Source of the DNA: a virus
Lineage: Duplodnaviria; Heunggongvirae; Uroviricota; Caudoviricetes
Direction: 5' to 3' (one strand)
IMG/VR virus record: IMGVR_UViG_3300036768_001066
Length of the DNA: 64,000 bases
Shown here: piece after piece, positions 1-64,000 of the stretch
How the letters are laid out: each line of letters starts with the position of its first letter
Numbering within the stretch: the first letter of the stretch is position 1
The notes under the pieces: generated by a model
The model's database searches: none
What the model was told of the DNA's origin: nothing
What the model saw: the letters and a program-made list of their open reading frames with translations, nothing else
Position numbers and translations under genes: made by a program

Positions 1-19
1 CAGGGGATCTTTGCAAAAA

Positions 20-637
20 ATGCGGGCGATGAAGGTGGCGATAACCGGAGATATGGGCAGCGGCAAGAGCCACTGCGCGGCGTTATTTGCGTCTCTCGGC
101 GTCCCTGTCTTTCTGACTGACGTGGTATCCAAGAAGCTCACGGCGGAGAACCCCGCCGTGAAGCAGGAGCTGAAGGACCAGATTTCACCCGATATTTACA
201 ATGAGGACGGAACCGTAAACAGGGACGCCCTGCAGGTGATGATGTTCGAGAGCGACACACAAGACCACGTCAGGAAGATAATTGGCGATGTATTGTACTC
301 CCACGTGAAGCTGGAGTACGACAAGTTTGTCGAGGAACACGCCGATACTGCCTACACGTTGTGCGAGTCCGCCATATTGTTCGAGTGCGGGTGGTTTGAT
401 TACTTCGACTACATCATATACGTGCATGCCCCAGAGGACGTGCGTATACAGAGAGTCATAGAAAGGTCCAAGCTAACGCCAGAGCAGCAGGAGGCCCGCA
501 TGAAGAACCAGTTGAACCCGAGGCTTAAAATGCGAACTTCGGATGCTGTGATAAATAACTACAGTACGTACGATACGGTCAAGCAGGTCGATTCTATACA
601 TGACGAGCTGTCTCTCATGGCGTTGGCCCACCGGTAG
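20..637 (+). CDS. dephospho-CoA kinase-like P-loop kinase (CoaE-like)
   Basis: N-terminus MKVAITGDMGSGKSHCAALFASLGVPVFLTDVV matches the CoaE pattern (xITGxxGSGKS followed by a hydrophobic D-rich segment). Track ORF 11..637 starts at TTG; ATG at 20 or 29 is in frame. Confidence 0.45.
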   Translation: MRAMKVAITGDMGSGKSHCAALFASLGVPVFLTDVVSKKLTAENPAVKQELKDQISPDIYNEDGTVNRDALQVMMFESDTQDHVRKIIGDVLYSHVKLEYDKFVEEHADTAYTLCESAILFECGWFDYFDYIIYVHAPEDVRIQRVIERSKLTPEQQEARMKNQLNPRLKMRTSDAVINNYSTYDTVKQVDSIHDELSLMALAHR

Positions 638-670
638 CGGAACATAACGAACTATTTACGTAAAATAAAA

Positions 671-1303
671 ATGGAGTTCTCCCAATCATCTAAGTGGCCA
701 CACAGGTTCAAGACCTGGCAGCAGCACTTCTTGAACATGACTAAGCGTCGCCGCTTGATGGGGATGTATTGGTGCCGCAGGGCGGGCAAGACCTACACCG
801 CGAGCCACCTGATACTCGAGAGGATGTTGAGGACACCTTATTTTGGTGCGTGCGCGTACAACGATACGGAGCTCATAGCGATGATGAAGCAGATAATACA
901 GCGCGATGACCTTGTGCACCGGGTGGCGAGCTTCGACGATGACATGATAATAATGGACAACGGCTCGTATGTGCTCATGTCCATAGGCATAGTGAAGGCT
1001 GACCTCGTGTATGTGAATAATTTCAACATGCTCCCGGAAAGGGCGGTGCGCCAGCTCGTGGAGATGAACAAGCTCGGATCTTTGAACGAGCTTCTAATAT
1101 CTACAACGGGCGGCAGCGACAACCTTAAGATGCTGAAACACGAGCTCAACGACCTGTACATAGACTTCGTAGACTGGAGGTTCATAATTGACGACATCAA
1201 GAGGTTCTGGACGAGCGACGAGGAGTGGAAGCACGAGCTGATAAACGAGATAGGCAAGGAGCAGTTTGACAAGGACTACGAGACGAACATAGAGGACAAA
1301 TGA
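671..1303 (+). CDS. hypothetical P-loop NTPase (Walker A CRRAGKT)
   Basis: 210-aa ORF with phage-like codon usage (aag/gag/ctc/gac). Walker A-like RRAGKTYTA; no further family assignment possible. Confidence 0.45.
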   Translation: MEFSQSSKWPHRFKTWQQHFLNMTKRRRLMGMYWCRRAGKTYTASHLILERMLRTPYFGACAYNDTELIAMMKQIIQRDDLVHRVASFDDDMIIMDNGSYVLMSIGIVKADLVYVNNFNMLPERAVRQLVEMNKLGSLNELLISTTGGSDNLKMLKHELNDLYIDFVDWRFIIDDIKRFWTSDEEWKHELINEIGKEQFDKDYETNIEDK

Positions 1304-1956
1304 AGTACAAACTGAGGGACATAATCTGGGTTGACTGCAACGCAATCTTTCTGGCTGAGTTCGACAGCCAGTACGATCTCGCCATGCTGTTCCTTAGGTA
1401 CCAAGAGTACTACGAGTCTGCCAACCCCAAATTCAAGGGGAAGATGTTCACTCTGGTAGATTTTATGGAGTGGTACGCGAGCAAGCACGAAGGGGTGTTC
1501 ACGTATCCGTCGGATTGGGCCGGGTTTAACGTTCCGGATTGGGTCATCAATGATGTGTCGCATAGAATACCCGACTTCAACAAGTACGACCTCGAGATGC
1601 GCAATATTGTGTCGAGCATAAAGACAAAGTTGTCTTCGCGTCGCAAGACCTACGCTTCGAGCAATGCAGGCAAGTTCTATCTCATAGGTGCTGTAAAGGG
1701 ACAGTGGGACATCATAGACCACGAGATAGCGCACGGACTGTACTACCTCAACGAGTCATACCGCAAAGAGATGGATTCGCTCGTTAAGAAGATGCCAGGG
1801 AACGAGAAGGCCGAGATGTTTGATTACCTAAAGAAACTTGGGTATGCCAAGAAAGTGTGGAAGGACGAGACGCAAGCTTATTTGTCGACCGGAGAATACG
1901 ACTGGAAGATAGCAGACAAATTTGCGGAGGTGCTCAAAAAGTACAAACCAAGTTAA
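1300..1956 (+). CDS. hypothetical protein with HExxH motif (IDHEIAHGLYY)
   Basis: 218-aa ORF overlapping the previous stop (ATGA). Contains HEIAH, so a possible zinc metallopeptidase. Confidence 0.45.
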   Translation: MKYKLRDIIWVDCNAIFLAEFDSQYDLAMLFLRYQEYYESANPKFKGKMFTLVDFMEWYASKHEGVFTYPSDWAGFNVPDWVINDVSHRIPDFNKYDLEMRNIVSSIKTKLSSRRKTYASSNAGKFYLIGAVKGQWDIIDHEIAHGLYYLNESYRKEMDSLVKKMPGNEKAEMFDYLKKLGYAKKVWKDETQAYLSTGEYDWKIADKFAEVLKKYKPS

Positions 1957-1969
1957 ACAAAGATTTCCG

Positions 1970-2239
1970 ATGGACACGATTACCAACAGGTGTCACGAGT
2001 GCAAGTACTTTAAGTTCCACAAGAGTCCAAAGCTCGGGTGGAAGGACCGGTACGACTTTGTCAAGACGAAGCATCCGACTCTATCAGAGGATGAGATCAA
2101 GACGCTCGTTGACAACCACAGCTTGTTTGAGCAGGATCAGAGTGATTGGGGCAAATGCGGGAACAAGAATTTGCCGGAGCTTAGAGACGTTGAGTTCAAC
2201 TCCAAGACCTTCGGCTGTGTATATTTTAAAAAGAAATAA
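1970..2239 (+). CDS. small Cys-rich (zinc-ribbon-like) protein
   Basis: ATG at 1970 in frame with track ORF 1922..2239. CHECKYFKFH...CG/C pattern. Confidence 0.35.
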   Translation: MDTITNRCHECKYFKFHKSPKLGWKDRYDFVKTKHPTLSEDEIKTLVDNHSLFEQDQSDWGKCGNKNLPELRDVEFNSKTFGCVYFKKK

Positions 2240-2241
2240 TT

Positions 2242-2505
2242 ATGGATACACCAAAAGTAAAGCTAAGCGACCAGCCATGGCAACAGTGCGATTGTGGCGG
2301 GACTATATTTGTTGAGAAGATGATGTTCAAGCGAGTGTCTGGTCTGCGGACCGGGCAGCGCGAGGACCAGCACGTGCCTGTGCCTGTATTCGTTTGTTGC
2401 GCATGTAACAAAGTCCCGAGCTTCATCTACAAGTCAATACCAGGGATGCCGGAGGAGAACCAGGCGAAATCGAAGTTTAACATCGAAGGAACGGGGACAG
2501 CATGA
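2242..2505 (+). CDS. small zinc-ribbon-like protein
   Basis: 87-aa ORF with CDCGG ... CCAC cysteine pairs, tightly packed after the previous gene. Confidence 0.35.
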   Translation: MDTPKVKLSDQPWQQCDCGGTIFVEKMMFKRVSGLRTGQREDQHVPVPVFVCCACNKVPSFIYKSIPGMPEENQAKSKFNIEGTGTA

Positions 2506-2969
2506 TGTTAGAAAAGATTTACATAGACATGGACGGGGTGATGTGCGACTTCCTCGGCAGAGCTATTGAGGTCCTCGGGCAGGAACTCCCGCCGGAGGAT
2601 ACGCCAGAGCGCAAGAAGATGATTGACGACTGTCAGCTGATCAAGGGGTTCTACTACTCGCTGAAGCCGATAGACGGCGCAATTGAGGCGTACCACGCAC
2701 TGAGGAGCAAGTACCACGTCGAGATACTCACGGCCCCGAGCTGGGACAATCCACACAGTTGGGGCGAGAAGCAACAGTGGTGTGTTAAGTATCTCGGAGA
2801 CTCCGTGTATAAAAAGTTAACGCAGACACACGACAAGGGACAGTTCACCGGCAGGGCGTTGATTGACGACCGTATAAAGTACGGCGTCGACAGGTTCAAT
2901 GGTGAGCATATCCATTTTGGCACAGAGAGGTTTCCGAATTGGGACACCGTTTTAAAATATTTGTTGTAA
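2502..2969 (+). CDS. 5'(3')-deoxyribonucleotidase-like HAD hydrolase (NT5C family)
   Basis: N-terminal MMLEKIYIDMDGVMCDFLG matches the NT5C/HAD motif I (IYIDMDGVxxDF) that begins the 5'(3')-deoxyribonucleotidase family; size of about 155 aa fits. Confidence 0.55.
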   Translation: MMLEKIYIDMDGVMCDFLGRAIEVLGQELPPEDTPERKKMIDDCQLIKGFYYSLKPIDGAIEAYHALRSKYHVEILTAPSWDNPHSWGEKQQWCVKYLGDSVYKKLTQTHDKGQFTGRALIDDRIKYGVDRFNGEHIHFGTERFPNWDTVLKYLL

Positions 2970-2979
2970 ATTTAGTAAC

Positions 2980-3495
2980 ATGAAAGCAGCATACTACTCA
3001 ATTGAAGAATTGAAGAACACGCTCGCAGTGACTATAGGTCCAGGTGAGCTGATGGACACAATTATAGCGGACCTCGAGAGGAAGGACACCATACGCGAGG
3101 GAACCATATCGGTTTACGTGCCGATGGGCGACGTTGTGCACCACTACCACGACCAGACCGGCAAGACCAACGAAGAGGTTCCCGCGGGAGAGCTGCTACG
3201 AATAATAAAGCCGAGCACGGGCGGACTGTGCCATGCTAAGGCGGCCAACGGCTCCGACGTGTATGCAAACCTGCAGCACTTCACCAAGGCTAATCACAAG
3301 CAGGAGAAGGAGTACCTGTACGCCATGATAAGCTCTCTTAGGAGCTTGTGCTCGCCGATAATAAACTACTTCGCGCTGACCGAGTTCTATGAGACCATAA
3401 AAGATGCCGACACCAAACAGCAGATGGCGGACATACTCGATAAGGAAGAGCTTGTGGCTAAGGCTATGGCCAAGAAGATTAAGAAGCTGTTCTGA
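2980..3495 (+). CDS. hypothetical protein
   Basis: 171-aa ORF with consistent codon usage. Confidence 0.5.
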   Translation: MKAAYYSIEELKNTLAVTIGPGELMDTIIADLERKDTIREGTISVYVPMGDVVHHYHDQTGKTNEEVPAGELLRIIKPSTGGLCHAKAANGSDVYANLQHFTKANHKQEKEYLYAMISSLRSLCSPIINYFALTEFYETIKDADTKQQMADILDKEELVAKAMAKKIKKLF

Positions 3496-3574
3496 TGGCC
3501 AAGATACTGTTGTACGAGTACCCGGGATTCAAGAACATGGACGATGTTGGTAAGCATGTCAAGGCCGGTGTCAC

Positions 3575-3612
3575 TAAAACATCATTGAAACGCTAAAACA
3601 TCATTGAAACGC
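3575..3612. repeat. perfect 19-bp tandem direct repeat x2 (taaaacatcattgaaacgc)
   Basis: Copy 1 at 3575-3593 and copy 2 at 3594-3612 are identical. Confidence 0.9.
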
Positions 3613-3646
3613 AGCCCAAACAGTAAGCTGTTAGAAACTTTATTGG

Positions 3647-3681
3647 AAAGGCCTGGTTATCAATAAGATAACCAGGCCTTT
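3647..3681 (+). terminator. perfect 15-bp inverted repeat hairpin (aaaggcctggttatc / aataa / gataaccaggccttt)
   Basis: Perfect 15-bp stem with 5-nt loop downstream of the 2980..3495 gene. Only a weak T tract follows, so it may be a terminator or a protein-binding palindrome. Confidence 0.5.
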
Positions 3682-3794
3682 ATGCGTCCCAAGGGTGCAG
3701 AGCATGTGTGCGTACAATATTGTCCGGAGTGGACTCCCGTTCGCAACGACAGCATGTTCGTTTACGGAACCAAAAAATTTAGAATAAAGAATTT

Positions 3795-4111
3795 ATGAAT
3801 AAAACATACGAGCTGCACGAGCTCGGGTGCTATTTGGCAACTATACATCCGGTACCCGGTCGACGCCCTGCTGCGCGCTCGTCGAGATGCACCACACCAA
3901 GAAGGACGTGGCAGTGTTCGACGGCGTCCCATAAAGCTCGGGTCCGACCGCTACAAGTTCGAGCTGAAGAGGGCAAGTTCTTCGCCAAGGAGCGGGGGCT
4001 TACGAAGAAGGAAAGGATCATATCAAGCCGAGGATACTCAGCGGTCCGGACCACATAGATAACTATCAGCCTATGTGTCAGGTTTGTAACTCAGAAAAAG
4101 GAAGTCAGTAA
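3795..4111 (+). pseudogene. HNH endonuclease remnant (frame-disrupted)
   Basis: The frame ending at TAA 4109-4111 encodes ...EEGKDHIKPRILSGPDHIDNYQPMCQVCNSEKGSQ. This is the classic HNH C-terminal motif (DHIxP...GG/D...N..Q..C..CN..KG), but that frame opens only at 3968 after an in-frame TGA and has no upstream CxxC or start. Upstream coding-like sequence sits in the other two frames (track ORF 3795..4058). Confidence 0.35.
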
Positions 4112-4158
4112 ATATGAAACTTATATGAAACTTGGACTCCGACACACTAAAGATGAGT

Positions 4159-4890
4159 TTATGCTGCGAGGTCTTTCTCCTCGATGAGCGTATACGTGAA
4201 TTTGTTGCCCTTCGTCACCCTGAACTTGTCGCAGATGCCGAGGAACTCCTCCTTGTGAAACCAGTTCTGGAATACCTGGCACCCTGCGCTCCACTTCCCG
4301 ATGTTGTAAGAGATCATCCCCTTGTTGGCCCCGTGGATATTGATGCCGAACAGTCCGGTCTCCGTAGTGGCCGACGCCTCTGCGACGCCGTCCTTGTCCC
4401 CGTCGCGGTAAACCGTGACCTTCCCAACCTGCACGAGAGCCCTGTGCTCCGGCTTGTTCTGGTGGAATCCAATGGCGTGGCTGTTCACGTACTGTCCCGG
4501 CTTGAGCACGGCCGTGCCGAGCTTGCTCATCGGGTTGTTAAGCCAGTATATTCCCGGGTCCGTCGTTATGACGTACGATTTCATTCTCATCTTACCCGCC
4601 ACGAGCAGGTACTGTTCCATCGCATACTGCGACTTCGGTCCGAAGTCCCCGTCCACCTTCAGCGGCTTGAGGTCGCTGCCGACGAACAGGTTAATGTTCA
4701 GCCAGTTCTGTTTTTCCGCAGGAGTCAATCCATCGGGCATGACCTCCTGGCGCCACACGGTGCACATAAGGTCGTTGAACACGTCCGCCACCTGTAGAGT
4801 GGTCCTCACGCCGACGAGGTTGATCTGCGGGTCCCACGTGTATGATTTGGCCTGGAAAACCTTCTGGATTGCTGGTATGTCTATTTTCAT
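4159..4890 (-). CDS. putative peptidoglycan hydrolase / endolysin (PG-binding-like segment plus YkuD-like H...G.SxGC catalytic motif)
   Basis: 243-aa minus-strand ORF. LKVDGDFGPKSQYAMEQY resembles the PG_binding_1 core (DG.FG..T..A). INIHGAN...WSAGCQVF resembles the L,D-transpeptidase-fold His/Cys catalytic motif. The overlapping plus-strand ORF 4132..4797 is Arg-rich junk. Confidence 0.55.
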   Translation of the reverse strand: MKIDIPAIQKVFQAKSYTWDPQINLVGVRTTLQVADVFNDLMCTVWRQEVMPDGLTPAEKQNWLNINLFVGSDLKPLKVDGDFGPKSQYAMEQYLLVAGKMRMKSYVITTDPGIYWLNNPMSKLGTAVLKPGQYVNSHAIGFHQNKPEHRALVQVGKVTVYRDGDKDGVAEASATTETGLFGINIHGANKGMISYNIGKWSAGCQVFQNWFHKEEFLGICDKFRVTKGNKFTYTLIEEKDLAA

Positions 4891-5148
4891 GTAATTTGGT
4901 GTTGTTTTGGTATATATCCCCAGGACCCGCTGGAAAAATTTATGGGGGCCTTCGTCGGACGTATCAGAAAAAGTTCTTTATTTGCAGTACAATTACGAAA
5001 CAAAAAGATATATAGAATATAACAAGCAATGAAAACTAACTCGACATACCTGTTTATGCTTACTGCTGCGGATTGCGCGGAAGAGGATAACATTGGGCTT
5101 GTTGAGCTAACGATGCGATAAGATATTTTATTCACGCGATACTTAACA

Positions 5149-5177
5149 AGCCCTGAAGAAATTCAGGGCTTTTTTAT
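5149..5177 (+). terminator. rho-independent terminator (agccctgaa-gaaa-ttcagggct plus T7)
   Basis: 9-bp perfect stem, GAAA tetraloop, followed by tttttattta, immediately upstream of the tRNA cluster. Confidence 0.7.
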
Positions 5178-5181
5178 TTAT

Positions 5182-5258
5182 GGTCTATGGGGCTGCAGGG
5201 TGTGGCCGCCCGCCTGTCACGCGGGAGATTCAGGTCGGTTCGATCCCGACATAGACCG
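5182..5258 (+). tRNA. tRNA-Asp (anticodon GTC)
   Basis: Hand-folded cloverleaf: acceptor ggtctat/atagacc, anticodon stem cccgc/gcggg with loop cTGTCac, T arm gtcgg-ttcgatc-ccgac, discriminator G. The 8-nt variable region is slightly unusual. Confidence 0.65.
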
Positions 5259-5383
5259 CAACACTCGAGGCCGATGGCCGACGGAGGCAAGGCACTGTAG
5301 GGAATACGGTCCGAGGTGGGAGTCCTCGATACTGGCGCAGTAGGAAATGACTGTTGTCCGAATCCCGCCAGAGAGTGTTAATT

Positions 5384-5452
5384 GGTGGCGCCTGATGGCA
5401 AGGTCCGGGACTGTCTCTCTCGGGATAGCGAGTTCGATCCCCGTCGCTACCG
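5384..5452 (+). tRNA. degenerate tRNA-like element (pseudo-tRNA, Asp-like GTC loop)
   Basis: Acceptor ggtggcg/cgctacc (one G-U), T arm gcgag-ttcgatc-cccgt with an A-C mismatch, anticodon-like hairpin cggga-ctgtctc-tctcg with pyrimidine at position 37, truncated D region; only 69 nt. Confidence 0.3.
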
Positions 5453-5592
5453 CCGAGTTTGTTCTTTGATATTGGTAGTGTAAAAGTGGGGCCTGAGGTA
5501 AGGCGTGCCGAGATTAGACAACTCGCGCATAGGACTATCCTCTTAGTGGAGCCACCGGGTCCTTGCTTTGCTGGATGTGCCGCGACCATTTT

Positions 5593-5666
5593 GGGGCCTT
5601 AGCTTAGATGGCTAAAGCGTTTGCCTGGCAGGCAAGAGATCACGGGTTCGAGTCCCATAGGCTCCA
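5593..5666 (+). tRNA. tRNA-Ala (anticodon GGC)
   Basis: Acceptor ggggcct/aggctcc with a G3:U70 pair (Ala identity element), D stem gctt/aagc, anticodon stem tttgc/gcaag with loop cTGGCag, T loop ttcgagt, discriminator A. Confidence 0.65.
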
Positions 5667-5689
5667 CATATTACAAGAACGACTAAAAT

Positions 5690-5768
5690 GCACCTGTGGC
5701 TGAGAGGCCCAAAGCAACGGTCTGCAAAACCGTACATAAGACCGCCGGTTCGAATCCGGCCAGGTGCT
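5690..5768 (+). tRNA. tRNA-like, best fold gives anticodon GCA (Cys) with an atypical 10-nt variable region
   Basis: Acceptor gcacctg/caggtgc perfect, anticodon stem acggt/accgt with loop cTGCAaa, T arm gccgg-ttcgaat-ccggc perfect. 10 unpaired nt (acataagacc) between the anticodon and T arms is non-canonical. Confidence 0.5.
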
Positions 5769-5779
5769 CAAGAAGGCAT

Positions 5780-5863
5780 GCTCCTGTCGCCTATTTGGTA
5801 GGGCACCAGACTTTCAATCTGGAGGCTACAAGCCGTGAGCGGGTTCGATCCCCGTCGGGAGTA
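5780..5863 (+). tRNA. tRNA with anticodon TTC (Glu) carrying a 16-nt class-II-like variable arm
   Basis: Acceptor gctcctg/cgggagt (two G-U), D stem gcct/gggc, anticodon stem ccaga/tctgg with loop cTTTCaa, variable arm aggctacaagccgtga (ggc-tacaa-gcc mini-hairpin), T arm gcggg-ttcgatc-cccgt, discriminator A. Same acceptor and T arm as the CTC copy downstream. Confidence 0.55.
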
Positions 5864-5911
5864 CTACAAAAACGCTATATTAGCGCGCCGCGGTGAAAGA
5901 CGCAGATAAAT

Positions 5912-5985
<74 letters not shown>

Positions 5986-6116
5986 CTAAACGAGAGCGCG
6001 CGCTGGAAAGTGTTGGACAAAGAGGGATCTGATTGTCCGGGAAACCCGTCTGGCTGCCCATCAGGACCGAGTGTTCGGATGATTCCTTCCACCTCTCCAA
6101 GGCTCTCGTTTTTCAT

Positions 6117-6190
6117 GGGGCGGTGGTCCAACTGGCTGGTCACCTGCCTTTGCAAGCAGGCTTATGAGGGTTCGAGTCCCTTCTGCTCCA
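6117..6190 (+). tRNA. tRNA-Ala-like (TGC-containing) with an 8-nt anticodon loop
   Basis: Acceptor ggggcgg/ctgctcc including G3:U70, anticodon stem cctgc/gcagg (identical to E. coli tRNA-Ala UGC) enclosing CTTTGCAA (8 nt rather than 7), T arm gaggg-ttcgagt-ccctt, discriminator A. Confidence 0.5.
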
Positions 6191-6417
6191 CTTTCTAAAT
6201 TTGGCCGCGTGTTTTCGGATCTGTCCGAGGGACATGAAGCAGGCTTTCATGAAAGCCTTCAAGAAAGTCTTTACCGATGCGAAACTCATCTGGGGTTCGG
6301 TAATCAGGAGAAGATATACAACTACAAGGAGGGATATGTCGAGCACCCGGTTACATGCGAGTCTCGCGGATGGGATTGCGTGGATCCGAAAAGCGCCAAG
6401 ATACTCGAGGCGTGCGG

Positions 6418-6684
6418 ATGAGCCCGCTCAGCTACCTCAATTACAGCTATGATTTCGAGAACGAGTTGATCACCGGCAAATTCGACGCAGCGTTCAAGAA
6501 GTTCAAAGAGACCTGCGTGAAGGAGGGTCTGAACGAGGACCTCCTAAAACTACTACTGGCCGGCTGGAAGAAATCCAAGTACAAAGAGTCTCACAAGGAC
6601 ACCCAGAATTGGGGACTCGGCAGCCAAGCCGTGACCTACATCACTAAAAAAATTCGATTCCTCAGATCTCGACCTCGCGCTTAA
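6418..6684 (+). CDS. small hypothetical protein
   Basis: ATG at 6418 in frame with track ORF 6355..6684. MSPLSYLNYSYDFENELITGKFDAAFKKFKETCVKEGL... looks protein-like. Ambiguous short frames lie upstream (6201-6420). Confidence 0.3.
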   Translation: MSPLSYLNYSYDFENELITGKFDAAFKKFKETCVKEGLNEDLLKLLLAGWKKSKYKESHKDTQNWGLGSQAVTYITKKIRFLRSRPRA

Positions 6685-6814
6685 AATGCCGCGCGAGAAG
6701 GTGGAGGAGACATCAAAAAACACTACATGTTCAAGAAGTATCCATAAAGTTCGATTGGGACGGCAGCGTTATGTACGTCAACGGAGAATTTTGGGAATAC
6801 TGGGATTAACCTCC

Positions 6815-6830
6815 GAATATATAAAGAAAC
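6815..6830 (+). promoter_or_regulatory. recurrent upstream motif gaATATATAAagaaac (putative phage promoter element)
   Basis: One of about 14 instances of GATATATAAG(A)AAA found 15-45 nt upstream of start codons; here 17 nt before ATG 6847. Confidence 0.4.
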
Positions 6831-6846
6831 AAATTATCATCATACA

Positions 6847-7632
6847 ATGAAGAGGAGAACAATGCTATTTGAGCAGTTCAACACGGCGAGCGCATTTGAA
6901 GCCCTGTGTGAATCTGTAACAGGCGACATCAAGGACATTCAGGGCGAAGTCAAGGACGTCATGGACGAGCTCGGCAAGGAAGGCGCTAAGGACGACGAGC
7001 TCAAGGCCGCAATCCTTTTGCAGGCTATTGAGAATGACGGGGACCTCGAGGAGATAGATCCAGAACAGCTTAAGAAGGACGTGAAGGAGGGTATGACCAT
7101 CAGGGACCAACCTATTAACGAGAACGCAGGTGGCATCATACATGTAGTGGAGGTCGCTGGTAACTTGCTCGGCAATTCTGCGTTTCTCGAATTCTTGTTC
7201 AAGAAGCTCGAGAAGCTGACCGGTAAGCCGGTCGACGGCGAGAAGGTCAAGGACACCATGAACAAGATCTTCGGAGCATTGAAGAAAGTAACGGGACTGC
7301 CCGGCAAGGCCATTGGTAAATTTTTCTCATGGGTTGCCAAGAAGCTCGGCGCCAATGAAACCGGACAGAAGACGTCGGCACTTCTCGGAATGGGTGCTCT
7401 CGTAATATTCCTGTTCACACTCGGCATTATACACTTCCCGGTTCTGGGTTCTGGAATACTTTGGTGGGTTCTTTCGTTGACCGGCCTTGTTGGCAAGTCG
7501 GCCGAGCTCGCGCACATCTACAAAGAAGTGAATGAGCTCATCAAGAGCGCGGCCAACAAGAAGGCCGAGGCCGAGAAGGAAGTCGGCATGGATGCGGAGG
7601 AGATGGAGAAGCTCGCGCAAGCAGCGGCCTAA
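6847..7632 (+). CDS. membrane protein (several TM helices), hypothetical
   Basis: 261-aa ORF. Acidic coiled N-terminal half, hydrophobic segments ALLGMGALVIFLFTLGIIHFPVLGSGILWWVLSLTGLV. Confidence 0.6.
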   Translation: MKRRTMLFEQFNTASAFEALCESVTGDIKDIQGEVKDVMDELGKEGAKDDELKAAILLQAIENDGDLEEIDPEQLKKDVKEGMTIRDQPINENAGGIIHVVEVAGNLLGNSAFLEFLFKKLEKLTGKPVDGEKVKDTMNKIFGALKKVTGLPGKAIGKFFSWVAKKLGANETGQKTSALLGMGALVIFLFTLGIIHFPVLGSGILWWVLSLTGLVGKSAELAHIYKEVNELIKSAANKKAEAEKEVGMDAEEMEKLAQAAA

Positions 7633-7653
7633 AGATAAATCTTATATTCGAAA

Positions 7654-7682
7654 GTTCCGGAGAAATCCGGAACTTTTTTTTC
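7654..7682 (+). terminator. rho-independent terminator (gttccgga-gaaa-tccggaac plus T9)
   Basis: 8-bp perfect stem, GAAA loop, nine consecutive T; directly after stop of 6847..7632. Confidence 0.8.
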
Positions 7683-7711
7683 TGCGCGGTATAATAAGTA
7701 AATTTTACAAT

Positions 7712-8443
7712 ATGAATACGCAAGACAAGATGTCGTCGTTCTTTGACTTCGGGGTGTTTAATTACGTGCCCAGTGACAAGAGCAGCATAATGCACCTGAA
7801 ATTCAACGAGGCGCCGGCCAAGTCCGCACCGCCGGATCACGAGTTGCGGGGCGTTACTGAGGTCCACCTATCCACAGCGGTCAAAGACATAGAGACCATA
7901 TCGGAGAACATAAAGATTGCTGGCGATCCAATGGCAGATGTTGCCGAGCACGTCATCGACAAAGCGTTTGACAGGCTATTGGAGATCTCGGCAGAAAACG
8001 GGAAGCTCGTCAACGACAGGTTTCCTACCGGCATAAACCTGAAGCTCGACGGTAACGCGCACCGCAAGATATTCGCCCGCATACTCGCGGTCTCCAATAT
8101 GATCGCGGTAATGGGCAGGAGGGGGCCGGCAAACTTCGCGCTCGTCAGCGAATCCACATACAAACGTCTGTTCTTCCCGGATGGAGAGACCAAGAACAAG
8201 TTCTACCAGCCGGACCCGAACGCAGGCGGCCTTAAGTTTTTCATCAGCCCGGTTGGCAATCGTGTAATCGTGGGTCGCAAGGGGTCAATGGAGGAGAACG
8301 GCATATTCATAAAATGCGATACTCCGGAGGTCGAGGATTACAAGATCGACGAGAGTCATGACATCGAGAGCGTGGATGTAAAGTACTCGATCACGGAGAT
8401 TGGAGACTTTCTTCCGTACATCTCGTTTGACATTGTCGAATAA
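7712..8443 (+). CDS. hypothetical protein (possible virion protein)
   Basis: ATG at 7712 in frame with track ORF 7532..8443, which overlaps the upstream gene and terminator. 243 aa. Confidence 0.55.
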   Translation: MNTQDKMSSFFDFGVFNYVPSDKSSIMHLKFNEAPAKSAPPDHELRGVTEVHLSTAVKDIETISENIKIAGDPMADVAEHVIDKAFDRLLEISAENGKLVNDRFPTGINLKLDGNAHRKIFARILAVSNMIAVMGRRGPANFALVSESTYKRLFFPDGETKNKFYQPDPNAGGLKFFISPVGNRVIVGRKGSMEENGIFIKCDTPEVEDYKIDESHDIESVDVKYSITEIGDFLPYISFDIVE

Positions 8444-8708
8444 AACGGCTATATTTATATTTATAGAAGGCCGGTCGTACGCGGCGGGCTGTTGCACGCT
8501 GAGGAAATTCGCGTCATCTCTGCTTAGGAGGAGTGGGAGGCAGCAATGCCGGTATAGTACCACCGTAAGTGAAAGTCCTTCCGAGATGCAACCCAAACAG
8601 ACTTAGGCGGTGAGCAGGTCGATGATGGTCGGGTTGGGGCATAGTCAAATGTACGGCGCCTCGCAAGAGGAACAGAAACGCGATTATAGGCCTTCTTATT
8701 TTTAAAAC

Positions 8709-8996
8709 ATGCTTAGAAGATTCATATACACAGGGGACATATCCGCGAACGGCGGTCCCAAGATCCTGCACGGCAACGACACCGATGTTTCGCTGCTAAC
8801 AATCGTCCAGGTACATAAGGACACGGATATGCGCCCTGACATAGGATCATATTACGGCAACCTCGTAACGTTGGAGGAGTTCATAGATAACGAGGAATTC
8901 TCCTTCGAGACAAACTACTTACAAGGTAGGCGTGATGCCATTGAGTATCTCGAGAAATTCAAGAATCTTGGTGTTGCTGAGATTCGACGTGAATGA
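8709..8996 (+). CDS. hypothetical protein
   Basis: 95-aa ORF. Overlapped by ORFs 8932..9135 and 9123..9695 in other frames; the three may be separate small genes or a frameshifted unit. Confidence 0.4.
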   Translation: MLRRFIYTGDISANGGPKILHGNDTDVSLLTIVQVHKDTDMRPDIGSYYGNLVTLEEFIDNEEFSFETNYLQGRRDAIEYLEKFKNLGVAEIRRE

Positions 8997-9122
8997 TGGG
9001 GCAGCCGATACAATATTCTTCAGGATAAACAACAGTACGGACCTGGCGAGCCTAATGGTGCACATACACGCGTGGCGCCCGGACGAATTCACAAGGCAAG
9101 ATAACGAAAACTGGTTCAGACT

Positions 9123-9695
9123 ATGGTGGGACTAAGAGAAGACGAGCGACTGCTCCGCATGATAAATGAGTGGCGCCTTAAGCCGGAGGGCATGGGCAAG
9201 AAGTACCTCGGCATAGAGTCTATGTCTTGGCACATGTCGGTGTACCCAATGTGGTTCAATGACGATCTCGAAGTGCGGCTGAGGATAAAGTACAACGCAG
9301 CTAACCCCATGAACGGGCAGAACTTGCTATATGTAATAGACATCGCCAACGACCGTGTCGTATACAATGGCTTGGACATCGACGAACTCGAGACGTTCCC
9401 GGACGACAAGCTCGTTATGGTGGAGTCCATGGTGAATCTCGCAGATCACGTAATATCTGTGATGCGCGGCCGAGAGAACGAGCTGTACGACTTTAAGAAC
9501 ATACAGGCCGAGCTCCACCGGAGGATGGACGAAGAAGCACACAAGAGACTCGCCAAGCGGTACAAACACCACGTCGAGGAGGCACAGCTCCTCGGGTACG
9601 AAATAAAAACATACCACGAATTCATAAACACGCTGAGCGATGAAGACAAAGATTATATTCAGGGGGTCTGGGAGAGATCAATCATACCAGATTGA
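9123..9695 (+). CDS. hypothetical protein
   Basis: 190-aa ORF with protein-like composition. Confidence 0.5.
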   Translation: MVGLREDERLLRMINEWRLKPEGMGKKYLGIESMSWHMSVYPMWFNDDLEVRLRIKYNAANPMNGQNLLYVIDIANDRVVYNGLDIDELETFPDDKLVMVESMVNLADHVISVMRGRENELYDFKNIQAELHRRMDEEAHKRLAKRYKHHVEEAQLLGYEIKTYHEFINTLSDEDKDYIQGVWERSIIPD

Positions 9696-9880
9696 TACGG
9701 AGCTTGGTATGCAGCCGGCCGAAAAAACGGTCATGACGTTTCATGACGTGGACCAGGTGCCGGACTGGGTCCGCAACGAGCGCTGGTACGTTCACGACAC
9801 CCAGATAGATTTCTTCGGCAGTACCAGCTACATGGTACCCATAATGACCGTGTCGTTGAAAACGACTATCTAAAGATCTC

Positions 9881-9890
9881 AATATATAAG
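9881..9890 (+). promoter_or_regulatory. AATATATAAG motif inside palindrome atctcaa-tatata-agttgagat
   Basis: Motif instance only 6 nt before the ATG of the 1264-aa ORF, flanked by a 7-bp inverted repeat. Confidence 0.35.
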
Positions 9891-9895
9891 TTGAG

Positions 9896-12800
9896 ATGAT
9901 ACTTGCATTTTCACATACGCTGGACTTTCCATACGAGACCGCATTGGCGCTCGCCAAGGAGAAATTCCCGGACCTCGACTATTCGAACGTAAACACCTCG
10001 CGCGACCTCGATACGTTGCTGCTCGAGGCAGGCGAAATACTTTACGTAGACATAGACTTCGATAAACAGAGCAGGGAGGCGATAGCACTCGAGAACGAGA
10101 CGGCCAAGATAGTGGAAGCGCAAATAGGGGTGCTCGAATGCCCGGAGGACGGTGTGCCGCTCGTGTACACACAAGAGGAGCTTGACGCCGCCATATCCTG
10201 CGAGGTGCCCAACGAATTCCCGGACCCTAACTCCGACGACCCGGACGCCGCACCATCGGATAAGGATCTTCTCGAGTTGAATGCGGAGATAAGTCAGCTT
10301 GAGAAGGAGCTCGACCAGATACTCGAACTTCAGGACGAGGATAAGAATAAGATGCTCGACTGCGTCGGCAAGATGCAAAGCATAGCGGACGAGCTGAACG
10401 TCCTGATAGACAGGGAGACAAAGGTCAGGGAGACCGAGATAAATCTCGAGGAACTCTACTACAACTTCAGCATATTCGAGCGGTACTACAAAAAACGTGT
10501 ACAGAGGCTCGATGAGATACTCGGCATATTCGACCCGTTAATCATAGAGAAGCGAAGGCTTGAGGCGGAGATAGACAGGTTCCAGCCCATCCGCGACGAC
10601 GACAGAGATAAGTTCATCGAGCTCGACAAGATAATAAACCCCCAGAACTATACGTCCAACGTGTCCGGCATAGCTAACGCCATAGGGAACGCAACAGCAA
10701 ATGCTGTGAGCAGTGTGGCTGGTGCAGTGTCCACGGCCGCCGGAGACGCGGGGTTAAGCGGGATTGCTGGCGCCGCGCAAAACGCGTCGAACGCAACTTA
10801 TACGCCTCAGTACTCGCAGCAACAATACTCAGACTGGCAAGCCGCCAAGAAATTATTTGAGGACGACGAGGCATATCTGAATCAGCTGAAAGCGGATTTG
10901 CAGACCACCAAGGACAACCTCACAATGGAGCAGAACAAGATAGCTCCGTTCCTTAACACCGACGTCACGACAGTCAACACGCAGCAGTACGGCAGCAACG
11001 CAGAGTACGAGAGGTTCAGGTTCCTCGAGCAACGTCTCGCAGGGCTGTTCAGCGGCGCAGGCGATTCAATATACACCAGGATAACGACGTTCACGACCAG
11101 GACGACTGCTGTGCAGCAGCAGAACAGCAACAACTCTAACACAAACGAATCGTTCAGGCTCGAAATAAAATACACCCCCATAGACAGGGCCAATATTCTC
11201 GCCGGACGACCGAAGACTTACATGTTCTCCGACCAGGACACCACCATATTGCCTGTACCGCCTAACGAGACACCGCACGGTATTCTGTATGACAGGCTAT
11301 ACAATATATGGGATGACGACGAGAAATTTTTCACGAGGGAGGAGAGGGGATTAACCGCAAACGCCGCGGACGCCGCGTCAAACCTTAAGGGCTCCGGCGC
11401 CGAAGTATTCAAGGGCAGCTTCATAGGCGACGTGTCCAAGTTCAGGGCGTTCTATGAGAACTTCACACAGGAGTGGGAGAACAAGGTGTCGTTTACCAAA
11501 GAGAACGTGATAAACCCGGCGCATGCCGATCTTATCAGCGCGCTCGAGTTATTTGCTGTTAGTGAGGTCGAGTACCTCCTCGCATACGGAAACGCATACG
11601 AACAGTTGCCAGCCGACGTGCAATGGCTCGGCAACATAATAGAATATGTTAGGCAGTCGTCCGAGCGGTACATGGCAAAGACGCAGGAGCTGAGATCCGA
11701 TTTTCTGTTCGTGCAAGAATCGCACAAGAAGGTTATCGCGGACATCACGACAAAGCGCGGCCAGTACTTGACAGTTCCATGCGCATTAAATACCGCGCCG
11801 CCAGAACAGACGGAGCCGGACGGAGCCGGCAGCGACCCGCTCGGTGCGGAGTCTCTACTGAGTATGGACCCGTCAAAACCCAACCCTACAAAGTGGTGCT
11901 ACTGGGTGCGCTTTGCTGCATACGCAACTGCCGTCAATATACTGCCGCTGCCTGGTAGCGGTGGTTTCAGGTACTGGCCGATAGGGCTTACAATACCTAA
12001 TCCGAGCGGACTGATAAAAATACCCCTCCCGATAATCTGGATACCTATAGCCGTTATACCGCTGCAGGTGGGAATATTCGTAATATTCATTGGGCTGTGT
12101 GGTATATGTCCTTCACCGGTCGTGTTCTACATAGGGCCGAACGGCGAGAAGAAGTTCATAATATCGCTGAGGCCAGGTGATGACTTCGGAGCAAACGCGG
12201 AGGAGTCGATAATAAAGACCATAGACAAGCTCGGCGTCGGCATCAAGGCCCCGATAAAAAACCTGATAAATCAAATACAGGTGCCAGGCTTCCAGCCTCT
12301 GCTGAACCCGGACGGTTCGTCTGGATTGCTCGAGGACATAAAGGACAAGATAATAAAAAACATACAGAAGCTGCCGCAGTTGCCAAGCACGGCGCGGCTC
12401 AACGCACTCGATCCTAACGCGTCGATAGACCAGAAGCGTGCTGAGCTCAAGAACGCAATACTGGCCGAGATAGACAAGATAAAAATACCGGACCTAAAGT
12501 TCCCGAAAGACGGATCAACCGTAAATCCGAAACCACCTCCGATAACGGAGATCATTGACCAGCTGAAGAAGGCGGCTAAGCTTAATCTGCCTCAGTTGAT
12601 GGTGCCGTCCGTCGAGAAGATGAATCTTAAGACGAAGTTGCTCGCGGAGATAGACAAGCTTGGGCTGGAAGACGTAGAGCTGCCTTCGATACCGCGGTTG
12701 CCGGAAGTGCCGAACGAGCTTAACGATTATCTGAAGAAGGTGCGCGAGGCATTGGTGAAGTTCATAGGTAAAGCGAAATCAAAGATAACACCGGAAGGGC

Positions 12801-13690
12801 TCGGCATCCTCGCGGAGATAGGGATCGAGGGCGTTGTGTTCGTAAACCCGTACCAGTGCAAGGGCACGACTAAGGGTTTATCGTTGCCGCCAATACCGGG
12901 GCCGGTATTGATTGGACTCGCCGTGCTCGACCAACTGACGCTCGCCGCAGTCAACGGTATATCGACCGAGAACATGCTGAAGCTGCTTGGCAACAGGCCG
13001 GCGTTGCCGGGTAATTTAAAAGAGCTGGCAAGGAACGTTCTCGGCACCATGCCTAACGTGGAGGTACCAAACCCGTCGAAGGTGTCTATAAAGGACATGC
13101 TCAAGGACTCGGTTAAAATGGTTGTCAAGATGCAACTGCCGAGCCTGCCGGACCCTACTAAGCCGCCGCAGATAAGAATATCCGTGCCGGGCGAGCTGCT
13201 GAGAGGTTCGTTGAAGGTCGGCGTCGAGGGCATCATGAACGCGTTCCCTGCCCAGACGGTTCCATTCCCGACGCTGAGTCCGATAGATCTTAAACAAATT
13301 ATGGTATCCATAGTGGAGGATTCGTTTAAGCCCGTAGAGGATAAGCTCGGACCGTTCCTCGACATAGCGCAGGGATTCCAGAATGCGAAAGATAAGAGCT
13401 TTGCCGAACTGCTCGGCCTAAAGAAACTGAACCTCGACCACTCGCGCATACCCACTGTCACGCCGGAAGCGATGGCGGCTGCGATGGCGGTGGTTAAGAC
13501 CATATCGCTAACCCCGTACCCAGCTGTCGCGATAGCGCCGCAATTATTCAAGCAGCTGCACCCAGTGCTCACGAGCGACGACCTCCCGCCATGGGAAAGG
13601 TTCACCCTCGACAACTTCCTGTTCGTGTGCTTCCTCGACGAGTGGTGCAGGCAGGGCAAGAAAACGTGCGGATTTTTTGAGAATCCTTGA
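9896..13690 (+). CDS. large (1264 aa) coiled-coil / Ala-Gly-rich / TM-segment protein; possible tape-measure or ejection/internal virion protein
   Basis: Long uninterrupted ORF. N-terminal coiled-coil heptads, low-complexity A/G/S stretch (NAIGNATANAVSSVAGAVSTAAGDAGLSGIAGAAQ), strongly hydrophobic block (WCYWVRFAAYATAVNILPLPG...IPLQVGIFVIFIGLCGICP), repetitive proline/lysine-rich C-terminal half. Confidence 0.7.
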   Translation: MILAFSHTLDFPYETALALAKEKFPDLDYSNVNTSRDLDTLLLEAGEILYVDIDFDKQSREAIALENETAKIVEAQIGVLECPEDGVPLVYTQEELDAAISCEVPNEFPDPNSDDPDAAPSDKDLLELNAEISQLEKELDQILELQDEDKNKMLDCVGKMQSIADELNVLIDRETKVRETEINLEELYYNFSIFERYYKKRVQRLDEILGIFDPLIIEKRRLEAEIDRFQPIRDDDRDKFIELDKIINPQNYTSNVSGIANAIGNATANAVSSVAGAVSTAAGDAGLSGIAGAAQNASNATYTPQYSQQQYSDWQAAKKLFEDDEAYLNQLKADLQTTKDNLTMEQNKIAPFLNTDVTTVNTQQYGSNAEYERFRFLEQRLAGLFSGAGDSIYTRITTFTTRTTAVQQQNSNNSNTNESFRLEIKYTPIDRANILAGRPKTYMFSDQDTTILPVPPNETPHGILYDRLYNIWDDDEKFFTREERGLTANAADAASNLKGSGAEVFKGSFIGDVSKFRAFYENFTQEWENKVSFTKENVINPAHADLISALELFAVSEVEYLLAYGNAYEQLPADVQWLGNIIEYVRQSSERYMAKTQELRSDFLFVQESHKKVIADITTKRGQYLTVPCALNTAPPEQTEPDGAGSDPLGAESLLSMDPSKPNPTKWCYWVRFAAYATAVNILPLPGSGGFRYWPIGLTIPNPSGLIKIPLPIIWIPIAVIPLQVGIFVIFIGLCGICPSPVVFYIGPNGEKKFIISLRPGDDFGANAEESIIKTIDKLGVGIKAPIKNLINQIQVPGFQPLLNPDGSSGLLEDIKDKIIKNIQKLPQLPSTARLNALDPNASIDQKRAELKNAILAEIDKIKIPDLKFPKDGSTVNPKPPPITEIIDQLKKAAKLNLPQLMVPSVEKMNLKTKLLAEIDKLGLEDVELPSIPRLPEVPNELNDYLKKVREALVKFIGKAKSKITPEGLGILAEIGIEGVVFVNPYQCKGTTKGLSLPPIPGPVLIGLAVLDQLTLAAVNGISTENMLKLLGNRPALPGNLKELARNVLGTMPNVEVPNPSKVSIKDMLKDSVKMVVKMQLPSLPDPTKPPQIRISVPGELLRGSLKVGVEGIMNAFPAQTVPFPTLSPIDLKQIMVSIVEDSFKPVEDKLGPFLDIAQGFQNAKDKSFAELLGLKKLNLDHSRIPTVTPEAMAAAMAVVKTISLTPYPAVAIAPQLFKQLHPVLTSDDLPPWERFTLDNFLFVCFLDEWCRQGKKTCGFFENP

Positions 13691-13736
13691 TGGAAGATTG
13701 GGGGCAACATTGGGTATCTTTTGCCGTATAACCCGC

Positions 13737-15146
13737 ATGAGCGAAGACACCAAAAAATTACTGATACCGATAGACCTTAACACCGGCCAGCGCGAGGCAT
13801 TTAAGAAGATTGTGCACTTTCTCGAGGCCGGCGGTGATTCTATGTTCTTGCTCGAGGGATACGCGGGCACCGGCAAGACCTACCTCGTATCCAAGATAAT
13901 CAGGCACGTGCTGACCAAATTTCCAGGATGGAAGATAGCCGTGACCGCGCCTACCAACAAAGCGGTGAAGGTCCTGCAGAAATCGAGCAGCATGAAGGAC
14001 CGCAAGCTCGAGTTTCAGACCATACACAAGCTACTCGGCCTGAAGGAGCAAATAACCAATGACGGCAAACAAGTATTCGTAAGGCAGAACGAGGAGGATT
14101 CGACCATAGAGGACTTCCACTTCGTCATAGTCGACGAGGTGTCCATGCTAAGCGACGAGCTGTTCGTAGAGCTGTACAGGCACAGCGGGCACGTTAAGCT
14201 GCTATACATGGGCGACCCGGCACAGATTCCACCGGTAGGAAAGCCGGACTGCATTCCATTTATACCGGAGGAGAGGGAGAAGTACGTCATGGACAGGTGC
14301 ACGCTCACGGAGACCATGCGCCAGGCGGAGGGCAACCCCATACTCGCTGCGGCTTTCGCTATCAGGAATGACCTGAAGTCGGATGTCCACCCGGACGTCC
14401 CGAGGCAGACAACGCTCGGATGCGACGGCAAGGGCGTCGTGATAATAGATGCTAATAAAAAGGAGGAGCGCGACAAACTCACCGAGCTCTTTACTGAGAA
14501 GTTCGATTCGCCTGAGTTCACCGCGAACCCCGACTACGCCAAGATAATCGCGTGGAGGAACGTAACGGTGGACAACCTAAACCGCATTATACGCTCTATA
14601 ATATACAAGCAGACCGACCTGGCTAAGATAATGCCTGGCGAGAAGCTGATAGCGAACAAGCCGGTGGTGTCGGATTACGACACAATCATATTCACCACCA
14701 ACGATGAATTCGAGGTTGTATCGTACGACATACGCACGAGGAACTACGCGAGGAATAACTATGACGAGGCGGTGAAGCTCCAGATATACGAGGTCAAGGT
14801 CAGACATATCGACATCGACGGACGCGAGATCACAAGGGAAGTAGAAATACTGCACGAGGATTCAGAGGGGGACTTCAACAGGCACGCAGCGTACCTAAAG
14901 AGTGAGGCCATCAAACTAAAGGGTAAGGACCGCTCTTGGGTCAAGTACTACGATTTCTTACGGAAGTTCGCGGACGTGAGCTACAACTACGCAATCACGG
15001 CGCACAAGGCGCAGGGTTCTACGTACACCAACACATTCATAATAGAGGACGACATCAACTACAACAGGAACGTGTACGAGAGGAATAGGATTAAATACAC
15101 GGCATACACCAGGCCAACGGACCTACTCTATATTGTGAGGCGATGA
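13737..15146 (+). CDS. Dda/RecD-like superfamily 1 DNA helicase
   Basis: Walker A LEGYAGTGKTYLVS, Walker B FVIVDEVSML, and a C-terminal ...ITAHKAQGSTY...YTAYTRPTDLLYI motif typical of RecD/Dda/Pif1-type helicases. ATG at 13737 in frame with track ORF 13677..15146. Confidence 0.8.
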   Translation: MSEDTKKLLIPIDLNTGQREAFKKIVHFLEAGGDSMFLLEGYAGTGKTYLVSKIIRHVLTKFPGWKIAVTAPTNKAVKVLQKSSSMKDRKLEFQTIHKLLGLKEQITNDGKQVFVRQNEEDSTIEDFHFVIVDEVSMLSDELFVELYRHSGHVKLLYMGDPAQIPPVGKPDCIPFIPEEREKYVMDRCTLTETMRQAEGNPILAAAFAIRNDLKSDVHPDVPRQTTLGCDGKGVVIIDANKKEERDKLTELFTEKFDSPEFTANPDYAKIIAWRNVTVDNLNRIIRSIIYKQTDLAKIMPGEKLIANKPVVSDYDTIIFTTNDEFEVVSYDIRTRNYARNNYDEAVKLQIYEVKVRHIDIDGREITREVEILHEDSEGDFNRHAAYLKSEAIKLKGKDRSWVKYYDFLRKFADVSYNYAITAHKAQGSTYTNTFIIEDDINYNRNVYERNRIKYTAYTRPTDLLYIVRR

Positions 15147-15258
15147 ATACCTAATTTGACCTGTACGAGCACCACGCGTACCTAAATACGGTGCTGTTTG
15201 ACGGGGTGCTCGAGCCGATAGAACTAAGCATCACACTAAAAGCAGGGGCGGTCTGTTC

Positions 15259-15500
15259 GTGTCCAAGACGTCTTCCAGCTTCGTCAACGGCAAGCGAGTA
15301 TTTACCAAGACCCCGATGTACATAGAGCTGTCCGGGTTCTACACAAAAACGGAAGAGGACATGCGTGGCATACTCGCTCACGAAATGTCCATCAGTATCT
15401 TGCACAGTTTGACATACGCGACAACGCAGCGCACGGCACGGAGTTCCACAGGATCCGAGGATGCTCAATGCCAAAGGTATCGTAAGGATCCCACTTACTG
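15259..15500 (+). pseudogene. frameshifted partial duplicate of the downstream SprT-like gene
   Basis: Frame 1 reads ...MRGILAHEMSISILHS and the +1 frame continues ...HQYLAQFDIRDNAAHGTEFHRIRG. Together these parallel VLAHEMIHAYLEQTGVRERDAHGPRFMRMRE of 15522..16073. A 1-nt indel sits inside the HExxH codons. Confidence 0.45.
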
Positions 15501-15521
15501 TGGATTCGAGCGATATAAAGC

Positions 15522-16073
15522 GTGAAATACATCAAGGACATAGGACTGTTTGAGGCCGAACACATTAACTACAAGAAAATCGACCTCCGTGCCGAATTCG
15601 ACCATATCAATACGCGCCAGTTCGACGGCAAAGTTAAACCGGTGCCGCTGAGGTGGATGAACTCGAAGAACACCGTAGGGCTCATGAGCTACGACGGGCA
15701 GAATATCCGAGACATAGGCATATCGTACTACTACAAGATGTCACTCCAGGAGCTCAGGAACGTTCTCGCGCACGAGATGATACACGCATACCTTGAGCAA
15801 ACGGGGGTGAGGGAGCGGGACGCGCACGGCCCGAGATTCATGAGGATGAGGGAGGAACTGAACAAAAAATTCCCAGAATACAACATAGTCAAGTCGGAGA
15901 ACGCCGAGGAGTTCGAGGTTTCGAGCTATGCGAGGATAAAGGAATACGGGGTCGTCATATTTGACGAAATCGAGGCTATCAGTCTCGTAGTCGTGCCGGT
16001 AGACCTGATAACCGATAATAACCTGGCGGACTTTATTGTGTGGCTAAAAAAAATACGGTCTGCATATTTTTAG
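15522..16073 (+). CDS. SprT-like zinc metalloprotease; carries the shared N-terminal leader (GTG start, VKYIKDIGLFEAEH)
   Basis: HEMIHAY ... HGPRFMRMREEL is the SprT-like HExxH plus downstream His motif. N-terminus matches the leader family. DNA at the start (aaatacatcaaggacata) is 17/18 identical to the start of 22489..22923. Confidence 0.65.
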   Translation: MKYIKDIGLFEAEHINYKKIDLRAEFDHINTRQFDGKVKPVPLRWMNSKNTVGLMSYDGQNIRDIGISYYYKMSLQELRNVLAHEMIHAYLEQTGVRERDAHGPRFMRMREELNKKFPEYNIVKSENAEEFEVSSYARIKEYGVVIFDEIEAISLVVVPVDLITDNNLADFIVWLKKIRSAYF

Positions 16074-16333
16074 GAAGCTTACGGTGTCCGTGTACAAATC
16101 GAGCCACCCGGAGATAGCCAAATTCAAGATGAAGAAATCGTTGACACCCAAGAGAATGGAGACGTATGTCATAACGAGGGAGCTCGCGGATAAGATAAAA
16201 AAGGACGGCACTCTCGTTTTGGAGGAGAAGCTCAAATAATTCTTAAAAAAGCCGAAGCTTTTATAGGTTTGAGTATATAATAAAGATACGATACGCAGAT
16301 AACTATTGTTTAACCACCAAAATTAAAATCTCA

Positions 16334-17431
16334 ATGGGCAGACTCATAGAGAACAAGTCAGTAATAACCAAGGACCCAAGCCACAAGGTATACTGCCAGG
16401 AACCATACGCGCAAGAACTTTACGACAAATACCAGGCCTACTTCGAGGGCCGCTCCATAGTCCCCAAAGACATGGTTGTGGGCCAGATATGCAAGGCCAG
16501 AGTAGACAAAGTCGACGGATCGATCGTCGTTGTTACAACGGAATCGTCCGCGAACATATTCCTCGACTACCAGAAGGAAAGCAGATTCCTCGAGAAAACC
16601 GGGCACACGCTCAAGCCGGGGCTGCAAGTGGATGTCCTGCTCGAGACAATCAACAGGGGCAATTACTACGGCTCTATAGAGAAGGCGTACATGATAACCC
16701 TGAAGCGAGACCTATTCGATTCTATGAAAACAGAGTTTACCGCTTACAAGGGCACCATCAAGTCCATAAACGATGGCGGCTTCATGGTCGACATCGCCGG
16801 GCTCGACTGCTTCATGCCAGGATCCCTGGCTGCCGCCAACAAGGTCCTCAACTTCGAGTCAATGCTCGGCAGGGAGGTCATGGTAATGGTGGAAAACTAC
16901 CTCGAATCGTCCGACATGTTCGTAGTGTCGAACAAGAAGTACATACAGAAGATAATCCCTTCGAAGATAAAGGAACTCGACCTCGGAGCGCAATTTACCG
17001 GGATCGCAACTGGGACTGTGGACTACGGCGTGTTCGTGGAGTGGGACGAGATGTTCACAGGGCTCCTGCACGAATCCGAGATTACTGACGGCGACTGGAG
17101 GAACATAAAGCCGGGAGACCAGATGAAGTTCTACATAAAGGAGATACGCGAGAACAACCGTATCATACTAAGTCAGAAGGGTCCATCGCCTGAGATTATG
17201 GCGCTGACCGAGTTCAAGGCCAAGTACGAGGGAGAGATTGTGACGGGAGAGATCAAGGACATCAAGCAGTTCGGGGCCTTTGTTGAGATGAAGAACAAGG
17301 TGACTGGATTGTTACCTACCAAGGAACTAAAGAAACTCGGACGTCTCAAAGTCGGCGACGACGTGGACGTTTACGTGAAATTCGTGGATGTTTCGGCTCG
17401 CAAGATCTACCTGAAGGCCGACGAAGAGTAA
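16334..17431 (+). CDS. ribosomal protein S1-like protein (multiple S1 RNA-binding domains)
   Basis: At least four S1-type repeats (VGQICKARVDKVDGSIVVV...; GTIKSINDGGFMVDIAGLDCFMPGS; TGIATGTVDYGVFVEWDEMFTGLLHESE; GEIVTGEIKDIKQFGAFVEMKNKVTGLLP). Motif gtatataataaag lies about 55 nt upstream. Confidence 0.7.
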   Translation: MGRLIENKSVITKDPSHKVYCQEPYAQELYDKYQAYFEGRSIVPKDMVVGQICKARVDKVDGSIVVVTTESSANIFLDYQKESRFLEKTGHTLKPGLQVDVLLETINRGNYYGSIEKAYMITLKRDLFDSMKTEFTAYKGTIKSINDGGFMVDIAGLDCFMPGSLAAANKVLNFESMLGREVMVMVENYLESSDMFVVSNKKYIQKIIPSKIKELDLGAQFTGIATGTVDYGVFVEWDEMFTGLLHESEITDGDWRNIKPGDQMKFYIKEIRENNRIILSQKGPSPEIMALTEFKAKYEGEIVTGEIKDIKQFGAFVEMKNKVTGLLPTKELKKLGRLKVGDDVDVYVKFVDVSARKIYLKADEE

Positions 17432-17564
17432 TCTAAGGGGAATAAGGGGTCGAAATACCGAGTGTAAACCAGGAACCCTGAGCGAGTCGCGACGTACAGA
17501 CACAGGGGCCAAATCGCGAACGATAGATACGGCCTGCTCACTGTTAGGCACTCAATCTTAGATG

Positions 17565-17600
17565 AGAGGGACCATTAAAACTGGTCCCTCTTTTTATTTT
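17565..17600 (+). terminator. rho-independent terminator (agagggacca-ttaaaac-tggtccctct plus T-rich)
   Basis: 10-bp perfect stem followed by tttttatttt, about 130 nt downstream of the S1-like gene. Confidence 0.8.
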
Positions 17601-17741
17601 ACACGATATATAAAACATGAAGAAGATGGAACAACTGAAGCCAGAACAAGCTAACGAAATAACATGATGAGGAATGTCATTATCACAAACAGCTGCGAGG
17701 ATGGGAACGGGTGCCGACTTATTATTAAAATTGGGTCTTAG

Positions 17742-19109
17742 ATGAACATACAAGAAAGCAAAATACTGAACGGCCTGGTCATTGGGTTCGAGTTCGAGAT
17801 GTACACCAACAAGACGAGGAAGGAGCTCTCCAAGGAGCTCGGCGCCATCGTCAGGAAGAAGATTAAGGTCGGCGAGGTGTACCACTCCGAGACTCCGCTC
17901 GGCGATGGCGAATGGAAGGTCGAACCTGACTTCTCCGGCGGCGTCCGCATGAACGAGATCATCACAGAACCGATGCCGTACTACGAGGCAATATCTTGTT
18001 TGACCAAGGTGCTTGGGTGGATACGGGACAACGGGTGGACCGACGAGAAGTGCGCGCTGCACGTCAACATGTCGTTCGACGAGTTCAAGATAGACCTTAA
18101 GAACAAGCTGCAGTTCATAAACAAGCTCAAGTTCATACTCGGGTTCGACGAGCAGTTCATATACGACAGATTCCCGAAAAGGAAGAACTCGATGTACGCC
18201 AGGAGCATCAACCAGATACTGCCGGTAAACAAGTTCATTTTCAACGAGAACATCACACAGATACACAAAGAGAACTACAAGCTGCCGAGCGACAAGTACT
18301 ACGGCATCAATTTCTCCAAGCTCTCGAAGGGATACTTCGAGGTCAGGTACTGCGGCGGGCGAAGCTACGAGAAGAAAGCACACGACCTGCTCCAGATAAT
18401 AAATTATATCGGCACGTTCACGTATAACGTGCTACAGAACAACAACATCTATACTGATGCGGAACTGTCGAGGCTCAAGAGCGTCATAGTCGAGCACAAG
18501 AAGGTGGTATCCTCGTTCTCGGACATGGAGGCGTTCTTCTACAACTACCCGAACATAAAGCTGTTTGTGGACCTGAAGGGTGAGCCGCAAGTGATTAAGA
18601 CGTACTACCCGGTACTGAGGGAGAAGCTGTTCGATCTCATCGTCAACTGTGGCATGCGTAAGGGCATCCTAAACTACGACGCAGATGCCGGAAGGTATCA
18701 ACTCAAGGACGCCATAATACAGAAGGGATTCGACATAAAGGAACTTGAATTATTTGACTCCAAGCTACAGGGCAACATACTCGGGTGCGACCTGTACAGG
18801 TGCGTGATAACTAACGCGCACGTCGCAGACTCCAACCTGTACTCCGGCAATATCGTGTCGAAGTCAAAGATAATTAACACGCCATTCCACGCGTACAATG
18901 AAGCGCACAGTTGCTACATCGACAACAAGAAGCGAATAATAAACGGTAAGGTCGAGGGTGGTATCATAAGGTCCGGCGAGATAGGCCAGCTGGCAAAAAT
19001 ATCAAAGGAGACCGAGGTCATAGAGCAGGTGCTCAAGGCCGACAACAAAGACGACAAGGGAACGCCAAACACTCACGGCAAGACCGAGCTCGGCATAAAT
19101 AAACTATGA
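17742..19109 (+). CDS. putative amidoligase (Amidoligase_2 / GCS2-like)
   Basis: N-terminal VIGFEFEMYTN ... GEWKVEPDFSGGVRMNEIITEPMPY fits the amidoligase signature (G-x-E-x-E, then w.v.pD.S, then E.vt.P). The minus-strand ORF 17544..18383 opposite is a Leu/Val-rich shadow. Confidence 0.5.
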   Translation: MNIQESKILNGLVIGFEFEMYTNKTRKELSKELGAIVRKKIKVGEVYHSETPLGDGEWKVEPDFSGGVRMNEIITEPMPYYEAISCLTKVLGWIRDNGWTDEKCALHVNMSFDEFKIDLKNKLQFINKLKFILGFDEQFIYDRFPKRKNSMYARSINQILPVNKFIFNENITQIHKENYKLPSDKYYGINFSKLSKGYFEVRYCGGRSYEKKAHDLLQIINYIGTFTYNVLQNNNIYTDAELSRLKSVIVEHKKVVSSFSDMEAFFYNYPNIKLFVDLKGEPQVIKTYYPVLREKLFDLIVNCGMRKGILNYDADAGRYQLKDAIIQKGFDIKELELFDSKLQGNILGCDLYRCVITNAHVADSNLYSGNIVSKSKIINTPFHAYNEAHSCYIDNKKRIINGKVEGGIIRSGEIGQLAKISKETEVIEQVLKADNKDDKGTPNTHGKTELGINKL

Positions 19110-19177
19110 AACGATGGATAAAGGAACTTGACGACCCGAAATATATTGCCAAGCTAAAAAGAAAAGGTTATTAAAAA

Positions 19178-19909
19178 ATGACAGAGGCGCAACTAATTCA
19201 AGAAATAAACAACGAGCTCACCCTATCGTGCGCGCTCCCGTACTCGCTCAACGAGGCGGAAGTCAAGCGTATCATAAAGAGGGCCCGCGAGTATTTCTAC
19301 GATAACTACCAATATGCCGTCGAGGACAGGTTCATCCTGATACCAGAGGGCATATTCCAGCACGAGAGCTTCAAGACCAAGCGCGAGATAATACTTCCAG
19401 ACTGCGTCATGTCGGTGTACGATATGCGCGAAATCACCGGTCTCGGACTCGTGGGCCAGCCGGAAAGAGACTTCTCGGACTCAAAGCTCCTCGGAGCCGA
19501 GATATTCCTTTCACCATTCCAAGGTGACAACCTCGTTTACAGGACGGCGATGTACAGCTACTTCGACCTCGCAAGGGCTTACCTTCTCGAGACCATAGCA
19601 TACAGCTTCAACAAGAACACGAAGAGAATAACTGTTATGGGCCGCAACCCGTTCAGGAGCGCAGTAATACGCACGATGGTGAAGATACCAGAAGAGAATC
19701 TTTATGACGACGAGCTGTTCGTTCGCTACTGCCTGGCGATGGCCAAGATAAACCTCGGACGCACGTTATCCATATTCAACTACAACCTGCCAGGCGGTGT
19801 ACAGATAAACTTCGACGGCATCAAACAGGACGGCAAAGAGGAGCTCGAGAAAATTCTGGCACAGATAGACAGCGAGAACTCTCCTGCATGGTTTTTACTG
19901 TGGAGTTGA
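19178..19909 (+). CDS. hypothetical protein
   Basis: 243-aa ORF. Confidence 0.55.
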   Translation: MTEAQLIQEINNELTLSCALPYSLNEAEVKRIIKRAREYFYDNYQYAVEDRFILIPEGIFQHESFKTKREIILPDCVMSVYDMREITGLGLVGQPERDFSDSKLLGAEIFLSPFQGDNLVYRTAMYSYFDLARAYLLETIAYSFNKNTKRITVMGRNPFRSAVIRTMVKIPEENLYDDELFVRYCLAMAKINLGRTLSIFNYNLPGGVQINFDGIKQDGKEELEKILAQIDSENSPAWFLLWS

Positions 19910-19981
19910 AAAATTAAGAGATATATAGATAAACAAACTTATCAGTGGAGATCCAAGACAGGCAAGGCCTTTGGCTCAATC

Positions 19982-21131
19982 ATGCAGTGTATATCGAAGA
20001 ACCCTGAACATGTGGCGGAGCTGCGAGAACTGACCCGGTTTCTCGACGAGATGTATGCACCAGCAGAAAATATTTCCATACAACAGCGGTTCTACCACGT
20101 GTGGTTTTCCAGCTATGAGATTGAGGTTTGTCCATATTGTTCGGCCCCGCGAGAGTTTTCAAAGATGAGAAAATTCTCCATCGATCGGTATGGCATCAAG
20201 CCAACAAATGCAGTTAACTATTACGCTACATGTACTGCTATAGAATGCAAGAAGAAGTATAACTTAGATAAGACGCAGGAAGCAGTGAAAGCTAAGTATG
20301 GAGTCGACAATTATTTTGAGACCAAAGAATGCAAAGAAAAGGTCATAGCGACAAACCGCGAGCGGTACGGTTGTGATCACCAGACGCAATCTCAGAACTT
20401 CAAGGATAAAGTCAAAGTTAACTTATATCAAAAAGTACGGAGTCGAGCACCACACGCAATCCGACCAGTCAAAGAAGAGGAAGATCGATACGGTCCGTGC
20501 CAAGTACGGTGTAGACCATGTGCTACAAAACAAGTCCGTAATGAAGAAGTTACAAAATACAAACAAGGAGAGGTACGGAGGCGCGTCATCGATGTGTTCG
20601 GATGTGGTGAAAGAAAAGGCTCGCAACACAAACAGGTCAAAGCACGGTGCAGACTGGTACACACAGTCCAAGGATTTCAGGGCCAAGTTCAGGGAGACGA
20701 TGGTGGAGCGGTATGGCGTAGAGCACATCATGCAGCACGCTCCGTCGTTTGATGCTAACAAGTCAGCACAGTTCAAGAAGAAATTATACATGTTCCCGTC
20801 TGGTAGGCTCGAGAAGATCCAAGGGTACGAAGGGTTTGCTATCAACGACCTGCTTAACATGGGGTATGTGGAGGACGACATAGTGGTGTCGAACGCAGAG
20901 ATAGAGAAGCACACGGGGCGCATCTGGTATGTCGATTCTGTAGGAATTAAACGCAAGTACTACCCCGATATTTATATAATATCTGAGAATAGAATAGTGG
21001 AGGTTAAGTGCGACTATACATTAAAAACAAACCTTCCATTGAACTTATTAAAAAAACAAGCAGCAGAAGCACTTGGTATTAAGTTCGAGTTTTGGATATA
21101 TAACGGTAAGGGTGTTAAAACTATAAAGTAG
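19982..21131 (+). CDS. putative nuclease: N-terminal CxxC zinc ribbon, tandem about 30-aa (K/R)YGV(D/E)H..Q repeats, C-terminal PD-(D/E)xK-like motif; interrupted by a +1 frameshift near 20400-20420
   Basis: Frame A (19982..20752) reads CPYCSAP..., KAKYGVDNY..., RERYGCDHQTQSQNFKDKVK, then junk. Frame B (20373..21131) resumes the repeat in phase: LTYIKKYGVEHHTQS...RAKYGVDHV...KERYGG...VERYGVEH... C-terminal ...YYPDIYIISENRIVEVKCD fits a PD...E.K nuclease core. Confidence 0.5.
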
Positions 21132-21186
21132 ATATTTTGTTGATGGACGACTATGAAGCGGGGCATGGTTGGAGTGGCAATCTAAT

Positions 21187-21480
21187 ATGAAACATCTAAA
21201 ACTATACGAAAGTTTCAATGAGAAACCAATCATGGTGTTCGATCGTACTCTGTACAGAGAACCGACTGAAGAGGAGCTTAGCGCGTTTGAGGACCATCCG
21301 AGTATTTCCAAGGAGGATGTCCTGAGCAATTTTCATTACATCTCGGTAGGCAAGGGCATATTCACCAAGGACAAGAAGGACCAGATAGTATCATGGATAG
21401 GCAAGCTCTGCAGACTATACCCCGACAATAATACGTACAAGGAGGCATTGGAACTTGCAAAGACAGAAACTACAAGATAA
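21187..21480 (+). CDS. small protein with the shared N-terminal leader (MKHLKLYESFNEK)
   Basis: ATG at 21187 in frame with track ORF 21169..21480. Confidence 0.55.
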   Translation: MKHLKLYESFNEKPIMVFDRTLYREPTEEELSAFEDHPSISKEDVLSNFHYISVGKGIFTKDKKDQIVSWIGKLCRLYPDNNTYKEALELAKTETTR

Positions 21481-22112
21481 TGGGGGGATATGCGATACAA
21501 GGTGTTAGAAAGATAACTGGTGACGAGGCACGCCAGACACTCTCTCCATTAAAGAGGTTCCTCGATCACTCGAAGGTCGAGACGGTCATGCTAATAGGAT
21601 CAGCGTGGCACCGGGAGGAGGGACTGTCCGGCGACCTGGATCTTGGTGTGAGAGTCGATCCGAAGCAGGACTTTACATGGGTCATGAGCGCCAAGCTTGG
21701 CAAGACCGTCCAGGGCAAGGCGATGCCGGGAATATCAGTGTACAGCTTCGGATTCCCGATATGTGGCAAGGCGATCAACGGGATGGTGCAGGTAGACCTC
21801 ATACCGGTGTACTACCCAGAATGGTCCAAATTCGTGTACGCGAAGGTGACCGGCAAGGCGAAGAGCGCACACAGGAACTGGTTGCTGTGTGCGCTCGCCA
21901 AGAGCAGGGGCGTCAAGTTCGACCTCAACAAGGGCGCAATGAAGGCGGAGAGCGTATGGTCGTCGTCGGTTGAGATAACGTCGGATCCCGACGAGTTCCT
22001 CAAGTGGCTCGGGATAACCAGGGCGGATGCGGACAGCTACGAGACCCTTTCTCAGGTAGTCCCGCAAGAGGTGCTGTATGAAGCCAACGAGAAATTGGCC
22101 GCGGTCAAGTGA
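21480..22112 (+). CDS. nucleotidyltransferase-fold protein (Pol-beta superfamily minimal NTase)
   Basis: IGSAWHREEGLSGDLDLGVRV matches hG[GS]-x9-13-D-h-[DE]-h. Start overlaps the upstream stop (TAATG). Confidence 0.5.
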   Translation: MGGYAIQGVRKITGDEARQTLSPLKRFLDHSKVETVMLIGSAWHREEGLSGDLDLGVRVDPKQDFTWVMSAKLGKTVQGKAMPGISVYSFGFPICGKAINGMVQVDLIPVYYPEWSKFVYAKVTGKAKSAHRNWLLCALAKSRGVKFDLNKGAMKAESVWSSSVEITSDPDEFLKWLGITRADADSYETLSQVVPQEVLYEANEKLAAVK

Positions 22113-22121
22113 TATATAAAG
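22111..22121 (+). promoter_or_regulatory. GATATATAAAG motif instance
   Basis: 18 nt upstream of ATG 22139. Confidence 0.4.
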
Positions 22122-22138
22122 AAACCAACCGAAAATAA

Positions 22139-22489
22139 ATGGAAAAGAAAGAATTCGACAGACTCCGTTTCGTCACACAGATGAACGAGATGATGCACAT
22201 CATCAAGACCAATCCGCTCAAGTCGCAACAGGATGCAGCCAGGATTGCGCTCCAGGCGATACAGGAGCAGTACAAGGAGAGGTTCGGCGAGTACTCGCAG
22301 AACCACATTGTTGCCGAAGGAATTGTGAAGGACGATGCTCCGGAGCTCGATGCCATAGTGGAAGAAATTGGCAAGATCGTGGAGACCGAGATAAACTCGA
22401 GGGTCGGCAAGGTCGGCAAGAGCGAGGTTAAGTACAAGGCGCAGTACGTCCTCGAAGAATTGATAAAGCTACTGCAGGCATCGGTCTAA
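22139..22489 (+). CDS. hypothetical protein
   Basis: 116-aa ORF. Confidence 0.5.
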   Translation: MEKKEFDRLRFVTQMNEMMHIIKTNPLKSQQDAARIALQAIQEQYKERFGEYSQNHIVAEGIVKDDAPELDAIVEEIGKIVETEINSRVGKVGKSEVKYKAQYVLEELIKLLQASV

Positions 22490-22923
22490 TGAAGTACATC
22501 AAGGACATAAACGAATCGATACAGCTCAATGGGAGCGGACCCACCAATATTACCGTGGCCGTTCGCAGACGTTCTCCGCAGAATCCACTCGGGCTGAATA
22601 ATTATTATATGATGTCCGGGCAGTTGGAACCGATACGAGACGACTACTACCAGACAGTGAGGGACGCTTGTTTCAACATTGGTATGGACTTCTTGTCAAT
22701 ATCTGAGAAGAACTTCACCATGCTCGACAGGCTAAAGGAGGTCATCGACAAGGTTGTCAACGAGAGGCAGGACGAGTTCGACCTGATAGTCTTCAACTGC
22801 AAGAACAGGAACTTCAGGACGCAGTATTGCGCCGAGACCGTGTTCCACACTATAGTTCAGGGCAGGTTAAATGCGCTCGCAGAGAGGCCGTTTGCAATGG
22901 GTGGACTCCAGCCACAACAATAA
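22489..22923 (+). CDS. hypothetical protein with the leader-like N-terminus (MKYIKDINESIQ)
   Basis: Start overlaps the previous stop (TAATG). First 8 codons are nearly identical at DNA level to the SprT-like gene start. Confidence 0.55.
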   Translation: MKYIKDINESIQLNGSGPTNITVAVRRRSPQNPLGLNNYYMMSGQLEPIRDDYYQTVRDACFNIGMDFLSISEKNFTMLDRLKEVIDKVVNERQDEFDLIVFNCKNRNFRTQYCAETVFHTIVQGRLNALAERPFAMGGLQPQQ

Positions 22924-23043
22924 ATGAGACACATCAAGATATTGGACCAAGGCTGTTAACCGAATCCGAACATGATGGCATAAAATATCATGTGGATAAG
23001 GGCGACGGTGTGCTAAACGTACGCATTTGGAAATCCAAATAAC

Positions 23044-23496
23044 TTACTGGTTATGCTTATTTAAGCGGTTCATCTCTCTATCCGCCTCGCGGTTCTTTAT
23101 CGTCTCGCGCTTGTCGTGGAGCTTCTTGCCCTTGGCAACGGCTATACCGAGCTTGCAGATTCCCCTCTGGTTGAGGTACATCGACTTCACCACCACGGTA
23201 GTGCCCTTTATGAGCTTGCCGGCAATCCTCTTTATTTCGGTCTTGTTCAGCAGTAACTTCCTAACTCTCAATGGGTCGTGGTTGTCCGCGGCATCCTGGA
23301 GCGGGTCCACCCGCATCCCCTTGATGAACACCTCGCCCCCGTCTATGTAGGCGTACGCCTCGTTTATGCTCGCGTGGCCCTGGCGTATAGACTTGATTTC
23401 CGTGCCCACCAGCATGATGCCGGCCTCGTACTCCTCTATGAATTCGTACTCGAACTTCGCCTTGCGGTTCTCGAATCGTATGTTGTTGTCTGCCAT
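23044..23496 (-). CDS. smpB: SsrA-binding protein SmpB
   Basis: Full-length alignment by eye to bacterial SmpB (FENRKAKFEYEFIEEYEAGIMLVGTEIKSIRQGHASINEAYAYI...). The C-terminal tail KKLHDKRETIKNREADREMNRL is the canonical SmpB tail. It is a lone minus-strand gene in a plus-strand block. Confidence 0.88.
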   Translation of the reverse strand: MADNNIRFENRKAKFEYEFIEEYEAGIMLVGTEIKSIRQGHASINEAYAYIDGGEVFIKGMRVDPLQDAADNHDPLRVRKLLLNKTEIKRIAGKLIKGTTVVVKSMYLNQRGICKLGIAVAKGKKLHDKRETIKNREADREMNRLNKHNQ

Positions 23497-23524
23497 AATT
23501 GGTACGAAGATAATAAAAATCTGT

Positions 23525-23538
23525 GATATATAAAAAAA
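23525..23538 (+). promoter_or_regulatory. GATATATAAAAAAAC motif instance
   Basis: 15 nt upstream of ATG 23553. The palindromic ATATATA core may also serve the divergent smpB. Confidence 0.4.
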
Positions 23539-23552
23539 CTACTTCCGACAGG

Positions 23553-23870
23553 ATGAAAAGACTTAAGACATTCGAGAGCTTCATCGTGGAGAACTTCGCC
23601 GATCCATACCCGGAAAAGACGGGCGGATCAGGCAACACGTACTATCTGTATATGTTCGACAGCAGCACCGAGGGGTTCTCCGGCGAGGTCAGGGACGGCG
23701 ACGGCAAGTGTGTGTTCACGATAACACCCAAGATACTCGAGGACGGCGGAATGTCCACACCCGACGACGTCACCGGACTCAGGAAGTACCTGATAGAGAA
23801 GAAAAAGAAGCTGTCGGAGACGGACGTTATCGAGATAGCGCAATCAGCCCCGGTACAAACAACCGACTAA
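23553..23870 (+). CDS. small protein with the shared N-terminal leader (MKRLKTFESFIVEN)
   Basis: ATG at 23553 in frame with track ORF 23523..23870. Confidence 0.55.
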   Translation: MKRLKTFESFIVENFADPYPEKTGGSGNTYYLYMFDSSTEGFSGEVRDGDGKCVFTITPKILEDGGMSTPDDVTGLRKYLIEKKKKLSETDVIEIAQSAPVQTTD

Positions 23871-23873
23871 ATA

Positions 23874-24296
23874 ATGGACAAGATGAACAAAAAGGTTATG
23901 AGATTCAACGAGTGGCTCGACGAGAACGAACTCGTCGACCAGGGCCTCGCGGGCGCGGGCGGCGAACAAACGCAGACGGCCGAAATCCCGGGTGCCGAAG
24001 CCGTAGCTGCTGCAGCACCGCGGGAGGAAATACCAGGTGGACTCGCATCGGGCAAGACCGCTGCCGACGTGGCGTCAAAGCACAACGTCTCTGTGGAGGA
24101 GGTAAACGTCCAGCTCGAAAGGGGCAAGAAGGTTGAGCTCGAGCACACAGACGACGAGAAGGTCGCGTGCGAGATAGCGCTCGACCACCTGATGGAAGAT
24201 CCTAAGTACTACGACAAGCTCGCGGCCATCGAGGATGAGCCAAAGGAACCAGCTGACGAGATCAAGGGCAAGAAAGCCGAAAATACAGAGGAGTAA
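23874..24296 (+). CDS. acidic hypothetical protein (C-terminal ...EHTDDEKVACEIALDHLMEDPKYY)
   Basis: 140-aa ORF. Possible internal start at MRFNEWLDENE, which has a weak resemblance to the leader. Confidence 0.5.
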   Translation: MDKMNKKVMRFNEWLDENELVDQGLAGAGGEQTQTAEIPGAEAVAAAAPREEIPGGLASGKTAADVASKHNVSVEEVNVQLERGKKVELEHTDDEKVACEIALDHLMEDPKYYDKLAAIEDEPKEPADEIKGKKAENTEE

Positions 24297-24472
24297 CATT
24301 ATTACATGGATTATCTAAAGGCATATAACAATCTTATCGAGACTCGGGAGAACAGAATTCTTATGGATGATGTTTACTATGAGTCTCACCATATTGTTAT
24401 GCGCTCAATGAGTGGCTCAGATGATCAAGATAACTTAGTTGCTCGAAAGTGGAAAAATAATATATCAGTATA

Positions 24473-24835
24473 ATGAGGGATCTTTACATGAGGGATCCTG
24501 CCACGGATCCGAATTACAAAGAAGGCATCCTCGAAATAAGTGACGAAATGGAGGCCTTGATCGCGGAAATTAAAATGATGTTGTATACCAACCGCGGTGA
24601 GGTGCTCGGCGCGCCTGACTTTGGCGCCAACCTCGAGGAGATGCTCTTCACCTTCGGTCTGAACGAGTACTCGCTGAGGCAAATGCTGAGGGACCAGACA
24701 CTCAAGTTCATACCGAGGTCCGTAAACTACAGCGTCGACTTCGACGTAAAGTTCGCAAGGGGCACGGTCAGGGACATGTGCCTGATAGACATATACATAA
24801 ACAACAGGCCGGCGTTCGGCGTGCTGATAAAATAA
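24473..24835 (+). CDS. baseplate wedge protein, gp25 / GPW-like
   Basis: MMLYTNRGEVLGAPDFGANLEEMLFTF matches the gp25/GPW core (i..iL.T..GER...P.FG..l..llF). Size 120 aa is typical. Confidence 0.6.
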   Translation: MRDLYMRDPATDPNYKEGILEISDEMEALIAEIKMMLYTNRGEVLGAPDFGANLEEMLFTFGLNEYSLRQMLRDQTLKFIPRSVNYSVDFDVKFARGTVRDMCLIDIYINNRPAFGVLIK

Positions 24836-24856
24836 TCCAGCGCAACTTACAAATAA

Positions 24857-25792
24857 ATGAAGAAACTGAAGGACATATCAGAATTCGGGGGGCCTGGTGA
24901 GACCGCGCTCGACGCTGCTTTGAAAGCACCGAACGGCAAGAAGTCCTCCCTGCCCGCGAATTTGCACGCGATGGTCCGTACGCCGGAGTTCAAGACCTGG
25001 TTCGGTGACTGGGAGAACGACCCGGAGAACTCGAGCAAGGTTGTGGACAAGAACGGCGAGCCCATGGTCGTGTACCACGGAACTCCGTCATTTGGATTCA
25101 AGGAGTTCATGAATGACTACAAGATGGCAAGGGCGACTGACAACGAGACGAACGACCTCGGCATCTGGTTCACGAACGACCTGCGCGTGGCAAAGGAATT
25201 CATGTTCAATTCGTCTAAGGGTGGCATCTACGAGGTGTTCCTAAACATGAGGAACCCCAAGGTATTCAAGCCGGCTCTGTTCAACCAATCAGAGATAGAC
25301 GCACTGGAGCAGACAATACACGACTTGAACGTGGACAAGGTCTCACTCGGCTGGTCAGTCAACGATATGACGCCAGACAAGCGCGAGAAGTTCTACAAGA
25401 TAGAGAGGCAGATGAAGGACCTGCACGACCAGATCAGGCTGCTGAAGCACACGGATTCATTCGAGCAGTTCATGAACTACAGGGACAAATACACAGAATA
25501 CATAAACGGTCAGAAGGGGAAGCCTGGCGCATGGCTCGAGAGGTACATCAACACTAACAAGAAGGAGGCAAACCTTAAGCTATTGAAGGAGCTGACCGAC
25601 AGCCAGCACGACGGTTTTGCCATAGTAGATACCCGGTACGACGCACCGAGTAAGAACTCCAGGGTGAGCCAGTACTGCGTATTCGACTCGAAGAACATAA
25701 AGAGCGTCGACAACAACGGCAGGTTCGACCCGGGGACGAGTAATATATACGAGGGAATTCACATAAAAAGCATAGACAGCTTCGATATATAA
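24857..25792 (+). CDS. ADP-ribosyltransferase-fold protein, H-Y-E (PARP/Tpt1-KptA-like) type, paralog A; carries the leader (MKKLKDISEFGG)
   Basis: VVYHGTPSFGFKEF (H-G-T motif, compare KptA LYHGT and PARP HGS) followed by DLGIWFTNDLRVAKEF (compare PARP GKGIYFAD) and a GGIYEVF candidate catalytic Glu. Shares this core with 31351..32211 and 35536..36165. Confidence 0.5.
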   Translation: MKKLKDISEFGGPGETALDAALKAPNGKKSSLPANLHAMVRTPEFKTWFGDWENDPENSSKVVDKNGEPMVVYHGTPSFGFKEFMNDYKMARATDNETNDLGIWFTNDLRVAKEFMFNSSKGGIYEVFLNMRNPKVFKPALFNQSEIDALEQTIHDLNVDKVSLGWSVNDMTPDKREKFYKIERQMKDLHDQIRLLKHTDSFEQFMNYRDKYTEYINGQKGKPGAWLERYINTNKKEANLKLLKELTDSQHDGFAIVDTRYDAPSKNSRVSQYCVFDSKNIKSVDNNGRFDPGTSNIYEGIHIKSIDSFDI

Positions 25793-25812
25793 ATCAAACA
25801 AACCCGTTCAAT

Positions 25813-26313
25813 ATGGATAACAACAACGTAAAAAAGAGAAAGACCATGTCCTTCGAGGAGTTCCTCAAGAACAAGGTAAAGATTGAGAAGGGCGACCAGG
25901 TTGTGGACGATCACTACTCAAACACGCTTGACGAGCCTAAGAAGATAAAGATCGTCAAGGAAAGCAAAGGCTGGAAGGAAGTGGCCGGACCTAACGTTGG
26001 CTCATTTTACAAGACCCAGGAAGAGCTCAACCAGTACAAGACCAAGATGATCGGTGAGGGATACGAGATGGACCTCGACGTTGGTGACATCGCGGAGGAG
26101 CACGCTAAGGCAATCATAGCCGAGGCGTTCGAGATGTCAAAGGCCAGCGACAGGGATGGGGGAATAAATGGAACGATATTGCAGGAGGCGTTCGACAAGA
26201 TCTGCACCGACAACGGCATCGATGACATGGAGGACGATCGTCGCGAGATGATAGTTGATGCAATCCAGTCCATCCTCAAAGAACTATCAGGACAAGCAAC
26301 AAGGCTCAAGTAA
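25813..26313 (+). CDS. acidic hypothetical protein
   Basis: 166-aa ORF. Possible internal start MSFEEFLKNK, a weak leader resemblance. Confidence 0.5.
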   Translation: MDNNNVKKRKTMSFEEFLKNKVKIEKGDQVVDDHYSNTLDEPKKIKIVKESKGWKEVAGPNVGSFYKTQEELNQYKTKMIGEGYEMDLDVGDIAEEHAKAIIAEAFEMSKASDRDGGINGTILQEAFDKICTDNGIDDMEDDRREMIVDAIQSILKELSGQATRLK

Positions 26314-26685
26314 ATGCGCAAGATCAAGGACATATCCGATTTCGAACTGAACGAGTCGCTTATATCCAGGTTCATCACTGTCGATCCGCAGGACATCAAG
26401 TTCGTGGAAGATGCTAAGGTGGCAGACTTTGGGGACAAGGATACGCCGGTCAGGAAGGCCATACTCAATGCTGCGTATTCGCTTTACTCGCACTTCGACA
26501 AGGAGCGCGATAAGTCTAAGTTCATCCAGAAGGTGCTCGGCATGGACCAGGAGGGCAAGGGGAAGGTTCTGAACTCTACCAAAGCGTACGTCGCGAGCCT
26601 CAAGAAGATCCAGAAGATCGAGACCGACGAGATAAGCCCGAACCAGGAGGGACTCGACGCGGTCCTCGAACAAAAACCAGAATAA
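26314..26685 (+). CDS. small protein with the shared N-terminal leader (MRKIKDISDFELNE)
   Basis: Start overlaps the previous stop (TAAATG). Confidence 0.55.
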   Translation: MRKIKDISDFELNESLISRFITVDPQDIKFVEDAKVADFGDKDTPVRKAILNAAYSLYSHFDKERDKSKFIQKVLGMDQEGKGKVLNSTKAYVASLKKIQKIETDEISPNQEGLDAVLEQKPE

Positions 26686-26815
26686 CAATGAAACACACCT
26701 GAGGGGCATAGTCGCGGCAGCAAAGGCCGTGGTAGATTACGTGGAAGCCAAGAAGGGCGAGTACACAAAAAACGACACCGCAGATAGCCGCTAAATAAGA
26801 GTAAATTTTGAAGTT

Positions 26816-26850
26816 AAAAAGCCCGCCCATTTAAACGGCGGGCTTTTTTA
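26816..26850 (+). terminator. rho-independent terminator (gcccgcc-catttaaac-ggcgggc plus T6)
   Basis: GC-rich 7-bp stem with flanking A and T runs; may act in both directions. Confidence 0.75.
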
Positions 26851-26855
26851 TTAGT

Positions 26856-26865
26856 GATATATAAG
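26856..26865 (+). promoter_or_regulatory. GATATATAAG motif instance
   Basis: Directly after the terminator, 20 nt upstream of ATG 26886. Confidence 0.45.
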
Positions 26866-26885
26866 AAAATAGAACCGCATTTAGG

Positions 26886-28616
26886 ATGGCAGAGCAACCA
26901 AGCATATTCAAGAAGAACCGACTCGCGATAGAACTGCTCATCGAGGACTCGATAAACTTCACCGTCGACAAGTTCCGCCAGAGCAGGACCAACTTCACGG
27001 TAGCATCCGCTTATGGCCAGATAATCTTTGTCCTGCACAACCTGGCGCAGATGATACTGTACTACATTGAGGACTCCATAACCGAGCTAAACATTAACAC
27101 GGCTACCAGGGCCAACTCGGTCACCGGTCTTGCGCGTCTCGCCGGGCACAACTCTACGAGGGCGATCTCTGCCGTCGGCGAGATCGGTCTCTCGATAAAG
27201 GCCGGGGCGGACATAGACATACCGGGGGGCACCGTCATACTGCCGAACTGGACCAAGATAAAGTGTGTGAACAACGGCCAGACATACATGCTCGACCTAC
27301 CTGGCGACGAGGTGCGCATACCTCTGGACGGGTCGAAGAACGGCACGCCAGTGAACATAATCCAGGGCCTGCTCGAATCGCAGAGCACTACCGGTACGGG
27401 CAAGCCATTACAGTCGTTCTCTCCCAACTTCAACCAGACAGTGCTCGTTGAACACTATCGTGTCAACGTGTACGTCAACGGGGAGAAGTGGAAGCTGTAC
27501 GACTCAATGTACGACATGCCGCGCGAGGCTAAAGGATGCCTTGTCAAGACTGGCATAAATTCCGGTATAGACGTTATATTCGGCAACGGTCACTTCGGCA
27601 AGATGCCTGAGCTCGGCGCCGAGATACTCGTCGAGTACGTGGTGTCATCCGGTCTCAACGGTAACCTCGTGCTCGCCACAGACGAGGAGGCCGTGTACAA
27701 GTGGGACGACGTAGGGTACAATCTGTACGGTGAGGAGCTCGACCTAAACGAACTTCTGACAGTCAGGAGTATCAACGCACCGGACTTTGGGTCCAACCCG
27801 GAGCTGCTCGAGCTCACCAGGCTCATAGCGCCGAAGACTTCCAGGTCGTACACGCTCGCTAACGAGGACCACTGCATCGTGTTCCTCGAGAAGTTCAACC
27901 AGTTCTCCATCATAGACGCGTACACCACGCCGAATGATGCGGACCTGACCGACGACAAGATAATCTACCTGTTCCTCGTGCCAGACGTCAAGAAGAAGCT
28001 GAAGTCTAACGAGAACTACTTCAACATAGACGAGTCGAGGTTCACACTCAACGACTTCCAGAAGGAGAAGGTGCTGACGTTGTTTGAGAGATCCGGGCAG
28101 AAGATAGTGAGCACCGAGCTGCAGATAGTGGACCCCAAGATAAGCAGGTTCGTCATAAACATAGCGCTGATAGTTTTTGACGACATCCCGCAGGATATAA
28201 TAAAGCAGGACGTCATAGAGAAGCTGAGCGACTACTTCTTGAACATCAGGCGAAGGGACCGTATCCCGCGCTCCGACCTCATCTCAATATTGGAGAACAT
28301 ACCGGGGATAGACTCGGTCAACATCTCGATAGTGTCAGAGATAGACGAGCGCCAGTATCAGCTTTCGCTGACGTCGGGAAGGAGCTCGACCGCCAACTTG
28401 GAGCCGCCTCGCATTGACGAGTTCGGCGACATACTCATACAGCCGGGCGAGCTCGCCATAGTGCGCGGAGGATGGACCGACAGGAGAGGCATAACATACG
28501 AGAAGGACGTAGACGACGAGGTACCGAGCTCGGTTAACATCGTCATCAAGAAGGTCATACCGAAGACGTACAACACGGGGGTAAACCAGAACACCAAATC
28601 TAATCTTAGAGGATAA
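26886..28616 (+). CDS. baseplate J-like (gp6/gpJ family) protein
   Basis: 576 aa. N-terminal ...FTVDKFRQSRTNFTVASAYGQ and C-terminal ...RRDRIPRSDLISILENIPGIDSVNISIV resemble conserved ends of the Baseplate_J family. Lies next to the gp25-like gene. Confidence 0.5.
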   Translation: MAEQPSIFKKNRLAIELLIEDSINFTVDKFRQSRTNFTVASAYGQIIFVLHNLAQMILYYIEDSITELNINTATRANSVTGLARLAGHNSTRAISAVGEIGLSIKAGADIDIPGGTVILPNWTKIKCVNNGQTYMLDLPGDEVRIPLDGSKNGTPVNIIQGLLESQSTTGTGKPLQSFSPNFNQTVLVEHYRVNVYVNGEKWKLYDSMYDMPREAKGCLVKTGINSGIDVIFGNGHFGKMPELGAEILVEYVVSSGLNGNLVLATDEEAVYKWDDVGYNLYGEELDLNELLTVRSINAPDFGSNPELLELTRLIAPKTSRSYTLANEDHCIVFLEKFNQFSIIDAYTTPNDADLTDDKIIYLFLVPDVKKKLKSNENYFNIDESRFTLNDFQKEKVLTLFERSGQKIVSTELQIVDPKISRFVINIALIVFDDIPQDIIKQDVIEKLSDYFLNIRRRDRIPRSDLISILENIPGIDSVNISIVSEIDERQYQLSLTSGRSSTANLEPPRIDEFGDILIQPGELAIVRGGWTDRRGITYEKDVDDEVPSSVNIVIKKVIPKTYNTGVNQNTKSNLRG

Positions 28617-29167
28617 TGAGATTTCTAAAGACATACGCCGGGCTCTTTGAGAGCGAGAATAGTGAGAAGAAGCTCGCGTGCGCGCTCGTATCATTCGACG
28701 TGCCACTTCTCAAGACGCTGCACTCTGCCATAGACAAGGAGGACCTCGACGAGAAAGGATTCGAGGATGAGCCGCACGTAACGCTGCTGTTCGGCCTTCA
28801 CCAGGACGAGGTCACGGCGGAACAAGCCTTCGCGTGCATGCGCAATTGCATGGGCGAGGACGGCTGCGGCGACATAACGCTCGGGCCCGTTTCAGTATTC
28901 TCCAACGACAAGTTCGACGTGCTAAAGTTCGATGCCATCGGGGATTGGCTGCATGCCACTAACAGAGAGCTGAAGGAACTGCCACACACAAACGAGTATC
29001 CAGACTACAAACCTCACTGCACGCTCGCATACCTGAAGCCAGGGCTCGGGCAGAAGTACGTTGCGCTTTTTAACGGTCTATTGTACAAAGTGAAGCCGAA
29101 AGAGTTTATATACTCAGACGCCGACAGGAACCAAACAAAAATGCCGATAGTACAAAATGCCGCTTAA
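28616..29167 (+). CDS. 2H phosphoesterase (LigT / 2'-5' RNA ligase / cyclic phosphodiesterase-like); carries the leader (MRFLKTYAGLFESEN)
   Basis: Two H-x-T-x motifs at the expected spacing: PHVTLLFG and PHCTLAYL. Confidence 0.65.
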   Translation: MRFLKTYAGLFESENSEKKLACALVSFDVPLLKTLHSAIDKEDLDEKGFEDEPHVTLLFGLHQDEVTAEQAFACMRNCMGEDGCGDITLGPVSVFSNDKFDVLKFDAIGDWLHATNRELKELPHTNEYPDYKPHCTLAYLKPGLGQKYVALFNGLLYKVKPKEFIYSDADRNQTKMPIVQNAA

Positions 29168-29402
29168 GCAAAGTTTATACGACATAGCGGAGAGCAGGAA
29201 GCGCCGCGTTCTACACAAGGGATTCAACTACAAGGGCAGGCTCTTCGAGAGGACTATGTCCAAATTCCTGTTCGCAGAGGAGAAGCGAACACAGATACTC
29301 ACGTACCTCGAAGACGTGGTATACGAGCTGATCGAGCGCGTGAAGACCATAAAGAACCACGCCAACTACATAGTACCCAAGAACTACCGCGACAAGAACT
29401 AA
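29157..29402 (+). CDS. small hypothetical protein
   Basis: 81-aa ORF overlapping its neighbours by a few nt. Confidence 0.4.
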   Translation: MPLKQSLYDIAESRKRRVLHKGFNYKGRLFERTMSKFLFAEEKRTQILTYLEDVVYELIERVKTIKNHANYIVPKNYRDKN

Positions 29403-30256
29403 TGAGGCACCTCACCGCATACAATCTGTTCGAGATGAACGCCAATCCATACATGTGGAAGTGGACGACCATCCCTGCTACCACCAATAGGGTCGCGACG
29501 TTCAATTCGGATGACGACAGATACTTCGTCGAGTTCATGTCGAGCGGGTACGACAACACGTACAAGGTGACGTTCGAGTCCGATAAGTACGGAGTCAACG
29601 CCACCGGGTTCGGTAATGCCGACAACGCTATGAGAGTGCTCGCAACGGTTCTCGATATTGTTATTGCGTTTCTCGATGAGAATGCGGAGTACGAGGTGGA
29701 GTACGAGGTGGAGTTCATAGGTGTCAAGGACGATGATGACAACGGACCTTCTAAGAGGGACCGCATATACAAGATGATGATAAAGGATTTACCAGACACA
29801 TATAAATGGGAACTGATGGGAGATAAGAAAACAATACACATAAGCAGGCAGCTTGTGTACGAATCGGAGAATAAAAAGTCGGTGGTCACATTCGACTTTG
29901 ATGGTGTGCTCCATACTGGGATCTACCCTGGTACAATACACCCTCTGCCGAGTCCGGAACTGTGGACTCCGAATGACGAGATGATTGACAAGATGCGCGA
30001 GGAGGCAAAGACTCACACGATATACATAGTCACTGCCAGAGATTCTATGCCGAACGGCGGGCCAAACCCATGGGTTAAACAATTCGTAAAAGAGAATAAC
30101 CTCCCAGTGGATGGAATTATATGCACCAATGATAGGCCGAAGAGACCGTTCCTTGAGAAGCTCGGTTCTATAAGACACTATGACGACAACCCATCGATGA
30201 AAGCGGAGATGACGGGATCTGACATAGAGTTCGTGTTCGTAGATACAAATAAATAA
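29402..30256 (+). CDS. HAD-superfamily phosphatase with an N-terminal extra domain; carries the leader (MRHLTAYNLFEMN)
   Basis: C-terminal half has HAD motif I VVTFDFDGVLHTG, later IYIVTARDS and an ICTNDRPKR region. Start overlaps the previous stop (TAATG). Confidence 0.6.
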   Translation: MRHLTAYNLFEMNANPYMWKWTTIPATTNRVATFNSDDDRYFVEFMSSGYDNTYKVTFESDKYGVNATGFGNADNAMRVLATVLDIVIAFLDENAEYEVEYEVEFIGVKDDDDNGPSKRDRIYKMMIKDLPDTYKWELMGDKKTIHISRQLVYESENKKSVVTFDFDGVLHTGIYPGTIHPLPSPELWTPNDEMIDKMREEAKTHTIYIVTARDSMPNGGPNPWVKQFVKENNLPVDGIICTNDRPKRPFLEKLGSIRHYDDNPSMKAEMTGSDIEFVFVDTNK

Positions 30257-30259
30257 ACA

Positions 30260-31354
30260 ATGAGACACCTAATAAACTTCAGACTATTCGAGGCCGAACA
30301 AAAGGACGGCCCAGTTATATTATATCTGCACGGACTTGATTCCAATCCAGGCGATAAGGGGGAATGGCTCGCGTCGCATTTCAGCAATGTGATTATGCCA
30401 CATGTGGATTATAGGAGGGAAGGATCCACCATATTCAACCAAATAATAAATCTTTTAAAAGGTAAGGAAGTATCATTGATAATAGGCAACTCGATGGGCG
30501 GGTTCCTCGCGTTTTGGCTGTGCAGAAAGCTGAACGTTCCAGGCATATTATTCAACCCGGCTTTGCATAAGCAATCGACCGATGTGCAAGTGGACCGAAC
30601 AGCAAGCGCCACCCCGACTATGACTGTTATACTCGGCAAGAAGGATACATGGATAGACCCCAATATTACGAAGAAGTGGCTCGCCGATAATTACAGCGGG
30701 AACACTGAGATAATAATGGACGATCTCGAGCACCGTATTTCTCGCGAAGAATTCCAGAAACACGTGCTGCAGCTCGTTAAGATGGACGAGAAGTCTGGCG
30801 AGATACTCGATCCGAAGAGAAACCAGTGGGTGGAGATAAATCCAAAGGAACACCCGGAACTTTCTAAGGAGTTCTTCGATCTAATATCGACAGCGTACTC
30901 AGAAATAGGTGGTCATGCAAAAATCAAAAAGCCAGAGGACGTCTTTGCCGACAAGGATTGGAACTTCTGGAGCGGAGTCGATATTCATGGAAGCCCCGAC
31001 CTCGATCTAATTGTGTTCGGACAGAAGACAAAATACGGTATAAAATTCTCCGGAGTCGGACACGACGGACAGAAGGACACGAAGAAAGTGTATCTTGAGC
31101 ATAAGGCTAAAGATTTATCTAAGATAGGTTACTACAGTGAGGTGTCCGGCAAGCTCGCGCAGATATTGATAAACAAGTATCACATCAACGTCATCAACGA
31201 CAAGGACGAGATAAAAAAGTTGATGCCAGGTAAAGATATAATGTTCTATGGCAAACATCCTACGGACCCAGATATGCTAGGCGACGGATGGTACGGTCGC
31301 GATATAGGCGGAAAAGAACACATAAAACTAATGGTGGGAAAACCAAAGATATGA
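30260..31354 (+). CDS. alpha/beta-hydrolase (YqiA-like esterase) fused to an unknown C-terminal domain; carries the leader (MRHLINFRLFEAEQ)
   Basis: VILYLHGLDSNPGDKG ... GNSMGGFLAF (GxSxG nucleophile elbow) ... typical of the YqiA/UPF0227 esterase family. Confidence 0.6.
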   Translation: MRHLINFRLFEAEQKDGPVILYLHGLDSNPGDKGEWLASHFSNVIMPHVDYRREGSTIFNQIINLLKGKEVSLIIGNSMGGFLAFWLCRKLNVPGILFNPALHKQSTDVQVDRTASATPTMTVILGKKDTWIDPNITKKWLADNYSGNTEIIMDDLEHRISREEFQKHVLQLVKMDEKSGEILDPKRNQWVEINPKEHPELSKEFFDLISTAYSEIGGHAKIKKPEDVFADKDWNFWSGVDIHGSPDLDLIVFGQKTKYGIKFSGVGHDGQKDTKKVYLEHKAKDLSKIGYYSEVSGKLAQILINKYHINVINDKDEIKKLMPGKDIMFYGKHPTDPDMLGDGWYGRDIGGKEHIKLMVGKPKI

Positions 31355-32211
31355 AGCACATAAAAACTTATAGCTTATTTGAGTCCGAGAATACCGATGG
31401 TTCTGTTTGGTATCATGGTACCGACAGTAAGTTTGACAAGTTTGATATGTCAAAAACTAAGAGCGGCCCATCGGCTTTCGGTATTTGGTTTGCTGATGAT
31501 GCAGAGCTTGCCAAGATGTTCGGAGAGAACATCATGAAATGCAAGCTGACTTACGAGAATCCGAAAGTTATAACTATGGACGAGTGGGACGCAATACGAA
31601 TGGAGCACACCAAGGATACCGAGTTTTTCAAAAATTGGAAGGCCAAGCTAATATCACAGGGATACGACGCGCTGTTCATCAAAGAACGTTTACAGAAGTT
31701 CGACGGTCACACGGTACGCGACGGTAACATGGTTGCAGTGTTCGATCAAGATGATGCAGAGATAATGAACGAGAATGTCAACGAGAATTTTACGAAGGCC
31801 GGACTCGGGAGCATGATACTAATGACCGGGGAGAAACAACCGGATGGGACGACCAGGCTCTACGCGATACCGATACAGAGAGTATTATCATACGGTAGGA
31901 AAAAAGCAGACAATACCGATGCACAGGATGCCAACATGGTTCTGCTTGGCGATGATTATTATAGGCTGACAATACAAGACGGTAAGATCAAGCCACAAAA
32001 GGTCGGGTTCAGTAGCAAGCCGAATATGCTCAAAGCGCTCGGAATGAGTGAGAAGAATCTATCCGGCGAACGGTTGAAAATCGTGCTGAACTCTAAGACG
32101 GGCAAGACACCTTTACACTGGCGTGCGCTCACTTACAGTTCCATGGGCAAGATGCTGTCAGAAATGGGCAAGGAAATAATGGAACTACCGAACATAAAGT
32201 GGTATAATTAA
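31351..32211 (+). CDS. ADP-ribosyltransferase-fold protein (H-Y-E / Tpt1-KptA-like), paralog B; carries the leader (MKHIKTYSLFESEN)
   Basis: SVWYHGTDSKFDKFD ... FGIWFADDAELAKMF ... LTYENPKV parallels paralog A. ATG at 31351 overlaps the upstream stop (ATGA). Confidence 0.5.
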   Translation: MKHIKTYSLFESENTDGSVWYHGTDSKFDKFDMSKTKSGPSAFGIWFADDAELAKMFGENIMKCKLTYENPKVITMDEWDAIRMEHTKDTEFFKNWKAKLISQGYDALFIKERLQKFDGHTVRDGNMVAVFDQDDAEIMNENVNENFTKAGLGSMILMTGEKQPDGTTRLYAIPIQRVLSYGRKKADNTDAQDANMVLLGDDYYRLTIQDGKIKPQKVGFSSKPNMLKALGMSEKNLSGERLKIVLNSKTGKTPLHWRALTYSSMGKMLSEMGKEIMELPNIKWYN

Positions 32212-32227
32212 GCAAGGATTATAATAC

Positions 32228-35200
32228 ATGTCATATAAGCACCTGAAATTTTACGATAAGACCGGCAATAACCTGAACTTCTCCTTCAACGAGGAGACCG
32301 GATACTGGGAGGGCAATATGTACTTCTCCAAGGTGTCAATTGGCCTGTACGAAAACGAACACATATTCATACTCGAGAACGTAATATACGGATCTCCTGG
32401 AGCAGACACGCTCACATTCCCAGTACTGGGTCAACAGACATCCCCGACACAGGAAGTTTGGCGTGCGAGGTGGGAGACCAACGATGCTGAGGCCAACATA
32501 TTCCAGTTTCAGGTCACCGAGGAAGACGGTGTTCCATACATTACGAGGTACGAGACCATAGACTACGGCAACCCAGCAGTAGCGTACACGGAGATAAGTC
32601 CTGATGAGCAGAAGATAGTGGTGAGCATCAACTCCGAGCCACTAAAGATAAACCTCGGATTCACGTCACCAGACGAGGACATATACGACCGTACGCTCAT
32701 CATCGAGGACATGTCGTTCCCTACGCCGAGGATAGTCGCGAAGATAGCCCTACAGGGCGAGACCGTCGGCGAGGACGACCGATTGAGATTGATGCTCGAG
32801 AACTTCGGTCGCAAGCTCACGCACAGCGACGCGATAATGCTTCGCGATTACGACATAAAAGAGGCGCTCCCGGACTACCAGATGCTGAACGAGAAGCGTA
32901 AGGAGATGTTCGTCGCGGGAGAGGACATATTCCCGTACATGGGCGCGTACAAGGGTCTCATCAACATAGTGAGGTTCTTCGGCTACCAGGACATGCGCAT
33001 CAAGGAGTACTGGCTGAATGTGGACGAGAGCTCAGAGAACTACGGTAAAGTATTGCAGATGCAGATAGATCAGCTGTTCAACGAGACGAACAAGCCGCTG
33101 TTAAAGCACCCGCTAATACCGAGCAAGACATACAGGAAGACCGGCAATTTCGGTCTGTTCTATGACATAACGGTGGAGACCGGAGAGGTGGACCAGTTCG
33201 GAATACCGGGGACACAAAACGCATTCATGTTCTCTAACGAGGAGGTGCTCTTGAAGCTTTTCGCTCTCAAAGAGAAACTCAAGCGCGAGTACGTACCGCT
33301 TAACGCGAGGATAGTCGACATAGTCGGCGAGGGTATCTACTTTGAAAGGTACGGCACCAGAAGCTGGACCGACGAGCTCAAGGTCATACCGCAGAAAGTC
33401 GGCGCCGATATAGAATTCGAGGCGGACCCGCAGGTGGGTTACATCCGCGACATCCGCAGGTTCATGACCACGAGGTTCAGTCCAGGACTCGACCTGCCAG
33501 TCGACAATTACGACAACCTCGTGAACCCGTACAGTACGGGCCAGCACTATCCGCCGTACGCCGTGCCAGGGCTGTTAGAATCCATAACCGAATTCTACGA
33601 CGAGCTCAAGAAATTCCCGTGGCCGTACAGAGACGAGAAGGACAAGTACATAGAGGACGAGCCGGGCGTAGTCGCAGGCTGTCCCGTCATTCTAAAGGGC
33701 AAGATCTCCCAATTCACGTGGGATGACCTGGACATCGCATGGGACGATACTGATGTCAATACTTTCACCTGGGATACGATAGACTTCTCCATGTTCTACG
33801 AGATAGAGTGGATAATAGAGAAATTCGGGGACAGGCCTTATTACTTCTCTATAAGGGGTAGGATACAGGACTACTACAACCTCCCACACTTTCTGCCGTA
33901 CACAGGCAAGTACAGGGTCACTATGAACATGTACGACATGTTCAACGCAAAGTCAGTAGAGATAAAGAACGAATACATAGAAGTCCTCGCAAGGGAGCTG
34001 CAGATTGCAGCATTCGCAAGATGGAGAAACTTCCCAGTATACCAGTGGGACAGCACCACAGACACCTGGGACGACCTCGCCGGTTCTACGTGGGAGTTTC
34101 CTATAGAGGGCATCAGCCTTTACAATTCACCCGTGCACGAACAGCTGATAAACTGGAAGCGCTACAGGAACCAAGAGGACGCGCAGATACTAAGTCCGTA
34201 CACCGGCAACTACGCGGACCTCAACGTCGTCATAGCGGAGAGCGAGGAGAAAGACAACCCGGCGAGAAGGTTCGGTACCACATACGCGCTCAGGTGGATG
34301 AACATGGACGTGTCATGGGACGAGCTGTACCACTCGACGTGGGACATGATGGACTACCACGGCGACTTCCTCGGCGGATTCAAGATATACAACCCGCAGA
34401 TCGGAGACCAGATAAGGATAGACGATTATCCTTGGTTCACGTTTGTGGATCAGTCGCCATCGATAGCGCCGCTCGATCTGTTCGAGGCGGTTGCGCAGCT
34501 ACAGGCGTCCACAAATCCAGGATTGATGAAGTTCGACTTCCACGTGTTCGAGGGGCCAGCATCACCTCCGTACATCAAGGCGAGCGCCAAGGCGAGCGGG
34601 GCGGACGGTTGGCACTTCGTCGACTATATGCAGGCGTCGTCACCTGGCGGCATCGTGGGAGACCCATACAGCTGGACGTATCCTACGTGGCTCGTGCAGC
34701 AGAACGACTTGACGAATTTACTCGCGACTTACCCGTCTATAGATCCTAACATGCTGTTCCTCGACACGCCTTTGCAGGACCTGATAAGTAATGCGTCGAG
34801 CAGCTATGCGTACTGGCAGGCAAAGGGATTTGTGAAGACCGAGCCGCTCGGTCCAGAATACCCTACTCCATGGGCACAGCACCGTGGGCACCTACCGTCT
34901 TGGGCTGGATCACAGTCATTCAGCAACAACGACCTCAGAGTATTCAAGGACGATTTCGAGGTCCCACTTGGCGTGCCTGTGTTCTTCATCCACAACCACT
35001 CCGAGATACCTGGAAAAGACAACACCAGGTGGGTCATCATCAACGAGGCCACCGGCGAGACCGTCATAGACGTAAAGCACGAGAACTTGATATTCAACTT
35101 CATCGAAGAGTCGACATATTCTATAGAATGCTGGGTAGACGATACGCATGGCAACCCCGCGCACGTGCTGCGCAAGGGATACGTGAAAGCGTCCGGATAC

Positions 35201-35236
35201 AAAACATTCGGCAAAACTCCATTAGACCTCAAATAA
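32228..35236 (+). CDS. large (1002 aa) probable virion structural protein (baseplate or fibre)
   Basis: Uninterrupted 3-kb ORF rich in W/Y/D with phage codon usage, between baseplate genes and further structural ORFs. Confidence 0.65.
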   Translation: MSYKHLKFYDKTGNNLNFSFNEETGYWEGNMYFSKVSIGLYENEHIFILENVIYGSPGADTLTFPVLGQQTSPTQEVWRARWETNDAEANIFQFQVTEEDGVPYITRYETIDYGNPAVAYTEISPDEQKIVVSINSEPLKINLGFTSPDEDIYDRTLIIEDMSFPTPRIVAKIALQGETVGEDDRLRLMLENFGRKLTHSDAIMLRDYDIKEALPDYQMLNEKRKEMFVAGEDIFPYMGAYKGLINIVRFFGYQDMRIKEYWLNVDESSENYGKVLQMQIDQLFNETNKPLLKHPLIPSKTYRKTGNFGLFYDITVETGEVDQFGIPGTQNAFMFSNEEVLLKLFALKEKLKREYVPLNARIVDIVGEGIYFERYGTRSWTDELKVIPQKVGADIEFEADPQVGYIRDIRRFMTTRFSPGLDLPVDNYDNLVNPYSTGQHYPPYAVPGLLESITEFYDELKKFPWPYRDEKDKYIEDEPGVVAGCPVILKGKISQFTWDDLDIAWDDTDVNTFTWDTIDFSMFYEIEWIIEKFGDRPYYFSIRGRIQDYYNLPHFLPYTGKYRVTMNMYDMFNAKSVEIKNEYIEVLARELQIAAFARWRNFPVYQWDSTTDTWDDLAGSTWEFPIEGISLYNSPVHEQLINWKRYRNQEDAQILSPYTGNYADLNVVIAESEEKDNPARRFGTTYALRWMNMDVSWDELYHSTWDMMDYHGDFLGGFKIYNPQIGDQIRIDDYPWFTFVDQSPSIAPLDLFEAVAQLQASTNPGLMKFDFHVFEGPASPPYIKASAKASGADGWHFVDYMQASSPGGIVGDPYSWTYPTWLVQQNDLTNLLATYPSIDPNMLFLDTPLQDLISNASSSYAYWQAKGFVKTEPLGPEYPTPWAQHRGHLPSWAGSQSFSNNDLRVFKDDFEVPLGVPVFFIHNHSEIPGKDNTRWVIINEATGETVIDVKHENLIFNFIEESTYSIECWVDDTHGNPAHVLRKGYVKASGYKTFGKTPLDLK

Positions 35237-35249
35237 AAACTAAACAGTT

Positions 35250-35535
35250 ATGAAGAAGCTGTTATCACTATTCGCTGCGATTATGATGTCACTGTCGCTT
35301 TTCGCGCAAGATCCATGCGGTTCAAAAATAACGGCGGTTCAGAAAAACAAGGTCAACAAGGAGGTCGATAGGTTCCTCGAGAACGAGGCTTCGGGCGCAT
35401 CTATAAACGGTCCGTTCAGGAAGAAGGTCGTAAGAATACCAGTCGTGTATCACGTGCTCTACACGGATTATCTCGACTGCAACGACTCCTTACTTAAGAA
35501 GCAAATATGGATTACACGGATTACACGGACAATAA
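35250..35535 (+). pseudogene. truncated 5' fragment of a secreted zinc metalloprotease-like gene (signal peptide plus VVRIPVVYHVLYTD)
   Basis: Signal peptide MKKLLSLFAAIMMSLSLFAQDPCG, then a reprolysin/M43-like N-terminal motif. The frame degrades after about 90 aa, where a tandem 9-mer gattacacg x2 sits at 35509-35527, and runs into the next gene. Confidence 0.35.
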
Positions 35536-36165
35536 GTGCATGTAAAAAAGATTTCTCGACAACAAATGATAAGCAAGAAACTCATAGACGGATTGTGGTA
35601 TCACGGGGACAGGCAGAAGCTTGACACCTTCGTCGGCCGTTACCTCGACGCCGAAGACTATTCCCGCGACAGGAACGCGATGGGACCCGGCATATACTGG
35701 AGCAGGCTCAAGTGGCAGGCGTCTGGTTATGCAGAGGGAAGCTACGGATCGGACCCAGGCTGGATATACACCGCAACCATGGAGCTCGATCCGGAACGCG
35801 TGCTCGACAAGAAGACTAAACCGGACGAGGCTAAGCTCAGGAAGTTCATAGACCTGTATCCGGACAAAGAGGAGCTCGAGATGAACCTGCAGAATTACGC
35901 GCAGGACATCGATATGGCGAAGGAGATGGCAGTAGAGGCCGCCATGGACAACGACAACATGCTCGACGCGGCGCTCGGGCTGTACAACGACCTGTATGGC
36001 AGAGACTCGAAGGAATTCGGAAAATCGATGACGGCCATAGGATACGACGCATATCTGCATAAGCTGCCGCAGGTGTACCACCTTGTGGTGTACAACCCTG
36101 AGATAATAAAGATAAAAAAGGTAGAGAAGAAGCTGAAGCATCTCAAGGGACGCGACGATATATAA
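35536..36165 (+). CDS. ADP-ribosyltransferase-fold protein, paralog C (no leader)
   Basis: GLWYHGDRQKLDTF ... MGPGIYWSRLKW parallels paralogs A and B. GTG 35536 or ATG 35566 as start. Confidence 0.45.
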   Translation: MHVKKISRQQMISKKLIDGLWYHGDRQKLDTFVGRYLDAEDYSRDRNAMGPGIYWSRLKWQASGYAEGSYGSDPGWIYTATMELDPERVLDKKTKPDEAKLRKFIDLYPDKEELEMNLQNYAQDIDMAKEMAVEAAMDNDNMLDAALGLYNDLYGRDSKEFGKSMTAIGYDAYLHKLPQVYHLVVYNPEIIKIKKVEKKLKHLKGRDDI

Positions 36166-36167
36166 AG
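36157..36167 (+). promoter_or_regulatory. GATATATAAAG motif instance
   Basis: Overlaps the stop of 35536..36165, 20 nt upstream of the phoH-like ATG 36187. Confidence 0.4.
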
Positions 36168-36186
36168 CATAACCAACTTAAACATA

Positions 36187-36969
36187 ATGGGTTTATCCAA
36201 AGAGAGCAAAGACCGCATCAAGAAGAACGGCAAGAAGAAGCTGTCCAACTACGAAATGCAGGAAGCATACGACGACGCGAAGGTGGTACAAGAGTTCACT
36301 CACTTCAAAAAGGTGGTTCTTTCGCCGAAGCAGCAGGACTTGTACAAGGGTATATCGAAAAGCGTAATCACAACCATCACCGGTCCCCCGGGAACGTCGA
36401 AGACATTCACTGCATGTTATGCAGCGGTCGAGGCTCTGCGCAAGGGTGAGATAAAGAAGATCTACCTGGTGAAGCCGCTCGAAACTTCCGGAGAGGAAAC
36501 TGGATTCCTACCTGGCGACCTCGACGAAAAGGTAGCACCGTTTGTAGCATCGTTCCTCGACAACCTCAACGAGATGATGGAGCCCAAGGACCTTAAGTCC
36601 GCTATGTTCTCCAAGGTAATAGAATTCGTTCCTATCGCGTTCATGCGCGGCCGTACGCTTAAGGACTGCTACATCATTGCCGATGAGCTCCAGAACTGCG
36701 ACGTGAAGCAGCTGCTCACACTCGTAACGAGGATGGGCAAGAACACCAAGATGATGCTCATAGGAGACCAGCACCAGAACGACATCAACAAGAGGTACGT
36801 TGCGTTCGACTTCTTCATAGAGAAGATCCTCGGCGAGGACGAACTCGTATTCAACTTCAAGTTCACAAGGGAAGACATCGTGCGTCACCCGCTGCTCATA
36901 AAGATAGTGGACAACTACGAGAAGGCGCAGGCGGAAGGATCCCTGCCCGACACAAAGAACAAGAATTAA
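36187..36969 (+). CDS. phoH: PhoH-like ATPase
   Basis: ITGPPGTSKTF Walker A, IIADELQN Walker B-like, MLIGDQHQNDI, and overall PhoH family length and order. Confidence 0.85.
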   Translation: MGLSKESKDRIKKNGKKKLSNYEMQEAYDDAKVVQEFTHFKKVVLSPKQQDLYKGISKSVITTITGPPGTSKTFTACYAAVEALRKGEIKKIYLVKPLETSGEETGFLPGDLDEKVAPFVASFLDNLNEMMEPKDLKSAMFSKVIEFVPIAFMRGRTLKDCYIIADELQNCDVKQLLTLVTRMGKNTKMMLIGDQHQNDINKRYVAFDFFIEKILGEDELVFNFKFTREDIVRHPLLIKIVDNYEKAQAEGSLPDTKNKN

Positions 36970-37248
36970 ATGAGAAACATAAAGCCATACTACGACCTGC
37001 CCAACATGCCAGAGGGGACGCACAAGGGAAGCATAAAAGGATACGAGGTGTACATGGACGGGATAGACTCCGGGTTCAAAGCCACCACCGGGTACAGGAA
37101 CATGTACCCGATACCGTGCGTCGTGGTGGTCAAAGGCGGACAGGCCCTGGCGTACTCAAGGCACGGGATTCTCTTCTCGTCAGAGGCGGCGCAAACGGCC
37201 TGGAAGAGCAAGTTCGATGACACCTTCACGAACACCCTGGTTGGATAA
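36970..37248 (+). CDS. small hypothetical protein
   Basis: 92-aa ORF directly abutting phoH. Confidence 0.45.
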   Translation: MRNIKPYYDLPNMPEGTHKGSIKGYEVYMDGIDSGFKATTGYRNMYPIPCVVVVKGGQALAYSRHGILFSSEAAQTAWKSKFDDTFTNTLVG

Positions 37249-37299
37249 AAGAAAAAGCCCCAGCTTTCGCCAGGGTCTCTTCCATCAATCAAACCAAAC

Positions 37300-39402
37300 T
37301 CACAAACCAACTTTCCTTACAAAATTTCTTCCCCTGATCACGTACACTCCAGGTGTAACAGCGATCGAGTGGTATTGTTGTGTTGACGAATATACGAGGT
37401 TGCCAAGCAAGTCGTACACCTCAACCCTATCATTTTTTTCTAACGTCACACGGATCGTTCCATCGACCTTAGTGATGGTGTATCCGGTTCCGTTCGTAAA
37501 TTCACTCATGCCCGTGCTCATCCAAATAAACACGGCCGACGTATCCGAACAGCCGCTCGCATTGAATACTACGACCTGGTAGTTACCGTTTGACACTGGT
37601 GTCCACGTCTGAGTGTTTGCTGTAGGTATGATGCTACCGTTTAACAACCACTGATATGTGGAGTAAGTACCGGTTGTCAAATCCGCGCCAACCTGCGTGA
37701 TCGTAGGCGTTGGCAACGGGTTAACGGTCACAGACTGAGTGGCAGTGCCAATACATCCGTTTGAATCTGTCACGGTCAACATATAAGCTCCTGTGGAGTT
37801 GACGTTGATAGTAGAGCTCGTGCTGCCGGTTGGCGACCACGAATAGTTTGGGGCGCCAGAACCTGTCAACGTCACGCTGTCACCAGCACAGAAGGTCGTA
37901 GGACCGGACGCGGTGATGGACGCGGTAGGGTTGGCATAAACAGTTACAGTGATAGAATTAGTGGATGGAGTCGCACACCCGTTCGCAGCCACGGCATTAC
38001 AATAGTATGTGCCGGAAGTAGTCGCAGAAATTGACGACGTAGTCTGGCCTGAACTCCAAGAGTAGTTAGGAGAAGCAGAGCACAGAAGAGTTGTGCTACC
38101 ACCGTTACAAAAAGTCGTAGAGCCGAGCGCACTAATCGTTGGAGGTATAGGATTAGCCAGTGTGTTTATTACTTGAGTAACTGAATCGCGAATAAGACCA
38201 TTGATAGCGGTAAGGCAAACAGTGAACGTGCCAGCCACGAACGGAGTAGGACTGGTGTATGTCCATGCGTTAACGGTTGTGTTGGTTGATGTCGCGTAAG
38301 GTGTTCCGTTCACATACCATTGATATGATGTTGCACCTGTTGAAGTGTTTGTTGTTGTCATTGTACCAAGACCACATAGTGAACCTGGAGATGTGCTGAA
38401 AGAGGCCGCCGGGAATGGCACGCTATAACGTATGATGTTATTGGCAGCGACTACTCCGGATGAAACGGTGTTCACGCTCGTGAACGAACCTCCAATATAG
38501 AGCGAGTTGTTGTAGACTTGCATGTCTGTAACACCACCGGCAGAAATAGTCGCGATGGTGCTCGGGTTAGTGCCACTGATTATCTGAGTTGGGTCGTAAC
38601 AGTAGATTGTGCACGGAGAAGTTCCGGCAGTAAAGTACAGCTTGCCTCCGTATGTCTCGCAACGACTAATCGAGTTGTATCCGGTCAAGATAGGATCCCA
38701 TGTGGAACCGTTCTGTCTGAAAAAACCGCCAAGCGGTCCGGCACCACTCATACAAACATAAAGGTTTGTTCCACTGAATACGAAATCGGTCACGGTCTGG
38801 CCCGAGGTGATTGTAGGTCCGTACGCGGCCTGCACATTAGATGTGTTGATTGTGGTTAAACCATAGTAGGTAGCGCCCAAGTTCCATCGCCCGCCGAGGT
38901 ATAGCAACGAGCCCTGGTCCTTGATTTCAGGCGTTCCAACGGTCGAAGCATAGGTCAATGGCACGTTGGTCCACGTGGTTCCAACAAGGCGCTGCACCGA
39001 GGCGCCGGACATGTTTGAGCGGTATAGCTGGCCATTGAACCAGCATAATTGCATTTGACCTCCGAGGAATGTGCCAATCTGTGTCCACGTTCCGGAATTG
39101 CCAGTGGCAGAGTTGTAGAGGCCTTGACCCATACTTAAACCAGTGGTGTAAATTGTAGAACCAGAAGTGGCGAGGTCGCCGTACTGGTAAATTGAGTTGT
39201 ACACGTTGGTCATTGTTGTGCCGTTCCAACGGTCGATGTCGCCCGGATTGGGGTTCGTGTAATTCGTTATGTACAGATTACCGGAATAAACCTCCATGCA
39301 ATTAACCAGATAACTAACACCGGCGCCGCAAGGCAACCACGTCTGAGCGTTAATGGTACCGGCCATCAGGCCGATAGCCAACATTAGAATTGACTTTTTC
39401 AT
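37300..39402 (-). CDS. secreted repeat-rich (Ig/PKD-like NYSWS repeats) protein with T9SS C-terminal sorting domain (type A-like)
   Basis: Signal peptide MKKSILMLAIGLMAGTINAQ. T/S/G-rich beta-repeat body with recurring ...PNYSWS...GC.. units. C-terminal about 80 aa ...VEVYDLLGNLVYSSTQQYHSIAVTPGVYVIRGRNFVRKVGL has the T9SS CTD pattern. Minus strand within a plus-strand block, with atypical amino-acid composition. Confidence 0.75.
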   Translation of the reverse strand: MKKSILMLAIGLMAGTINAQTWLPCGAGVSYLVNCMEVYSGNLYITNYTNPNPGDIDRWNGTTMTNVYNSIYQYGDLATSGSTIYTTGLSMGQGLYNSATGNSGTWTQIGTFLGGQMQLCWFNGQLYRSNMSGASVQRLVGTTWTNVPLTYASTVGTPEIKDQGSLLYLGGRWNLGATYYGLTTINTSNVQAAYGPTITSGQTVTDFVFSGTNLYVCMSGAGPLGGFFRQNGSTWDPILTGYNSISRCETYGGKLYFTAGTSPCTIYCYDPTQIISGTNPSTIATISAGGVTDMQVYNNSLYIGGSFTSVNTVSSGVVAANNIIRYSVPFPAASFSTSPGSLCGLGTMTTTNTSTGATSYQWYVNGTPYATSTNTTVNAWTYTSPTPFVAGTFTVCLTAINGLIRDSVTQVINTLANPIPPTISALGSTTFCNGGSTTLLCSASPNYSWSSGQTTSSISATTSGTYYCNAVAANGCATPSTNSITVTVYANPTASITASGPTTFCAGDSVTLTGSGAPNYSWSPTGSTSSTINVNSTGAYMLTVTDSNGCIGTATQSVTVNPLPTPTITQVGADLTTGTYSTYQWLLNGSIIPTANTQTWTPVSNGNYQVVVFNASGCSDTSAVFIWMSTGMSEFTNGTGYTITKVDGTIRVTLEKNDRVEVYDLLGNLVYSSTQQYHSIAVTPGVYVIRGRNFVRKVGL

Positions 39403-39422
39403 TTTATTTTTGAGTTGATTAG

Positions 39423-39644
39423 TTACGCTTTAAGTTTTAATGCCTCCAAATTGGTGTTCCAAAAAACCTCACCCGGCTTGAAATTCACCTTGTATTTGTC
39501 GATGGCCGCCTGCAGCTTGTCTGTTGGATATTTAGAAAGGGACGCTGGGAACTTCACCTGAGTGTACGCTACCGCGCCCGGTATCCCCCATATAAGATGG
39601 TTGTCAAATTTTCTCTCGAGCTTCTTCATCTCCTTCGGTCCCAC
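39423..39644 (-). CDS. small hypothetical protein co-oriented with the T9SS cargo gene
   Basis: 73-aa ORF immediately upstream on the minus strand. Confidence 0.4.
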   Translation of the reverse strand: MGPKEMKKLERKFDNHLIWGIPGAVAYTQVKFPASLSKYPTDKLQAAIDKYKVNFKPGEVFWNTNLEALKLKA

Positions 39645-39786
39645 GGAAGGTCTTCACATTTTTAAGGGTTACAATACATTTTTCCATTTGTTTGCTTGAT
39701 TTGATATAGTAAAGATACGAACTTTATTTGAAATAAAAAACAATTTAACAAAATAATTGTAACCACTTGGCAATCAATAATATAAA

Positions 39787-39815
39787 ATGCGGAAACCTTG
39801 ACCAAATTTCCGCAT
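39787..39815. terminator. 9-bp hairpin atgcggaaa-(11 nt)-tttccgcat in AT-rich intergenic region
   Basis: Perfect 9-bp stem. T-rich on the minus-strand side, so a possible minus-strand terminator or insulator between the convergent and divergent blocks. Confidence 0.35.
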
Positions 39816-40063
39816 AAAATTGAGAATGATAAGGATAGAGACCAAGGTGGATTCGGCGCATAGTGTGTGTTCGTGTGCAACATGGCGACAAGATAAACCA
39901 CCCTGGAGGGAAACGCAGCGTATGGAAGCTGCTTCTGTGGATCCATCAAGCTGGATCGAGAGGTGTACATGCCGAAGGAAAATACGCTGTACAAATTGCT
40001 TTAATGAGACGGGGCATTTTTTCGGTCCGGATATATACTACAAAAGATAAAAACTAAACTACC

Positions 40064-40786
40064 ATGGCCGTAATTATCACAGAGATACTTGGCACGGACT
40101 CGTTCTCAGGTTCGAGGCTCACCATTAACGCCAACTTCAACTCGCTCAAGAGTGAGATAGACACCCTCGAGGCGGTGTTCAACATCTCGCTGACATCTGG
40201 TAACCTTGACGTATCTGCCGCCACAGGTGGACAGATTAAGGGAAAGGTAGGAGCATTTAACTCCATCCAGTTGCCGGCAAACGGATCTCCGACCATAACA
40301 CTGACCGGATCGAGCGGACTGATGACCGCCACATCCCTGACACTCGGATCAACACTGACGGCTACAACCGTTAATGTATCACTCGGCGGAAGCGTAACGA
40401 ACCAGGGCTCCCTGTTGCAGCAAGGGCAGGCAGACTTCCTCGACGTGGTAGCGTTACAGGGCGGTCTCGTAAACGGGTACCTCGACATCGGCGTGACAAA
40501 CACGCACACAGTGCTCAACTCCGACAGGATTATCATATTTGACGGAACCGCATCCCCGGCACTTCTGACACTATCACCAGACGGATCTCTCCTCGACGGA
40601 CACACGATAACATTGATAAAGAAGGGGACTGGCGCATGCGGACTCGACGTGGCGAACATCGTAGGCTACAACACAGGCAGCATCGACTTCGACGTCAATC
40701 CATTCAAGTCGAGCATCACGCTCATGTACAGCGTATCTAATGCTGGCTGGATTGTTATCGGTCAGAACATGATGACTCTTATCTAA
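40064..40786 (+). CDS. hypothetical virion-type protein (Thr/Ser/Gly-rich beta-repeat)
   Basis: 240-aa ORF. Motif variant gatatatactacaaaag at about 40029-40046. Confidence 0.55.
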   Translation: MAVIITEILGTDSFSGSRLTINANFNSLKSEIDTLEAVFNISLTSGNLDVSAATGGQIKGKVGAFNSIQLPANGSPTITLTGSSGLMTATSLTLGSTLTATTVNVSLGGSVTNQGSLLQQGQADFLDVVALQGGLVNGYLDIGVTNTHTVLNSDRIIIFDGTASPALLTLSPDGSLLDGHTITLIKKGTGACGLDVANIVGYNTGSIDFDVNPFKSSITLMYSVSNAGWIVIGQNMMTLI

Positions 40787-40809
40787 TAATCAAAGAAAGG
40801 AAAGTATAG

Positions 40810-42888
40810 ATGGTCACCCCATTCATAAAACCATTACAAGTACAGGGCGGAACGTTCTACACTTTCTCGTCCTCTGCAGAAGACATCGCGATGACGTTCA
40901 ACAGCAACGTCAACAAGTTCAAGTTCACGAAGTTCGCGCTCTTGAACATACCGAACATCGCCACGCCTGCGTTCTCGGACAACAAGATCCAGTTCATGGC
41001 CATCGACGGTCACATGATCAACGGTCTCGACCCGGATCAGGACGTGAACCTCGCAGAATCGTTCCAGAACTACTGTCTTAACCTCGAGGCAACCCTCGTA
41101 TCACAGGACACGTACAACCGGAACGTGAAGCAGAACATATCAGAGCGCGTATTCTTCAAGTGGCTAAAGGAACTCGGCGCAATAAGGTTCGTTGCGGCTA
41201 ACGCTATGCAGAGCACGCTAAATCAGCTCACCAACCCGAGATATACGGAGGAACCTGAGGTTCTTACGGGCCCCAACAGATACTACCGCGTGGTTCAGTA
41301 CCTCGGCGACATCGAGATAGTGAACTCCGTGCAGAACAGCACAAACGCCTACTCGGAGCTATACATACACATACCTACGTCAGACGGCAACACGCCGCTC
41401 GTCATGTTCAAGACGCTGGCGGACGCAAACTATCCGGAGGACGGGCTGTTCATAAACGAACCGGTAGACCCGCTCGACAACGAGATACTACAGGGCAGGC
41501 ACTACTACGACGTTCACCCGGCCGGACTATCAATAAATGCGTTCTTCGACCAGGACACACTGACTCAGCCACAAAGCTTCTTCTATAACACATTCACAAG
41601 CGCATACGATATACCGCAAAACTGGTATGATCCCAAGTCTGGTCCTAACGCTTACTTTACCGACCCGGTATTCACAGACGTACTTAATGACAAGATAAGG
41701 AAGATATACGGACCTACCCAAGTAGATTACATCCGCAGCAGGTTGGACGGTATCATGCTCGACTTCGACCCGAACAGCTACAAGCCGATCGTGGACAATC
41801 CGAGAATATCTACTCTGATGGAGTACAACTCCACTGTTGATGCACAGCCTTTCGAGTTCAACGCCGTACTCGTGTACTACGACGTGTACGATCCGAACAA
41901 CCCGGAGGACTTCGCAACCAACCTATACGGTGTGCTGTTCCTTGAGAACGTAGAGCAGATCTCTACGGAGTACGGGATACCACGCTTCGCGAAGTTCAAG
42001 CCAAACGTAGTAACCAAACTTAATGGTAACGCGTACGGTTTCAAACTCAATATCAAGTTTGATACCTCGGTAGATAACGTAGGTGTAGAGAAAGCAATAA
42101 ACGATTACAACACGTTTTCTATGGAGCTGTTCGTCGACACGATGAATATCCTACAGAACGCGTCAACCATACTAACAGACCAAGTTGCGGAGATTGCCGC
42201 GCTCAAGGACAAGATTCTTGAGCTCGAGTCTCTCATCATCAACCAGGAACAGTACGAAGAGCTCGATCTCAGAATAACCGAGCTGGAAGAGACACTCATC
42301 GCCAACCAAGCGATGCTGGACAACTCCGGGTCAATAATGGCCTTGATCAACAAGTACATCGACGAGCTGAACAACCTCGTGCAAGGCAGGACGAGCCTCG
42401 ACGTATCGTACAACCTTGACGTTATCAAGCAGGGACTTGGACTACTCGTTGACAGGAGCACTCCGAACCAGGTTACGCTATCTAACACCAACCAAGCATT
42501 CAACATCCAGTCTACAGTGCCTTACCAGGGTGACGTATCGACCGGACTCACCGTGGTTCTGCAGCCATTCACAAACTACTTCAGGCACTTCACAAATGGC
42601 CTGACTATAACGGCGACGGGCGACATCTACCTAAGGATAGAAGACAAGAGCACGAGATGGCAGCGCGGACAAACATTTAGGCTGGTGTTCGAGGACATAC
42701 TCGACATGAGCACGTACAGCATTCTCCTCGTCACAGACTCGGAGAACAGACTCGGTGCTGGATCTTACGGGGTCATAATAGGAGCGCTCACCGGAGCGCA
42801 GTTCGACGACGCCGGAGACAAACCAATATTCGACATCACCTGTGTGGACCCGGACAACTACGTTTTCATAATAGACCAGATACGATAA
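40810..42888 (+). CDS. probable virion structural protein (692 aa; C-terminal coiled coil)
   Basis: Long ORF. Coiled-coil segment ...VAEIAALKDKILELESLIINQEQYEELDLRITELEETLIANQAML.... Confidence 0.65.
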   Translation: MVTPFIKPLQVQGGTFYTFSSSAEDIAMTFNSNVNKFKFTKFALLNIPNIATPAFSDNKIQFMAIDGHMINGLDPDQDVNLAESFQNYCLNLEATLVSQDTYNRNVKQNISERVFFKWLKELGAIRFVAANAMQSTLNQLTNPRYTEEPEVLTGPNRYYRVVQYLGDIEIVNSVQNSTNAYSELYIHIPTSDGNTPLVMFKTLADANYPEDGLFINEPVDPLDNEILQGRHYYDVHPAGLSINAFFDQDTLTQPQSFFYNTFTSAYDIPQNWYDPKSGPNAYFTDPVFTDVLNDKIRKIYGPTQVDYIRSRLDGIMLDFDPNSYKPIVDNPRISTLMEYNSTVDAQPFEFNAVLVYYDVYDPNNPEDFATNLYGVLFLENVEQISTEYGIPRFAKFKPNVVTKLNGNAYGFKLNIKFDTSVDNVGVEKAINDYNTFSMELFVDTMNILQNASTILTDQVAEIAALKDKILELESLIINQEQYEELDLRITELEETLIANQAMLDNSGSIMALINKYIDELNNLVQGRTSLDVSYNLDVIKQGLGLLVDRSTPNQVTLSNTNQAFNIQSTVPYQGDVSTGLTVVLQPFTNYFRHFTNGLTITATGDIYLRIEDKSTRWQRGQTFRLVFEDILDMSTYSILLVTDSENRLGAGSYGVIIGALTGAQFDDAGDKPIFDITCVDPDNYVFIIDQIR

Positions 42889-42890
42889 TA

Positions 42891-42925
42891 AAAAGCCGCT
42901 TCGAGAGCGGCTTTTTATTTTTGGT
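42891..42925. terminator. bidirectional rho-independent terminator (aaaaagccgct-tcgag-agcggcttttt)
   Basis: A run, stem, T run between convergent genes 40810..42888 (+) and 42938..43381 (-). Confidence 0.75.
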
Positions 42926-42937
42926 TTAAGTCCGGTA

Positions 42938-43381
42938 TTATTTGATGCGGTCCATCAACTGGTTGGCGAAAGCAATCTCTCCATGACCCGCGAATTTTTT
43001 AGCAAGCTCGATGGTCTGCTGCTTGTGACCGTGGCCGGTTACATTAACGCGTGGCGTCTTCGCTTTTTTCGGCTGAGGTTTGATCACCTGCCTGCTTCCG
43101 TATTTGTATTGGGTGCTGTATTTAACCGCGTCCTCGACTACAGATGGGATCGATGGATTCTTGCGTCCGATCCAACGGTAGCGACCGTCTTCCATTCTCT
43201 CGAGGTACCCGGCTGAAATGAGCGATCTTCCGATGATGCGGCAAATTTTGTGCTTCTTGCAGATGCGTTCGAGGTTCAATTTGCGAGGATTTTTGATGGA
43301 TGTCCGTTTATAGATTTCGGACACGGCGGCCTCGTGGCCTTCTTGGTTTCTTTTCATTTTCTTGTTTTTTGAGTTATACAA
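42938..43381 (-). CDS. basic hypothetical protein (possible DNA-binding)
   Basis: 147-aa ORF, K/R-rich. Confidence 0.5.
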   Translation of the reverse strand: MYNSKNKKMKRNQEGHEAAVSEIYKRTSIKNPRKLNLERICKKHKICRIIGRSLISAGYLERMEDGRYRWIGRKNPSIPSVVEDAVKYSTQYKYGSRQVIKPQPKKAKTPRVNVTGHGHKQQTIELAKKFAGHGEIAFANQLMDRIK

Positions 43382-43414
43382 ACAAAGATAAAGACTTTAT
43401 TGACAAAATAAAAG

Positions 43415-44380
43415 TTATATGGAAATAGGTTCTGGCATCGGGTTGTCCCACTCGAAGTCGATCTTCCTGGCGGTGCCTTGGCAGTATTTGGTTGCGAGGG
43501 ATTCGAGCTTGGTCCGCATGTCTTGACCGAGACGCCTCTTATACCAGTCTTCAAAGATGGCCTTGTATAGCAGTAGGAACGTGGGGCCGACCGGGGCCGG
43601 CAGCATGTTGTGCTCTATGTACCAAGCCTTACCATCGACATCTACGGCTATATCGAACCCGGAGAAATTCAGGCCGGGATTGTCGGCGAATATGTACTTT
43701 ATTATCTTCGCGGATGCGTCTATGATTGCCTTCTCCTTGGCCGGGTCGAGCAGGGTCCACTTGAATTTTGTATTGGGGCGGTTCTTGAGATCCTCCTTGG
43801 ACAATGCTTCGTCCACGCGGAGGTCCTTGGCCTTTTCGTTCTTGGGCGATTTCTCGAGTATCTGTAGGACCTGAATCGTATCGTTGGACTTGCCCCTGAA
43901 GGCAACTATCCTGAATTCCCTGTCTATCGGGATGATCTCCTGCACTATGTCGATGTAGTCCGGCACATCCCTCTTCTTGTCTATCTTCTCAACGCCCTTG
44001 GAATCGTACGAATTGGCGGCCTTGCATATAGCAGGGAACTTCACCCCACCCCACCCGTCATCGGCGGTAAACGCCGTCTTTGGCAGCCAAGACACGCCGT
44101 CAGCAACGAGCTTTCTGAGCGTATTCAGCTTGCCGAGCTTAATTTCTGTGTAGTTGTTATAGAGGTTTCTGGTGAACGCTTTCTGCAAATTCAGGAACTG
44201 TTTCGAGTCTGCAGCCCAATCGTAAACGAGCACCGGCGTGCCCAGGTCGCACTTTTGCACTATCAAAAAGGTGCCGAAATGGTCGGATTCTGGCTGGCCG
44301 TAGAATGCTTTGACGTCACCAGTGTTGAATATCTGGACCATCTCTGAATCGCCGGAAAACTTATCGAAATCATTGACCAT
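43415..44380 (-). CDS. ATP-grasp fold enzyme
   Basis: C-terminal ...GFDIAVDVDGKAWYIEHNMLPAPVG matches the ATP-grasp Mg/ATP-binding motif (D...G..y.lE.N..P). Confidence 0.5.
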   Translation of the reverse strand: MVNDFDKFSGDSEMVQIFNTGDVKAFYGQPESDHFGTFLIVQKCDLGTPVLVYDWAADSKQFLNLQKAFTRNLYNNYTEIKLGKLNTLRKLVADGVSWLPKTAFTADDGWGGVKFPAICKAANSYDSKGVEKIDKKRDVPDYIDIVQEIIPIDREFRIVAFRGKSNDTIQVLQILEKSPKNEKAKDLRVDEALSKEDLKNRPNTKFKWTLLDPAKEKAIIDASAKIIKYIFADNPGLNFSGFDIAVDVDGKAWYIEHNMLPAPVGPTFLLLYKAIFEDWYKRRLGQDMRTKLESLATKYCQGTARKIDFEWDNPMPEPISI

Positions 44381-44405
44381 TAAAATGGGGCTTGTTTTTA
44401 CTTGT

Positions 44406-44422
44406 AATATATATAAGTGAAG
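44406..44422. promoter_or_regulatory. aATATATATAAGtgaag motif between divergent genes
   Basis: Palindromic ATATATATA core about 35 nt upstream of the 44460 ATG and about 25 nt upstream (opposite strand) of the 44380 start. Confidence 0.4.
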
Positions 44423-44459
44423 CCCAGATTGGGCAGAAAATTTTCAAATAGGAAAAATA

Positions 44460-47400
44460 ATGGGAACCAAAAACTCGATAACCTCGCTGCTTGAGCAGTT
44501 CATGATACTCCAGAGGAACTCCTTGGAGATCATATCAAAAATATCGGAGGCCACTACCAGCAACCAAGAATCCGTGCCTATCTCCGTGATACAGGACGAC
44601 GGGACGGAGACGCAGTACGTGATACCTTCGTTCGGTTTCATCAAGCAAGAGATAAGCCGCATCGACAACAATATCCTACAGTTGTCCGGTCTCGGCGACA
44701 CGTCGACGCTCGTGAAGTTACCGGACGGCACGACCAAGAAGATATTCGAGGCGTCAATCCTAAAGGATCCCGCTGCCATCAGCACGCTGCAAGTACCAGC
44801 CGAGTTCCGTATCAAGAACAACTGGTTCTTCGAGAGTTTCCTTAACCCGTTGCTTTACGTATCGTTTGACGTGACCGGGCTCGTCCCAGAAGACATGCGC
44901 AGGGCGGTCGTGAAACGTATCATAGTCGCGGCCAATACCGACGAGCAGAAAAAGTTCTTCGACGACAATTACAAGGGCAAGAACGACATCCAGTTCCAAC
45001 AGTTTCTAATAGACCTTGACAGGCAGAACATCGCGTTCTTCGTGGACGAGGATACGGTGGATTTGCCGCTGTCCGTTGTGAGGTACAAGGGCACGTTCGA
45101 CGTGCTCAAGATTTCCGACGAGGAGGTAGACGTCACATCCAACAGCAAGACCATCACTGTAAAGAAGCGGAAGTACAAGCTCAACAGGCTCTCGTACACC
45201 GACATACTAAGCGGCCTCGAGAACACCAAGACCCTCAAGATAGGGGATGCTGTGATAACCCAAGATGGTTCCAAGTACGAGATAGAATCGCTCGACGCTG
45301 CGGAGAACTCTGTGGTATTCAAGCGTCTCACCGGATCGCAGTCCATAACACTGGGCGCGGACATACTAACGATATACTCACCACCATTCAGGAGCAAAGA
45401 GGTGCAAGTCAACGTCGGATTCGACGAGCGTCAGGTGATATTCTTGAAGCCGATCGATGCTAACTTTGATGTGGCAGCGAGCAGCTACTCGCCTGGCGTT
45501 GGAGTATGGACCAATGAGCTCATAATACCTACAACGTCGGGTAACCTGTCACTCGAGACGTTCTATAAGACACAGGTGGTCGATTTCGGCATGCAGTTCA
45601 TAAATGCTGCCAAGGAAAAGATCATACCGAGCGTACTTGGAGAGATACCAAACGCGCCGACGCTCGACGTGACGAACTTCCAGGTAGTTGCTATAAACGA
45701 ACACAAGAAGGATACTAAAGAGGCCGAAGAGATCAAGCAGAAGCTGACATCTAAGGTTAAACTCGAAAACGAGATACGCGCTATCGACGAATCTATCAAC
45801 AACAAGAAGAACGATCTCAACAATAACTCGAGCACCAAGTCCGACGCAGAGAAGCGTAAGATAAAGGCCGACCTTGAGACGCTTGCTCGCGAGAAAATAT
45901 CCAAGGTGAACTTGTATAGTTCGGTCGTGAAAGAGCTCGCGACTAAGACGAAGGAGAACCCTACCGTTCTGTCATCAACCAAGTACGCTATACGCGGGTT
46001 CTTCCCGATACCAGCACCAAAGCCGAGCACGAAGACCGGCGATCAGGAGGTTATACAGTTCAAGATAGCGTACCGCTACATAAAGAAGGACGGCAACGCG
46101 CCACAGAACCGCGAGATGGCGTTCCTCGACAACGACGGGACGAGAAAATCGGGTTCATTTTCAAACTGGACCGAGATAAAATCAGATGTTCGCAAGCGCA
46201 TCTACAACGAGACCACAGGTTTCTATGAGTGGGACGTAGAGGACGTGCAGGACAACGAGGCGGTCAACATCAACCAGGTGGACATACCGATCTCCAAGGG
46301 AGAGCAGGTACAGATACGCATCAAGTCAATATCGGAGGCCGGATGGCCCCTTAACCCGCTCGAGTCGGACTGGAGCGCGATAATAACCGTGCCGTTCCCG
46401 GAGGATCTCCAGATAGCGGACGACAACGCGGCATCCTTGACGGAGGCTGCTAATGAGGAGACCCGTGTAAAGTTCCAAGAGGAACTGAACGCCAGAGGTC
46501 TCGACTTACACTTGCTGTCATCATTCACGAGCGGAGACAGGTACTATGCACACGCATCGTCCGACATACAATCAGGATTCTTTACTGCAGAGGGTAAGGT
46601 CATCGACCTGTTTGAGAAGCTGAAGAGCATCGACACCGAACTGACAACATTGAGACAACTCATCGAAAAGGCAAAGGGCACACTCGTTCTTTACCTCATC
46701 GACTCAGATGGAAACGTCATCAAGGTCACGCCGAACTCTTCGACATCATTGTTCGCGGGATACTACAAGGACCTCATCAAGACAGGTTCTGGCACATCCG
46801 TAACATTCGAACACGGCAAGGTCATAACAAAGACATACATCCTGCGCGTGGAGAACAGCGCGGCCACTGCACTCGAGCTCGCCAGCTACATGTTCGGCGG
46901 CCAGGGAACAATAGTGGACGCTTCGTTCGGTAACAGCAACACAGACTACGCGAACAACAGGAGGTACGACCACGCTCCGCTCACCCTCACCGGTATAGTG
47001 CAGCCGAACGTCAACTCCATATTCCACCAGTCACCGTTCCAGTCGGCACAGGTGAAAGGACTATGGGCTTACATGAGGTACAAGAACGTGGGTCTCGACG
47101 AGATACTATACGGCAAGACCGTCAACGTCAGTGGCATGGCGACAACGGCAAATCAGGGCGTACCTGGCGTGCTCAACCCGTCTTCGCCGATAAACGGATG
47201 CTACCTGTTCCCTACCGATCCCGGTACGGCTACGGGTCCGGTCGACCCTAACATCTGGAACGGGTCTGGTATCGGCACTGGCGGCGGATTTCTGTCGGAA
47301 TTCTGTTTGCACAAAGACCACCCGGATATTACGGGTGCGTTCGGACCTTCTACGTTCCTTCCACAATTCGTGTCATCAACATCACCTATGCTGTACCCTA

Positions 47401-47948
47401 AGTACATGCACTCGGACTTCTTCTGGAAGGACGTGACTCAGACAGATCCTAAGCAGCAGCTCGCCTACGTGCAGCCGGCGGTTTACACGTCAGGCGCGAC
47501 CGACCCTACACATTATCCGGCCAAGCTCGGCTTCTACAAGAACGACGAGTTCCTTGTGGGAAGGTACACGTGCGGCGCATACCTGTTCCTCGCGCCTCTC
47601 GACTACACAGCAATAGCGGTGGACGGAACGACGGAGCTCGCAAAGAGGCTACTCGAGTTCGGCGAGGAGAAAGCAGTCAACATACCGCTGGTGTTCCAAT
47701 TCAGGTGTTCGGACAAGCTGGCTTACGTCGGCGGGTATCGCTCTACTGGAAACATATCGAACATTACTTATACAAAGAAAATAGGCATCGACATACAGAT
47801 AAGGAACGAGTCGCTCGTGTCCTTCGACGTGGAGGTGTCATGTAAGTACGAACAAGATACGTTAGTCCAGCCAGTATTCGTGCCTAACGTAGCACTCGAC
47901 AGGCTAAGCGCTATCAGGTCTCAGACTACTAACAACAACGCTCAATAA
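44460..47948 (+). CDS. giant (1162 aa) virion-type protein with a central coiled coil
   Basis: Uninterrupted 3.5-kb ORF. Coiled-coil/K-E-rich middle (…KEAEEIKQKLTSKVKLENEIRAIDESINNKKNDL…). Confidence 0.7.
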   Translation: MGTKNSITSLLEQFMILQRNSLEIISKISEATTSNQESVPISVIQDDGTETQYVIPSFGFIKQEISRIDNNILQLSGLGDTSTLVKLPDGTTKKIFEASILKDPAAISTLQVPAEFRIKNNWFFESFLNPLLYVSFDVTGLVPEDMRRAVVKRIIVAANTDEQKKFFDDNYKGKNDIQFQQFLIDLDRQNIAFFVDEDTVDLPLSVVRYKGTFDVLKISDEEVDVTSNSKTITVKKRKYKLNRLSYTDILSGLENTKTLKIGDAVITQDGSKYEIESLDAAENSVVFKRLTGSQSITLGADILTIYSPPFRSKEVQVNVGFDERQVIFLKPIDANFDVAASSYSPGVGVWTNELIIPTTSGNLSLETFYKTQVVDFGMQFINAAKEKIIPSVLGEIPNAPTLDVTNFQVVAINEHKKDTKEAEEIKQKLTSKVKLENEIRAIDESINNKKNDLNNNSSTKSDAEKRKIKADLETLAREKISKVNLYSSVVKELATKTKENPTVLSSTKYAIRGFFPIPAPKPSTKTGDQEVIQFKIAYRYIKKDGNAPQNREMAFLDNDGTRKSGSFSNWTEIKSDVRKRIYNETTGFYEWDVEDVQDNEAVNINQVDIPISKGEQVQIRIKSISEAGWPLNPLESDWSAIITVPFPEDLQIADDNAASLTEAANEETRVKFQEELNARGLDLHLLSSFTSGDRYYAHASSDIQSGFFTAEGKVIDLFEKLKSIDTELTTLRQLIEKAKGTLVLYLIDSDGNVIKVTPNSSTSLFAGYYKDLIKTGSGTSVTFEHGKVITKTYILRVENSAATALELASYMFGGQGTIVDASFGNSNTDYANNRRYDHAPLTLTGIVQPNVNSIFHQSPFQSAQVKGLWAYMRYKNVGLDEILYGKTVNVSGMATTANQGVPGVLNPSSPINGCYLFPTDPGTATGPVDPNIWNGSGIGTGGGFLSEFCLHKDHPDITGAFGPSTFLPQFVSSTSPMLYPKYMHSDFFWKDVTQTDPKQQLAYVQPAVYTSGATDPTHYPAKLGFYKNDEFLVGRYTCGAYLFLAPLDYTAIAVDGTTELAKRLLEFGEEKAVNIPLVFQFRCSDKLAYVGGYRSTGNISNITYTKKIGIDIQIRNESLVSFDVEVSCKYEQDTLVQPVFVPNVALDRLSAIRSQTTNNNAQ

Positions 47949-47955
47949 CGAATAG

Positions 47956-50900
47956 ATGAACTTAAGCGATAAGACCTCGTCCTTCGGATTGGTGAGAACC
48001 AATCCGAAGTTGTCGGGAAACATAAAACTAACGGTTGACTCCAAGGGCGACATCTGGCTAAACACCATAGACGCCAACAAGGTCCTGTCCGGTTCGGAGT
48101 TCAAGAAGTTCCGGCTCTCTCAAACTTCCAGCTTCGACGTGGACGTGCGCGATTTCATCGGGTCCGTCCCACCGGAAGTATTGTTCGAGGTGCGTCAGGA
48201 CTCCAATCCGGAGTCCACCGGCACGAAGTTCGCATCACAGCTTGAGCTGTTCTATTCAATGGGTGCCGAACCACTAATCAGCAAACTTTACGACGAGGCG
48301 TATTCGTACCTCGCGCCGTTGTGGCTGAGGGAGGACATACCGAACTACTTCATAATCCTGAGGGTAGACGAACCCACAGACTTCCCGTACAACGACGACG
48401 TCCCGAGCGGGTCTATAGTTATTGATACACCTACAGAATACAAGGTTGTCGGGGATGGATACCAGGTGGTCTATGAGAACAACCTCTACGTGGACGGCGA
48501 CACCTTCACCAGCAACGTCTCTACAACCTATACAGTTTACCAGGGTAGCGGCAAGGTCGTGAGCTTGAATGAAAACAAGGACCTCCCAATTGACGACGTT
48601 GCGCAGTTCAACAGCATAATGAAGAGAGCGCAGATAATAAAGACGTTCGACCTCACATCTTCGAGCAAGATAGGGCAGTACATACGTAATTTCAGGAACA
48701 ACCCGAGATTTCCTGCCGCGCCTATAACGACTAAGTTCGAGGACGGGCTGATGACTACCTGGAACGGAATAGCGTACCAGGACGGTATTCTATCGAGCAA
48801 GGGCGAGTTTATGCGCAAATACTGGCAGTCCGCGCAGACGCAGATGGAGTTCGAGGAGTACGTGACTAACGGGTTCCAGAGGCACGGCATTATTTGTCCG
48901 CACCTGCTCAACATGGAGTTCCTGTTCAACGACGAGTCGGCAAGCCTCTATAGCATACCAAGGTACTTCGGGTTTTACGTTAACGAGATACCTACGGGAA
49001 GCTTCGAGCTCGACGGCGACAAACTGTTCGCAAACAGAGGTGTTTCGGGCAACACTCCGGCACCTAAGCGTCCTAACCGCGGTTACAGGGACCAGGGCGA
49101 GGCGTTCTACCAGAACAACGAGGACGGCGTGCGACTGTATTACATGAACCCCGACGGATTCATCCCGAGTTCGAACGATTTCACCGGTGCCAATTTCGAG
49201 CCGCGCCTCTACTGGGTGCAGGACAAGAAAGGATTGTTCTACTCGTTCAACCAAAACCCAGAGGTCATCGGCACGTACAACACAACTGACACCGATATTC
49301 AGATCCGCAACAAATCGGTGAACCTCGGTGACTTCGCAGGAGAAGGCAGGAGACTGATTGAGGGGTTCGGTTCGCTGCTGACCGACAAGGGAAGATCGTA
49401 CATGGTGCTGAACGTGAAGGACCAACTGTACCCCGGCGATAAAATAAAGATACACTGGAACATCGGATCACAGACGGACGTCGACGGGCCGTTCGACGAG
49501 ATAACGGCTAACGACCTCCGCAGGGTGTTCACGATTCCGGCCAACGGCACGCTTGTGTCGATATACGGAAACTACGTCCCCTACTACAACGTAGGCGACG
49601 AGATAGAGATCCAATACGGACAGAACGTCCGCATCAAGAGAACCATAGTTTCGGCCGCAGTGTTCTCGCTGGGATATACTACGTTCAACATAAACTTGCC
49701 AATTGACCTCACCACCACAAATGGGCACATATCCATTGTAGAGGGATGGGGTCCTGGCCAGTCGCTCGCGGCTAACAACTACAACCCTATCTACTTCCAC
49801 CCATACGGGACATTGTCCGAGATTGCACAGTCAATAGCATCGGCATTCAACAGGATAGAGCAACGCACTTGGGACGCCATAGCAATAGACAGCGAAGTGG
49901 TGATAAGGATGCGTTCAGGATCAAGCGCGCCGAATGCGTTCTTCTGCAACATTGATGTAACGGACTTCACCAGGATGGAACTACAGCGCCAGCTCGTAAC
50001 GAGCTCGGCACAGAAGGTGTACTTCGAGGGAGGCACCGACAACAACAAGATAAGATTCAGGTACGACCTCGAGAACTTTGAGAGGCTCACTAATAACGGG
50101 GAGGTATTCGTTAAGTCCAAGCTCGGACTCGCAAAGATAGTTCACGTCGGAAGATATGTAGACGATCCCATACTCGAAACCGGTGGTAGCGACATAGCGG
50201 GTCTCGATGGCTGGAACGATTTTGGCGTCGCGTATATCGATGACCTGCTCGATGAACCGCTCGTTGGCACAACCACGAAGACGTTCACCGCGTACAACCT
50301 GTTCAGGCCTAAAGTCGGTCTGTTCTCGTTCTTCAACCTGAAGGACATAGACGGCGACTTCTTCAGCTCATCGTATTCGAGGACTCCAATAAGAGAGTAC
50401 CACAGATACTTCGACATACCGGCAGACGAGCCTAACATGATAGTAGCCGGACGCAGGTACCTCGTACTCGGCGAACCTTCCGACGAAATAGATTACAACG
50501 GTTCTTCCGTGTTCGGCGGTGCCGCATTCTACGGGGTATCCGGCGTTGACTCCTTCACGGTCGTTAACGGAACACCAGTGGTCGTGGCGCTTGTATTCTA
50601 TCAACGCGCGGTGATGCCGTATGAAACACTGATAGCCGGTCACACGTATGTTGTACTCGGTGATACTACAGAATCCATAAACTACGTAGATCCTTTTAAC
50701 AACAACGCACCTACCGTTTACAATACTGGATCTACTTTTGTAGCTCAGCCACTGTTTCCTACATACACGTATTCTATAGGCACGCCTGTCGTAATTGATC
50801 TTGATGCTCGCACACTTGATGGCGACATCCGTTCTTTCCCGGGATTCTTTACGTTCAGGGATTTCTTGACTGTCGAGGAAGAGGCTGTGGACAAGAGCAC

Positions 50901-53388
50901 GCTGTTATTCACGCAGAGGGACAAGTTCTTCTTCAATACGGTACCGTCAGAATATGATTACCTAAAGGAGAACTTCCTTAAAGAGTTTGCCATAAAGTCG
51001 AGGATGATGCCGTCCACGAGCAAGTGGGTCTATTCAGGTGGGACAGACATTCGCGATAACGGATACAGGCTCAACACGCACCCAGTTTTTGGATCGTTCA
51101 ACTTCTCGCCTTCTTTCACACAGAAGACACAGAATCCGGAAGCGTTCACGCACGAGTGGTACTATCTCGAGGGGCAGCCGCACAACTATCCAGAATCGTC
51201 ATTGAACGACAACTACTACTTCTTTCCGGACAAGCTGGACATATCAGATCTCAATAATGCGGATCCGAGCGCACAAGATTACTTCTTGGAGTATTTCACA
51301 TTCCAACCGTCAGCAAACACTCCGGACCAAGACAGGTACACCATATTCGACTTCAACTCGGAGACCGGTGTGTGCGAAACTTTCTTCCGTGGCGTGAAGG
51401 TCCAGATAAAGGAAGTAATCAGAGACACTGCTGCGCCTCAGTTGCGCGCTATCAAACCACCGTTCAAGCAGGGATCGACTAAGTTTGATGGTTACAAATT
51501 TTCATGTATACTGAGAGTGCACAAGGAGACGCCAGAAGTCGTAGAATCTCCGGTCACTATAAACGTCTACAACAACGAGACGTTCAAGACCGTGACCATA
51601 GTGATAGACCTAATACTGGAGGACTACAGGACGCTGTCGCTCATCGATCCAAATAACATGGGCAGCATATACTCGCCGGAAGTTAGGTATCAGGATCTGG
51701 TGGACATATCCACAGATTACATTACTCTGTACTCACTGAAGAGCAAGAAGGTGGAGCACATATACAACAACTCCGGAACTCTACTGCTAACCGGAACCGA
51801 CGTGCACCAGATTGGAGACATCAAGCTGAGCACATCGCTCACCATGGCTTCACCATCGGGGCCGATAGGCCCCTTCACATACGCTTACGTGTACAACAAT
51901 CCGGACTACGATTGGGACCTCAGGGACGAGATTCAGAACTTCAGGAAGGAGAACACCTTCTACGGCAAGTTCGTGTTCGGCGACACCAAGTTCCCATACC
52001 CGCACAGCACCACACAGACGCAAATCCTGTTCGGTATACCAGGGACACCCGGATACCCACAGGATCCGTCGTCCCCGTATGACAACTTTTACGCACCGTT
52101 CAGCGTCGATCAGTTCGACCTACCTGTTGCGTCAAACGCAATATCGATACCGTTCGGATCGTCCTTCGAGTGGCAGGGATTCGCAACGTACCAAAAAGAA
52201 GGTGGAACCAACTTTTACACTCCTATAATGCAGAGGGTGGCATTCGCAACGATCGCACAGAAGATAAACGAGTACAGCCAGTACGTCAAGTATAAGACGT
52301 ACAGGTGGAACGGTTTTACCAACGTAGAGACGAGCGACGAATTCTATCTCGAACTCCTCGAACCAGCAACTATAAACAAGCTCGAATCGCTAATACCGCT
52401 GATTGATGAGGACAAGCCAGAAGAATTCAACAACGTGCCTATCATAGGGGTGAACCTGACCAAGGTCAACTCTGCATCAATTCAGTACCGATACGACGGA
52501 CCTTACGAACCAAAATTCAGGAACGTTTTGTTCTTCAAGGGACAAAAGCAAGACGAGATTGCAGGACCTTCATTTGACCTGTCGTTCAAGCAAGCCACTT
52601 TCAATCCCAACGTGAAGGACTTTGGTCTGATAAAGAACATGAACTACCTCAAGGTGTCCAACAGCAAGGTGCTCGATCTTGCGAACAACGACAAATACAA
52701 GTCACTGTACCCGCTCGTGGGCGAGATTGCTATAGACCAGAAGGATCACTTCGTGTTCCGCTCGAGTTGGGACCCTGGGTTCTGGAGGATGTTCAGCAGC
52801 AAGACCAACTTCGTAAACCAGGCGGGAACTCGCGAGATGAAGGAGATCAAGAACTTCATGGGCACTAAGATAATGAAGACGCAGGACAGCATAAGGTTGC
52901 AGGACTTCACCGTGGAGGAGGTAGCTACGCTTGCCCTAATAAACATGGACAACGTGGATTCCGAGATTGCGTGGACGCAGAATGCTACCACCGTCAGCGG
53001 GCTCGTCAACATAAAGAAGAGGTTGCTCAGGTTCTTCGTGGAGACAGGGGCCAATGCGGAGTTCGTAAAACTCCTGATGCCAGAGTTCGGCGTCGGCGAT
53101 CCGGACTCCATCGACGACGACGTCGTAGAATACTTGACGCTGAACGTGCTGCCGGTTTACGAGGTGAAGCAGGCAGACCCTTATACGAAGAAGTACAAGG
53201 ACAACACCCTTGCATTGCCAATAGTTAGGGGAGACCTTTCGGACGCCAACAAGCTGATAAATGGCTACTCGCACGACAAGAACTTCACAGTGACGAGGAT
53301 TTCGGATTTCTTGTACAGTTTCGAGTACAAGATTGACACCGCATCCGAGGTGTCCATAGCTATATCGTTCGACATCGGGCGAATATAA
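47956..53388 (+). CDS. giant (1810 aa) virion-type protein
   Basis: Uninterrupted 5.4-kb ORF starting 8 nt after the previous stop. No catalytic motif recognised; a search for the RNAP D-x-D-G-D motif found only ELDGD and TLDGD. Confidence 0.7.
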   Translation: MNLSDKTSSFGLVRTNPKLSGNIKLTVDSKGDIWLNTIDANKVLSGSEFKKFRLSQTSSFDVDVRDFIGSVPPEVLFEVRQDSNPESTGTKFASQLELFYSMGAEPLISKLYDEAYSYLAPLWLREDIPNYFIILRVDEPTDFPYNDDVPSGSIVIDTPTEYKVVGDGYQVVYENNLYVDGDTFTSNVSTTYTVYQGSGKVVSLNENKDLPIDDVAQFNSIMKRAQIIKTFDLTSSSKIGQYIRNFRNNPRFPAAPITTKFEDGLMTTWNGIAYQDGILSSKGEFMRKYWQSAQTQMEFEEYVTNGFQRHGIICPHLLNMEFLFNDESASLYSIPRYFGFYVNEIPTGSFELDGDKLFANRGVSGNTPAPKRPNRGYRDQGEAFYQNNEDGVRLYYMNPDGFIPSSNDFTGANFEPRLYWVQDKKGLFYSFNQNPEVIGTYNTTDTDIQIRNKSVNLGDFAGEGRRLIEGFGSLLTDKGRSYMVLNVKDQLYPGDKIKIHWNIGSQTDVDGPFDEITANDLRRVFTIPANGTLVSIYGNYVPYYNVGDEIEIQYGQNVRIKRTIVSAAVFSLGYTTFNINLPIDLTTTNGHISIVEGWGPGQSLAANNYNPIYFHPYGTLSEIAQSIASAFNRIEQRTWDAIAIDSEVVIRMRSGSSAPNAFFCNIDVTDFTRMELQRQLVTSSAQKVYFEGGTDNNKIRFRYDLENFERLTNNGEVFVKSKLGLAKIVHVGRYVDDPILETGGSDIAGLDGWNDFGVAYIDDLLDEPLVGTTTKTFTAYNLFRPKVGLFSFFNLKDIDGDFFSSSYSRTPIREYHRYFDIPADEPNMIVAGRRYLVLGEPSDEIDYNGSSVFGGAAFYGVSGVDSFTVVNGTPVVVALVFYQRAVMPYETLIAGHTYVVLGDTTESINYVDPFNNNAPTVYNTGSTFVAQPLFPTYTYSIGTPVVIDLDARTLDGDIRSFPGFFTFRDFLTVEEEAVDKSTLLFTQRDKFFFNTVPSEYDYLKENFLKEFAIKSRMMPSTSKWVYSGGTDIRDNGYRLNTHPVFGSFNFSPSFTQKTQNPEAFTHEWYYLEGQPHNYPESSLNDNYYFFPDKLDISDLNNADPSAQDYFLEYFTFQPSANTPDQDRYTIFDFNSETGVCETFFRGVKVQIKEVIRDTAAPQLRAIKPPFKQGSTKFDGYKFSCILRVHKETPEVVESPVTINVYNNETFKTVTIVIDLILEDYRTLSLIDPNNMGSIYSPEVRYQDLVDISTDYITLYSLKSKKVEHIYNNSGTLLLTGTDVHQIGDIKLSTSLTMASPSGPIGPFTYAYVYNNPDYDWDLRDEIQNFRKENTFYGKFVFGDTKFPYPHSTTQTQILFGIPGTPGYPQDPSSPYDNFYAPFSVDQFDLPVASNAISIPFGSSFEWQGFATYQKEGGTNFYTPIMQRVAFATIAQKINEYSQYVKYKTYRWNGFTNVETSDEFYLELLEPATINKLESLIPLIDEDKPEEFNNVPIIGVNLTKVNSASIQYRYDGPYEPKFRNVLFFKGQKQDEIAGPSFDLSFKQATFNPNVKDFGLIKNMNYLKVSNSKVLDLANNDKYKSLYPLVGEIAIDQKDHFVFRSSWDPGFWRMFSSKTNFVNQAGTREMKEIKNFMGTKIMKTQDSIRLQDFTVEEVATLALINMDNVDSEIAWTQNATTVSGLVNIKKRLLRFFVETGANAEFVKLLMPEFGVGDPDSIDDDVVEYLTLNVLPVYEVKQADPYTKKYKDNTLALPIVRGDLSDANKLINGYSHDKNFTVTRISDFLYSFEYKIDTASEVSIAISFDIGRI

Positions 53389-53394
53389 GTCAGG

Positions 53395-53405
53395 GATATA
53401 TAAGG
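53395..53405 (+). promoter_or_regulatory. GATATATAAGG motif instance
   Basis: 25 nt upstream of ATG 53430. Confidence 0.4.
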
Positions 53406-53429
53406 AAGATAAATGAGAATAAAACATAG

Positions 53430-56400
53430 ATGGCAACCGTACTAAATCTATTCAGGCTTATACCGAGCGACGACCAGCAGTTGTTCACGGACAAGTGCAA
53501 CTTTAACTTCGACCAGATTTTGAATATGGGCGGGGGTCCTCCAGGTATTCAGGGCATCCAGGGCATCCAGGGTGTACCTGGAAGTCAGGGCATCCAGGGA
53601 TTCCAGGGTGACCCGGGCGTGCCTGGCACCAAGTGGTACGTGGAGAACACGGACCCCATCTCGTTTGGTCCGATAACGCCGGCTCCAGCCGAAGGCGATT
53701 ACTGGTTCGACACTAATACGCTCAACATCTACCAGTACGCGGGTTCGCCCCCATCGTGGACGCTCATCGGCAACCTCACGGTTTCCGGCGTGTTCAAGGA
53801 CGCCATCGGTGACTCTGACCGTGTTATATTCAGCAGCCCTACGCCGCTCAAGTCCCTCGTTCTATCCCCGATAAACTACGGCGTTGGAGCGCCACAGACG
53901 GGGCCGTACAAGCTAAAACTTATCGGATCTCCGGGCTCGCCACAGCAGATGTTCGGTGTGCTCGAGTCTGGCGCAGAGAACCTTGCGGCAAAGCAATCGT
54001 ACATCTCCGTAAATACCATAATCGCAAATACCGAATACTCGTGGGAGCTCGTAAACCCAACCGGCAACATCGAGTTCTCTGCATTTGGAACATCTCTCGA
54101 CTTAATAAAGCAGACGGGCACGGGCAGCATAAGCAGGTACGAGTTCAACAGCAACGCGTTCAAAATACAGCTCAACCCTACCGAGAGGTTGATGTCGTTC
54201 TACAACACACCATCCGGATTAAACTGGCACGTGGGCGGACACAACGCATTGACGAGTTCGACCGAGAGGTTGTTCTCCATAAATGACAGCGGGTCCATAG
54301 GCGTAGCCAACGCTTTCAGCAACGCCGTCGCCGGTGATGCTACGCCTTACGATTTCAGGTACGACCAGCTCAACGTGCAGCTTCCGGTAACGGCCGGCGC
54401 CACAAACATGTGGGCACGCTGGAGGGCAAAAGTATCGGGGTTCAACACAGACCAGCTCAACTTCAGGAACGTGAGAAGCTTCTTCGAATCTTCCGGCATG
54501 CCGTGGAGATCTTCGGAGATGCGCATAGAGCACAAGACCGACGCCACGTATAACCACTTCATAGCACTCGGAGGCGGCGCAACATCTGCCAACACGACCG
54601 TAGGAGTCTTCACATTCGTCAACCCACCAAGGCCGGCATTAAGATTCGGTACAGGCGGTACGGCCAATGACGGATACTACTTCGCGGCGGACTCTGGTCC
54701 ATCTGGCGGAGGCGGACTCCCGCGCATGTGGATGGGCGACCCGGACTACATCAAGACCGCGACAGGAACCCTGCTTGGCGGACTTGTAGGTGCAAAGCTT
54801 AACGTGCAGAGCTACAACGCGGCCGCAGGATTCGGTACATCAGGACACTCGAACATACACCTCGCGCCCGGAACTGGCGCTGGCGATTATTCCATACACG
54901 GCATCACGGCCGGGCACCCCGCTTCCGGCAGTGCATCGGACGGTGGTCTCATATTCCAGGGATGGGACAGCGCGAATACAAGGCTGATGTCGACGAGCCT
55001 CGCGGCAGGCGATACTCTTACTGCCGGCATGAGAAACCAGGTATCGGCTTGGTCAAATGGCGAGACATACTTCTGGTCGAGGTCCGACGGTAATGGATTC
55101 TTCCGAATCAGGTCAGGCGCAGTCTACGCAGGCACGCAGTCCAACCCTACAGTCACACAGATGTGGGCGAACGACATCACCACCCTTAGTGGGTACAACT
55201 GGTCAACTGGTCAGAAGTCGATTGTAATAAACGACAGCACCAACTATTCGGGATTCGGAGACGGATTCGTGGGTATAGGCGACAGGTTCAGCGAGTACAT
55301 CACCGCTGGTCCTGCGGTTCTCACAACCGGCAAGTGGTATAAGGGCCCGTGGAGTGGAGCGCCGGTTCACAACGGCATAGACTATCTTGATTTCGTTCCA
55401 TTCCAAGCGGCAAACGCGACATTAACGGCCGGAACAGTCGTCGAGGCCAAGCCTCAGACGAAGTTCCAAGTTTACGGCGCCGTGACCATAGGATCGAGGT
55501 CAAACATTCTCAATTACGCTTCCGACGTAGGCGACGTATCGTTCACGGTAGGTACCAATAACAAGGCGGCAGGGCTAAGGTCCGTTGTCCTCGGTGGCAA
55601 CGGTAACCAGTCGAACGCTAACGACGCGATAATGATAGGCTGGAGCGGATCTCCGGTCGTGAACACAACATTCGCCAACACTATATCGCTCGTGACTGCC
55701 ACGCACGCAAGCACGGCAGGCCCCGCTTCGTACTTGGCCACCACACTGTTCGCGCCTGGTGATATAAGTTTTGGAACTCCACGCTACAGGATCAGTTCCT
55801 CCCCGATAATATTCGCATCCACCGCTGTGCCGGTGCCGCAGTTCGGCGTAGTATCGGAGGTAGGCGACATGGCGCGTGTACTCCTGCTCGAGGGCAGGAA
55901 CACGGGAACTACTTTTGGCGGAGGTCCAAGCCCTTATCTCACAGGCATTCCAGTTATGCTGGAATACGCGGTCAAGAATGGCTCAGGTGCGCAGAGGTCC
56001 ATTGGTGCAGTCATGGGAGAGTACTACGAGGTATCGGGAACGAACCCGACCAACCAACGCGGTAGAATATCCATCGCCGTAAACAGCGGCGCGAGTTTGT
56101 ATCCAGTCGCCAACTTCAGCGCGTCTGGTCTGCAATTCATAGGACAATTCTTCAAGCCGAAGATCAGCGTCGCGCAGAACGGCGTTGTTGGAGGTAGCGG
56201 CATAGCCCTCAGCATATCAGGCGGTGCGGCGAACACCGGAGGCGGCCCAGCAACGGGCGGTCACGTGCTGATAGATGCAGGTCCTGGAGCGAACACTGGA
56301 CTGAACGGTATCGTGGCTGTCGGAGCGGCCGGTTCTACATACGCGGTAAACATAACGCCGTCGACACAGGTAACGATCGGGTCCATATCATCAGGAGCCA

Positions 56401-56921
56401 CCGTGCAGCTCGGTAACGCCAACTCATCCGACGTTGTACAATCATACGGTTCTGTGCAGGCAGTTAAGAGCACGTTCGTTAATCCTGGTCCTACTGCATC
56501 ATCCTTTGTTGGAATATCAACCGGTGGATCTGCCCCAATAGTTGCCACCCAATCCACCGTAGGCGATGCTTTAATCGTAACGTTTACAAAAACTGGTGTC
56601 GGTACGACAACGGTGTCGAGTGGTGTACAATTATTTCATCTTGAGATTGCCGCTGTCGCATACGATAGAACCATTGTGGCGGTCGGTAGTGGTAACAGTA
56701 GCGGTCTTGTTATATGGGAATTAAGATTAAACGGTACCGGTGGAACAATGTATCGTCGCCAACTCAGCGATGTCCATGGTGGCATAGAATTTCTTGTACC
56801 GGCCGGTAATAAAGTCGCGGTCAGGTTGGAATCGACATATCCCGGATATGGTAGTGCATTCACAATGTCTGGTTCAGCTACATTTTCATACTTTTTCAGA
56901 GCATTCAAACACGGATTGTAA
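53430..56921 (+). CDS. tail fibre-like protein with N-terminal collagen-like triple-helix repeats
   Basis: GGPPGIQGIQGIQGVPGSQGIQGFQGDPGVPG (10 consecutive G-X-Y triplets) near the N-terminus, followed by an 1100-aa Gly/Ser/Thr-rich beta-type body. Confidence 0.7.
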   Translation: MATVLNLFRLIPSDDQQLFTDKCNFNFDQILNMGGGPPGIQGIQGIQGVPGSQGIQGFQGDPGVPGTKWYVENTDPISFGPITPAPAEGDYWFDTNTLNIYQYAGSPPSWTLIGNLTVSGVFKDAIGDSDRVIFSSPTPLKSLVLSPINYGVGAPQTGPYKLKLIGSPGSPQQMFGVLESGAENLAAKQSYISVNTIIANTEYSWELVNPTGNIEFSAFGTSLDLIKQTGTGSISRYEFNSNAFKIQLNPTERLMSFYNTPSGLNWHVGGHNALTSSTERLFSINDSGSIGVANAFSNAVAGDATPYDFRYDQLNVQLPVTAGATNMWARWRAKVSGFNTDQLNFRNVRSFFESSGMPWRSSEMRIEHKTDATYNHFIALGGGATSANTTVGVFTFVNPPRPALRFGTGGTANDGYYFAADSGPSGGGGLPRMWMGDPDYIKTATGTLLGGLVGAKLNVQSYNAAAGFGTSGHSNIHLAPGTGAGDYSIHGITAGHPASGSASDGGLIFQGWDSANTRLMSTSLAAGDTLTAGMRNQVSAWSNGETYFWSRSDGNGFFRIRSGAVYAGTQSNPTVTQMWANDITTLSGYNWSTGQKSIVINDSTNYSGFGDGFVGIGDRFSEYITAGPAVLTTGKWYKGPWSGAPVHNGIDYLDFVPFQAANATLTAGTVVEAKPQTKFQVYGAVTIGSRSNILNYASDVGDVSFTVGTNNKAAGLRSVVLGGNGNQSNANDAIMIGWSGSPVVNTTFANTISLVTATHASTAGPASYLATTLFAPGDISFGTPRYRISSSPIIFASTAVPVPQFGVVSEVGDMARVLLLEGRNTGTTFGGGPSPYLTGIPVMLEYAVKNGSGAQRSIGAVMGEYYEVSGTNPTNQRGRISIAVNSGASLYPVANFSASGLQFIGQFFKPKISVAQNGVVGGSGIALSISGGAANTGGGPATGGHVLIDAGPGANTGLNGIVAVGAAGSTYAVNITPSTQVTIGSISSGATVQLGNANSSDVVQSYGSVQAVKSTFVNPGPTASSFVGISTGGSAPIVATQSTVGDALIVTFTKTGVGTTTVSSGVQLFHLEIAAVAYDRTIVAVGSGNSSGLVIWELRLNGTGGTMYRRQLSDVHGGIEFLVPAGNKVAVRLESTYPGYGSAFTMSGSATFSYFFRAFKHGL

Positions 56922-56923
56922 TC

Positions 56924-57229
56924 ATGAACACAATGGAGATAATAGATGCCACGCTGGCATCACACCCGGAGGGTCGCTCGATACTGACGAAGATAAAAGT
57001 CAAGACCGCAGACACGACTTATCACGACTGCGAGTACTTGCGTCGCATAGTATCCGTAAAGTTCGACATAAACAAGTTGGATTCCGAAGGATACACGCTG
57101 CAGGAGGTGCTCGACCAAGCGCAGGGCATCATCTACGAGGAGGCGCACAAGTTCGTCCTCGCAAAGATACAAGCGTACATACGCGAGCAGAACCCGGCGA
57201 CTCCACCGGAGCCCCAACAAAATAACTAA
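56924..57229 (+). CDS. hypothetical protein
   Basis: 101-aa ORF. Confidence 0.45.
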   Translation: MNTMEIIDATLASHPEGRSILTKIKVKTADTTYHDCEYLRRIVSVKFDINKLDSEGYTLQEVLDQAQGIIYEEAHKFVLAKIQAYIREQNPATPPEPQQNN

Positions 57230-57237
57230 TTAAAACG

Positions 57238-57567
57238 ATGAGAGCGGACATAAACAAATTCTCCTGGGCGCAGATGACGTCCAACTCGGACGGCAAAACG
57301 TCCGGATCAGGAACTATGGGCGTATTCACCATGGGCGTGGGCCTTATAGGGTTCCTCGTAGGAGTCACCGACTATTTCATAGACTCCAAGAACGACATCA
57401 TGACGCAGAGCATCGTGGTCATAACCATCGGCGCCGGCTTGCTCGGCTACCGCAAGAGCAAGGACTCTGGAACACCCGCCGATTCAGCTAAGGAGCTGCC
57501 GCAAGGAGATGTCGCCAATCCGGACCAACCGGCGTTGCCAGACGAAACACAACAACTAAACTCGTAA
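57238..57567 (+). CDS. small membrane protein with two TM helices (holin-like candidate)
   Basis: GVFTMGVGLIGFLVGVTDYFI and IVVITIGAGLLGY hydrophobic segments with a charged C-terminal tail, downstream of the fibre genes. Confidence 0.35.
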   Translation: MRADINKFSWAQMTSNSDGKTSGSGTMGVFTMGVGLIGFLVGVTDYFIDSKNDIMTQSIVVITIGAGLLGYRKSKDSGTPADSAKELPQGDVANPDQPALPDETQQLNS

Positions 57568-57569
57568 GC

Positions 57570-57863
57570 ATGAAGTACATTTTATCATTTCTAACTGTTA
57601 TGGTCACGCTTGGGTTCACTCTGCCGACGCCGCAGAAACCTAAGTACGAATACACCATTGGGCTTGCTGGTGTTGACAACATAGGCAGTGCTAAGGAAGC
57701 TACTGAATACATTAGGTACAGGTTCGAGACGTTCCCAATATTCAATGACACTACTGACCTGTTCAAATTTGAGTCGTACGTTCTTGTGGGTGATAGCTCA
57801 TTCAGCGCAGAATCAGCGCAGCATGGTTACACAGTGGATAAGTTCGAAAGGGCAATCAAATGA
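57570..57863 (+). CDS. small secreted protein (signal peptide)
   Basis: MKYILSFLTVMVTLGFTLPTPQ N-terminus. Confidence 0.45.
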   Translation: MKYILSFLTVMVTLGFTLPTPQKPKYEYTIGLAGVDNIGSAKEATEYIRYRFETFPIFNDTTDLFKFESYVLVGDSSFSAESAQHGYTVDKFERAIK

Positions 57864-58810
57864 AGTTTAAGAGAATAATAACGATAATAGGATTCCTGCT
57901 TGCGGTATTAGTATCGTACGGACAGTCGAGCGATTGTCCAGCGTACTGCTTGTTTAACACGAGCACCTTCACTTTCACGCCAAGTAATGCTGGCGTACAA
58001 GAGCTGAACGCTACGAACCGCGGGTGCCTCGGCATAGAGCACCGTTCGGTGTGGCTGCAGGTTAACATACTCACTGGCGGCACAATGGTGTTTCGTATAA
58101 ACCCAAATGTGAACTCGGACGATTTCGATTTCGCTGTGTGGGGTACATCACCAGCTTGCCCTCCGACAACAGCGCCATTGAGGTGTTCTTATGCAGCAGG
58201 AGGCGGTAACACCGGAGTTGGCAATGGCGCGCTCGATTTATCGGAAGACGTGTTCGGCGACAGATGGGTGATGGCCATGACGGTCAATTCCGGGGAGTCG
58301 TACATAATACTTGTGGACAACTTTTCTGCCAACAGTGGATTTAACTTGAACTGGAACTGGGGCGCGTACAACACGACTGCCACGTTCTCGTGCTCGATAC
58401 TGCCGATAGAACTACTATCATTTGAGGGCGTAGCTACCGACACGGGCAATCTACTAAAATGGTCTTGTGCCACCGAGATAAACAACGACAGGTTCGAGAT
58501 CGAGCGCAGCACAGACGGAATAAACTGGACGGTCATAGGAACGGTGAACGGCGCCGGCAACAGTCATACAACTACCAACTACTCCTTCGTGGACAACAAG
58601 TACCAGAGGGGATTCAACTACTACAGGTTCAGGCAAGTCGACTTTAACGGCGTTTTTGACTACTCCGGGATTATTGTGGTCAATAACCCAGCGGCCCCAG
58701 TAAAGGAGATCTTGAAAATAACGGACGTGCTCGGAAGGGAAGTCCAGTTGACAGAGCCCGGCCTGAAGATAATAATATACAAGGACGGCACCACGTCCAA
58801 GCAGTACTAA
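57860..58810 (+). CDS. secreted protein with T9SS type-B (SprB/gliding-motility-associated) C-terminal domain
   Basis: Signal peptide MKFKRIITIIGFLLAVLVSYGQ. C-terminal ...LLSFEGVATDTGNLLKWSCATEINNDRFEIERSTDGINWTVIGTVNGAGNSHTTTNYSFVDNKYQRGFNYYRFRQVDFNGVFDYSGII matches the gliding-motility CTD pattern. Confidence 0.7.
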   Translation: MKFKRIITIIGFLLAVLVSYGQSSDCPAYCLFNTSTFTFTPSNAGVQELNATNRGCLGIEHRSVWLQVNILTGGTMVFRINPNVNSDDFDFAVWGTSPACPPTTAPLRCSYAAGGGNTGVGNGALDLSEDVFGDRWVMAMTVNSGESYIILVDNFSANSGFNLNWNWGAYNTTATFSCSILPIELLSFEGVATDTGNLLKWSCATEINNDRFEIERSTDGINWTVIGTVNGAGNSHTTTNYSFVDNKYQRGFNYYRFRQVDFNGVFDYSGIIVVNNPAAPVKEILKITDVLGREVQLTEPGLKIIIYKDGTTSKQY

Positions 58811-59196
58811 ACTTCGTCTTTTTTGTCGCCTCGTTCATCTGGCGTTTCGTACACCATCTTGAGAGTCCTGCGAGGCAACACGTATTCGAATCCTCCATCG
58901 AATTCTATACCGTTATTACTGTCGTAGTACCCGGTGAAACGAATGTGAACGTCGCCGAATCTGATCACGCGCTCGACGTGCTCTCCTCCACCCTCGTGAC
59001 CGCCGTCGGACGATACAAACTCCATCTTACCGAACATCTTCTCGATCTTCTGTATTATGATGTTGTCCTCATCTTCCGGGTCCTCGTCGATCTCATCGTC
59101 TATCCAGTTCTCGATTACCCACCGGATGTCCTTCTCGCGCTCGTCCGCGAGCGCGTATAGGAAGTCGACTATCTGCTGTCCCAATTCTGTATTCAT
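58807..59196 (-). CDS. acidic hypothetical protein
   Basis: 129-aa minus-strand ORF. Confidence 0.5.
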   Translation of the reverse strand: MNTELGQQIVDFLYALADEREKDIRWVIENWIDDEIDEDPEDEDNIIIQKIEKMFGKMEFVSSDGGHEGGGEHVERVIRFGDVHIRFTGYYDSNNGIEFDGGFEYVLPRRTLKMVYETPDERGDKKDEV

Positions 59197-59198
59197 GC

Positions 59199-59410
59199 TT
59201 CGTCTGTTTTATCACCTCGTTCGGCGGCGGATTAGTTGTGATTATTTTGCGCGGGAACACCTGCTCAAAATCCGAGTCCCACTCTGTGCCCTCCTGGCTG
59301 CAGTAAAATCCAGTGTATCGGATGTACAGGTCGTGCCGGAAAATGTACGTGTACTACGCGCTCGACGTGCTCGCGATCTCCCTCGCCACCACCGGTGGTG
59401 CGTACGTTTG
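59199..59410 (-). pseudogene. degraded tandem duplicate of the C-terminal half of 58807..59196
   Basis: Shares the exact 16-mer cgcgctcgacgtgctc. Shifted frames encode GGGEGDREHVERVVHVH and IRYTGFYCSQEGTEWDSDFEQVFPRKII, parallel to GGGEHVERVIRFGDVHIRFTGYYDSNNGIEFDGGFEYVLPRR of the intact gene. Confidence 0.4.
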
Positions 59411-59453
59411 AAATCAGGGAAGTGTTCCTTTATGGCACGGCTGCCTATAAGTA

Positions 59454-59705
59454 TCATGCTTCAATCTTCTTCTTAATCGTCCTCTCGCATTGGTTCATCG
59501 CATTGTTGATCTTCCACAGCAGGTCGGGTGTGGACATCCCATTGCCGTCGACGAAATTATCCACGGCCGTATTGATGTCGATGTCCAGGTTTTTGTGAGA
59601 GTACATTTGCTTGAAGCGGTGTTGTTCGCCAGGCGTGCACTTGGACAGCATGTCCTTGAGGTCCGACTTCATGAAGTCCCTCAGCCTTTGGTTGATCTGA
59701 TTCAT
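59454..59705 (-). CDS. hypothetical protein
   Basis: 83-aa ORF overlapping the next gene by 4 nt. Confidence 0.45.
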   Translation of the reverse strand: MNQINQRLRDFMKSDLKDMLSKCTPGEQHRFKQMYSHKNLDIDINTAVDNFVDGNGMSTPDLLWKINNAMNQCERTIKKKIEA

Positions 59706-60715
59706 TTTATCCCGTCGTAAAAGTTTATCACGCTCATATTTATGTCGTCCTGCTCCATGGATAGGATGAGGTCCTCGAACGCGTCATTGTGGTCTTTCGT
59801 CAGTTCGCCTTCGATACCGAGCATCTTCTTCTTGTACATGCCGACAAACTGGCCAAGATGTAGGCCCTTCAGTGGCGTCAGCATCATCAGCAAATCGCCG
59901 TTGAACTTCTCTTTGAACCTGGACTCCTTGGCGAGCTCGGCTTCGAGCTCCTTGCGCTGATCCTCTATGGATACCCCGAAATACGCCTCTATCGACGGTA
60001 TGTACTCGTCCCGGGCGTCCCTTGACTTGAATGCGTACCTGTTGTCCGGTTGTGCTATCTCGAGCCAGTTCAAGAAGTAGCTGAACGTCTTGCGCTTCTT
60101 GTCTCGCTTCTTGTTTATGGCGGACAGCTCGCCCTCGTATATGGACCTGTCGAAGTACTGGCTGGACGCCACGAACCGGAACATCTGCTCCATTGTGCTG
60201 AATCCCTCGGACCACGTCTTGTAGCTGCACCCTATGAACCCGAGTATTTTTATCATCTCGGTGGACACGACTATGTTCTTGCGCACAGAGCCCCGTTCGT
60301 CGCGCAACGGATACAGCAGGCCCTCGTGGCCGAACTTCAGCCCGAGCTTGCGGTATATCCTGCCGAGCAGGTTGCCTATGTCGTTGTAGCTGAAGTATGC
60401 GACGGAGGTATCGAAATTTTTAGAGGTGCATATAAGGTCCACCTGGAACCCCTCGAACGTGAATGATATTATGCCGTCGTTCACGAGCATGGACTCCGGG
60501 TTGAACTCCTGTTCGACGAGCGGGATTATGTCCCCGGCATCGGCCTTCACCACGTAGTCGACGTCGCCGAAATCCTTCTTCTTTCGATAATACGGGACCA
60601 TCATCCACATGACTCCGGCCGGTATGAGTATTTTACACAGACGCTGTCCAAGCCTCATAGTCAGCTGTTCGAATTCTTGGGCCTCGAGCCTCTTGTTTGA
60701 TAGTGATCCTCCCAT
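59702..60715 (-). CDS. hypothetical protein with a possible nucleotidyltransferase-fold motif (KKKDFGDVDYVV)
   Basis: 337-aa ORF. The G-x(n)-D-x-D motif is weak and the assignment is tentative. Confidence 0.45.
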   Translation of the reverse strand: MGGSLSNKRLEAQEFEQLTMRLGQRLCKILIPAGVMWMMVPYYRKKKDFGDVDYVVKADAGDIIPLVEQEFNPESMLVNDGIISFTFEGFQVDLICTSKNFDTSVAYFSYNDIGNLLGRIYRKLGLKFGHEGLLYPLRDERGSVRKNIVVSTEMIKILGFIGCSYKTWSEGFSTMEQMFRFVASSQYFDRSIYEGELSAINKKRDKKRKTFSYFLNWLEIAQPDNRYAFKSRDARDEYIPSIEAYFGVSIEDQRKELEAELAKESRFKEKFNGDLLMMLTPLKGLHLGQFVGMYKKKMLGIEGELTKDHNDAFEDLILSMEQDDINMSVINFYDGIK

Positions 60716-60785
60716 TGTTATATCAGTGGCGTGGGCGAAATCATCGCCTCAATTATGTTCTTTAATTGTTTCAAATATATTCATA

Positions 60786-61766
60786 TCAATTCTCTCTTAC
60801 GAGCACAGTGTGTTCCTCGAGTTTCGATAATACGGACGAGTAGAAAGATACCGGGAGCTGATCTGGAGACAATCCGGACACTCCTCCGTCTCCGGTCTCT
60901 ATTATCACGAGCTCGCCATCGTTAAGCATCCCGATGTCTATTGTGTAGAAGTCGCTCGGTATCCTCTTGGCAATATCGAGCAGCCACTGCGGCGGCGCTA
61001 TGTCCAAGCTTCCAACCCCGTGCGTGGGCGAGAAGCTCACGAGCCTGTCGTAAACGAAGAATGCCCGCCACTCCTCTGGCTTGCCGTCGGGGCGCTTGCG
61101 GAAGTCCACGTACTTCTTGAACACGTAGCCCTCGTTGAAGCTATTCCCGCGCTCGGCGCGCATGTTCGAAACAGTCTGCCTCGCTGCCGCTTCGTCCTCC
61201 CAGTCCTGTATGACGGACGCGTTCTCTGTTTCCTTGGCGGATTTAACCCAGTCCTTGACGAACACTTTGCGGTCGAGCGTCAGCCCGCCGTACTTGTTCT
61301 CGAAGTAACTGCGCATCTTCTCGTAGTCGAACTGGTCGCCTGTCTCCTCCTGGATGTACGTGTCGATGGCGTACTCCTTTATGTAGTTGTGTACGAGCGG
61401 GTACATGTGGCACGCCACGTACTGCGTTGGCGAGTTCAGCAACTTCATTCCAAGGTCGTTGCATGCGTCGTAGAAGTACTCGTACTCGGTTGGCGTCATC
61501 ATCCAGCCACGGTATACCCAGTCGACCGACTCTTTACCGGGGTTGCCGTCCTGGAACGACATTGTCATTTCGGCGAGCGCCTCCTTGAACTCTGGTGAAC
61601 CACCGTCGGCTTCCTCGGCCGTGCGAACGGCCTTCTTGAAGACGTCAAAATCGAACAGACGAACCTCGCCCCCGAGTAACTTGACCGCGGCGAATTCGCT
61701 TTGGTAATCCGGGTCGACCTGCTTGTTCTCAAGCGGGTTGCACGGGAATAGGACTTTTAATTTCAT
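60786..61766 (-). CDS. ATP-grasp fold enzyme (second copy)
   Basis: C-terminal ...FYTIDIGMLNDGELVIIETGDGGVSG fits the ATP-grasp core. Confidence 0.5.
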   Translation of the reverse strand: MKLKVLFPCNPLENKQVDPDYQSEFAAVKLLGGEVRLFDFDVFKKAVRTAEEADGGSPEFKEALAEMTMSFQDGNPGKESVDWVYRGWMMTPTEYEYFYDACNDLGMKLLNSPTQYVACHMYPLVHNYIKEYAIDTYIQEETGDQFDYEKMRSYFENKYGGLTLDRKVFVKDWVKSAKETENASVIQDWEDEAAARQTVSNMRAERGNSFNEGYVFKKYVDFRKRPDGKPEEWRAFFVYDRLVSFSPTHGVGSLDIAPPQWLLDIAKRIPSDFYTIDIGMLNDGELVIIETGDGGVSGLSPDQLPVSFYSSVLSKLEEHTVLVREN

Positions 61767-61799
61767 TTTTCTGTTTTTATGTTAGGATGCAACGCGACA

Positions 61800-62153
61800 T
61801 CAGATTCCTTTGGCAAAAAGTGAATTGTCAAATTCGTCAATTGACCGTCGCTCTGTCTTTGCCGCGGAGTTGAAATCCGAGTTGTCGATCTCCTCCATGA
61901 GCTCCTCGTGATCCTCCTTGGTTAGTTCCCCGTTCTTAAGGCTCTCGTCGAGCGTGTTCTTGAAGTTCTGTCTCGTGGCCTCCGAATCGAACCATGTCCT
62001 GGCACCGCCGAACTTGCCCATCAGGTACGACGTGTCGCAGCCGATAAGGAATTCTCTGATGCCCTTGTCCATCGCGCCCCAGTAGTACGTCCAGGTGCCG
62101 TAGTCTGAGTTTATCATTATCTGGCCCTTGCCTTCTCCGAGGTCCTCGAGCAC
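61800..62153 (-). CDS. hypothetical protein (GTG start)
   Basis: 117-aa ORF. An apparent upstream ATG is out of frame. Confidence 0.5.
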   Translation of the reverse strand: MLEDLGEGKGQIMINSDYGTWTYYWGAMDKGIREFLIGCDTSYLMGKFGGARTWFDSEATRQNFKNTLDESLKNGELTKEDHEELMEEIDNSDFNSAAKTERRSIDEFDNSLFAKGI

Positions 62154-62230
62154 GAAATCGCCCCATGTGTGGTTGTCTCTGAGCTTGCAACTTTCGACCT
62201 TGTAAAGTCCATGGGTGCCTATTTTGATAC

Positions 62231-62246
62231 GAATATATAAGAAAAT
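62231..62246 (+). promoter_or_regulatory. gaATATATAAGAAAAt motif instance
   Basis: 10 nt upstream of ATG 62256, in the divergent intergenic region. Confidence 0.4.
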
Positions 62247-62255
62247 AGGCAGAAC

Positions 62256-62552
62256 ATGGATCAGATTAGGAAAAAGTTATCCGCGGACGACCTCGCCGCC
62301 ATAATAGAAAAGTTGACGAACTACAAGGACCTGCACGGCAAGATAATGGACCTGGAGTCGCAGCTGAAGGAGATGCAGGAGAGGAAGGAGATGCTCGTCA
62401 CTGAGCTCGATCTCGCGAGGGCAGACGAGGAAATGATGATGGTCAACATGGCCTTCAAATACGGACCCGGCAAGCTGGACCCGCGCACTTTGGAATGGGT
62501 AGAAGAAACACAAAATAAAGCACAAGACAATGAATACATCGAGCGTATTTAA
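62256..62552 (+). CDS. small coiled-coil protein
   Basis: 98-aa ORF with heptad-like LESQLKEMQERKEMLVTELDLAR. Confidence 0.5.
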   Translation: MDQIRKKLSADDLAAIIEKLTNYKDLHGKIMDLESQLKEMQERKEMLVTELDLARADEEMMMVNMAFKYGPGKLDPRTLEWVEETQNKAQDNEYIERI

Positions 62553-63339
62553 TTGGTTGATGGATTGGGTCCGCAACCCCAACAAAAGACAGTTTTTGAT
62601 GATAGCGGCAATTGTACTGCTCGTCATGTTCTATTTCAGAGGATGTCAGAAACAGGCGCAACTGAAGGACGAGATGAAGAGACAGGAGCTCGTCAACGCG
62701 CAGAACATCAGGGCGCTCAACGACTCCGTTCGCTACATGAAGAACCGCGCCGGTGAACTCGAGGCAGTCAAGAGCTCGTTCGTCACCAAGGTGGAAGACC
62801 TCGAGAAGCTGAACAACGACTTGTACTCCGAGCTCAAGAAGGAGATAGGCACGGTCAAGAGCCTCGTCAAGGCCGGCGTCGGCGTGGACCGCGGAGAGAT
62901 CACAATATCGAATGACCTTGTGAGGTACCCGGACGGCAAGACATACGGACTGACGTTCAAGGACACTTACGCGGACAGCGCGCTCGTGTGGAACCTCAGG
63001 GGCGAGAGCAAGTTTAAGCTCGACAACAACACGATATTCTCGAGCACGACTACCATATTTGAGAACAACATGAAGGTAAAGCTGGTCATGGGATTCAAGG
63101 AGAACAAGGACAACTACGAGGTGTGGGCAAGATCCGGATCACCGCTTGTTAAGTTCAACGACCTCGACGGCGTGATATTGATACCGAAGAAGCCGGACCT
63201 AACGACACCGGTCGCGAAGAAGAAGCGTTTCGGCATCGGACCACAGATTGGGTTCGGCATCGGCAGCGACCTCCGCGGCAACATGAAGATAGGACCATTT
63301 ATTGGGATAGGATTATCTTATGACCCTATACAATTTTAA
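62530..63339 (+). CDS. N-terminally membrane-anchored coiled-coil protein (spanin-like architecture; speculative)
   Basis: TM helix FLMIAAIVLLVMFYF, then a coiled coil, then a Gly-rich C-terminus FGIGPQIGFGIGSD...GPFIGIGLSYD. Confidence 0.45.
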   Translation: MNTSSVFNWLMDWVRNPNKRQFLMIAAIVLLVMFYFRGCQKQAQLKDEMKRQELVNAQNIRALNDSVRYMKNRAGELEAVKSSFVTKVEDLEKLNNDLYSELKKEIGTVKSLVKAGVGVDRGEITISNDLVRYPDGKTYGLTFKDTYADSALVWNLRGESKFKLDNNTIFSSTTTIFENNMKVKLVMGFKENKDNYEVWARSGSPLVKFNDLDGVILIPKKPDLTTPVAKKKRFGIGPQIGFGIGSDLRGNMKIGPFIGIGLSYDPIQF

Positions 63340-63443
63340 AAATAGAAATAGAGGCGGAAAAAATTATTAGGACAGATTCGACATGTTCTGGCAAAATCAA
63401 GCAAGCAGGTGGATTCCTGTGGGAACATAAAATATTATAAAAG

Positions 63444-64000
63444 ATGGCAAACTACACAAGCAAGTTCATTCAGCTGACCGACTTCATCCTCATGGAGTTC
63501 AGGTACACGGACCCCGTGCTACCAGAGAACCTCAGCTATACATTGACGAAGGTAATCAACGGGCACACCGGCGAGAACCAGATCCTGAACCAGGACTCGG
63601 CAACGACCGTCACCAACAACGTGCGCGAGCGCAGCGCGATCAAAATATCGCCCGCAAAGCACGCCGACCTCGACAAGGACCAGGTTCCGGACTGGCTCAG
63701 CTACGACACGCAGCTCGCCGTATCCACGGTGACGGCGGCTAATGTCCCGTACGACACGGTGATATTCCACCTGCTTGCTGGGTACAACTTTGAAGGGCTC
63801 GACGGCGTCATACTCGACGTGAAAGCGAGCGAGCGATCCGGCAAGAAGCTGACAATGATGGAGGTCGTGTTCCTGAAGGACGGCGACTGGTTCGAGTACA
63901 ATCCGAAACCGATATTCCTCGGAGATAGGTTGTACGACAAGTACCTCGTGGTGAAGATACCGAGCGTCAAGCTCAACAACGACATATACTACTCACTTGA
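63444..64000 (+). CDS. hypothetical protein, 3'-truncated by the window end
   Basis: ATG at 63444 with good codon usage and open to the window edge (MANYTSKFIQLTDFILMEFRYTDPVLPENL...). Motif variant aaatattataaaag lies 2-15 nt upstream. Minus-strand track ORFs here are shadows. Confidence 0.5.
   Translation, partial: MANYTSKFIQLTDFILMEFRYTDPVLPENLSYTLTKVINGHTGENQILNQDSATTVTNNVRERSAIKISPAKHADLDKDQVPDWLSYDTQLAVSTVTAANVPYDTVIFHLLAGYNFEGLDGVILDVKASERSGKKLTMMEVVFLKDGDWFEYNPKPIFLGDRLYDKYLVVKIPSVKLNNDIYYSL

Follow-up and report, generated by a model that had tools for sequence, protein, structure and literature searches.

This analysis revealed that the recurring motif GATATATAA in the window, by which we mean the whole 64-kb stretch of viral DNA under study, is real, as the original prediction had observed. 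It probably serves a large, uncultivated group of giant phages as their late-gene promoter; this promoter would be a variant of that of T4, read by a small gp55-like sigma factor of the phage. The instances share the consensus R-A-T-A-T-A-T-A-A-R-n-A-A-A, and a -35 element is lacking.

The core word ATATATAA has 12 copies on the + strand and none on the - strand, compared with about 1.4 expected, and it ranks second by over-representation among the 8-mers seen at least six times in the window. When up to one mismatch is allowed, GATATATAAG gives 11 matches, all on the + strand, compared with 2.9 expected. The excess over AT-rich intergenic composition, which had been named as the decisive test, stands: the intergenic DNA (6,618 nt) contains 8 box copies, against 0.22 expected under an order-1 Markov model and 0.96 under an order-2 model, and none of 500 composition-matched simulations of this DNA reached 8. 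Within 60 nt upstream of + strand starts, 10 copies were found and 0.26 are expected. In a profile of 41 instances, the position at offset 10 is a purine in all 41 and offset 11 is an A in 33, while the information content does not exceed 0.24 bit at any position from -60 to -3, so that no -35 element is seen; in a larger set of 358 instances, conservation 5' of the box stays at or below 0.18 bit from -16 to -3. Intergenic DNA has a GC content of 44.5% in the window, and coding DNA about 51%.

All 12 core instances originally listed are present, with coordinates off by 1-3 nt at most, except for one placed at 19931, which actually lies at 19920-19927. The list was nevertheless incomplete, as four sites had been missed, at 25784 (+), 21095 (+), 4918-4911 (-) and 5007 (+). 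The boxes head transcription units and follow terminators, in agreement with what had been proposed, or occupy divergent intergenic regions. The distance from the first T of TATATA to the ATG is 22-33 nt for 10 genes of the window. An intrinsic terminator at 26816-26850 is followed by the box GATATATA(AGAAAA) at 26856..26863 (+), 28 nt before a baseplate-wedge gene (26886-28616). Similarly, GATATATA(AA) at 17605..17612 (+) lies directly 3' of the terminator 17564-17592; the ATG at offset 10 (17617) opens an ORF of only 16 codons, and beyond a 125-nt insert lies the 455-aa gene 17742-19109, whose orthologs in the relatives L004 and L005 have their starts 10-11 nt from the box.

A divergent intergenic region must hold a promoter, and the position of a box in such a region therefore counts in favor of the promoter reading. 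This is the case for GATATATA(AAAAAA) at 23525..23532 (+), which lies 26 nt before the gene 23553-23870 in a region shared with smpB and is kept in L002, for GATATATA(CT) at 40030..40037 (+), 32 nt before the gene 40064-40786, and for AATATATA(AGAAAA) at 62232..62239 (+), 22 nt before the gene 62256-62552. A fourth such region contains the palindromic core TATATATA (44408..44415), which has no strand direction of its own and lies 50 nt before a 1162-aa gene on the + strand (44460-47948) and 33 nt before a gene on the - strand (43415-44380); this core is possibly bidirectional.

The remaining boxes at promoter distance include AATATATA(AAGAAA) at 6816..6823 (+), 29 nt before the ATG of the gene 6847-7632, and AATATATA(AG) at 9881..9888 (+), which is near-leaderless, 13 nt before the ATG of a 1264-aa gene (9896-13690). 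The palindrome reported around the latter is real, the box being embedded in the inverted repeat ATCTCAA-TATATAAG-TTGAGAT. Further boxes on the + strand are GATATATA(AAGAAA) at 22111..22118, 26 nt before the gene 22139-22489 and kept in L002; GATATATA(AATCAA) at 25784..25791, which overlaps the 3' end of an ART-PolyVal gene, precedes the gene 25813-26313 by 27 nt and is kept in L002 and L004; GATATATA(AAGCAT) at 36157..36164, 28 nt before a PhoH-like gene (36187-36969) and kept in L004 with a spacing of 29 nt; and GATATATA(AGGAAG) at 53395..53402, 33 nt before a 1163-aa gene (53430-56921). On the - strand, GATATATA(CCAAAA) at 4911..4918 lies 26 nt before an endolysin-like gene (4159-4890). No box is present before the nucleotide-metabolism block at 1-3495 of the window.

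The box is also found upstream of the orthologs of these genes in relatives, whose baseplate protein is 93% (L002), 73% (L004), 61% (L005), 60% (L006), 58% (L007) and 40% (the complete relative LR756500) identical to that of the window. At the baseplate-wedge gene, six of the seven genomes, including the window, share a spacing of 28 nt, and L007 has 31 nt; the whole arrangement of terminator, box and 28-nt spacing is kept in L002, L004, L005, L006 and LR756500. Across relatives, the distances from box to ATG are bimodal, with a sharp spike at 10-11 nt and hardly any ATG nearer to the box, then a trough and a broad peak at 24-33 nt. In the near clade of the window, 13 of 75 ATGs fall at offsets 10-11 and no ATG is nearer than that; if ATGs were evenly distributed over 118 offsets, the binomial probability would be P = 4.5e-10. 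In loci encoding a short gp55-like protein, 74 of 450 ATGs fall at offsets 10-11 and 11 at offsets 5-9; counts are low at 14-21, and a broad maximum extends from 22 to 35. These counts cover exact ATATATA instances only, with crude gene calls and related loci that are not independent samples. About one sixth of the boxes abut an ATG. Given the ATG spike at 10-11 nt and the conserved purine at offset 10, transcription would start approximately 10-11 nt downstream of the first T in TATATA, as judged from sequence patterns. Many mRNAs would then be leaderless, and in this register RATATATA would cover positions -13 to -6, as TATAAATA does in T4.

The likeness to the T4 late promoter had been noted originally and is borne out, with six of eight box positions identical to TATAAATA in the same register. 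The T4 late box extends from -13 to -6, has no -35 element and is followed by an AT-rich segment (PMC2988020). In the same way, the motif studied here is a single 8-bp TATA-type box, located about one helical turn before the presumed start, without a -35 element and with A/T-rich DNA downstream; it can occur in either orientation and heads virion genes. It differs from TATAAATA in having T instead of A at -9, and G or A instead of T at -13. The abutting ATGs, which imply leaderless mRNAs, are a further difference from T4. Three copies of the T4 consensus TATAAATA itself exist in the window; each is on the - strand, and no gene follows any of them at promoter distance. In silico consensus sequences of the late promoters of KVP40, 44RR and S-PM2 depart slightly from TATAAATA, and Aeh1 has a/gC at -13/-12 (PMC2988020). 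These T4-related variants keep an AAATA core, whereas the core here is an alternating, partly palindromic TATATA.

The original prediction had suggested a phage-encoded sigma factor or RNA polymerase (RNAP), and it is the sigma factor that is supported, as box-using relatives encode a gp55-like late sigma of 120-155 aa and the box covaries with the type of gp55. The proposed search for a late sigma or gp55-like gene found none in the window, nor in about 240 kb of near-clade DNA, and the link between box and gp55 consequently rests on more distant box-using relatives. We infer that the genome from which the window derives carries such a gene outside the window. In LR756500, a 124-aa gp55-like ORF was detected with a local gp55 HMM (E = 2e-6) and matched PHROG 234, 'late sigma transcription factor' (E = 7e-13). 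The best PDB match of the family profile is T4 gp55 (E = 0.008), and an AlphaFold model of the protein, searched with Foldseek, also has T4 gp55 as its top PDB match (7d7c_F, TM 0.69, rmsd 1.6 A), so that the same fold is predicted. In contrast to the 185 residues of T4 gp55, the relatives' proteins have only 120-155, lack the C-terminal half of the T4 protein and end in a conserved G-I-Y-S-I tail, which may be a clamp-binding peptide. In L266-L268, the gene adjoins SbcCD (gp46/47)-like genes, a neighborhood also seen in PhiW-14 and Moby, together with genes for a portal, a protease and Gp23 of the T4 type. In L266 and L267, the portal, prohead protease and capsid (Gp23) genes are preceded by the box, and in L266-L268 as well as throughout L272-L335 the gp55-like gene has ATATATA boxes no more than 10 kb away.

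Across about 140 loci, the type of box tracks the type of gp55. In loci with a short gp55, 329 of 671 ATATATA copies (49%) are followed by an ATG after 9-45 nt, corresponding to 36 per 100 genes, and the near clade of the window is similar, with 47 of 91 copies (52%) at promoter distance. In loci with a classical gp55, by contrast, only 10 of 166 ATATATA copies (6%) but 119 of 228 ATAAATA copies (52%) are located at that distance. In the corresponding control contigs, (T/C)ATAAATA is enriched, and the geometry is similar: counted from box position 1, most of the ATGs that follow ATAAATA peak at 25-32, with a minor cluster at 13-16. L331-L335 are an exception, as they encode a related short gp55 and yet have ATAAATA-type boxes, which indicates that a short gp55 alone does not predict the ATATATA box.

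In the mechanism that we propose, the host multisubunit RNA polymerase core would carry the small phage-encoded gp55-like sigma, comprising one region-2 domain of about 100 residues and a short tail. The promoter would be the single element RATATATA, usually followed by A-R-n-A and then by a purine (A) at the start site; it would be read at about -13 to -6, with no need for a -35 contact, and the start would lie 10-11 nt past the first T of TATATA. The resulting mRNAs would either be leaderless, with AUG at the 5' end, or carry about 15-20 nt of A-rich leader, in keeping with hosts that do without Shine-Dalgarno pairing. The units headed by the box comprise the baseplate wedge, a unit with a neck gp13-like gene, large uncharacterised proteins and the endolysin-like gene, and this gene content suggests late expression. 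The box also precedes the PhoH-like gene, and most of the genes downstream of it have no assigned function. In LR756500, there is no box at promoter distance before the gp32-like, gp44-like, sigma70-like and gp55-like genes, which indicates that the box is class-specific. In T4, gp55 acts together with the co-activator gp33 and the sliding clamp gp45, which tether it. LR756500 encodes gp44-like clamp-loader ORFs and a gp32-like SSB; single-sequence phmmer searches with T4 queries found no gp45 or gp33 homologs in it.

The box could also be read by a sigma factor of another kind. It is rather unlikely that the reader is a phage-encoded member of the sigma70 family that descends from the primary sigma of the host, with TATATAAG as a re-specified -7 element (TAnnTTTG). 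LR756500 does encode two sigma70-family proteins, whose nearest relatives are Bacteroidales/Prevotella RpoD (37-40% identity), and MA9V-1 and PAU contain sigma70 region-2 proteins. If transcription started at offset 10, TATATAAG would occupy positions -10 to -3, and the host -7 element lies close to these positions; TATATAAG also shares T1, A2, T5 and G8 with TAnnTTTG. However, A is as frequent as G at position 8, there is no -33/-35-like element although the sigma70-family proteins of LR756500 keep region 4, the type of box follows the type of gp55, and the T4 register offers six of eight identities and a geometry matching that of contigs with a classical gp55. It is very unlikely that the box is an ordinary promoter of the host primary sigma, requiring no phage factor. 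The box is AT-rich and located at a -10-like distance; with the -33 TTTG / -7 TAnnTTTG promoters of Bacteroidota, the presumed host phylum, the box shares AT-richness near the start and a leader that does not depend on a Shine-Dalgarno sequence. It lacks the -33 element, however, and has AA instead of TT at positions 6-7, so the original statement that it does not match TAnnTTTG is correct. The TAnnTTTG/TTTG pair, in which TTTG lies about 19 bp upstream, has two matches in the window (0.65 expected), neither upstream of a gene, TAnnTTTG alone is not enriched before genes (2 of 34 copies), and promoters of the sigma-70 type are matched no more often than by chance, 22 times compared with 19.2 expected. 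The absence of the box before the replication and transcription-factor genes of LR756500 and before block 1-3495, its occurrence in phages of 24% to 52% GC, which presumably have different hosts, and its lack of enrichment in the 41.5-kb stretch scanned of Tenacibaculum phage PTm1 also argue against a host promoter.

A promoter of a phage RNAP, either single-subunit or phiKZ-like multisubunit, is highly improbable. The late promoters of the non-virion RNAPs of phiKZ and AR9 are likewise short, AT-rich, single-element promoters of jumbo phages, and the window encodes several very large uncharacterised proteins (1264, 1162, 1810 and 1163 aa). These proteins have no RNAP-family match in PHROGs or Pfam, however, and the multisubunit RNAPs that the phiKZ/AR9 promoters require, or any other RNAP-like protein, were found neither among the window proteins scanned nor in LR756500. 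The geometry of the box is that of gp55 promoters, and relatives carry T4-type modules (gp13, gp20, gp21, gp23, gp32, gp44, gp46/47 and gp55). Iyer et al. (2021) reported that group 2 jumbo phages have no RNAP, and placed the Bacteroidetes jumbo phages in group 2.2, where sigma factors of the phage and an ortholog of gp33 occur (PMC7824862). That the motif acts in the RNA, where it would be a processing site or would enhance translation initiation from within the 5' UTR, and is no promoter, deserves very little credence. The spacing to the ATG is tight and Bacteroidota-type translation relies on A/U-rich leaders, but boxes lie directly after terminators or in divergent intergenic regions without an upstream co-directional transcript, the existence of two classes of spacing (10-11 and 24-33 nt) with an empty trough between them does not fit a ribosome-binding signal, and the box covaries with a sigma-like protein. 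Finally, the higher A+T content of intergenic DNA relative to coding DNA could have favored an accidental accumulation of an AT-rich word in spacers of like composition; this explanation, to which we assign next to no probability, is refuted by the simulations, by the strand distribution of 12 to 0 and by the conservation of orthologous sites.

A further core instance, GATATATA(GA) at 19920..19927 (+), lies 60 nt before a homing-endonuclease-like ORF (19982-20752), and GATATATA(AC) at 21095..21102 (+), a weaker candidate, lies at the 3' end of the endonuclease ORF and is 90 nt away from the ATG that opens the ORF 21187-21480; the scored gene call starts at 21232, 135 nt past the box. The box-like GATATATA(GA) at 5007..5014 (+), 168 nt upstream of a tRNA cluster (5182-6191), is a candidate only. 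The looser variants proposed at 7690, 16272 and 63429 exist, likewise as candidates, with cores that deviate from the box. TATAATAAG (7690..7698, +) follows a terminator at 7650-7677 and precedes the gene 7712-8443 by 22 nt, and AGTATATAAT (16272..16281, +) lies 60 nt before an S1-domain gene (16334-17431); a host-type TAGGTTTG at 16264 closely precedes this variant.

The comparison of the window with its relatives makes it likely that the RATATATA box (core TATATA), widespread in a clade of uncultivated giant phages, is a variant of the T4-type late promoter, and that its reader is a miniature gp55. The original prediction of a T4-late-like phage promoter was essentially right. No description of the RATATATA box was found in the literature searched. 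It would be a variant late promoter rather than a new principle, and a specialist would expect one in a T4-related jumbo phage.

The window is a 64-kb piece of a giant myophage with about 50% GC. It encodes a baseplate wedge protein of the T4 gp6/Baseplate_J type (26886-28616), a T4 gp13-like neck protein (19178-19909), a Dda-like helicase, PhoH, an S1-domain protein, SmpB, an ART-PolyVal protein and six tRNAs. The closest sequenced phages are uncultured huge phages (LR756500, 35-40% protein identity) and the Prevotella Lak phages, together with jumbo phages of Tenacibaculum, Chryseobacterium and Flavobacterium and the Sphingomonas phage PAU. Far closer relatives, with 58-93% identity in the baseplate protein, are known as metagenomic contigs only. 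The nearest sequenced phages are comprised in jumbo-phage group 2.2 (Iyer et al., PMC7824862), which follows a T4-like strategy without an RNA polymerase of its own and with phage sigma factors and a gp33 ortholog (PMC7824862).

All the core instances listed in the original prediction were found in the window. One coordinate was wrong, the site placed at 19931 lying at 19920, and further sites were missing from the list: boxes at 21095 and 25784 on the plus strand, a minus-strand box at 4918 that precedes an endolysin-like gene, and the box-like GATATATAG at 5007-5014 (+), 168 nt upstream of the first tRNA. The 8-mer ATATATAA occurs 12 times on the plus strand and never on the minus strand, with 1.4 copies expected, and ranks second in over-representation among the window 8-mers seen at least six times; ten copies lie no more than 60 nt upstream of plus-strand starts, against 0.26 expected. 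Aligned on the first T of TATATA, the instances give the consensus R-A-T-A-T-A-T-A-A-R-n-A-A-A, the first R being at -2, and no further conserved position was found upstream of the box. In ten window genes the ATG follows 22-33 nt past this T, with a mode of 26-29. As predicted, boxes follow terminators, strong intrinsic ones at 17564-17592 and 26816-50 each preceding a box. The boxes at 23525, 40030, 44408 and 62232 are located in divergent intergenic regions, where a promoter must exist; the core at 44408 is palindromic and also faces a minus-strand gene. A perfect 7-bp inverted repeat, ATCTCAA/TTGAGAT, brackets the box TATATAAG at 9874-9895, only 13 nt ahead of the gene for a 1264-aa protein, and could act as an operator or as a hairpin modulating the promoter.

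Syntenic loci of the relatives were fetched via the baseplate protein. The same genes are headed by the box in the close relatives L002, L004, L005, L006 and L007, and the cassette of terminator, box, 28 nt and ATG ahead of the baseplate gene is conserved over protein identities of 93% to 60%. The box and its 28-nt spacing are present even in the complete genome LR756500 (40% identity, 24% GC). Across that genome, 21% of the ATATATA words stand in the sense orientation with a start codon 9-45 nt downstream, compared with 3-7% for control AT-rich 7-mers; in the window's near clade the figure is 47 of 91 copies (52%). In more distant relatives, TATATA sequences 55-65 nt upstream of the baseplate gene were rejected as promoters, being coding sequence for I-D-I-Y-I-D-G. 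The box seems to belong to one sub-lineage and not to all Bacteroidota jumbo phages, because a 41.5-kb stretch of Tenacibaculum phage PTm1 showed no such enrichment of ATATATA.

Across the relatives, the spacing between the box and the first ATG of a long ORF has a bimodal distribution. Counting offsets in nucleotides after the first T of TATATA, the ATG stands at offset 10 or 11 in 13 of 75 distinct instances from the near clade, and never closer. At 64 loci around short gp55-like genes, 51 ATGs fall at offset 10 and 23 at offset 11; offsets 5-9 together hold 11, each position from 14 to 21 holds one to three, and a broad peak follows at 22-35. Under a null of uniform spread over 118 offsets, the binomial tails of the spike at 10-11 are 4.5e-10 for the near clade and 1.8e-48 for the 64 loci. 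Genes with a leader carry a purine at offset 10 in 41 of 41 cases and an A at offset 11 in 33 of 41. These data are most simply explained by a transcription start at offset 10-11: no ATG would then be used upstream of the start, and one that coincides with it would yield a leaderless mRNA. Leaderless late mRNAs are accordingly predicted to be frequent. At box 17605, the ATG at offset 10 now opens an ORF of only 16 codons, an insert of about 125 nt having separated the box from the gene for a 455-aa protein, whose orthologs in L004 and L005 begin 10-11 nt past the box. The insert (17617-17741) contains two small ORFs of 16 and 25 codons and may have arrived recently or may act as a regulatory leader.

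T4 late promoters consist of an 8-bp box, TATAAATA, at -13 to -6, without a -35 element and with an A/T-rich segment downstream (PMC2988020). With a start at offset 11, RATATATA likewise spans -13 to -6; it agrees with TATAAATA at six of eight positions and departs from it at -13 and -9. As a control, the same ATG-offset analysis was applied to contigs with a classical, longer gp55. Measured from box position 1, the ATGs that follow ATAAATA in these contigs form a small cluster at 13-16 and peak chiefly at 25-32, the corresponding values for ATATATA being 12-13 and 26-37; the two geometries are equal to within 1-2 bases.

With regard to the factor reading the box, PHROGs and Pfam scans of most called window ORFs of at least about 80 aa revealed no sigma factor, gp55, gp33 or RNA polymerase, and local HMM searches of all ORFs of the window and its close relatives revealed no sigma factor or gp55. 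No gp55-like gene is present in the window or in the accessible pieces of its 58-93% relatives, and tblastn searches of the phage collection with T4 gp55 and the MA9V-1 sigma did not reach this clade. The complete LR756500 genome was also examined for the trans-acting factor. One of its proteins, 124 aa long, was hit by an HMM of gp55 for which five diverse sequences had been used (E = 2e-6), and also matches PHROG 234, 'late sigma transcription factor' (E = 7e-13). The corresponding family of short gp55 proteins comprises more than 220 clusters of 120-155 aa with 55-70% mutual identity, and conserves the gp55 motif N-A-F-A-Y-x-T-E and a C-terminal G-I-Y-S-I tail. The top PDB match of the family profile is T4 gp55, and an AlphaFold model (pLDDT 81) can be superposed, with a TM score of 0.69 and an rmsd of 1.6 A, on the gp55 chain in the structure of the T4 late open complex (7d7c_F), a match that outranks sigma region-2 domains. 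At three loci (L266-L268) the gp55-like gene has SbcCD (gp46/47)-like genes on one side and the T4-type genes for portal, prohead protease and Gp23 on the other; boxes stand 44 nt ahead of the portal gene, 28 nt ahead of the protease gene and 99 nt ahead of the capsid gene. Single-sequence searches of LR756500 for gp33 and gp45 gave no match; a clamp loader and an SSB were found. A 538-aa homing-endonuclease-like ORF downstream of its gp55-like gene (LR756500.1, ~231554-233590), which like the latter ends in NAEIYSI, was rejected as a second clamp-binding partner; the shared terminus suggests that the ORF was inserted with duplication of the sigma gene's 3' end.

The strongest argument that the short gp55 would read the ATATATA box is the covariation of box sequence and gp55 type. 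Taking exact 7-mers and crude gene calls, and with related contigs that are non-independent samples, ATATATA lies 9-45 nt upstream of an ATG in 329 of 671 copies (49%; 36 per 100 genes) at the 64 short-gp55 loci and in 10 of 166 (6%) at 71 classical-gp55 loci, the values for ATAAATA being 100 of 628 (16%) and 119 of 228 (52%), respectively. The full 8-mer TATAAATA is found upstream of only 2.7 per 100 genes at the short-gp55 loci. Five IMG/VR contigs (L331-L335) carry a related but divergent short gp55 with AATAAATA-type boxes rather than ATATATA, which implies a specificity switch within the family; homologs of the 1002-, 692- and 1162-aa proteins of the window directly follow their short gp55. 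Two contigs (L338 and L352) that carry a long gp55 and share their sample with a near-clade contig were rejected as members of the near clade, as they are ATAAATA users of another lineage. No box was found at promoter distance from the gp32-like, gp44-like, sigma70-like and gp55-like genes of LR756500, and the nucleotide-metabolism block of the window (1-3495) has zero copies. These absences fit a box that would serve as a class-specific promoter, probably a late one.

Other explanations of the box fare less well. Chance is unlikely: the original prediction would have fallen if AT-rich intergenic composition explained the motif, and the 6.6 kb of intergenic DNA (44.5% GC) holds eight copies of ATATATAA against 0.22 (order-1) or 0.96 (order-2) expected, a number reached in none of 500 simulations. 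A signal acting at the RNA level is likewise unlikely. The prediction had named a phage sigma factor or RNA polymerase as the reader; the sigma factor is favoured by the gp55-like genes of box-using relatives, and the polymerase, of which the window scans gave no trace, is an unlikely reader. Recognition by the host sigma-A is also unlikely, host-type promoters (TTTG-N17-21-TAnnTTTG) occurring in the window at chance level, as do sigma70-type promoters.

A phage sigma70-like factor is an improbable reader, although LR756500 does have two sigma70-family genes, at 440898-441755 (+) and 75547-76392 (-). The nearest relatives of their products are primary sigma factors (RpoD) of Bacteroidales and Prevotella (37-40% identity), and they have the look of sigmas that the phage took from a host; a search with a sigma70-like protein of LR756500 matched only cellular Bacteroidales RpoD. 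Such a reader would be expected to make a -35 contact, for which no element is present, and would leave the covariation of box and gp55 type unexplained. For the miniature gp55, the complete picture, to which we give an even chance, is that of a very large uncultivated T4-related lineage in which a gp55 of about 125 aa, consisting of one sigma-2 domain and the GIYSI tail, has changed its specificity from TATAAATA to RATATATA, with about one-sixth of late transcripts leaderless.

The paradigm of T4 late transcription would then also hold for phages whose hosts appear to be Bacteroidota, and a minimal sigma could be smaller still than T4 gp55. With sigmas 35-60% identical, the ATATATA and ATAAATA lineages form a natural specificity-swap pair for DNA recognition by a one-domain sigma. 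The predicted leaderless mRNAs bear on translation initiation in hosts without Shine-Dalgarno pairing. The promoter model, with its box, predicted start site and leader classes, can be used to annotate the transcription units of giant phages, of which gut, freshwater and soil metagenomes have yielded hundreds of contigs and whose regulation is almost unstudied.

Several further features of the window were observed. A 700-aa protein (37300-39402, minus strand) combines a PBP-C-like domain with a weak T9SS C-terminal sorting domain, and the relative L006 encodes a SprB/Por_Secre_tail protein (21073-21761); both proteins point to a Bacteroidota host. The tRNA cluster (5182-6191) comprises Asp, Ala, Cys and two Glu tRNAs and a sixth at 6117-6191 with an abnormal anticodon-loop call, 'ttgc'. 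The homolog of SmpB, the partner of tmRNA (23044-23496, minus strand; phrog_6791), is transcribed divergently from box 23525, and its orthologs in L002, L004 and L005 have PF01668; a search of the window gave no tmRNA. Two ATP-grasp proteins (R2K clade and YheC/D-like) are encoded on the minus strand at 43415-44380 and 60786-61766. A DNA-polymerase-like fragment (59702-60715) lies in the minus-strand block 58807-62153, with a host-type TATATTTG 64 nt upstream of its gene. Finally, two overlapping ORFs (19982-20752 and 20373-21131), bracketed by the boxes at 19920 and 21095, match homing-endonuclease PHROGs; they probably represent a single mobile endonuclease gene, frameshifted or degenerating, that was inserted behind the gp13-like gene.

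Follow-up and report, generated by a model that had tools for sequence, protein, structure and literature searches.

A huge-phage amidoligase fused to a left-handed beta-helix and two ATP-grasp ligases: three probably independent enzymes rather than one pathway

The 64,000 nucleotides of phage DNA analysed here (the window) contain three open reading frames, A, B and C, each with the fold of an ATP-dependent ligase. Our preferred reading, held with moderate confidence, is that these are three independent carboxylate-amine ligases and not the members of one pathway, and that A is directed at protein and acts late in infection. A is a core gene lying in a conserved block between a ribosomal-protein-S1-like gene and a gp13-like neck gene, whereas B and C are accessory single-gene insertions. 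The fusion of an amidoligase domain to a beta-helix found in A is previously undescribed.

The first-pass annotation had taken the three ORFs together as a toolkit for forming peptide or amide bonds, with A as an amidoligase and B and C as ATP-grasp enzymes. All three were found to be present (Table 1) with the motifs quoted for them, namely GFEFEM, EPDFSGG and EIITEP in A, DVDGKAWYIEHN in B and DIGMLNDGELVIIETGDGG in C, and their homologues show that they are not chance ORFs. The fold proposed for each was borne out by the analyses described below but the idea of a single toolkit was not.

Table 1. Features of the window discussed in the text.
Feature	Coordinates	Strand	Evidence or remark
SprT-like metallopeptidase gene	15522..16073		1.7 kb upstream of A, window only; not conserved beside A
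Ribosomal-protein-S1-like gene, 365 aa, several S1 domains	16334..17431	+	Pfam S1 2.6e-27
Terminator-like hairpin in S1-like/A spacer	17564..17592	+	11-bp stem with 6 G-C pairs, then T run; window lineage only
ATATATAA, promoter-like motif	17606..17613	+	136 nt upstream of A
Gene A, 455-aa amidoligase/beta-helix fusion	17742..19109	+	ORF; AF2 model, mean pLDDT 87.6
A residues 1-212, glutamine-synthetase-fold PF12224-type amidoligase catalytic domain	17742..18377	+	
A residues 213-304, helical linker domain	18378..18653	+	Helices 213-232, 239-257, 262-268 and 282-302 in model
A residues 305-418, left-handed beta-helix domain	18654..18995	+	
A residues 419-455, poorly conserved Lys/Asp/Gly-rich tail	18996..19106	+	pLDDT <50 at 432-455
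gp13-like neck/head-tail adaptor gene	19178..19909	+	phrog_211 'head-tail adaptor Ad2', 2.2e-8
Gene B, 321-aa divergent ATP-grasp ligase	43415..44380	-	Family profile, Foldseek, conserved motifs
Gene C, 326-aa R2K-clade ATP-grasp ligase, R2K.3 type	60786..61766	-	PF14243 5.7e-16, 59.6 bits vs cut-off 26.3

The N-terminal domain of A has a glutamine-synthetase-like fold common to named phage amidoligases. A Foldseek comparison against viral models returned one full-length match (TM 0.85) followed by about 40 phage entries named 'amidoligase enzyme', including those of phages tf and Atu_ph07. The window sequence of A gave no Pfam match even at E≤1, a result explained by very low sequence similarity to the PF12224 enzymes. 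Nevertheless, PF12224 was matched by 22 of the 43 homologues at E≤0.01, the best at 2.5e-8, and many homologues, one of them 93% identical to A, carry a precomputed PF12224 label. Alignment of the A family with the single LUZ24 gp18 sequence using hhalign was uninformative as only the H-x-H/N motif was aligned (E 0.7).

The motifs of the amidoligases, as set out by Iyer and colleagues in 2009, are reportedly a G-x-E-x-E strand, an acidic E/D cluster, H-x-H and E-x-R. In the homologue alignment E17, E19, D63, E200 and R202 of A are invariant, E72 is present in 42 of the 43 sequences and G15 is at least nearly invariant; the putative active site has kept its acidic and arginine residues. The H-x-H motif takes the form H/Q107-x-N109 in the A family, with the histidine replaced by glutamine in 20 of the 43 members. 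The phage PF12224 enzymes LUZ24 gp18, UFV-P2 ORF23 and that of phage tf resemble A in being phage-borne and in sharing the glutamine-synthetase-like fold and the motifs G-x-E-x-E, E-x-D-x-S-G-G, H-x-(H/N) and E-x-R. However, the classical enzymes are single-domain proteins of ∼260–390 aa, whereas A adds a helical linker and a left-handed beta-helix. Compared with the glutamine synthetase/GCS2/PafA-Dop superfamily, the identity is 7–14%, the domain of A is much shorter (∼210 aa) and the N-terminal beta-grasp domain of glutamine synthetase is missing. Conservation was taken as the frequency of the commonest residue in each column averaged over a region, and was 0.53 for the linker of A and 0.34 for the tail, which also differs in length between homologues. 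The beta-helix is conserved to the same degree as the enzyme domain.

Homologues of A at E≤1e-3 number 167 in the database, with identities down to ∼36% and, for the best 120 of the 167, E≤3e-87 throughout; IMG/VR has at least 472 relatives. Only seven matches came from 185,579 species genomes, all on MAG contigs and mostly in Bacteroidota bins, and GenBank phages gave only six records, these being uncultured megaphages. A is confined to phages and is part of the core gene set of a large, uncultivated clade of huge phages akin to the 'Mahaphage' group; Bacteroidota are the probable hosts of this clade.

In 78 of the 82 related loci examined, representing 64 distinct A proteins, A is preceded by an S1-like gene and followed by a gp13-like neck gene; nearly all related loci have the S1-like gene directly 5' of A. 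In 40 of the 64 distinct loci the S1-like gene and A share 8 or 11 nt at the stop of the one and the start of the other, implying co-translation of the two proteins, and in most loci no more than 17 nt separate A from the gp13-like gene. The tight linkage of A to these two genes, like its beta-helix, had been missed in the first-pass annotation. The S1-like protein is collinear with residues 58–344 of bacterial S1 (E 4e-20) but reaches only ∼100 bits against the rpsA models, far under their cut-offs of 368–918. Having neither an rpsA equivalog match nor the six-domain architecture, the protein is S1-like and not a bona fide rpS1. The 1264-aa gene 5' of it gave no match in Pfam, PHROG or the PDB. 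On the other side, orthologues of the gp13-like gene carry PF26809 (Phage_T4_gp13), and baseplate as well as neck genes are found downstream of A.

In the window itself, the spacer between the S1-like gene and A is 310 nt long and contains the terminator-like hairpin, although the hairpin is suggestive only since the total of such sites in the scanned region was no higher than in shuffled sequence. The spacer also contains one exact copy of ATATATAA, a motif with 12 such copies in the window against an expectation of 1.27. All 12 are on the + strand, and each precedes a + strand ATG by a distance of 4 nt to a few tens of nt. The motif precedes baseplate and giant ORFs too, and this sharing of a promoter-like element with structural genes suggests late expression of A, though the motif is not general in relatives. 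As a general promoter of the S1-A-gp13 block it was rejected, having been found upstream of the S1-like gene in 4 of 74 loci and in the spacer between the S1-like gene and A in 15. The position of A beside structural genes may come from inherited gene order and not from function, as in megaphages of more than 630 kb A lies apart from the S1-like and neck genes.

From the fold, motifs, conservation and synteny of A, we infer its chemistry, timing and target. By analogy with its superfamily, A would phosphorylate a carboxylate using ATP, and an amine would then attack the acyl-phosphate to give an amide or isopeptide bond, with the beta-helix perhaps serving as an oligomerisation or target-binding module. 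A would act late in infection upon a macromolecular target, most probably a protein, which could belong to the phage or the host, and A may be a packaged enzyme. The late action and the macromolecular target are suggested by the lack of small-molecule cassette partners and by the embedded, often translationally coupled, position between the S1-like and neck genes.

The linkage to the S1-like gene raises a more specific alternative, that A attaches an amide-linked group to the rpS1-like protein of the phage or to the ribosome of its host and so reprogrammes translation, with the S1-like protein as substrate or targeting subunit, as a viral equivalent of RimK with its substrate S6 or of PafA with Pup. 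The gene overlap in so many loci and the collinearity with bacterial S1 are as this would predict, and S1 proteins of huge phages have been proposed to redirect translation (Al-Shayeb et al., PMC7162821). However, Lak phages have the S1-like gene without a detectable A, megaphages of 634–735 kb separate the two genes by tens to hundreds of kb, the 310-nt spacer with its hairpin lies between them in the window, and the neck gene is packed just as tightly against A. A RimK/S6-style tail on the S1-like protein, which ends ...ADEE in the window, was considered and rejected, since the C-termini of ∼60 orthologues are neither conserved nor acidic and such C-terminal tailing is therefore unlikely. 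Overall, we regard this alternative as unlikely.

The C-terminal domain of A is a left-handed parallel beta-helix and its nearest structural neighbours are acyltransferases and nucleotidyltransferase-linked beta-helices such as those of GlmU and LpxD. This resemblance could mean that the beta-helix is itself an acyltransferase, which would alter the chemistry proposed above, and that A amidates a small molecule or nucleic acid (such as a nucleotide, a modified base in RNA or DNA, or a precursor of the cell envelope) with the beta-helix as a GlmU-like acyltransferase. Many glutamine-synthetase-fold ligases take small substrates, and the co-translated neighbour of A is an RNA-binding S1 protein. 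Against this, no strongly conserved histidine, the catalytic base of the hexapeptide acyltransferases, was evident in residues 305–418, no Hexapep Pfam match was found in the window protein or the 43 members, and nucleotide- or sugar-metabolism genes are not conserved beside A. Weak Pentapeptide_4 matches were seen in three of the 43 members. Furthermore, in the GlmU-type fusions the N-terminal domain is a nucleotidyltransferase, whereas in A it is the ligase domain and, unlike the GlmU type, neither the Pfam search nor the check for conserved histidines in residues 305–418 gave evidence that the beta-helix is an acyltransferase. A small-molecule or nucleic acid substrate is thus quite improbable.

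Left-handed beta-helix proteins are typically trimers, and the equal conservation of the beta-helix and the enzyme domain, together with the position of A directly upstream of the gp13-like gene, analogous to that of T4 wac upstream of gene 13, would suit a mainly structural neck or collar part trimerised via the beta-helix with the ligase domain vestigial or a binding module; this is very unlikely given that the invariant or nearly invariant residues E17, E19, D63, E72, E200 and R202 fall on the motifs of an active glutamine-synthetase-type site and that A in the megaphages does not adjoin neck genes.

Turning from A, as a probable protein-directed ligase, to B, the ATP-grasp guess proved sound although no one subfamily claims the protein. 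The Pfam matches of B itself all fell under the gathering thresholds (YheCD 19 bits against a cut-off of 26.8), but a 50-sequence family profile matched Ddl at 9.6e-10 as well as TTL, RimK and PurK, and Foldseek matched B to D-Ala-D-Ala ligase, TTLL6 and PurK (E 4.5e-8, probability 1.00). The N-terminal 100 residues were poorly modelled. K120, G129 and E155 do not vary among the 50 sequences (17–70% identity), and R157, D243, E256 and N258 reach at least 90% conservation. B has the standard ATP-grasp Lys, E-x-R, Asp and E-x-N motifs. B thus has the same fold and ATP/Mg motifs as D-Ala-D-Ala ligase, RimK, tubulin tyrosine ligase/TTLL and YheC/D. Members of the family are spread over at least six Pfam ATP-grasp models, the YheCD, Ddl_C, ATPgrasp_ST, TTL and RimK profiles among those matched, with no dominant above-threshold match; ATPgrasp_YheCD was matched by 35 of the 50. 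B has 10 close homologues and its family comprises 323 cluster representatives at E≤1e-3 among 1.84 billion proteins. B is a member of a new small ATP-grasp family. It probably adds amino-acid or peptide tags to proteins.

The assignment of C to the ATP-grasp enzymes likewise held, and here a subfamily can be named. C matched PF14243 (R2K_3) above its cut-off (Table 1) and its 63 homologues are all labelled PF14243. In an alignment of 19 sequences K171, K175, E232, R234 and D277 are invariant, and the motif E290-x-G292-D293 (IIETGDGG in C) is present in at least 90%. The replacement of ExN by ExGD is the hallmark of R2K.3 (PMC4431377). The paired lysines K171 and K175 lie in the RAGNYA strand within KDxVKS (KDWVKSAK in C), and a pre-ATP-grasp N-terminal block is conserved (F7, P8, E24 and YRGWMM at 85–90). 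In all these respects C resembles R2K.3, from the clade of CDC123. However, R2K.3 genes are described as mainly bacterial and linked to GNAT or R2K.2 genes, with R2K.2 reported from phages (Burroughs, Zhang and Aravind 2015, PMC4431377), whereas C is solitary in a huge phage and no GNAT, R2K.2 or ADP-ribosylglycohydrolase gene was found next to it in the window or in syntenic homologues. Its neighbouring ORFs in the window encode 117 aa and 337 aa, the second being nucleotidyltransferase-like. The latter and the small flanking ORFs were rejected as conserved partners of C as they are missing from syntenic relatives. C, like B, probably adds amino-acid or peptide tags to proteins.

B and C sit on the opposite strand to the giant ORFs, in conserved slots beside them, and both are ordinary accessory 'moron'-type genes. 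The first-pass description of them as flanking the giant ORFs is only roughly correct. B does adjoin one, the 1162-aa ORF at 44460..47948, with 79 nt between the two divergent genes, but C is separated by 3.9 kb from the last giant ORF, which ends at 56921, and is part of a four-gene minus-strand block (58807..62153). Relatives of B at 49–70% identity occupy the same syntenic slot and one at 40% is in a different context; for C the slot is shared with relatives at 41–44% identity. A, B and C are not close paralogues, and the comparison of the B and C profiles with hhalign gave E 0.036.

The proposal that A, B and C form one toolkit working on a common product, be it a metabolite, a cell-wall precursor or a virion modification, draws on the existence of phage cassettes which pair a PF12224 amidoligase with an ATP-grasp enzyme (UFV-P2/LUZ24, PMC3890496) and on the presence of all three enzyme classes within 44 kb of one another. 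Classical PF12224 genes belong to early cassettes or those of the replication module, where they are accompanied by a class-II glutamine amidotransferase, an ATP-grasp enzyme and GGCT; A, in contrast, lies between the rpS1-like and neck genes without such partners. No GATase or GGCT gene was detected among the scanned window ORFs, and neither these nor an ATP-grasp gene was found beside A in the window or in four further loci (L002, L003, L104 and L105). When the LUZ24 cassette, gp15 to gp23, was compared with the window using BLAST nothing better than E 0.3 was obtained, and the hhalign comparison of the B family with the single sequence of LUZ24 gp21 (E 0.071) was uninformative. A GATase or peptidase partner had been suggested as a check, and of these only a peptidase is to be seen, as the SprT-like gene of Table 1. 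The three genes themselves are far apart (24 kb from A to B and 17 kb from B to C), A is on the + strand with B and C on the - strand, and no promoter motif common to all three was found in the window. Their distributions are also discordant. While more than 470 IMG/VR loci carry A, a pattern scan by the same method confirmed no relative of B, the 40%-identity homologue of B is in an unrelated context, and neither B nor C lies within 8 kb of A in any of 80 A loci. A single toolkit is accordingly highly improbable. We return to the reading of three independent ligases, each of which probably joins an amine to a carboxylate via an acyl-phosphate, with protein as the probable target.

No experimental characterisation of any phage PF12224 amidoligase was found in the literature searched, and A offers a tractable lead as a single core gene conserved in hundreds of huge-phage genomes, with conserved putative active-site residues, a distinctive extra domain and a fixed genomic partner, an rpS1-like protein of a kind already proposed to hijack translation. 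C extends R2K.3 into huge phages and B defines a small new ATP-grasp family. The boldest form of our proposal, that A is a dedicated clade-wide protein modifier which is co-translated with the rpS1-like protein and tags this partner, the ribosome of the host or else a protein of the neck or virion through an amide link, is a conjecture to which we give little credence at present. If true, A would be the viral counterpart of RimK/S6 or PafA/Pup and would bring a new level of control over translation or the virion. Should the target of A be a ribosomal or virion protein, the modification would represent a new kind of viral post-translational modification.

The first-pass annotation placed an amidoligase-like gene (A) and two ATP-grasp genes (B and C) in the window. 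All three ORFs lie where it claimed and contain every motif that it quoted. None of them is a chance ORF, since each has many homologues, and the fold-level reading was correct. In the present analysis A is an amidoligase/left-handed beta-helix fusion, B a divergent ATP-grasp and C of R2K.3 type. The further proposal that the three form a single toolkit for making peptide or amide bonds is not supported. In a profile-profile comparison B and C did not come out as close paralogues, and neither was found within 8 kb of A in any related A locus examined. The three genes show three different evolutionary behaviours, and A is the most interesting of them.

Coordinates of features in the window
Feature	Position	Strand	Size or match
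A	17742..19109	+	455 aa
B	43415..44380	-	321 aa
C	60786..61766	-	326 aa
S1-like gene	16334..17431	+	
gp13-like neck gene	19178..19909	+	
ATATATAA copies (17606 in S1-A spacer)	6817, 9882, 17606, 21096, 22112, 23526, 25785, 26857, 36158, 44409, 53396, 62233	+	
TCTTAGATGA direct repeat	17556-17565, 17736-17745		10 nt
Terminator-like hairpin in S1-A spacer	17564-17592		
Mini-ORF in S1-A spacer	17618-17668		16 codons
Dephospho-CoA kinase CoaE	11..637	+	5e-33
5'-deoxynucleotidase NT5C	2502..2969	+	9e-14
RecD/PIF1-like helicase	13677..15146	+	
SprT-like metallopeptidase	15522..16073	+	
DUF7487 gene (two ORFs)	19982..20752, 20373..21131	+	
ART-PolyVal gene, first	24857..25792	+	1.9e-19
ART-PolyVal gene, second	31288..32211	+	2.6e-10
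2H phosphoesterase	28616..29167	+	Acb1, 26-28 bits
BiPBP_C-domain protein	37300..39402	-	700 aa; BiPBP_C 4.8e-9, T9SS 0.004
Giant ORFs	44460..47948, 47956..53388, 53430..56921	+	
Gene directly downstream of C	59702..60715	-	337 aa; phrog_24943, 1.2e-32

C matched PF14243 (R2K_3) well over threshold and has paired lysines and the ExGD motif, the R2K.3 hallmark according to Burroughs et al. (PMC4431377). Homologues with 41-44% identity lie at the corresponding opposite-strand position, between the equivalents of window 47956..58810 and 62256..63339, and no conserved partner gene was found at these syntenic loci. R2K genes are sporadic in jumbo phages (Iyer et al. 2021). The gene downstream of C, absent from the syntenic loci, matched a PHROG named 'DNA polymerase', and its GDVDYVV motif hints at a nucleotidyltransferase of pol-beta type.

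Pfam matches of B were sub-threshold (YheCD, 19 bits; Ddl_C, 15.5 bits). A profile of 50 family sequences found D-Ala-D-Ala ligases at 9.6e-10 as well as TTL, RimK, PurK and cyanophycin synthetase, and 35 of the 50 matched ATPgrasp_YheCD. The AlphaFold model (pLDDT 75) matched Ddl, TTLL6 and PurK at E ~5e-8. K120, G129 and E155 are invariant in the family and R157, D243, E256 and N258 nearly so. The family is small (323 representatives) and falls clearly into none of the characterised subfamilies. Homologues with 49-70% identity lie in the same slot, divergent from the 1162-aa giant ORF (44460..47948), and one with 40% identity has tRNA-synthetase genes around it in another phage, which marks B as a mobile accessory gene.

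The window's own A protein gave no sequence matches in Pfam, PHROG, NCBIfam or PDB. PF12224 (Amidoligase_2) was matched by 22/43 aligned homologues (best E 2.5e-8), and many homologues carry a precomputed PF12224 label. An AlphaFold model built from the family alignment was confident (mean pLDDT 87.6). Its top match among predicted viral structures was a full-length homologue (TM 0.85), followed by ~40 phage proteins annotated as 'amidoligase enzyme', among them proteins from Pseudomonas phage tf and Agrobacterium phage Atu_ph07. Invariant residues sit on the motifs to be expected in the superfamily (G15-x-E17-x-E19, E61-x-D63-x-S65-G-G, E72 and E200-x-R202), the H-x-H position being H/Q107-x-N109. 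By analogy with the superfamily, the catalytic chemistry would be that of an amidoligase. The beta-helix and the catalytic domain are conserved to a similar degree (0.55 and 0.60). Neither a conserved His in the beta-helix nor a hexapeptide Pfam signature was found among the aligned homologues; this domain probably serves in oligomerisation or target binding rather than as a second enzyme. This architecture is previously undescribed, the source annotations among the matches listed being only 'hypothetical protein' and one mislabelled pentapeptide-repeat protein.

In LUZ24-like, phiEco32-like and HMO-2011-like phages, PF12224 enzymes lie within an early-gene cassette with a class-II glutamine amidotransferase, an ATP-grasp enzyme and GGCT (PMC3890496 for UFV-P2/LUZ24). 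A, in contrast, lacks such neighbours: a scan of ~50 window ORFs, a BLAST search with the LUZ24 cassette and the surroundings of A homologues all yielded none.

At least 472 relatives of A are present in IMG/VR, and a search of 185,579 species genomes gave only 7 matches, all on MAG contigs. It is a large family confined to phages, and in one clade of huge phages A belongs to the core genes. Only six GenBank phage records have a relative, all uncultured phages of 462-735 kb (Al-Shayeb et al. 2020), and a protein identical to B is encoded on a 373,759-bp contig; the window derives from a huge phage. The first giant ORF is conserved in megaphages, Prevotella Lak phages, cultured Tenacibaculum, Chryseobacterium and Flavobacterium jumbo phages and Sphingomonas phage PAU (gp264). 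These homologues, with the weaker clues of a T9SS C-terminal sorting-domain match in the BiPBP_C protein and of MAG contigs that carry A and were binned with Bacteroidota, point to a Bacteroidota host. The giant ORFs are without functional annotation, their 'structural' role being a presumption; the third has a weak collagen-repeat match. Auxiliary metabolic genes (CoaE, NT5C) lie at the left end of the window. Two structural-module genes encode ART-PolyVal ADP-ribosyltransferase domains, candidate packaged or injected host-modifying effectors, and the 2H phosphoesterase, whose Acb1 (anti-CBASS) match is near the gathering score, may cleave cyclic-oligonucleotide signals as an anti-defence nuclease.

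Of 82 related loci examined, 78, which encode 64 distinct A proteins, all have the order S1-like, A, gp13-like, with the S1-like stop and A start overlapping by 8 or 11 nt in 40/64. In one locus checked by eye, L007, the genes lie at 6800..7969, 7962..9383 and 9386..10159. The S1-like protein is collinear with residues 58-344 of bacterial ribosomal protein S1 (E 4e-20), scores far under the rpsA equivalog cut-offs, and is the counterpart of the proteins termed 'possible rpS1' by Al-Shayeb et al. (PMC7162821) and tied there to translational takeover. Downstream of A is a T4 gp13/head-tail adaptor homologue, at a gap of ≤17 nt in most loci, and then, within 8 kb, a baseplate wedge gene. The helicase and metallopeptidase genes are inserted between a conserved 1264-aa gene and the S1-like gene downstream of it; in most relatives the homologue of the former comes immediately before the latter. 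The DUF7487 gene, a single 452-aa ORF in related locus L002, is split into overlapping ORFs in different frames by a frameshift, whether real, programmed or an assembly error.

In the window the S1-to-A junction is opened by 310 nt. The repeat TCTTAGATGA (chance probability of one so long roughly 0.04) flanks a 180-nt segment containing the hairpin, ATATATAA and the mini-ORF. Since the two genes overlap in most relatives, this segment resembles an insertion by which they became uncoupled. The window has 12 copies of the octamer ATATATAA, where 1.27 would be expected, each just 5' of a + strand ATG, including the starts of baseplate and giant ORFs, and in many cases directly preceded by a T-rich hairpin. 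The octamer has the look of a T4-late-promoter-like element serving structural genes; related phages do not generally have the exact motif. Because the upstream ATATATAA resembles a late promoter, it suggests, short of proof, that A is expressed together with the structural genes.

The overlap with the S1-like gene would fit S1 or the ribosome as a possible specific target of A. However, the linkage is not universal: A was not detectable in Lak phages, which have the S1-like gene, and in the 634-735 kb megaphages A is far from it with different neighbours. One 38%-identity homologue lies among other giant ORFs. Moreover, the neck gene is packed against A as tightly as the S1-like gene. A simple RimK-style tail on the S1-like protein is excluded, its C-termini not being conserved. 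Given these limits, the specific S1/ribosome target is ranked below a broader one, in which A would act during late infection, or within the virion, on a macromolecular, probably protein, target.

Follow-up and report, generated by a model that had tools for sequence, protein, structure and literature searches.

A frameshifted DUF7487 gene downstream of gp13 in a jumbo phage is probably a recently inactivated, homing-endonuclease-like gene

Positions 19943-21131 of the window (the whole 64,000-nucleotide stretch of phage DNA that was analysed) are best interpreted as a recently inactivated copy of a free-standing, homing-endonuclease-like gene of the DUF7487 family, a reading to which we assign a probability of about 0.75. 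The window copy differs from other DUF7487 members in being broken by a frameshift and in having lost its start codon. Among the options listed in the original prediction, a recent pseudogene is favoured because the gene carries this second lesion, because orthologues at the same position are intact, because decayed copies in relatives bear other lesions, and because no recoding signal is present. The region should consequently be annotated as one disrupted gene and not as two hypothetical ORFs, and the 252-aa "DUF7487 protein" in public databases is a fragment. As such, the finding in the window is an ordinary one, that is, one more decayed homing-endonuclease-like gene.

Reading frames and site of the frameshift

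The two overlapping frames with a +1 shift that had been described from the sequence are both present as ORFs on the + strand, at 19982..20752 (frame A, 256 aa) and 20373..21131 (+1 frame, 252 aa), and the lesion that separates them can be located. Frame A is homologous to the DUF7487 family only through K145 (20414-20416), at the end of the segment ...QNFKDKVK, and past this residue it encodes arginine-rich nonsense. The +1 frame is nonsense before 20418, and then reads LTYIKKYGVEHHTQS... as far as the stop codon at 21129-21131. Family homology passes to the +1 frame at a Leu/Thr pair (20418-20423), and the same frame change is seen by tblastn. In a codon-by-codon comparison with 11 intact copies, the four bases GTTA (20417-20420) replace a single codon between a Lys codon (AAA or AAG) and an invariant Thr; judged by this alignment, the lesion is a 1-nt insertion that produces a +1 shift at codon 146. 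When one base is dropped, the repaired ORF encodes 382 aa, one fewer than the 383 first estimated, and its alignment with the homologues is gap-free at the repaired junction. The shift lies close to where repeat unit 2 ends, and thus inside the tandem repeats as had been noted. The longest homopolymer at the shift site, AAAGTTAACT, is at most 3 nt, and the two frames overlap by 15 codons. The parts of the broken gene are as follows.

19982..20416, + strand: frame-A segment encoding the nuclease N-terminus (residues 1-145 of the 382 in the repaired protein), with the zinc motif, repeat 1 and most of repeat 2
20417..20420, + strand: frameshift site GTTA, from codon comparison with intact copies and tblastn
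20418..21131, + strand: +1-frame segment encoding the C-terminus (residues 146-382) and the stop codon, with the end of repeat 2, repeats 3-7 and the nuclease domain
20421..20752, + strand: out-of-frame tail of frame A, 109 open codons past the shift, no homology

As for the 109-codon open tail of frame A, it was considered as a real overlapping product and rejected in favour of a genome-wide property of codon context. The tail is unusual relative to within-gene codon shuffling (P ~0.001), and 4.3% of the positions in the real genes of the window precede at least 109 open codons in the -1 frame. For real genes on the + strand, the -1 frame contains 0.032 stops per codon compared with 0.066 in the +1 frame, and it is because of this scarcity of stops that long spurious overlapping ORFs are frequent. 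Such ORFs, which reach 295 codons, are common in the window and can mislead an ORF-based reading.

Protein family and domain architecture

The repaired protein matches Pfam DUF7487 (PF24308) with E = 2.1e-59 and 201.5 bits (cut-off 27), where model positions 1-211 of 220 align with residues 142-357, and it also matches PHROGs 3339 and 12131, both annotated "homing endonuclease". With these families it shares the (K/R)YG repeats and a C-terminal PD...ExK domain. A search of 5.8 billion proteins returned a best homologue with E = 1.9e-167 and about 1,950 DUF7487 relatives at E <= 1e-5; all of the homologues listed, at least 120, carry PF24308. The best ~60 homologues are single ORFs of 398-407 aa, are 50-66% identical to the repaired protein and cover 98-100% of its length, and the intact protein in relatives has ~401 aa. 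Sequence searches of NCBIfam, PADLOC and the PDB with the repaired protein gave no useful match, and Foldseek found weak matches in the PDB. A literature search for DUF7487 returned no paper, and a broader search nothing directly relevant. The C-terminus of one homologue, P0060 (...VSYTHLRAHET), looks like a translated sequencing adapter at a contig end.

The N-terminal part contains four invariant cysteines (CPYC...Cx4C), of which the CxxC zinc ribbon recognized earlier is a part: C50/C53 (20129-20140), C84 (20231-20233) and C89 (20246-20248). The repeats that had been noticed are real, and comprise seven units, each exactly 23 residues long and with a (K/R)(Y/H)G anchor, which together span residues 105-265 (nt 20294-20777) and have the consensus x(K/R)(Y/H)Gx(D/E)Hxx(Q/T)xxxxKxKxxxTNx. 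Each unit is predicted to form one ~15-residue helix and a loop. The number of units varies across the DUF7487 family from about 5 to 15, and the array is presumed to be a DNA-binding module. The repetition resides in the protein: Tandem Repeats Finder detected no DNA-level tandem repeat in the region, and the DNA matches at the KYG anchors are imperfect and only 16-27 nt long. DNA repeats were on these grounds rejected as a cause of slippage or mis-assembly.

20294..20777, + strand: array of seven 23-residue repeats, a unit count that varies across the DUF7487 family
20781-21128, + strand: PD-(D/E)xK nuclease domain, with PD at 20964-20969 and ExK at 21000-21008

In the C-terminal domain, residues E277/E283, P328-D329 and E340-V-K342 do not vary among 13 sequences, in agreement with the PD-(D/E)xK-like block first seen in the sequence, and strands and helices are predicted over residues 267-373 with pLDDT values of 82-96. 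Both the signature and the modelled fold place the domain in the PD-(D/E)xK superfamily as a predicted nuclease. The whole architecture recurs in a viral structure library, where the giant-virus proteins bear the names "Csr/MutH/archaeal HJR family nuclease" and "zinc-ribbon-containing protein" and the phage proteins are called "putative homing endonuclease". Among large phages, the family occurs in RaK2/K64-1-like, Lak, Dickeya and Vibrio phages. In some huge phages it is multi-copy, with 13 matches in LR756500.1 (a 462-kb uncultured phage) and 4-10 in Lak megaphage records, and judging from these counts, the multi-copy occurrence would be consistent with a proliferating selfish gene. The original prediction was of a homing or defence-type nuclease. 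The homing part agrees with the PHROGs annotation and with the pattern at the locus described below; for the defence part, the nuclease had no match at E <= 1 among PADLOC defence families. The gene is located in the structural-gene region of the phage.

The lost start and a promoter-like motif

The ORF does begin at 19982 as first described, but the true gene start lies further upstream, where in-frame codons persist at 19943-19981. These codons (CAG TGG AGA TCC AAG ACA GGC AAG GCC TTT GGC TCA ATC) encode QWRSKTGKAFGSI, which corresponds to family positions ~9-21. No in-frame ATG, GTG or TTG is found between the gp13 stop codon (19907-19909) and 19982, and the presumed transcript would have the in-frame ATG at 19982 as its first. 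Intact relatives start ~40 nt past the gp13 stop and 28-30 nt past a GATATATA(A/G) motif, and their N-terminus reads MCILEKIE.WR.K.GKAFG.I. In the window, motif and leader match those of locus L082, and then pass directly into codon ~9. We favour a deletion of ~24-27 nt that would have taken the ATG and the first ~8 codons, with the junction at ~19942/19943, on the basis of comparison with L082/L083 and other intact copies by pairwise alignment and inspection. MAFFT placed the gap in the intergenic spacer, a placement that we rejected in favour of the pairwise result; the start codon is absent in both.

19920..19928, + strand: motif GATATATAG, the upstream signal of the nuclease gene, still present; the same motif precedes the intact L082 orthologue
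19943..19981, + strand: residual 5' codons QWRSKTGKAFGSI, in frame with ATG 19982, without a start codon
21095..21103, + strand: second motif copy GATATATAA, at the nuclease C-terminus, within the conserved codons for F-W-I-Y-N

The motif GATATATAR occurs ten times in the window, at 5007, 17605, 19920, 21095, 22111, 23525, 25784, 26856, 36157 and 53395, always on the + strand and compared with 0.58 copies expected. Most copies lie 28-35 nt ahead of an ATG, and from this distribution GATATATAR looks like a promoter motif of the phage. It is reminiscent of the T4 late promoter TATAAATA. Genes in the window have A-rich leaders and no Shine-Dalgarno sequence. The copy at 21095..21103 probably serves to drive the gene downstream. 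The nuclease gene of relatives has a motif copy on either side, the two forming short direct repeats, and the window has the same arrangement (19920 and 21095).

The gp13-downstream site in related phages

In the window as in relatives, the nuclease gene is positioned directly downstream of the gene for a gp13-like protein.

19178..19909, + strand: gp13-like neck / head-tail adaptor gene, 243 aa (Pfam Phage_T4_gp13; PHROG 211, head-tail adaptor)

The site was compared across 80 IMG/VR loci that were retrieved with the gp13 protein. The closest homologue of the nuclease, P0001 (66% identity, L082/L083), is intact, directly follows a gp13 gene of 73% identity, and its locus is found on two independent ENA contigs. 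An intact nuclease gene in the same place and orientation is present at 15 of the 80 loci. Five others carry, at the same site, a distant DUF7487 gene on the opposite strand, and these genes suggest, as far as sequence comparison can tell, an independent invasion of the same intergenic hotspot. Remnants of the gene are found at another five loci, and all the remaining loci among the 80 are empty.

L021, 6814-7917, - strand: distant DUF7487 gene (34-41% identity for this group of five)
L065, L068, L069 and L070, 6818-7726, - strand: distant DUF7487 gene of the same group
L044: remnant, ATG-TAG at codon 2 plus an internal deletion
L025: remnant, large internal deletion with 16 codons of the 5' end kept
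L027 and L031: remnants, large internal deletion with codons 1-61 and 358-401 kept
L011: remnant, 3' stub with only the last ~13 codons
L085, 2637-3843: disrupted copy in a further relative, with a frameshift at codon ~25-28, codons 1-25 in one frame and 28-401 in another

Comparison of the occupied locus L013 with L011 reveals a clean 1,193-bp indel between flanks that are 98.9% identical, and a similar presence/absence difference separates L045 and L046. The indel in L013 is bounded at both edges by the 11-bp repeat TTTGGATATAT, which is the promoter-like motif; one copy lies ahead of the gene and the other in the C-terminal codons F-W-I-Y-(N/D), and a deletion between the two copies gives the L011 sequence. 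Mismatch profiles around the indel display no clear co-conversion tract. The frameshift in the disrupted copy of L085 is near an A-rich run, CAAAATAAAAACA, at a place different from that in the window, as expected for random decay, and P0064 (280 aa), as listed in the database, represents only a fragment of this copy. A second candidate for an N-terminally truncated copy, P0007 (380 aa), was dismissed as a gene-calling artefact, since its locus L086 has a full ORF of 401 codons. The copy with a V start, P0121, was not found on any contig. Exact-pattern scans across the shift site, with 1-6 gap bases, detected neither the same allele nor a repaired one in IMG/VR or JGI metagenome contigs, and a megablast search of 3.2 kb against GenBank phages gave no match.

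The gene is thus present or absent sporadically at one fixed site between conserved genes, as is characteristic of free-standing homing endonucleases, and decayed copies and remnants occupy the same site, as in the homing endonuclease life cycle. Together, the occupied, empty and decayed sites follow the cycle of invasion, decay and loss that is expected of a free-standing homing endonuclease gene.

Alternative explanations for the broken frame

If the extra base at 20417-20420 were a sequencing or assembly artefact, the phage would have one intact ORF. A single base is indeed all that separates the two frames, the repaired protein keeps nearly all conserved residues, and the two assemblies with the insertion may share sample and reads, which makes a systematic error common to both possible. 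Against this stand the absence of a homopolymer longer than 3 in AAAGTTAACT and of a DNA-level repeat to confuse an assembler, the identical sequence obtained by two different assembly pipelines (with Logan reporting its contig in two samples), and the unbroken state of 30 further large ORFs across the window, 13,726 codons in all. The same gene also bears a second lesion, the missing start, and decayed copies are common at the locus in relatives. The earlier suggestion of an assembly indel in a repetitive segment is weakened because the repeats exist at the protein level only and the sequence occurs in two assemblies, and we regard an artefact as quite unlikely. A programmed +1 frameshift, also raised in the original prediction, would require that the Lys-tRNA in the P site slips from AAA to AAG at GTC-AAA-G to yield a low level of full-length nuclease, for example to limit toxicity. 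The AAA-G sequence does permit re-pairing of Lys-tRNA in the +1 frame, the trans-frame product ...KVK-LTYIKKYG... is exactly family-consistent, and both frames are otherwise clean. This explanation must nevertheless be considered very improbable. Each of the 17 homologues at this position whose genes are complete is a single ORF and has an ordinary codon at the shift column, none sharing the shift, and in the other frameshifted copy, that of L085, a different codon is affected. In the 0 frame the shift site is followed by GTT, a sense codon with no apparent reason for slow decoding, and 109 codons remain open past the shift. No Shine-Dalgarno-like stimulator is present, in a genome that does not use Shine-Dalgarno sequences, folding of the RNA downstream is no more stable than that of shuffled sequence (z = -0.77), the A run is too short for transcriptional slippage, and the start codon of the nuclease is missing as well. 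In sum, neither a conserved shift site nor a slow or stop A-site codon or other stimulatory signal is found.

The gene might also be split and still working, such that the +1-frame ORF yields a product of 252 aa, or a shorter one initiated internally, that functions alone with five repeats and no zinc motif. This ORF spans the whole Pfam DUF7487 model, is predicted by gene callers and has its catalytic residues intact, and a natural member that lacks the N-terminal part is known in Vibrio phage Va1, where an "HJR family nuclease" matches residues 112-373. The only +1-frame start upstream of the shift is however GTG 20373, which has neither an A-rich leader nor a GATATATAR motif, and no ATG follows in this frame until 56 codons later. 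In all close relatives, one ORF encodes the zinc motif, with its four invariant cysteines, together with seven repeats, and the 15-codon overlap of the frames looks accidental. A split but functional gene is on balance unlikely.

Recent inactivation of a mobile nuclease gene accounts for two independent lesions in the window copy, the 1-nt insertion and the ~24-27-nt 5' deletion, as a result of which the full-length nuclease would no longer be made. The 5' deletion may not be inactivating by itself, given that the first ATG (19982) is in frame. The repaired protein keeps the family residue at 124 and differs at 6 of the 130 positions with at least 95% conservation, while the intact sister differs at 7; nearly all divergence would therefore have accumulated under selection, and the inactivation would be recent. 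The catalytic residues and the promoter-like motif are all intact, which speaks against a pseudogene, and a truncated nuclease could conceivably still be made from the +1-frame ORF. Rescue of some full-length enzyme by low-level AAA-to-AAG slippage is less likely again than the repeat-guided mode of action considered in the next section.

Comparison with known homing endonucleases

By analogy with free-standing homing endonucleases of phages, an intact DUF7487 protein would cut the gene-less genomes of co-infecting relatives near the site, and recombinational repair would then copy the nuclease gene into the cut genome. The repeat array would read the DNA and the C-terminal PD-(D/E)xK domain would cut it. 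A function of the DUF7487 family as homing endonuclease is putative, and no published characterization was found. The series at the gp13-downstream site is the first comparative evidence that we have found for DUF7487 proteins behaving as mobile homing endonucleases, and it makes this site, in the jumbo-phage clade, a complete invasion-decay-loss series of a selfish nuclease gene.

Free-standing homing endonucleases of T4-like phages belong to the GIY-YIG type (Seg) or the HNH type (Mob). As for Seg and Mob genes, the DUF7487 gene has its own promoter-like signal, is inserted between conserved genes (here structural ones), is sporadic in close relatives, and occurs in decayed copies. Unlike Seg and Mob, the catalytic domain is of PD-(D/E)xK type instead of GIY-YIG or HNH, and the presumed DNA-binding part consists of 23-residue repeats and a zinc motif instead of NUMOD or helix-turn-helix elements. 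Homing endonucleases with a PD-(D/E)xK fold are I-Ssp6803I and I-Bth0305I (PDB 3r3p). However, both are intron-encoded and without a repeat array, and have no detectable sequence similarity to the nuclease. The likeness to TnsA, the endonuclease subunit of the Tn7 transposase (PDB 1t0f), is in fold only (14% identity), and in contrast to TnsA, no TnsB or TnsC partner or transposon context is found in the window.

The homing-endonuclease cycle of invasion, degeneration and loss was reportedly described by Goddard and Burt for yeast intron and intein elements. In analogy to that cycle, empty, intact, frameshifted, nonsense-plus-deletion and stub states are found here at one locus; the differences are that the present gene is free-standing and resides in uncultured jumbo phages, and that the series is inferred from metagenomic contigs only.

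A more far-reaching proposal is that DUF7487 constitutes a class of free-standing homing endonuclease in which the variable repeat array reads DNA in a modular manner and guides a TnsA-like PD-(D/E)xK cutter. We put this forward as speculative and rather doubtful. If true, DUF7487 would be a new repeat-guided nuclease scaffold common to jumbo phages and giant eukaryotic viruses, and the window copy would be just one decayed member of the class. The architecture, in which variable repeats are coupled to a TnsA-like nuclease, is unstudied, and because the family is large, occurs in phages and giant viruses, and combines variable repeats with a compact nuclease, an intact member is worth biochemical study.

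Genomic setting

Over 20.8 kb the window matches, at 100% identity, a 75.7-kb Logan contig (SRR11727984) that is reported in two samples, and a 373,759-bp JGI contig also carries the 252-aa ORF, which indicates that the window belongs to the genome of an uncultured jumbo phage. In most relatives gp13 is followed by a gene whose homologue in the window is at 24473..24835 (120 aa), and the nuclease gene thus lies at the left edge of a 4.5-kb variable island. This island (19910-24472) includes genes of 82-97, 210, 116, 144, 150, 105 and 140 aa, which are mostly absent from related loci. The 150-aa ORF (23044-23496, - strand) is oriented opposite to its neighbours and has a Pfam match to SmpB, the tmRNA-binding protein of trans-translation. 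Beyond the island, the genes at 24857-25792 and 28616-29167 have Pfam ART-PolyVal matches (an ADP-ribosyltransferase-like domain) and weak or faint matches to 2',5' RNA ligase / Acb1-like phosphodiesterase; from these matches, they may have counter-defence functions.
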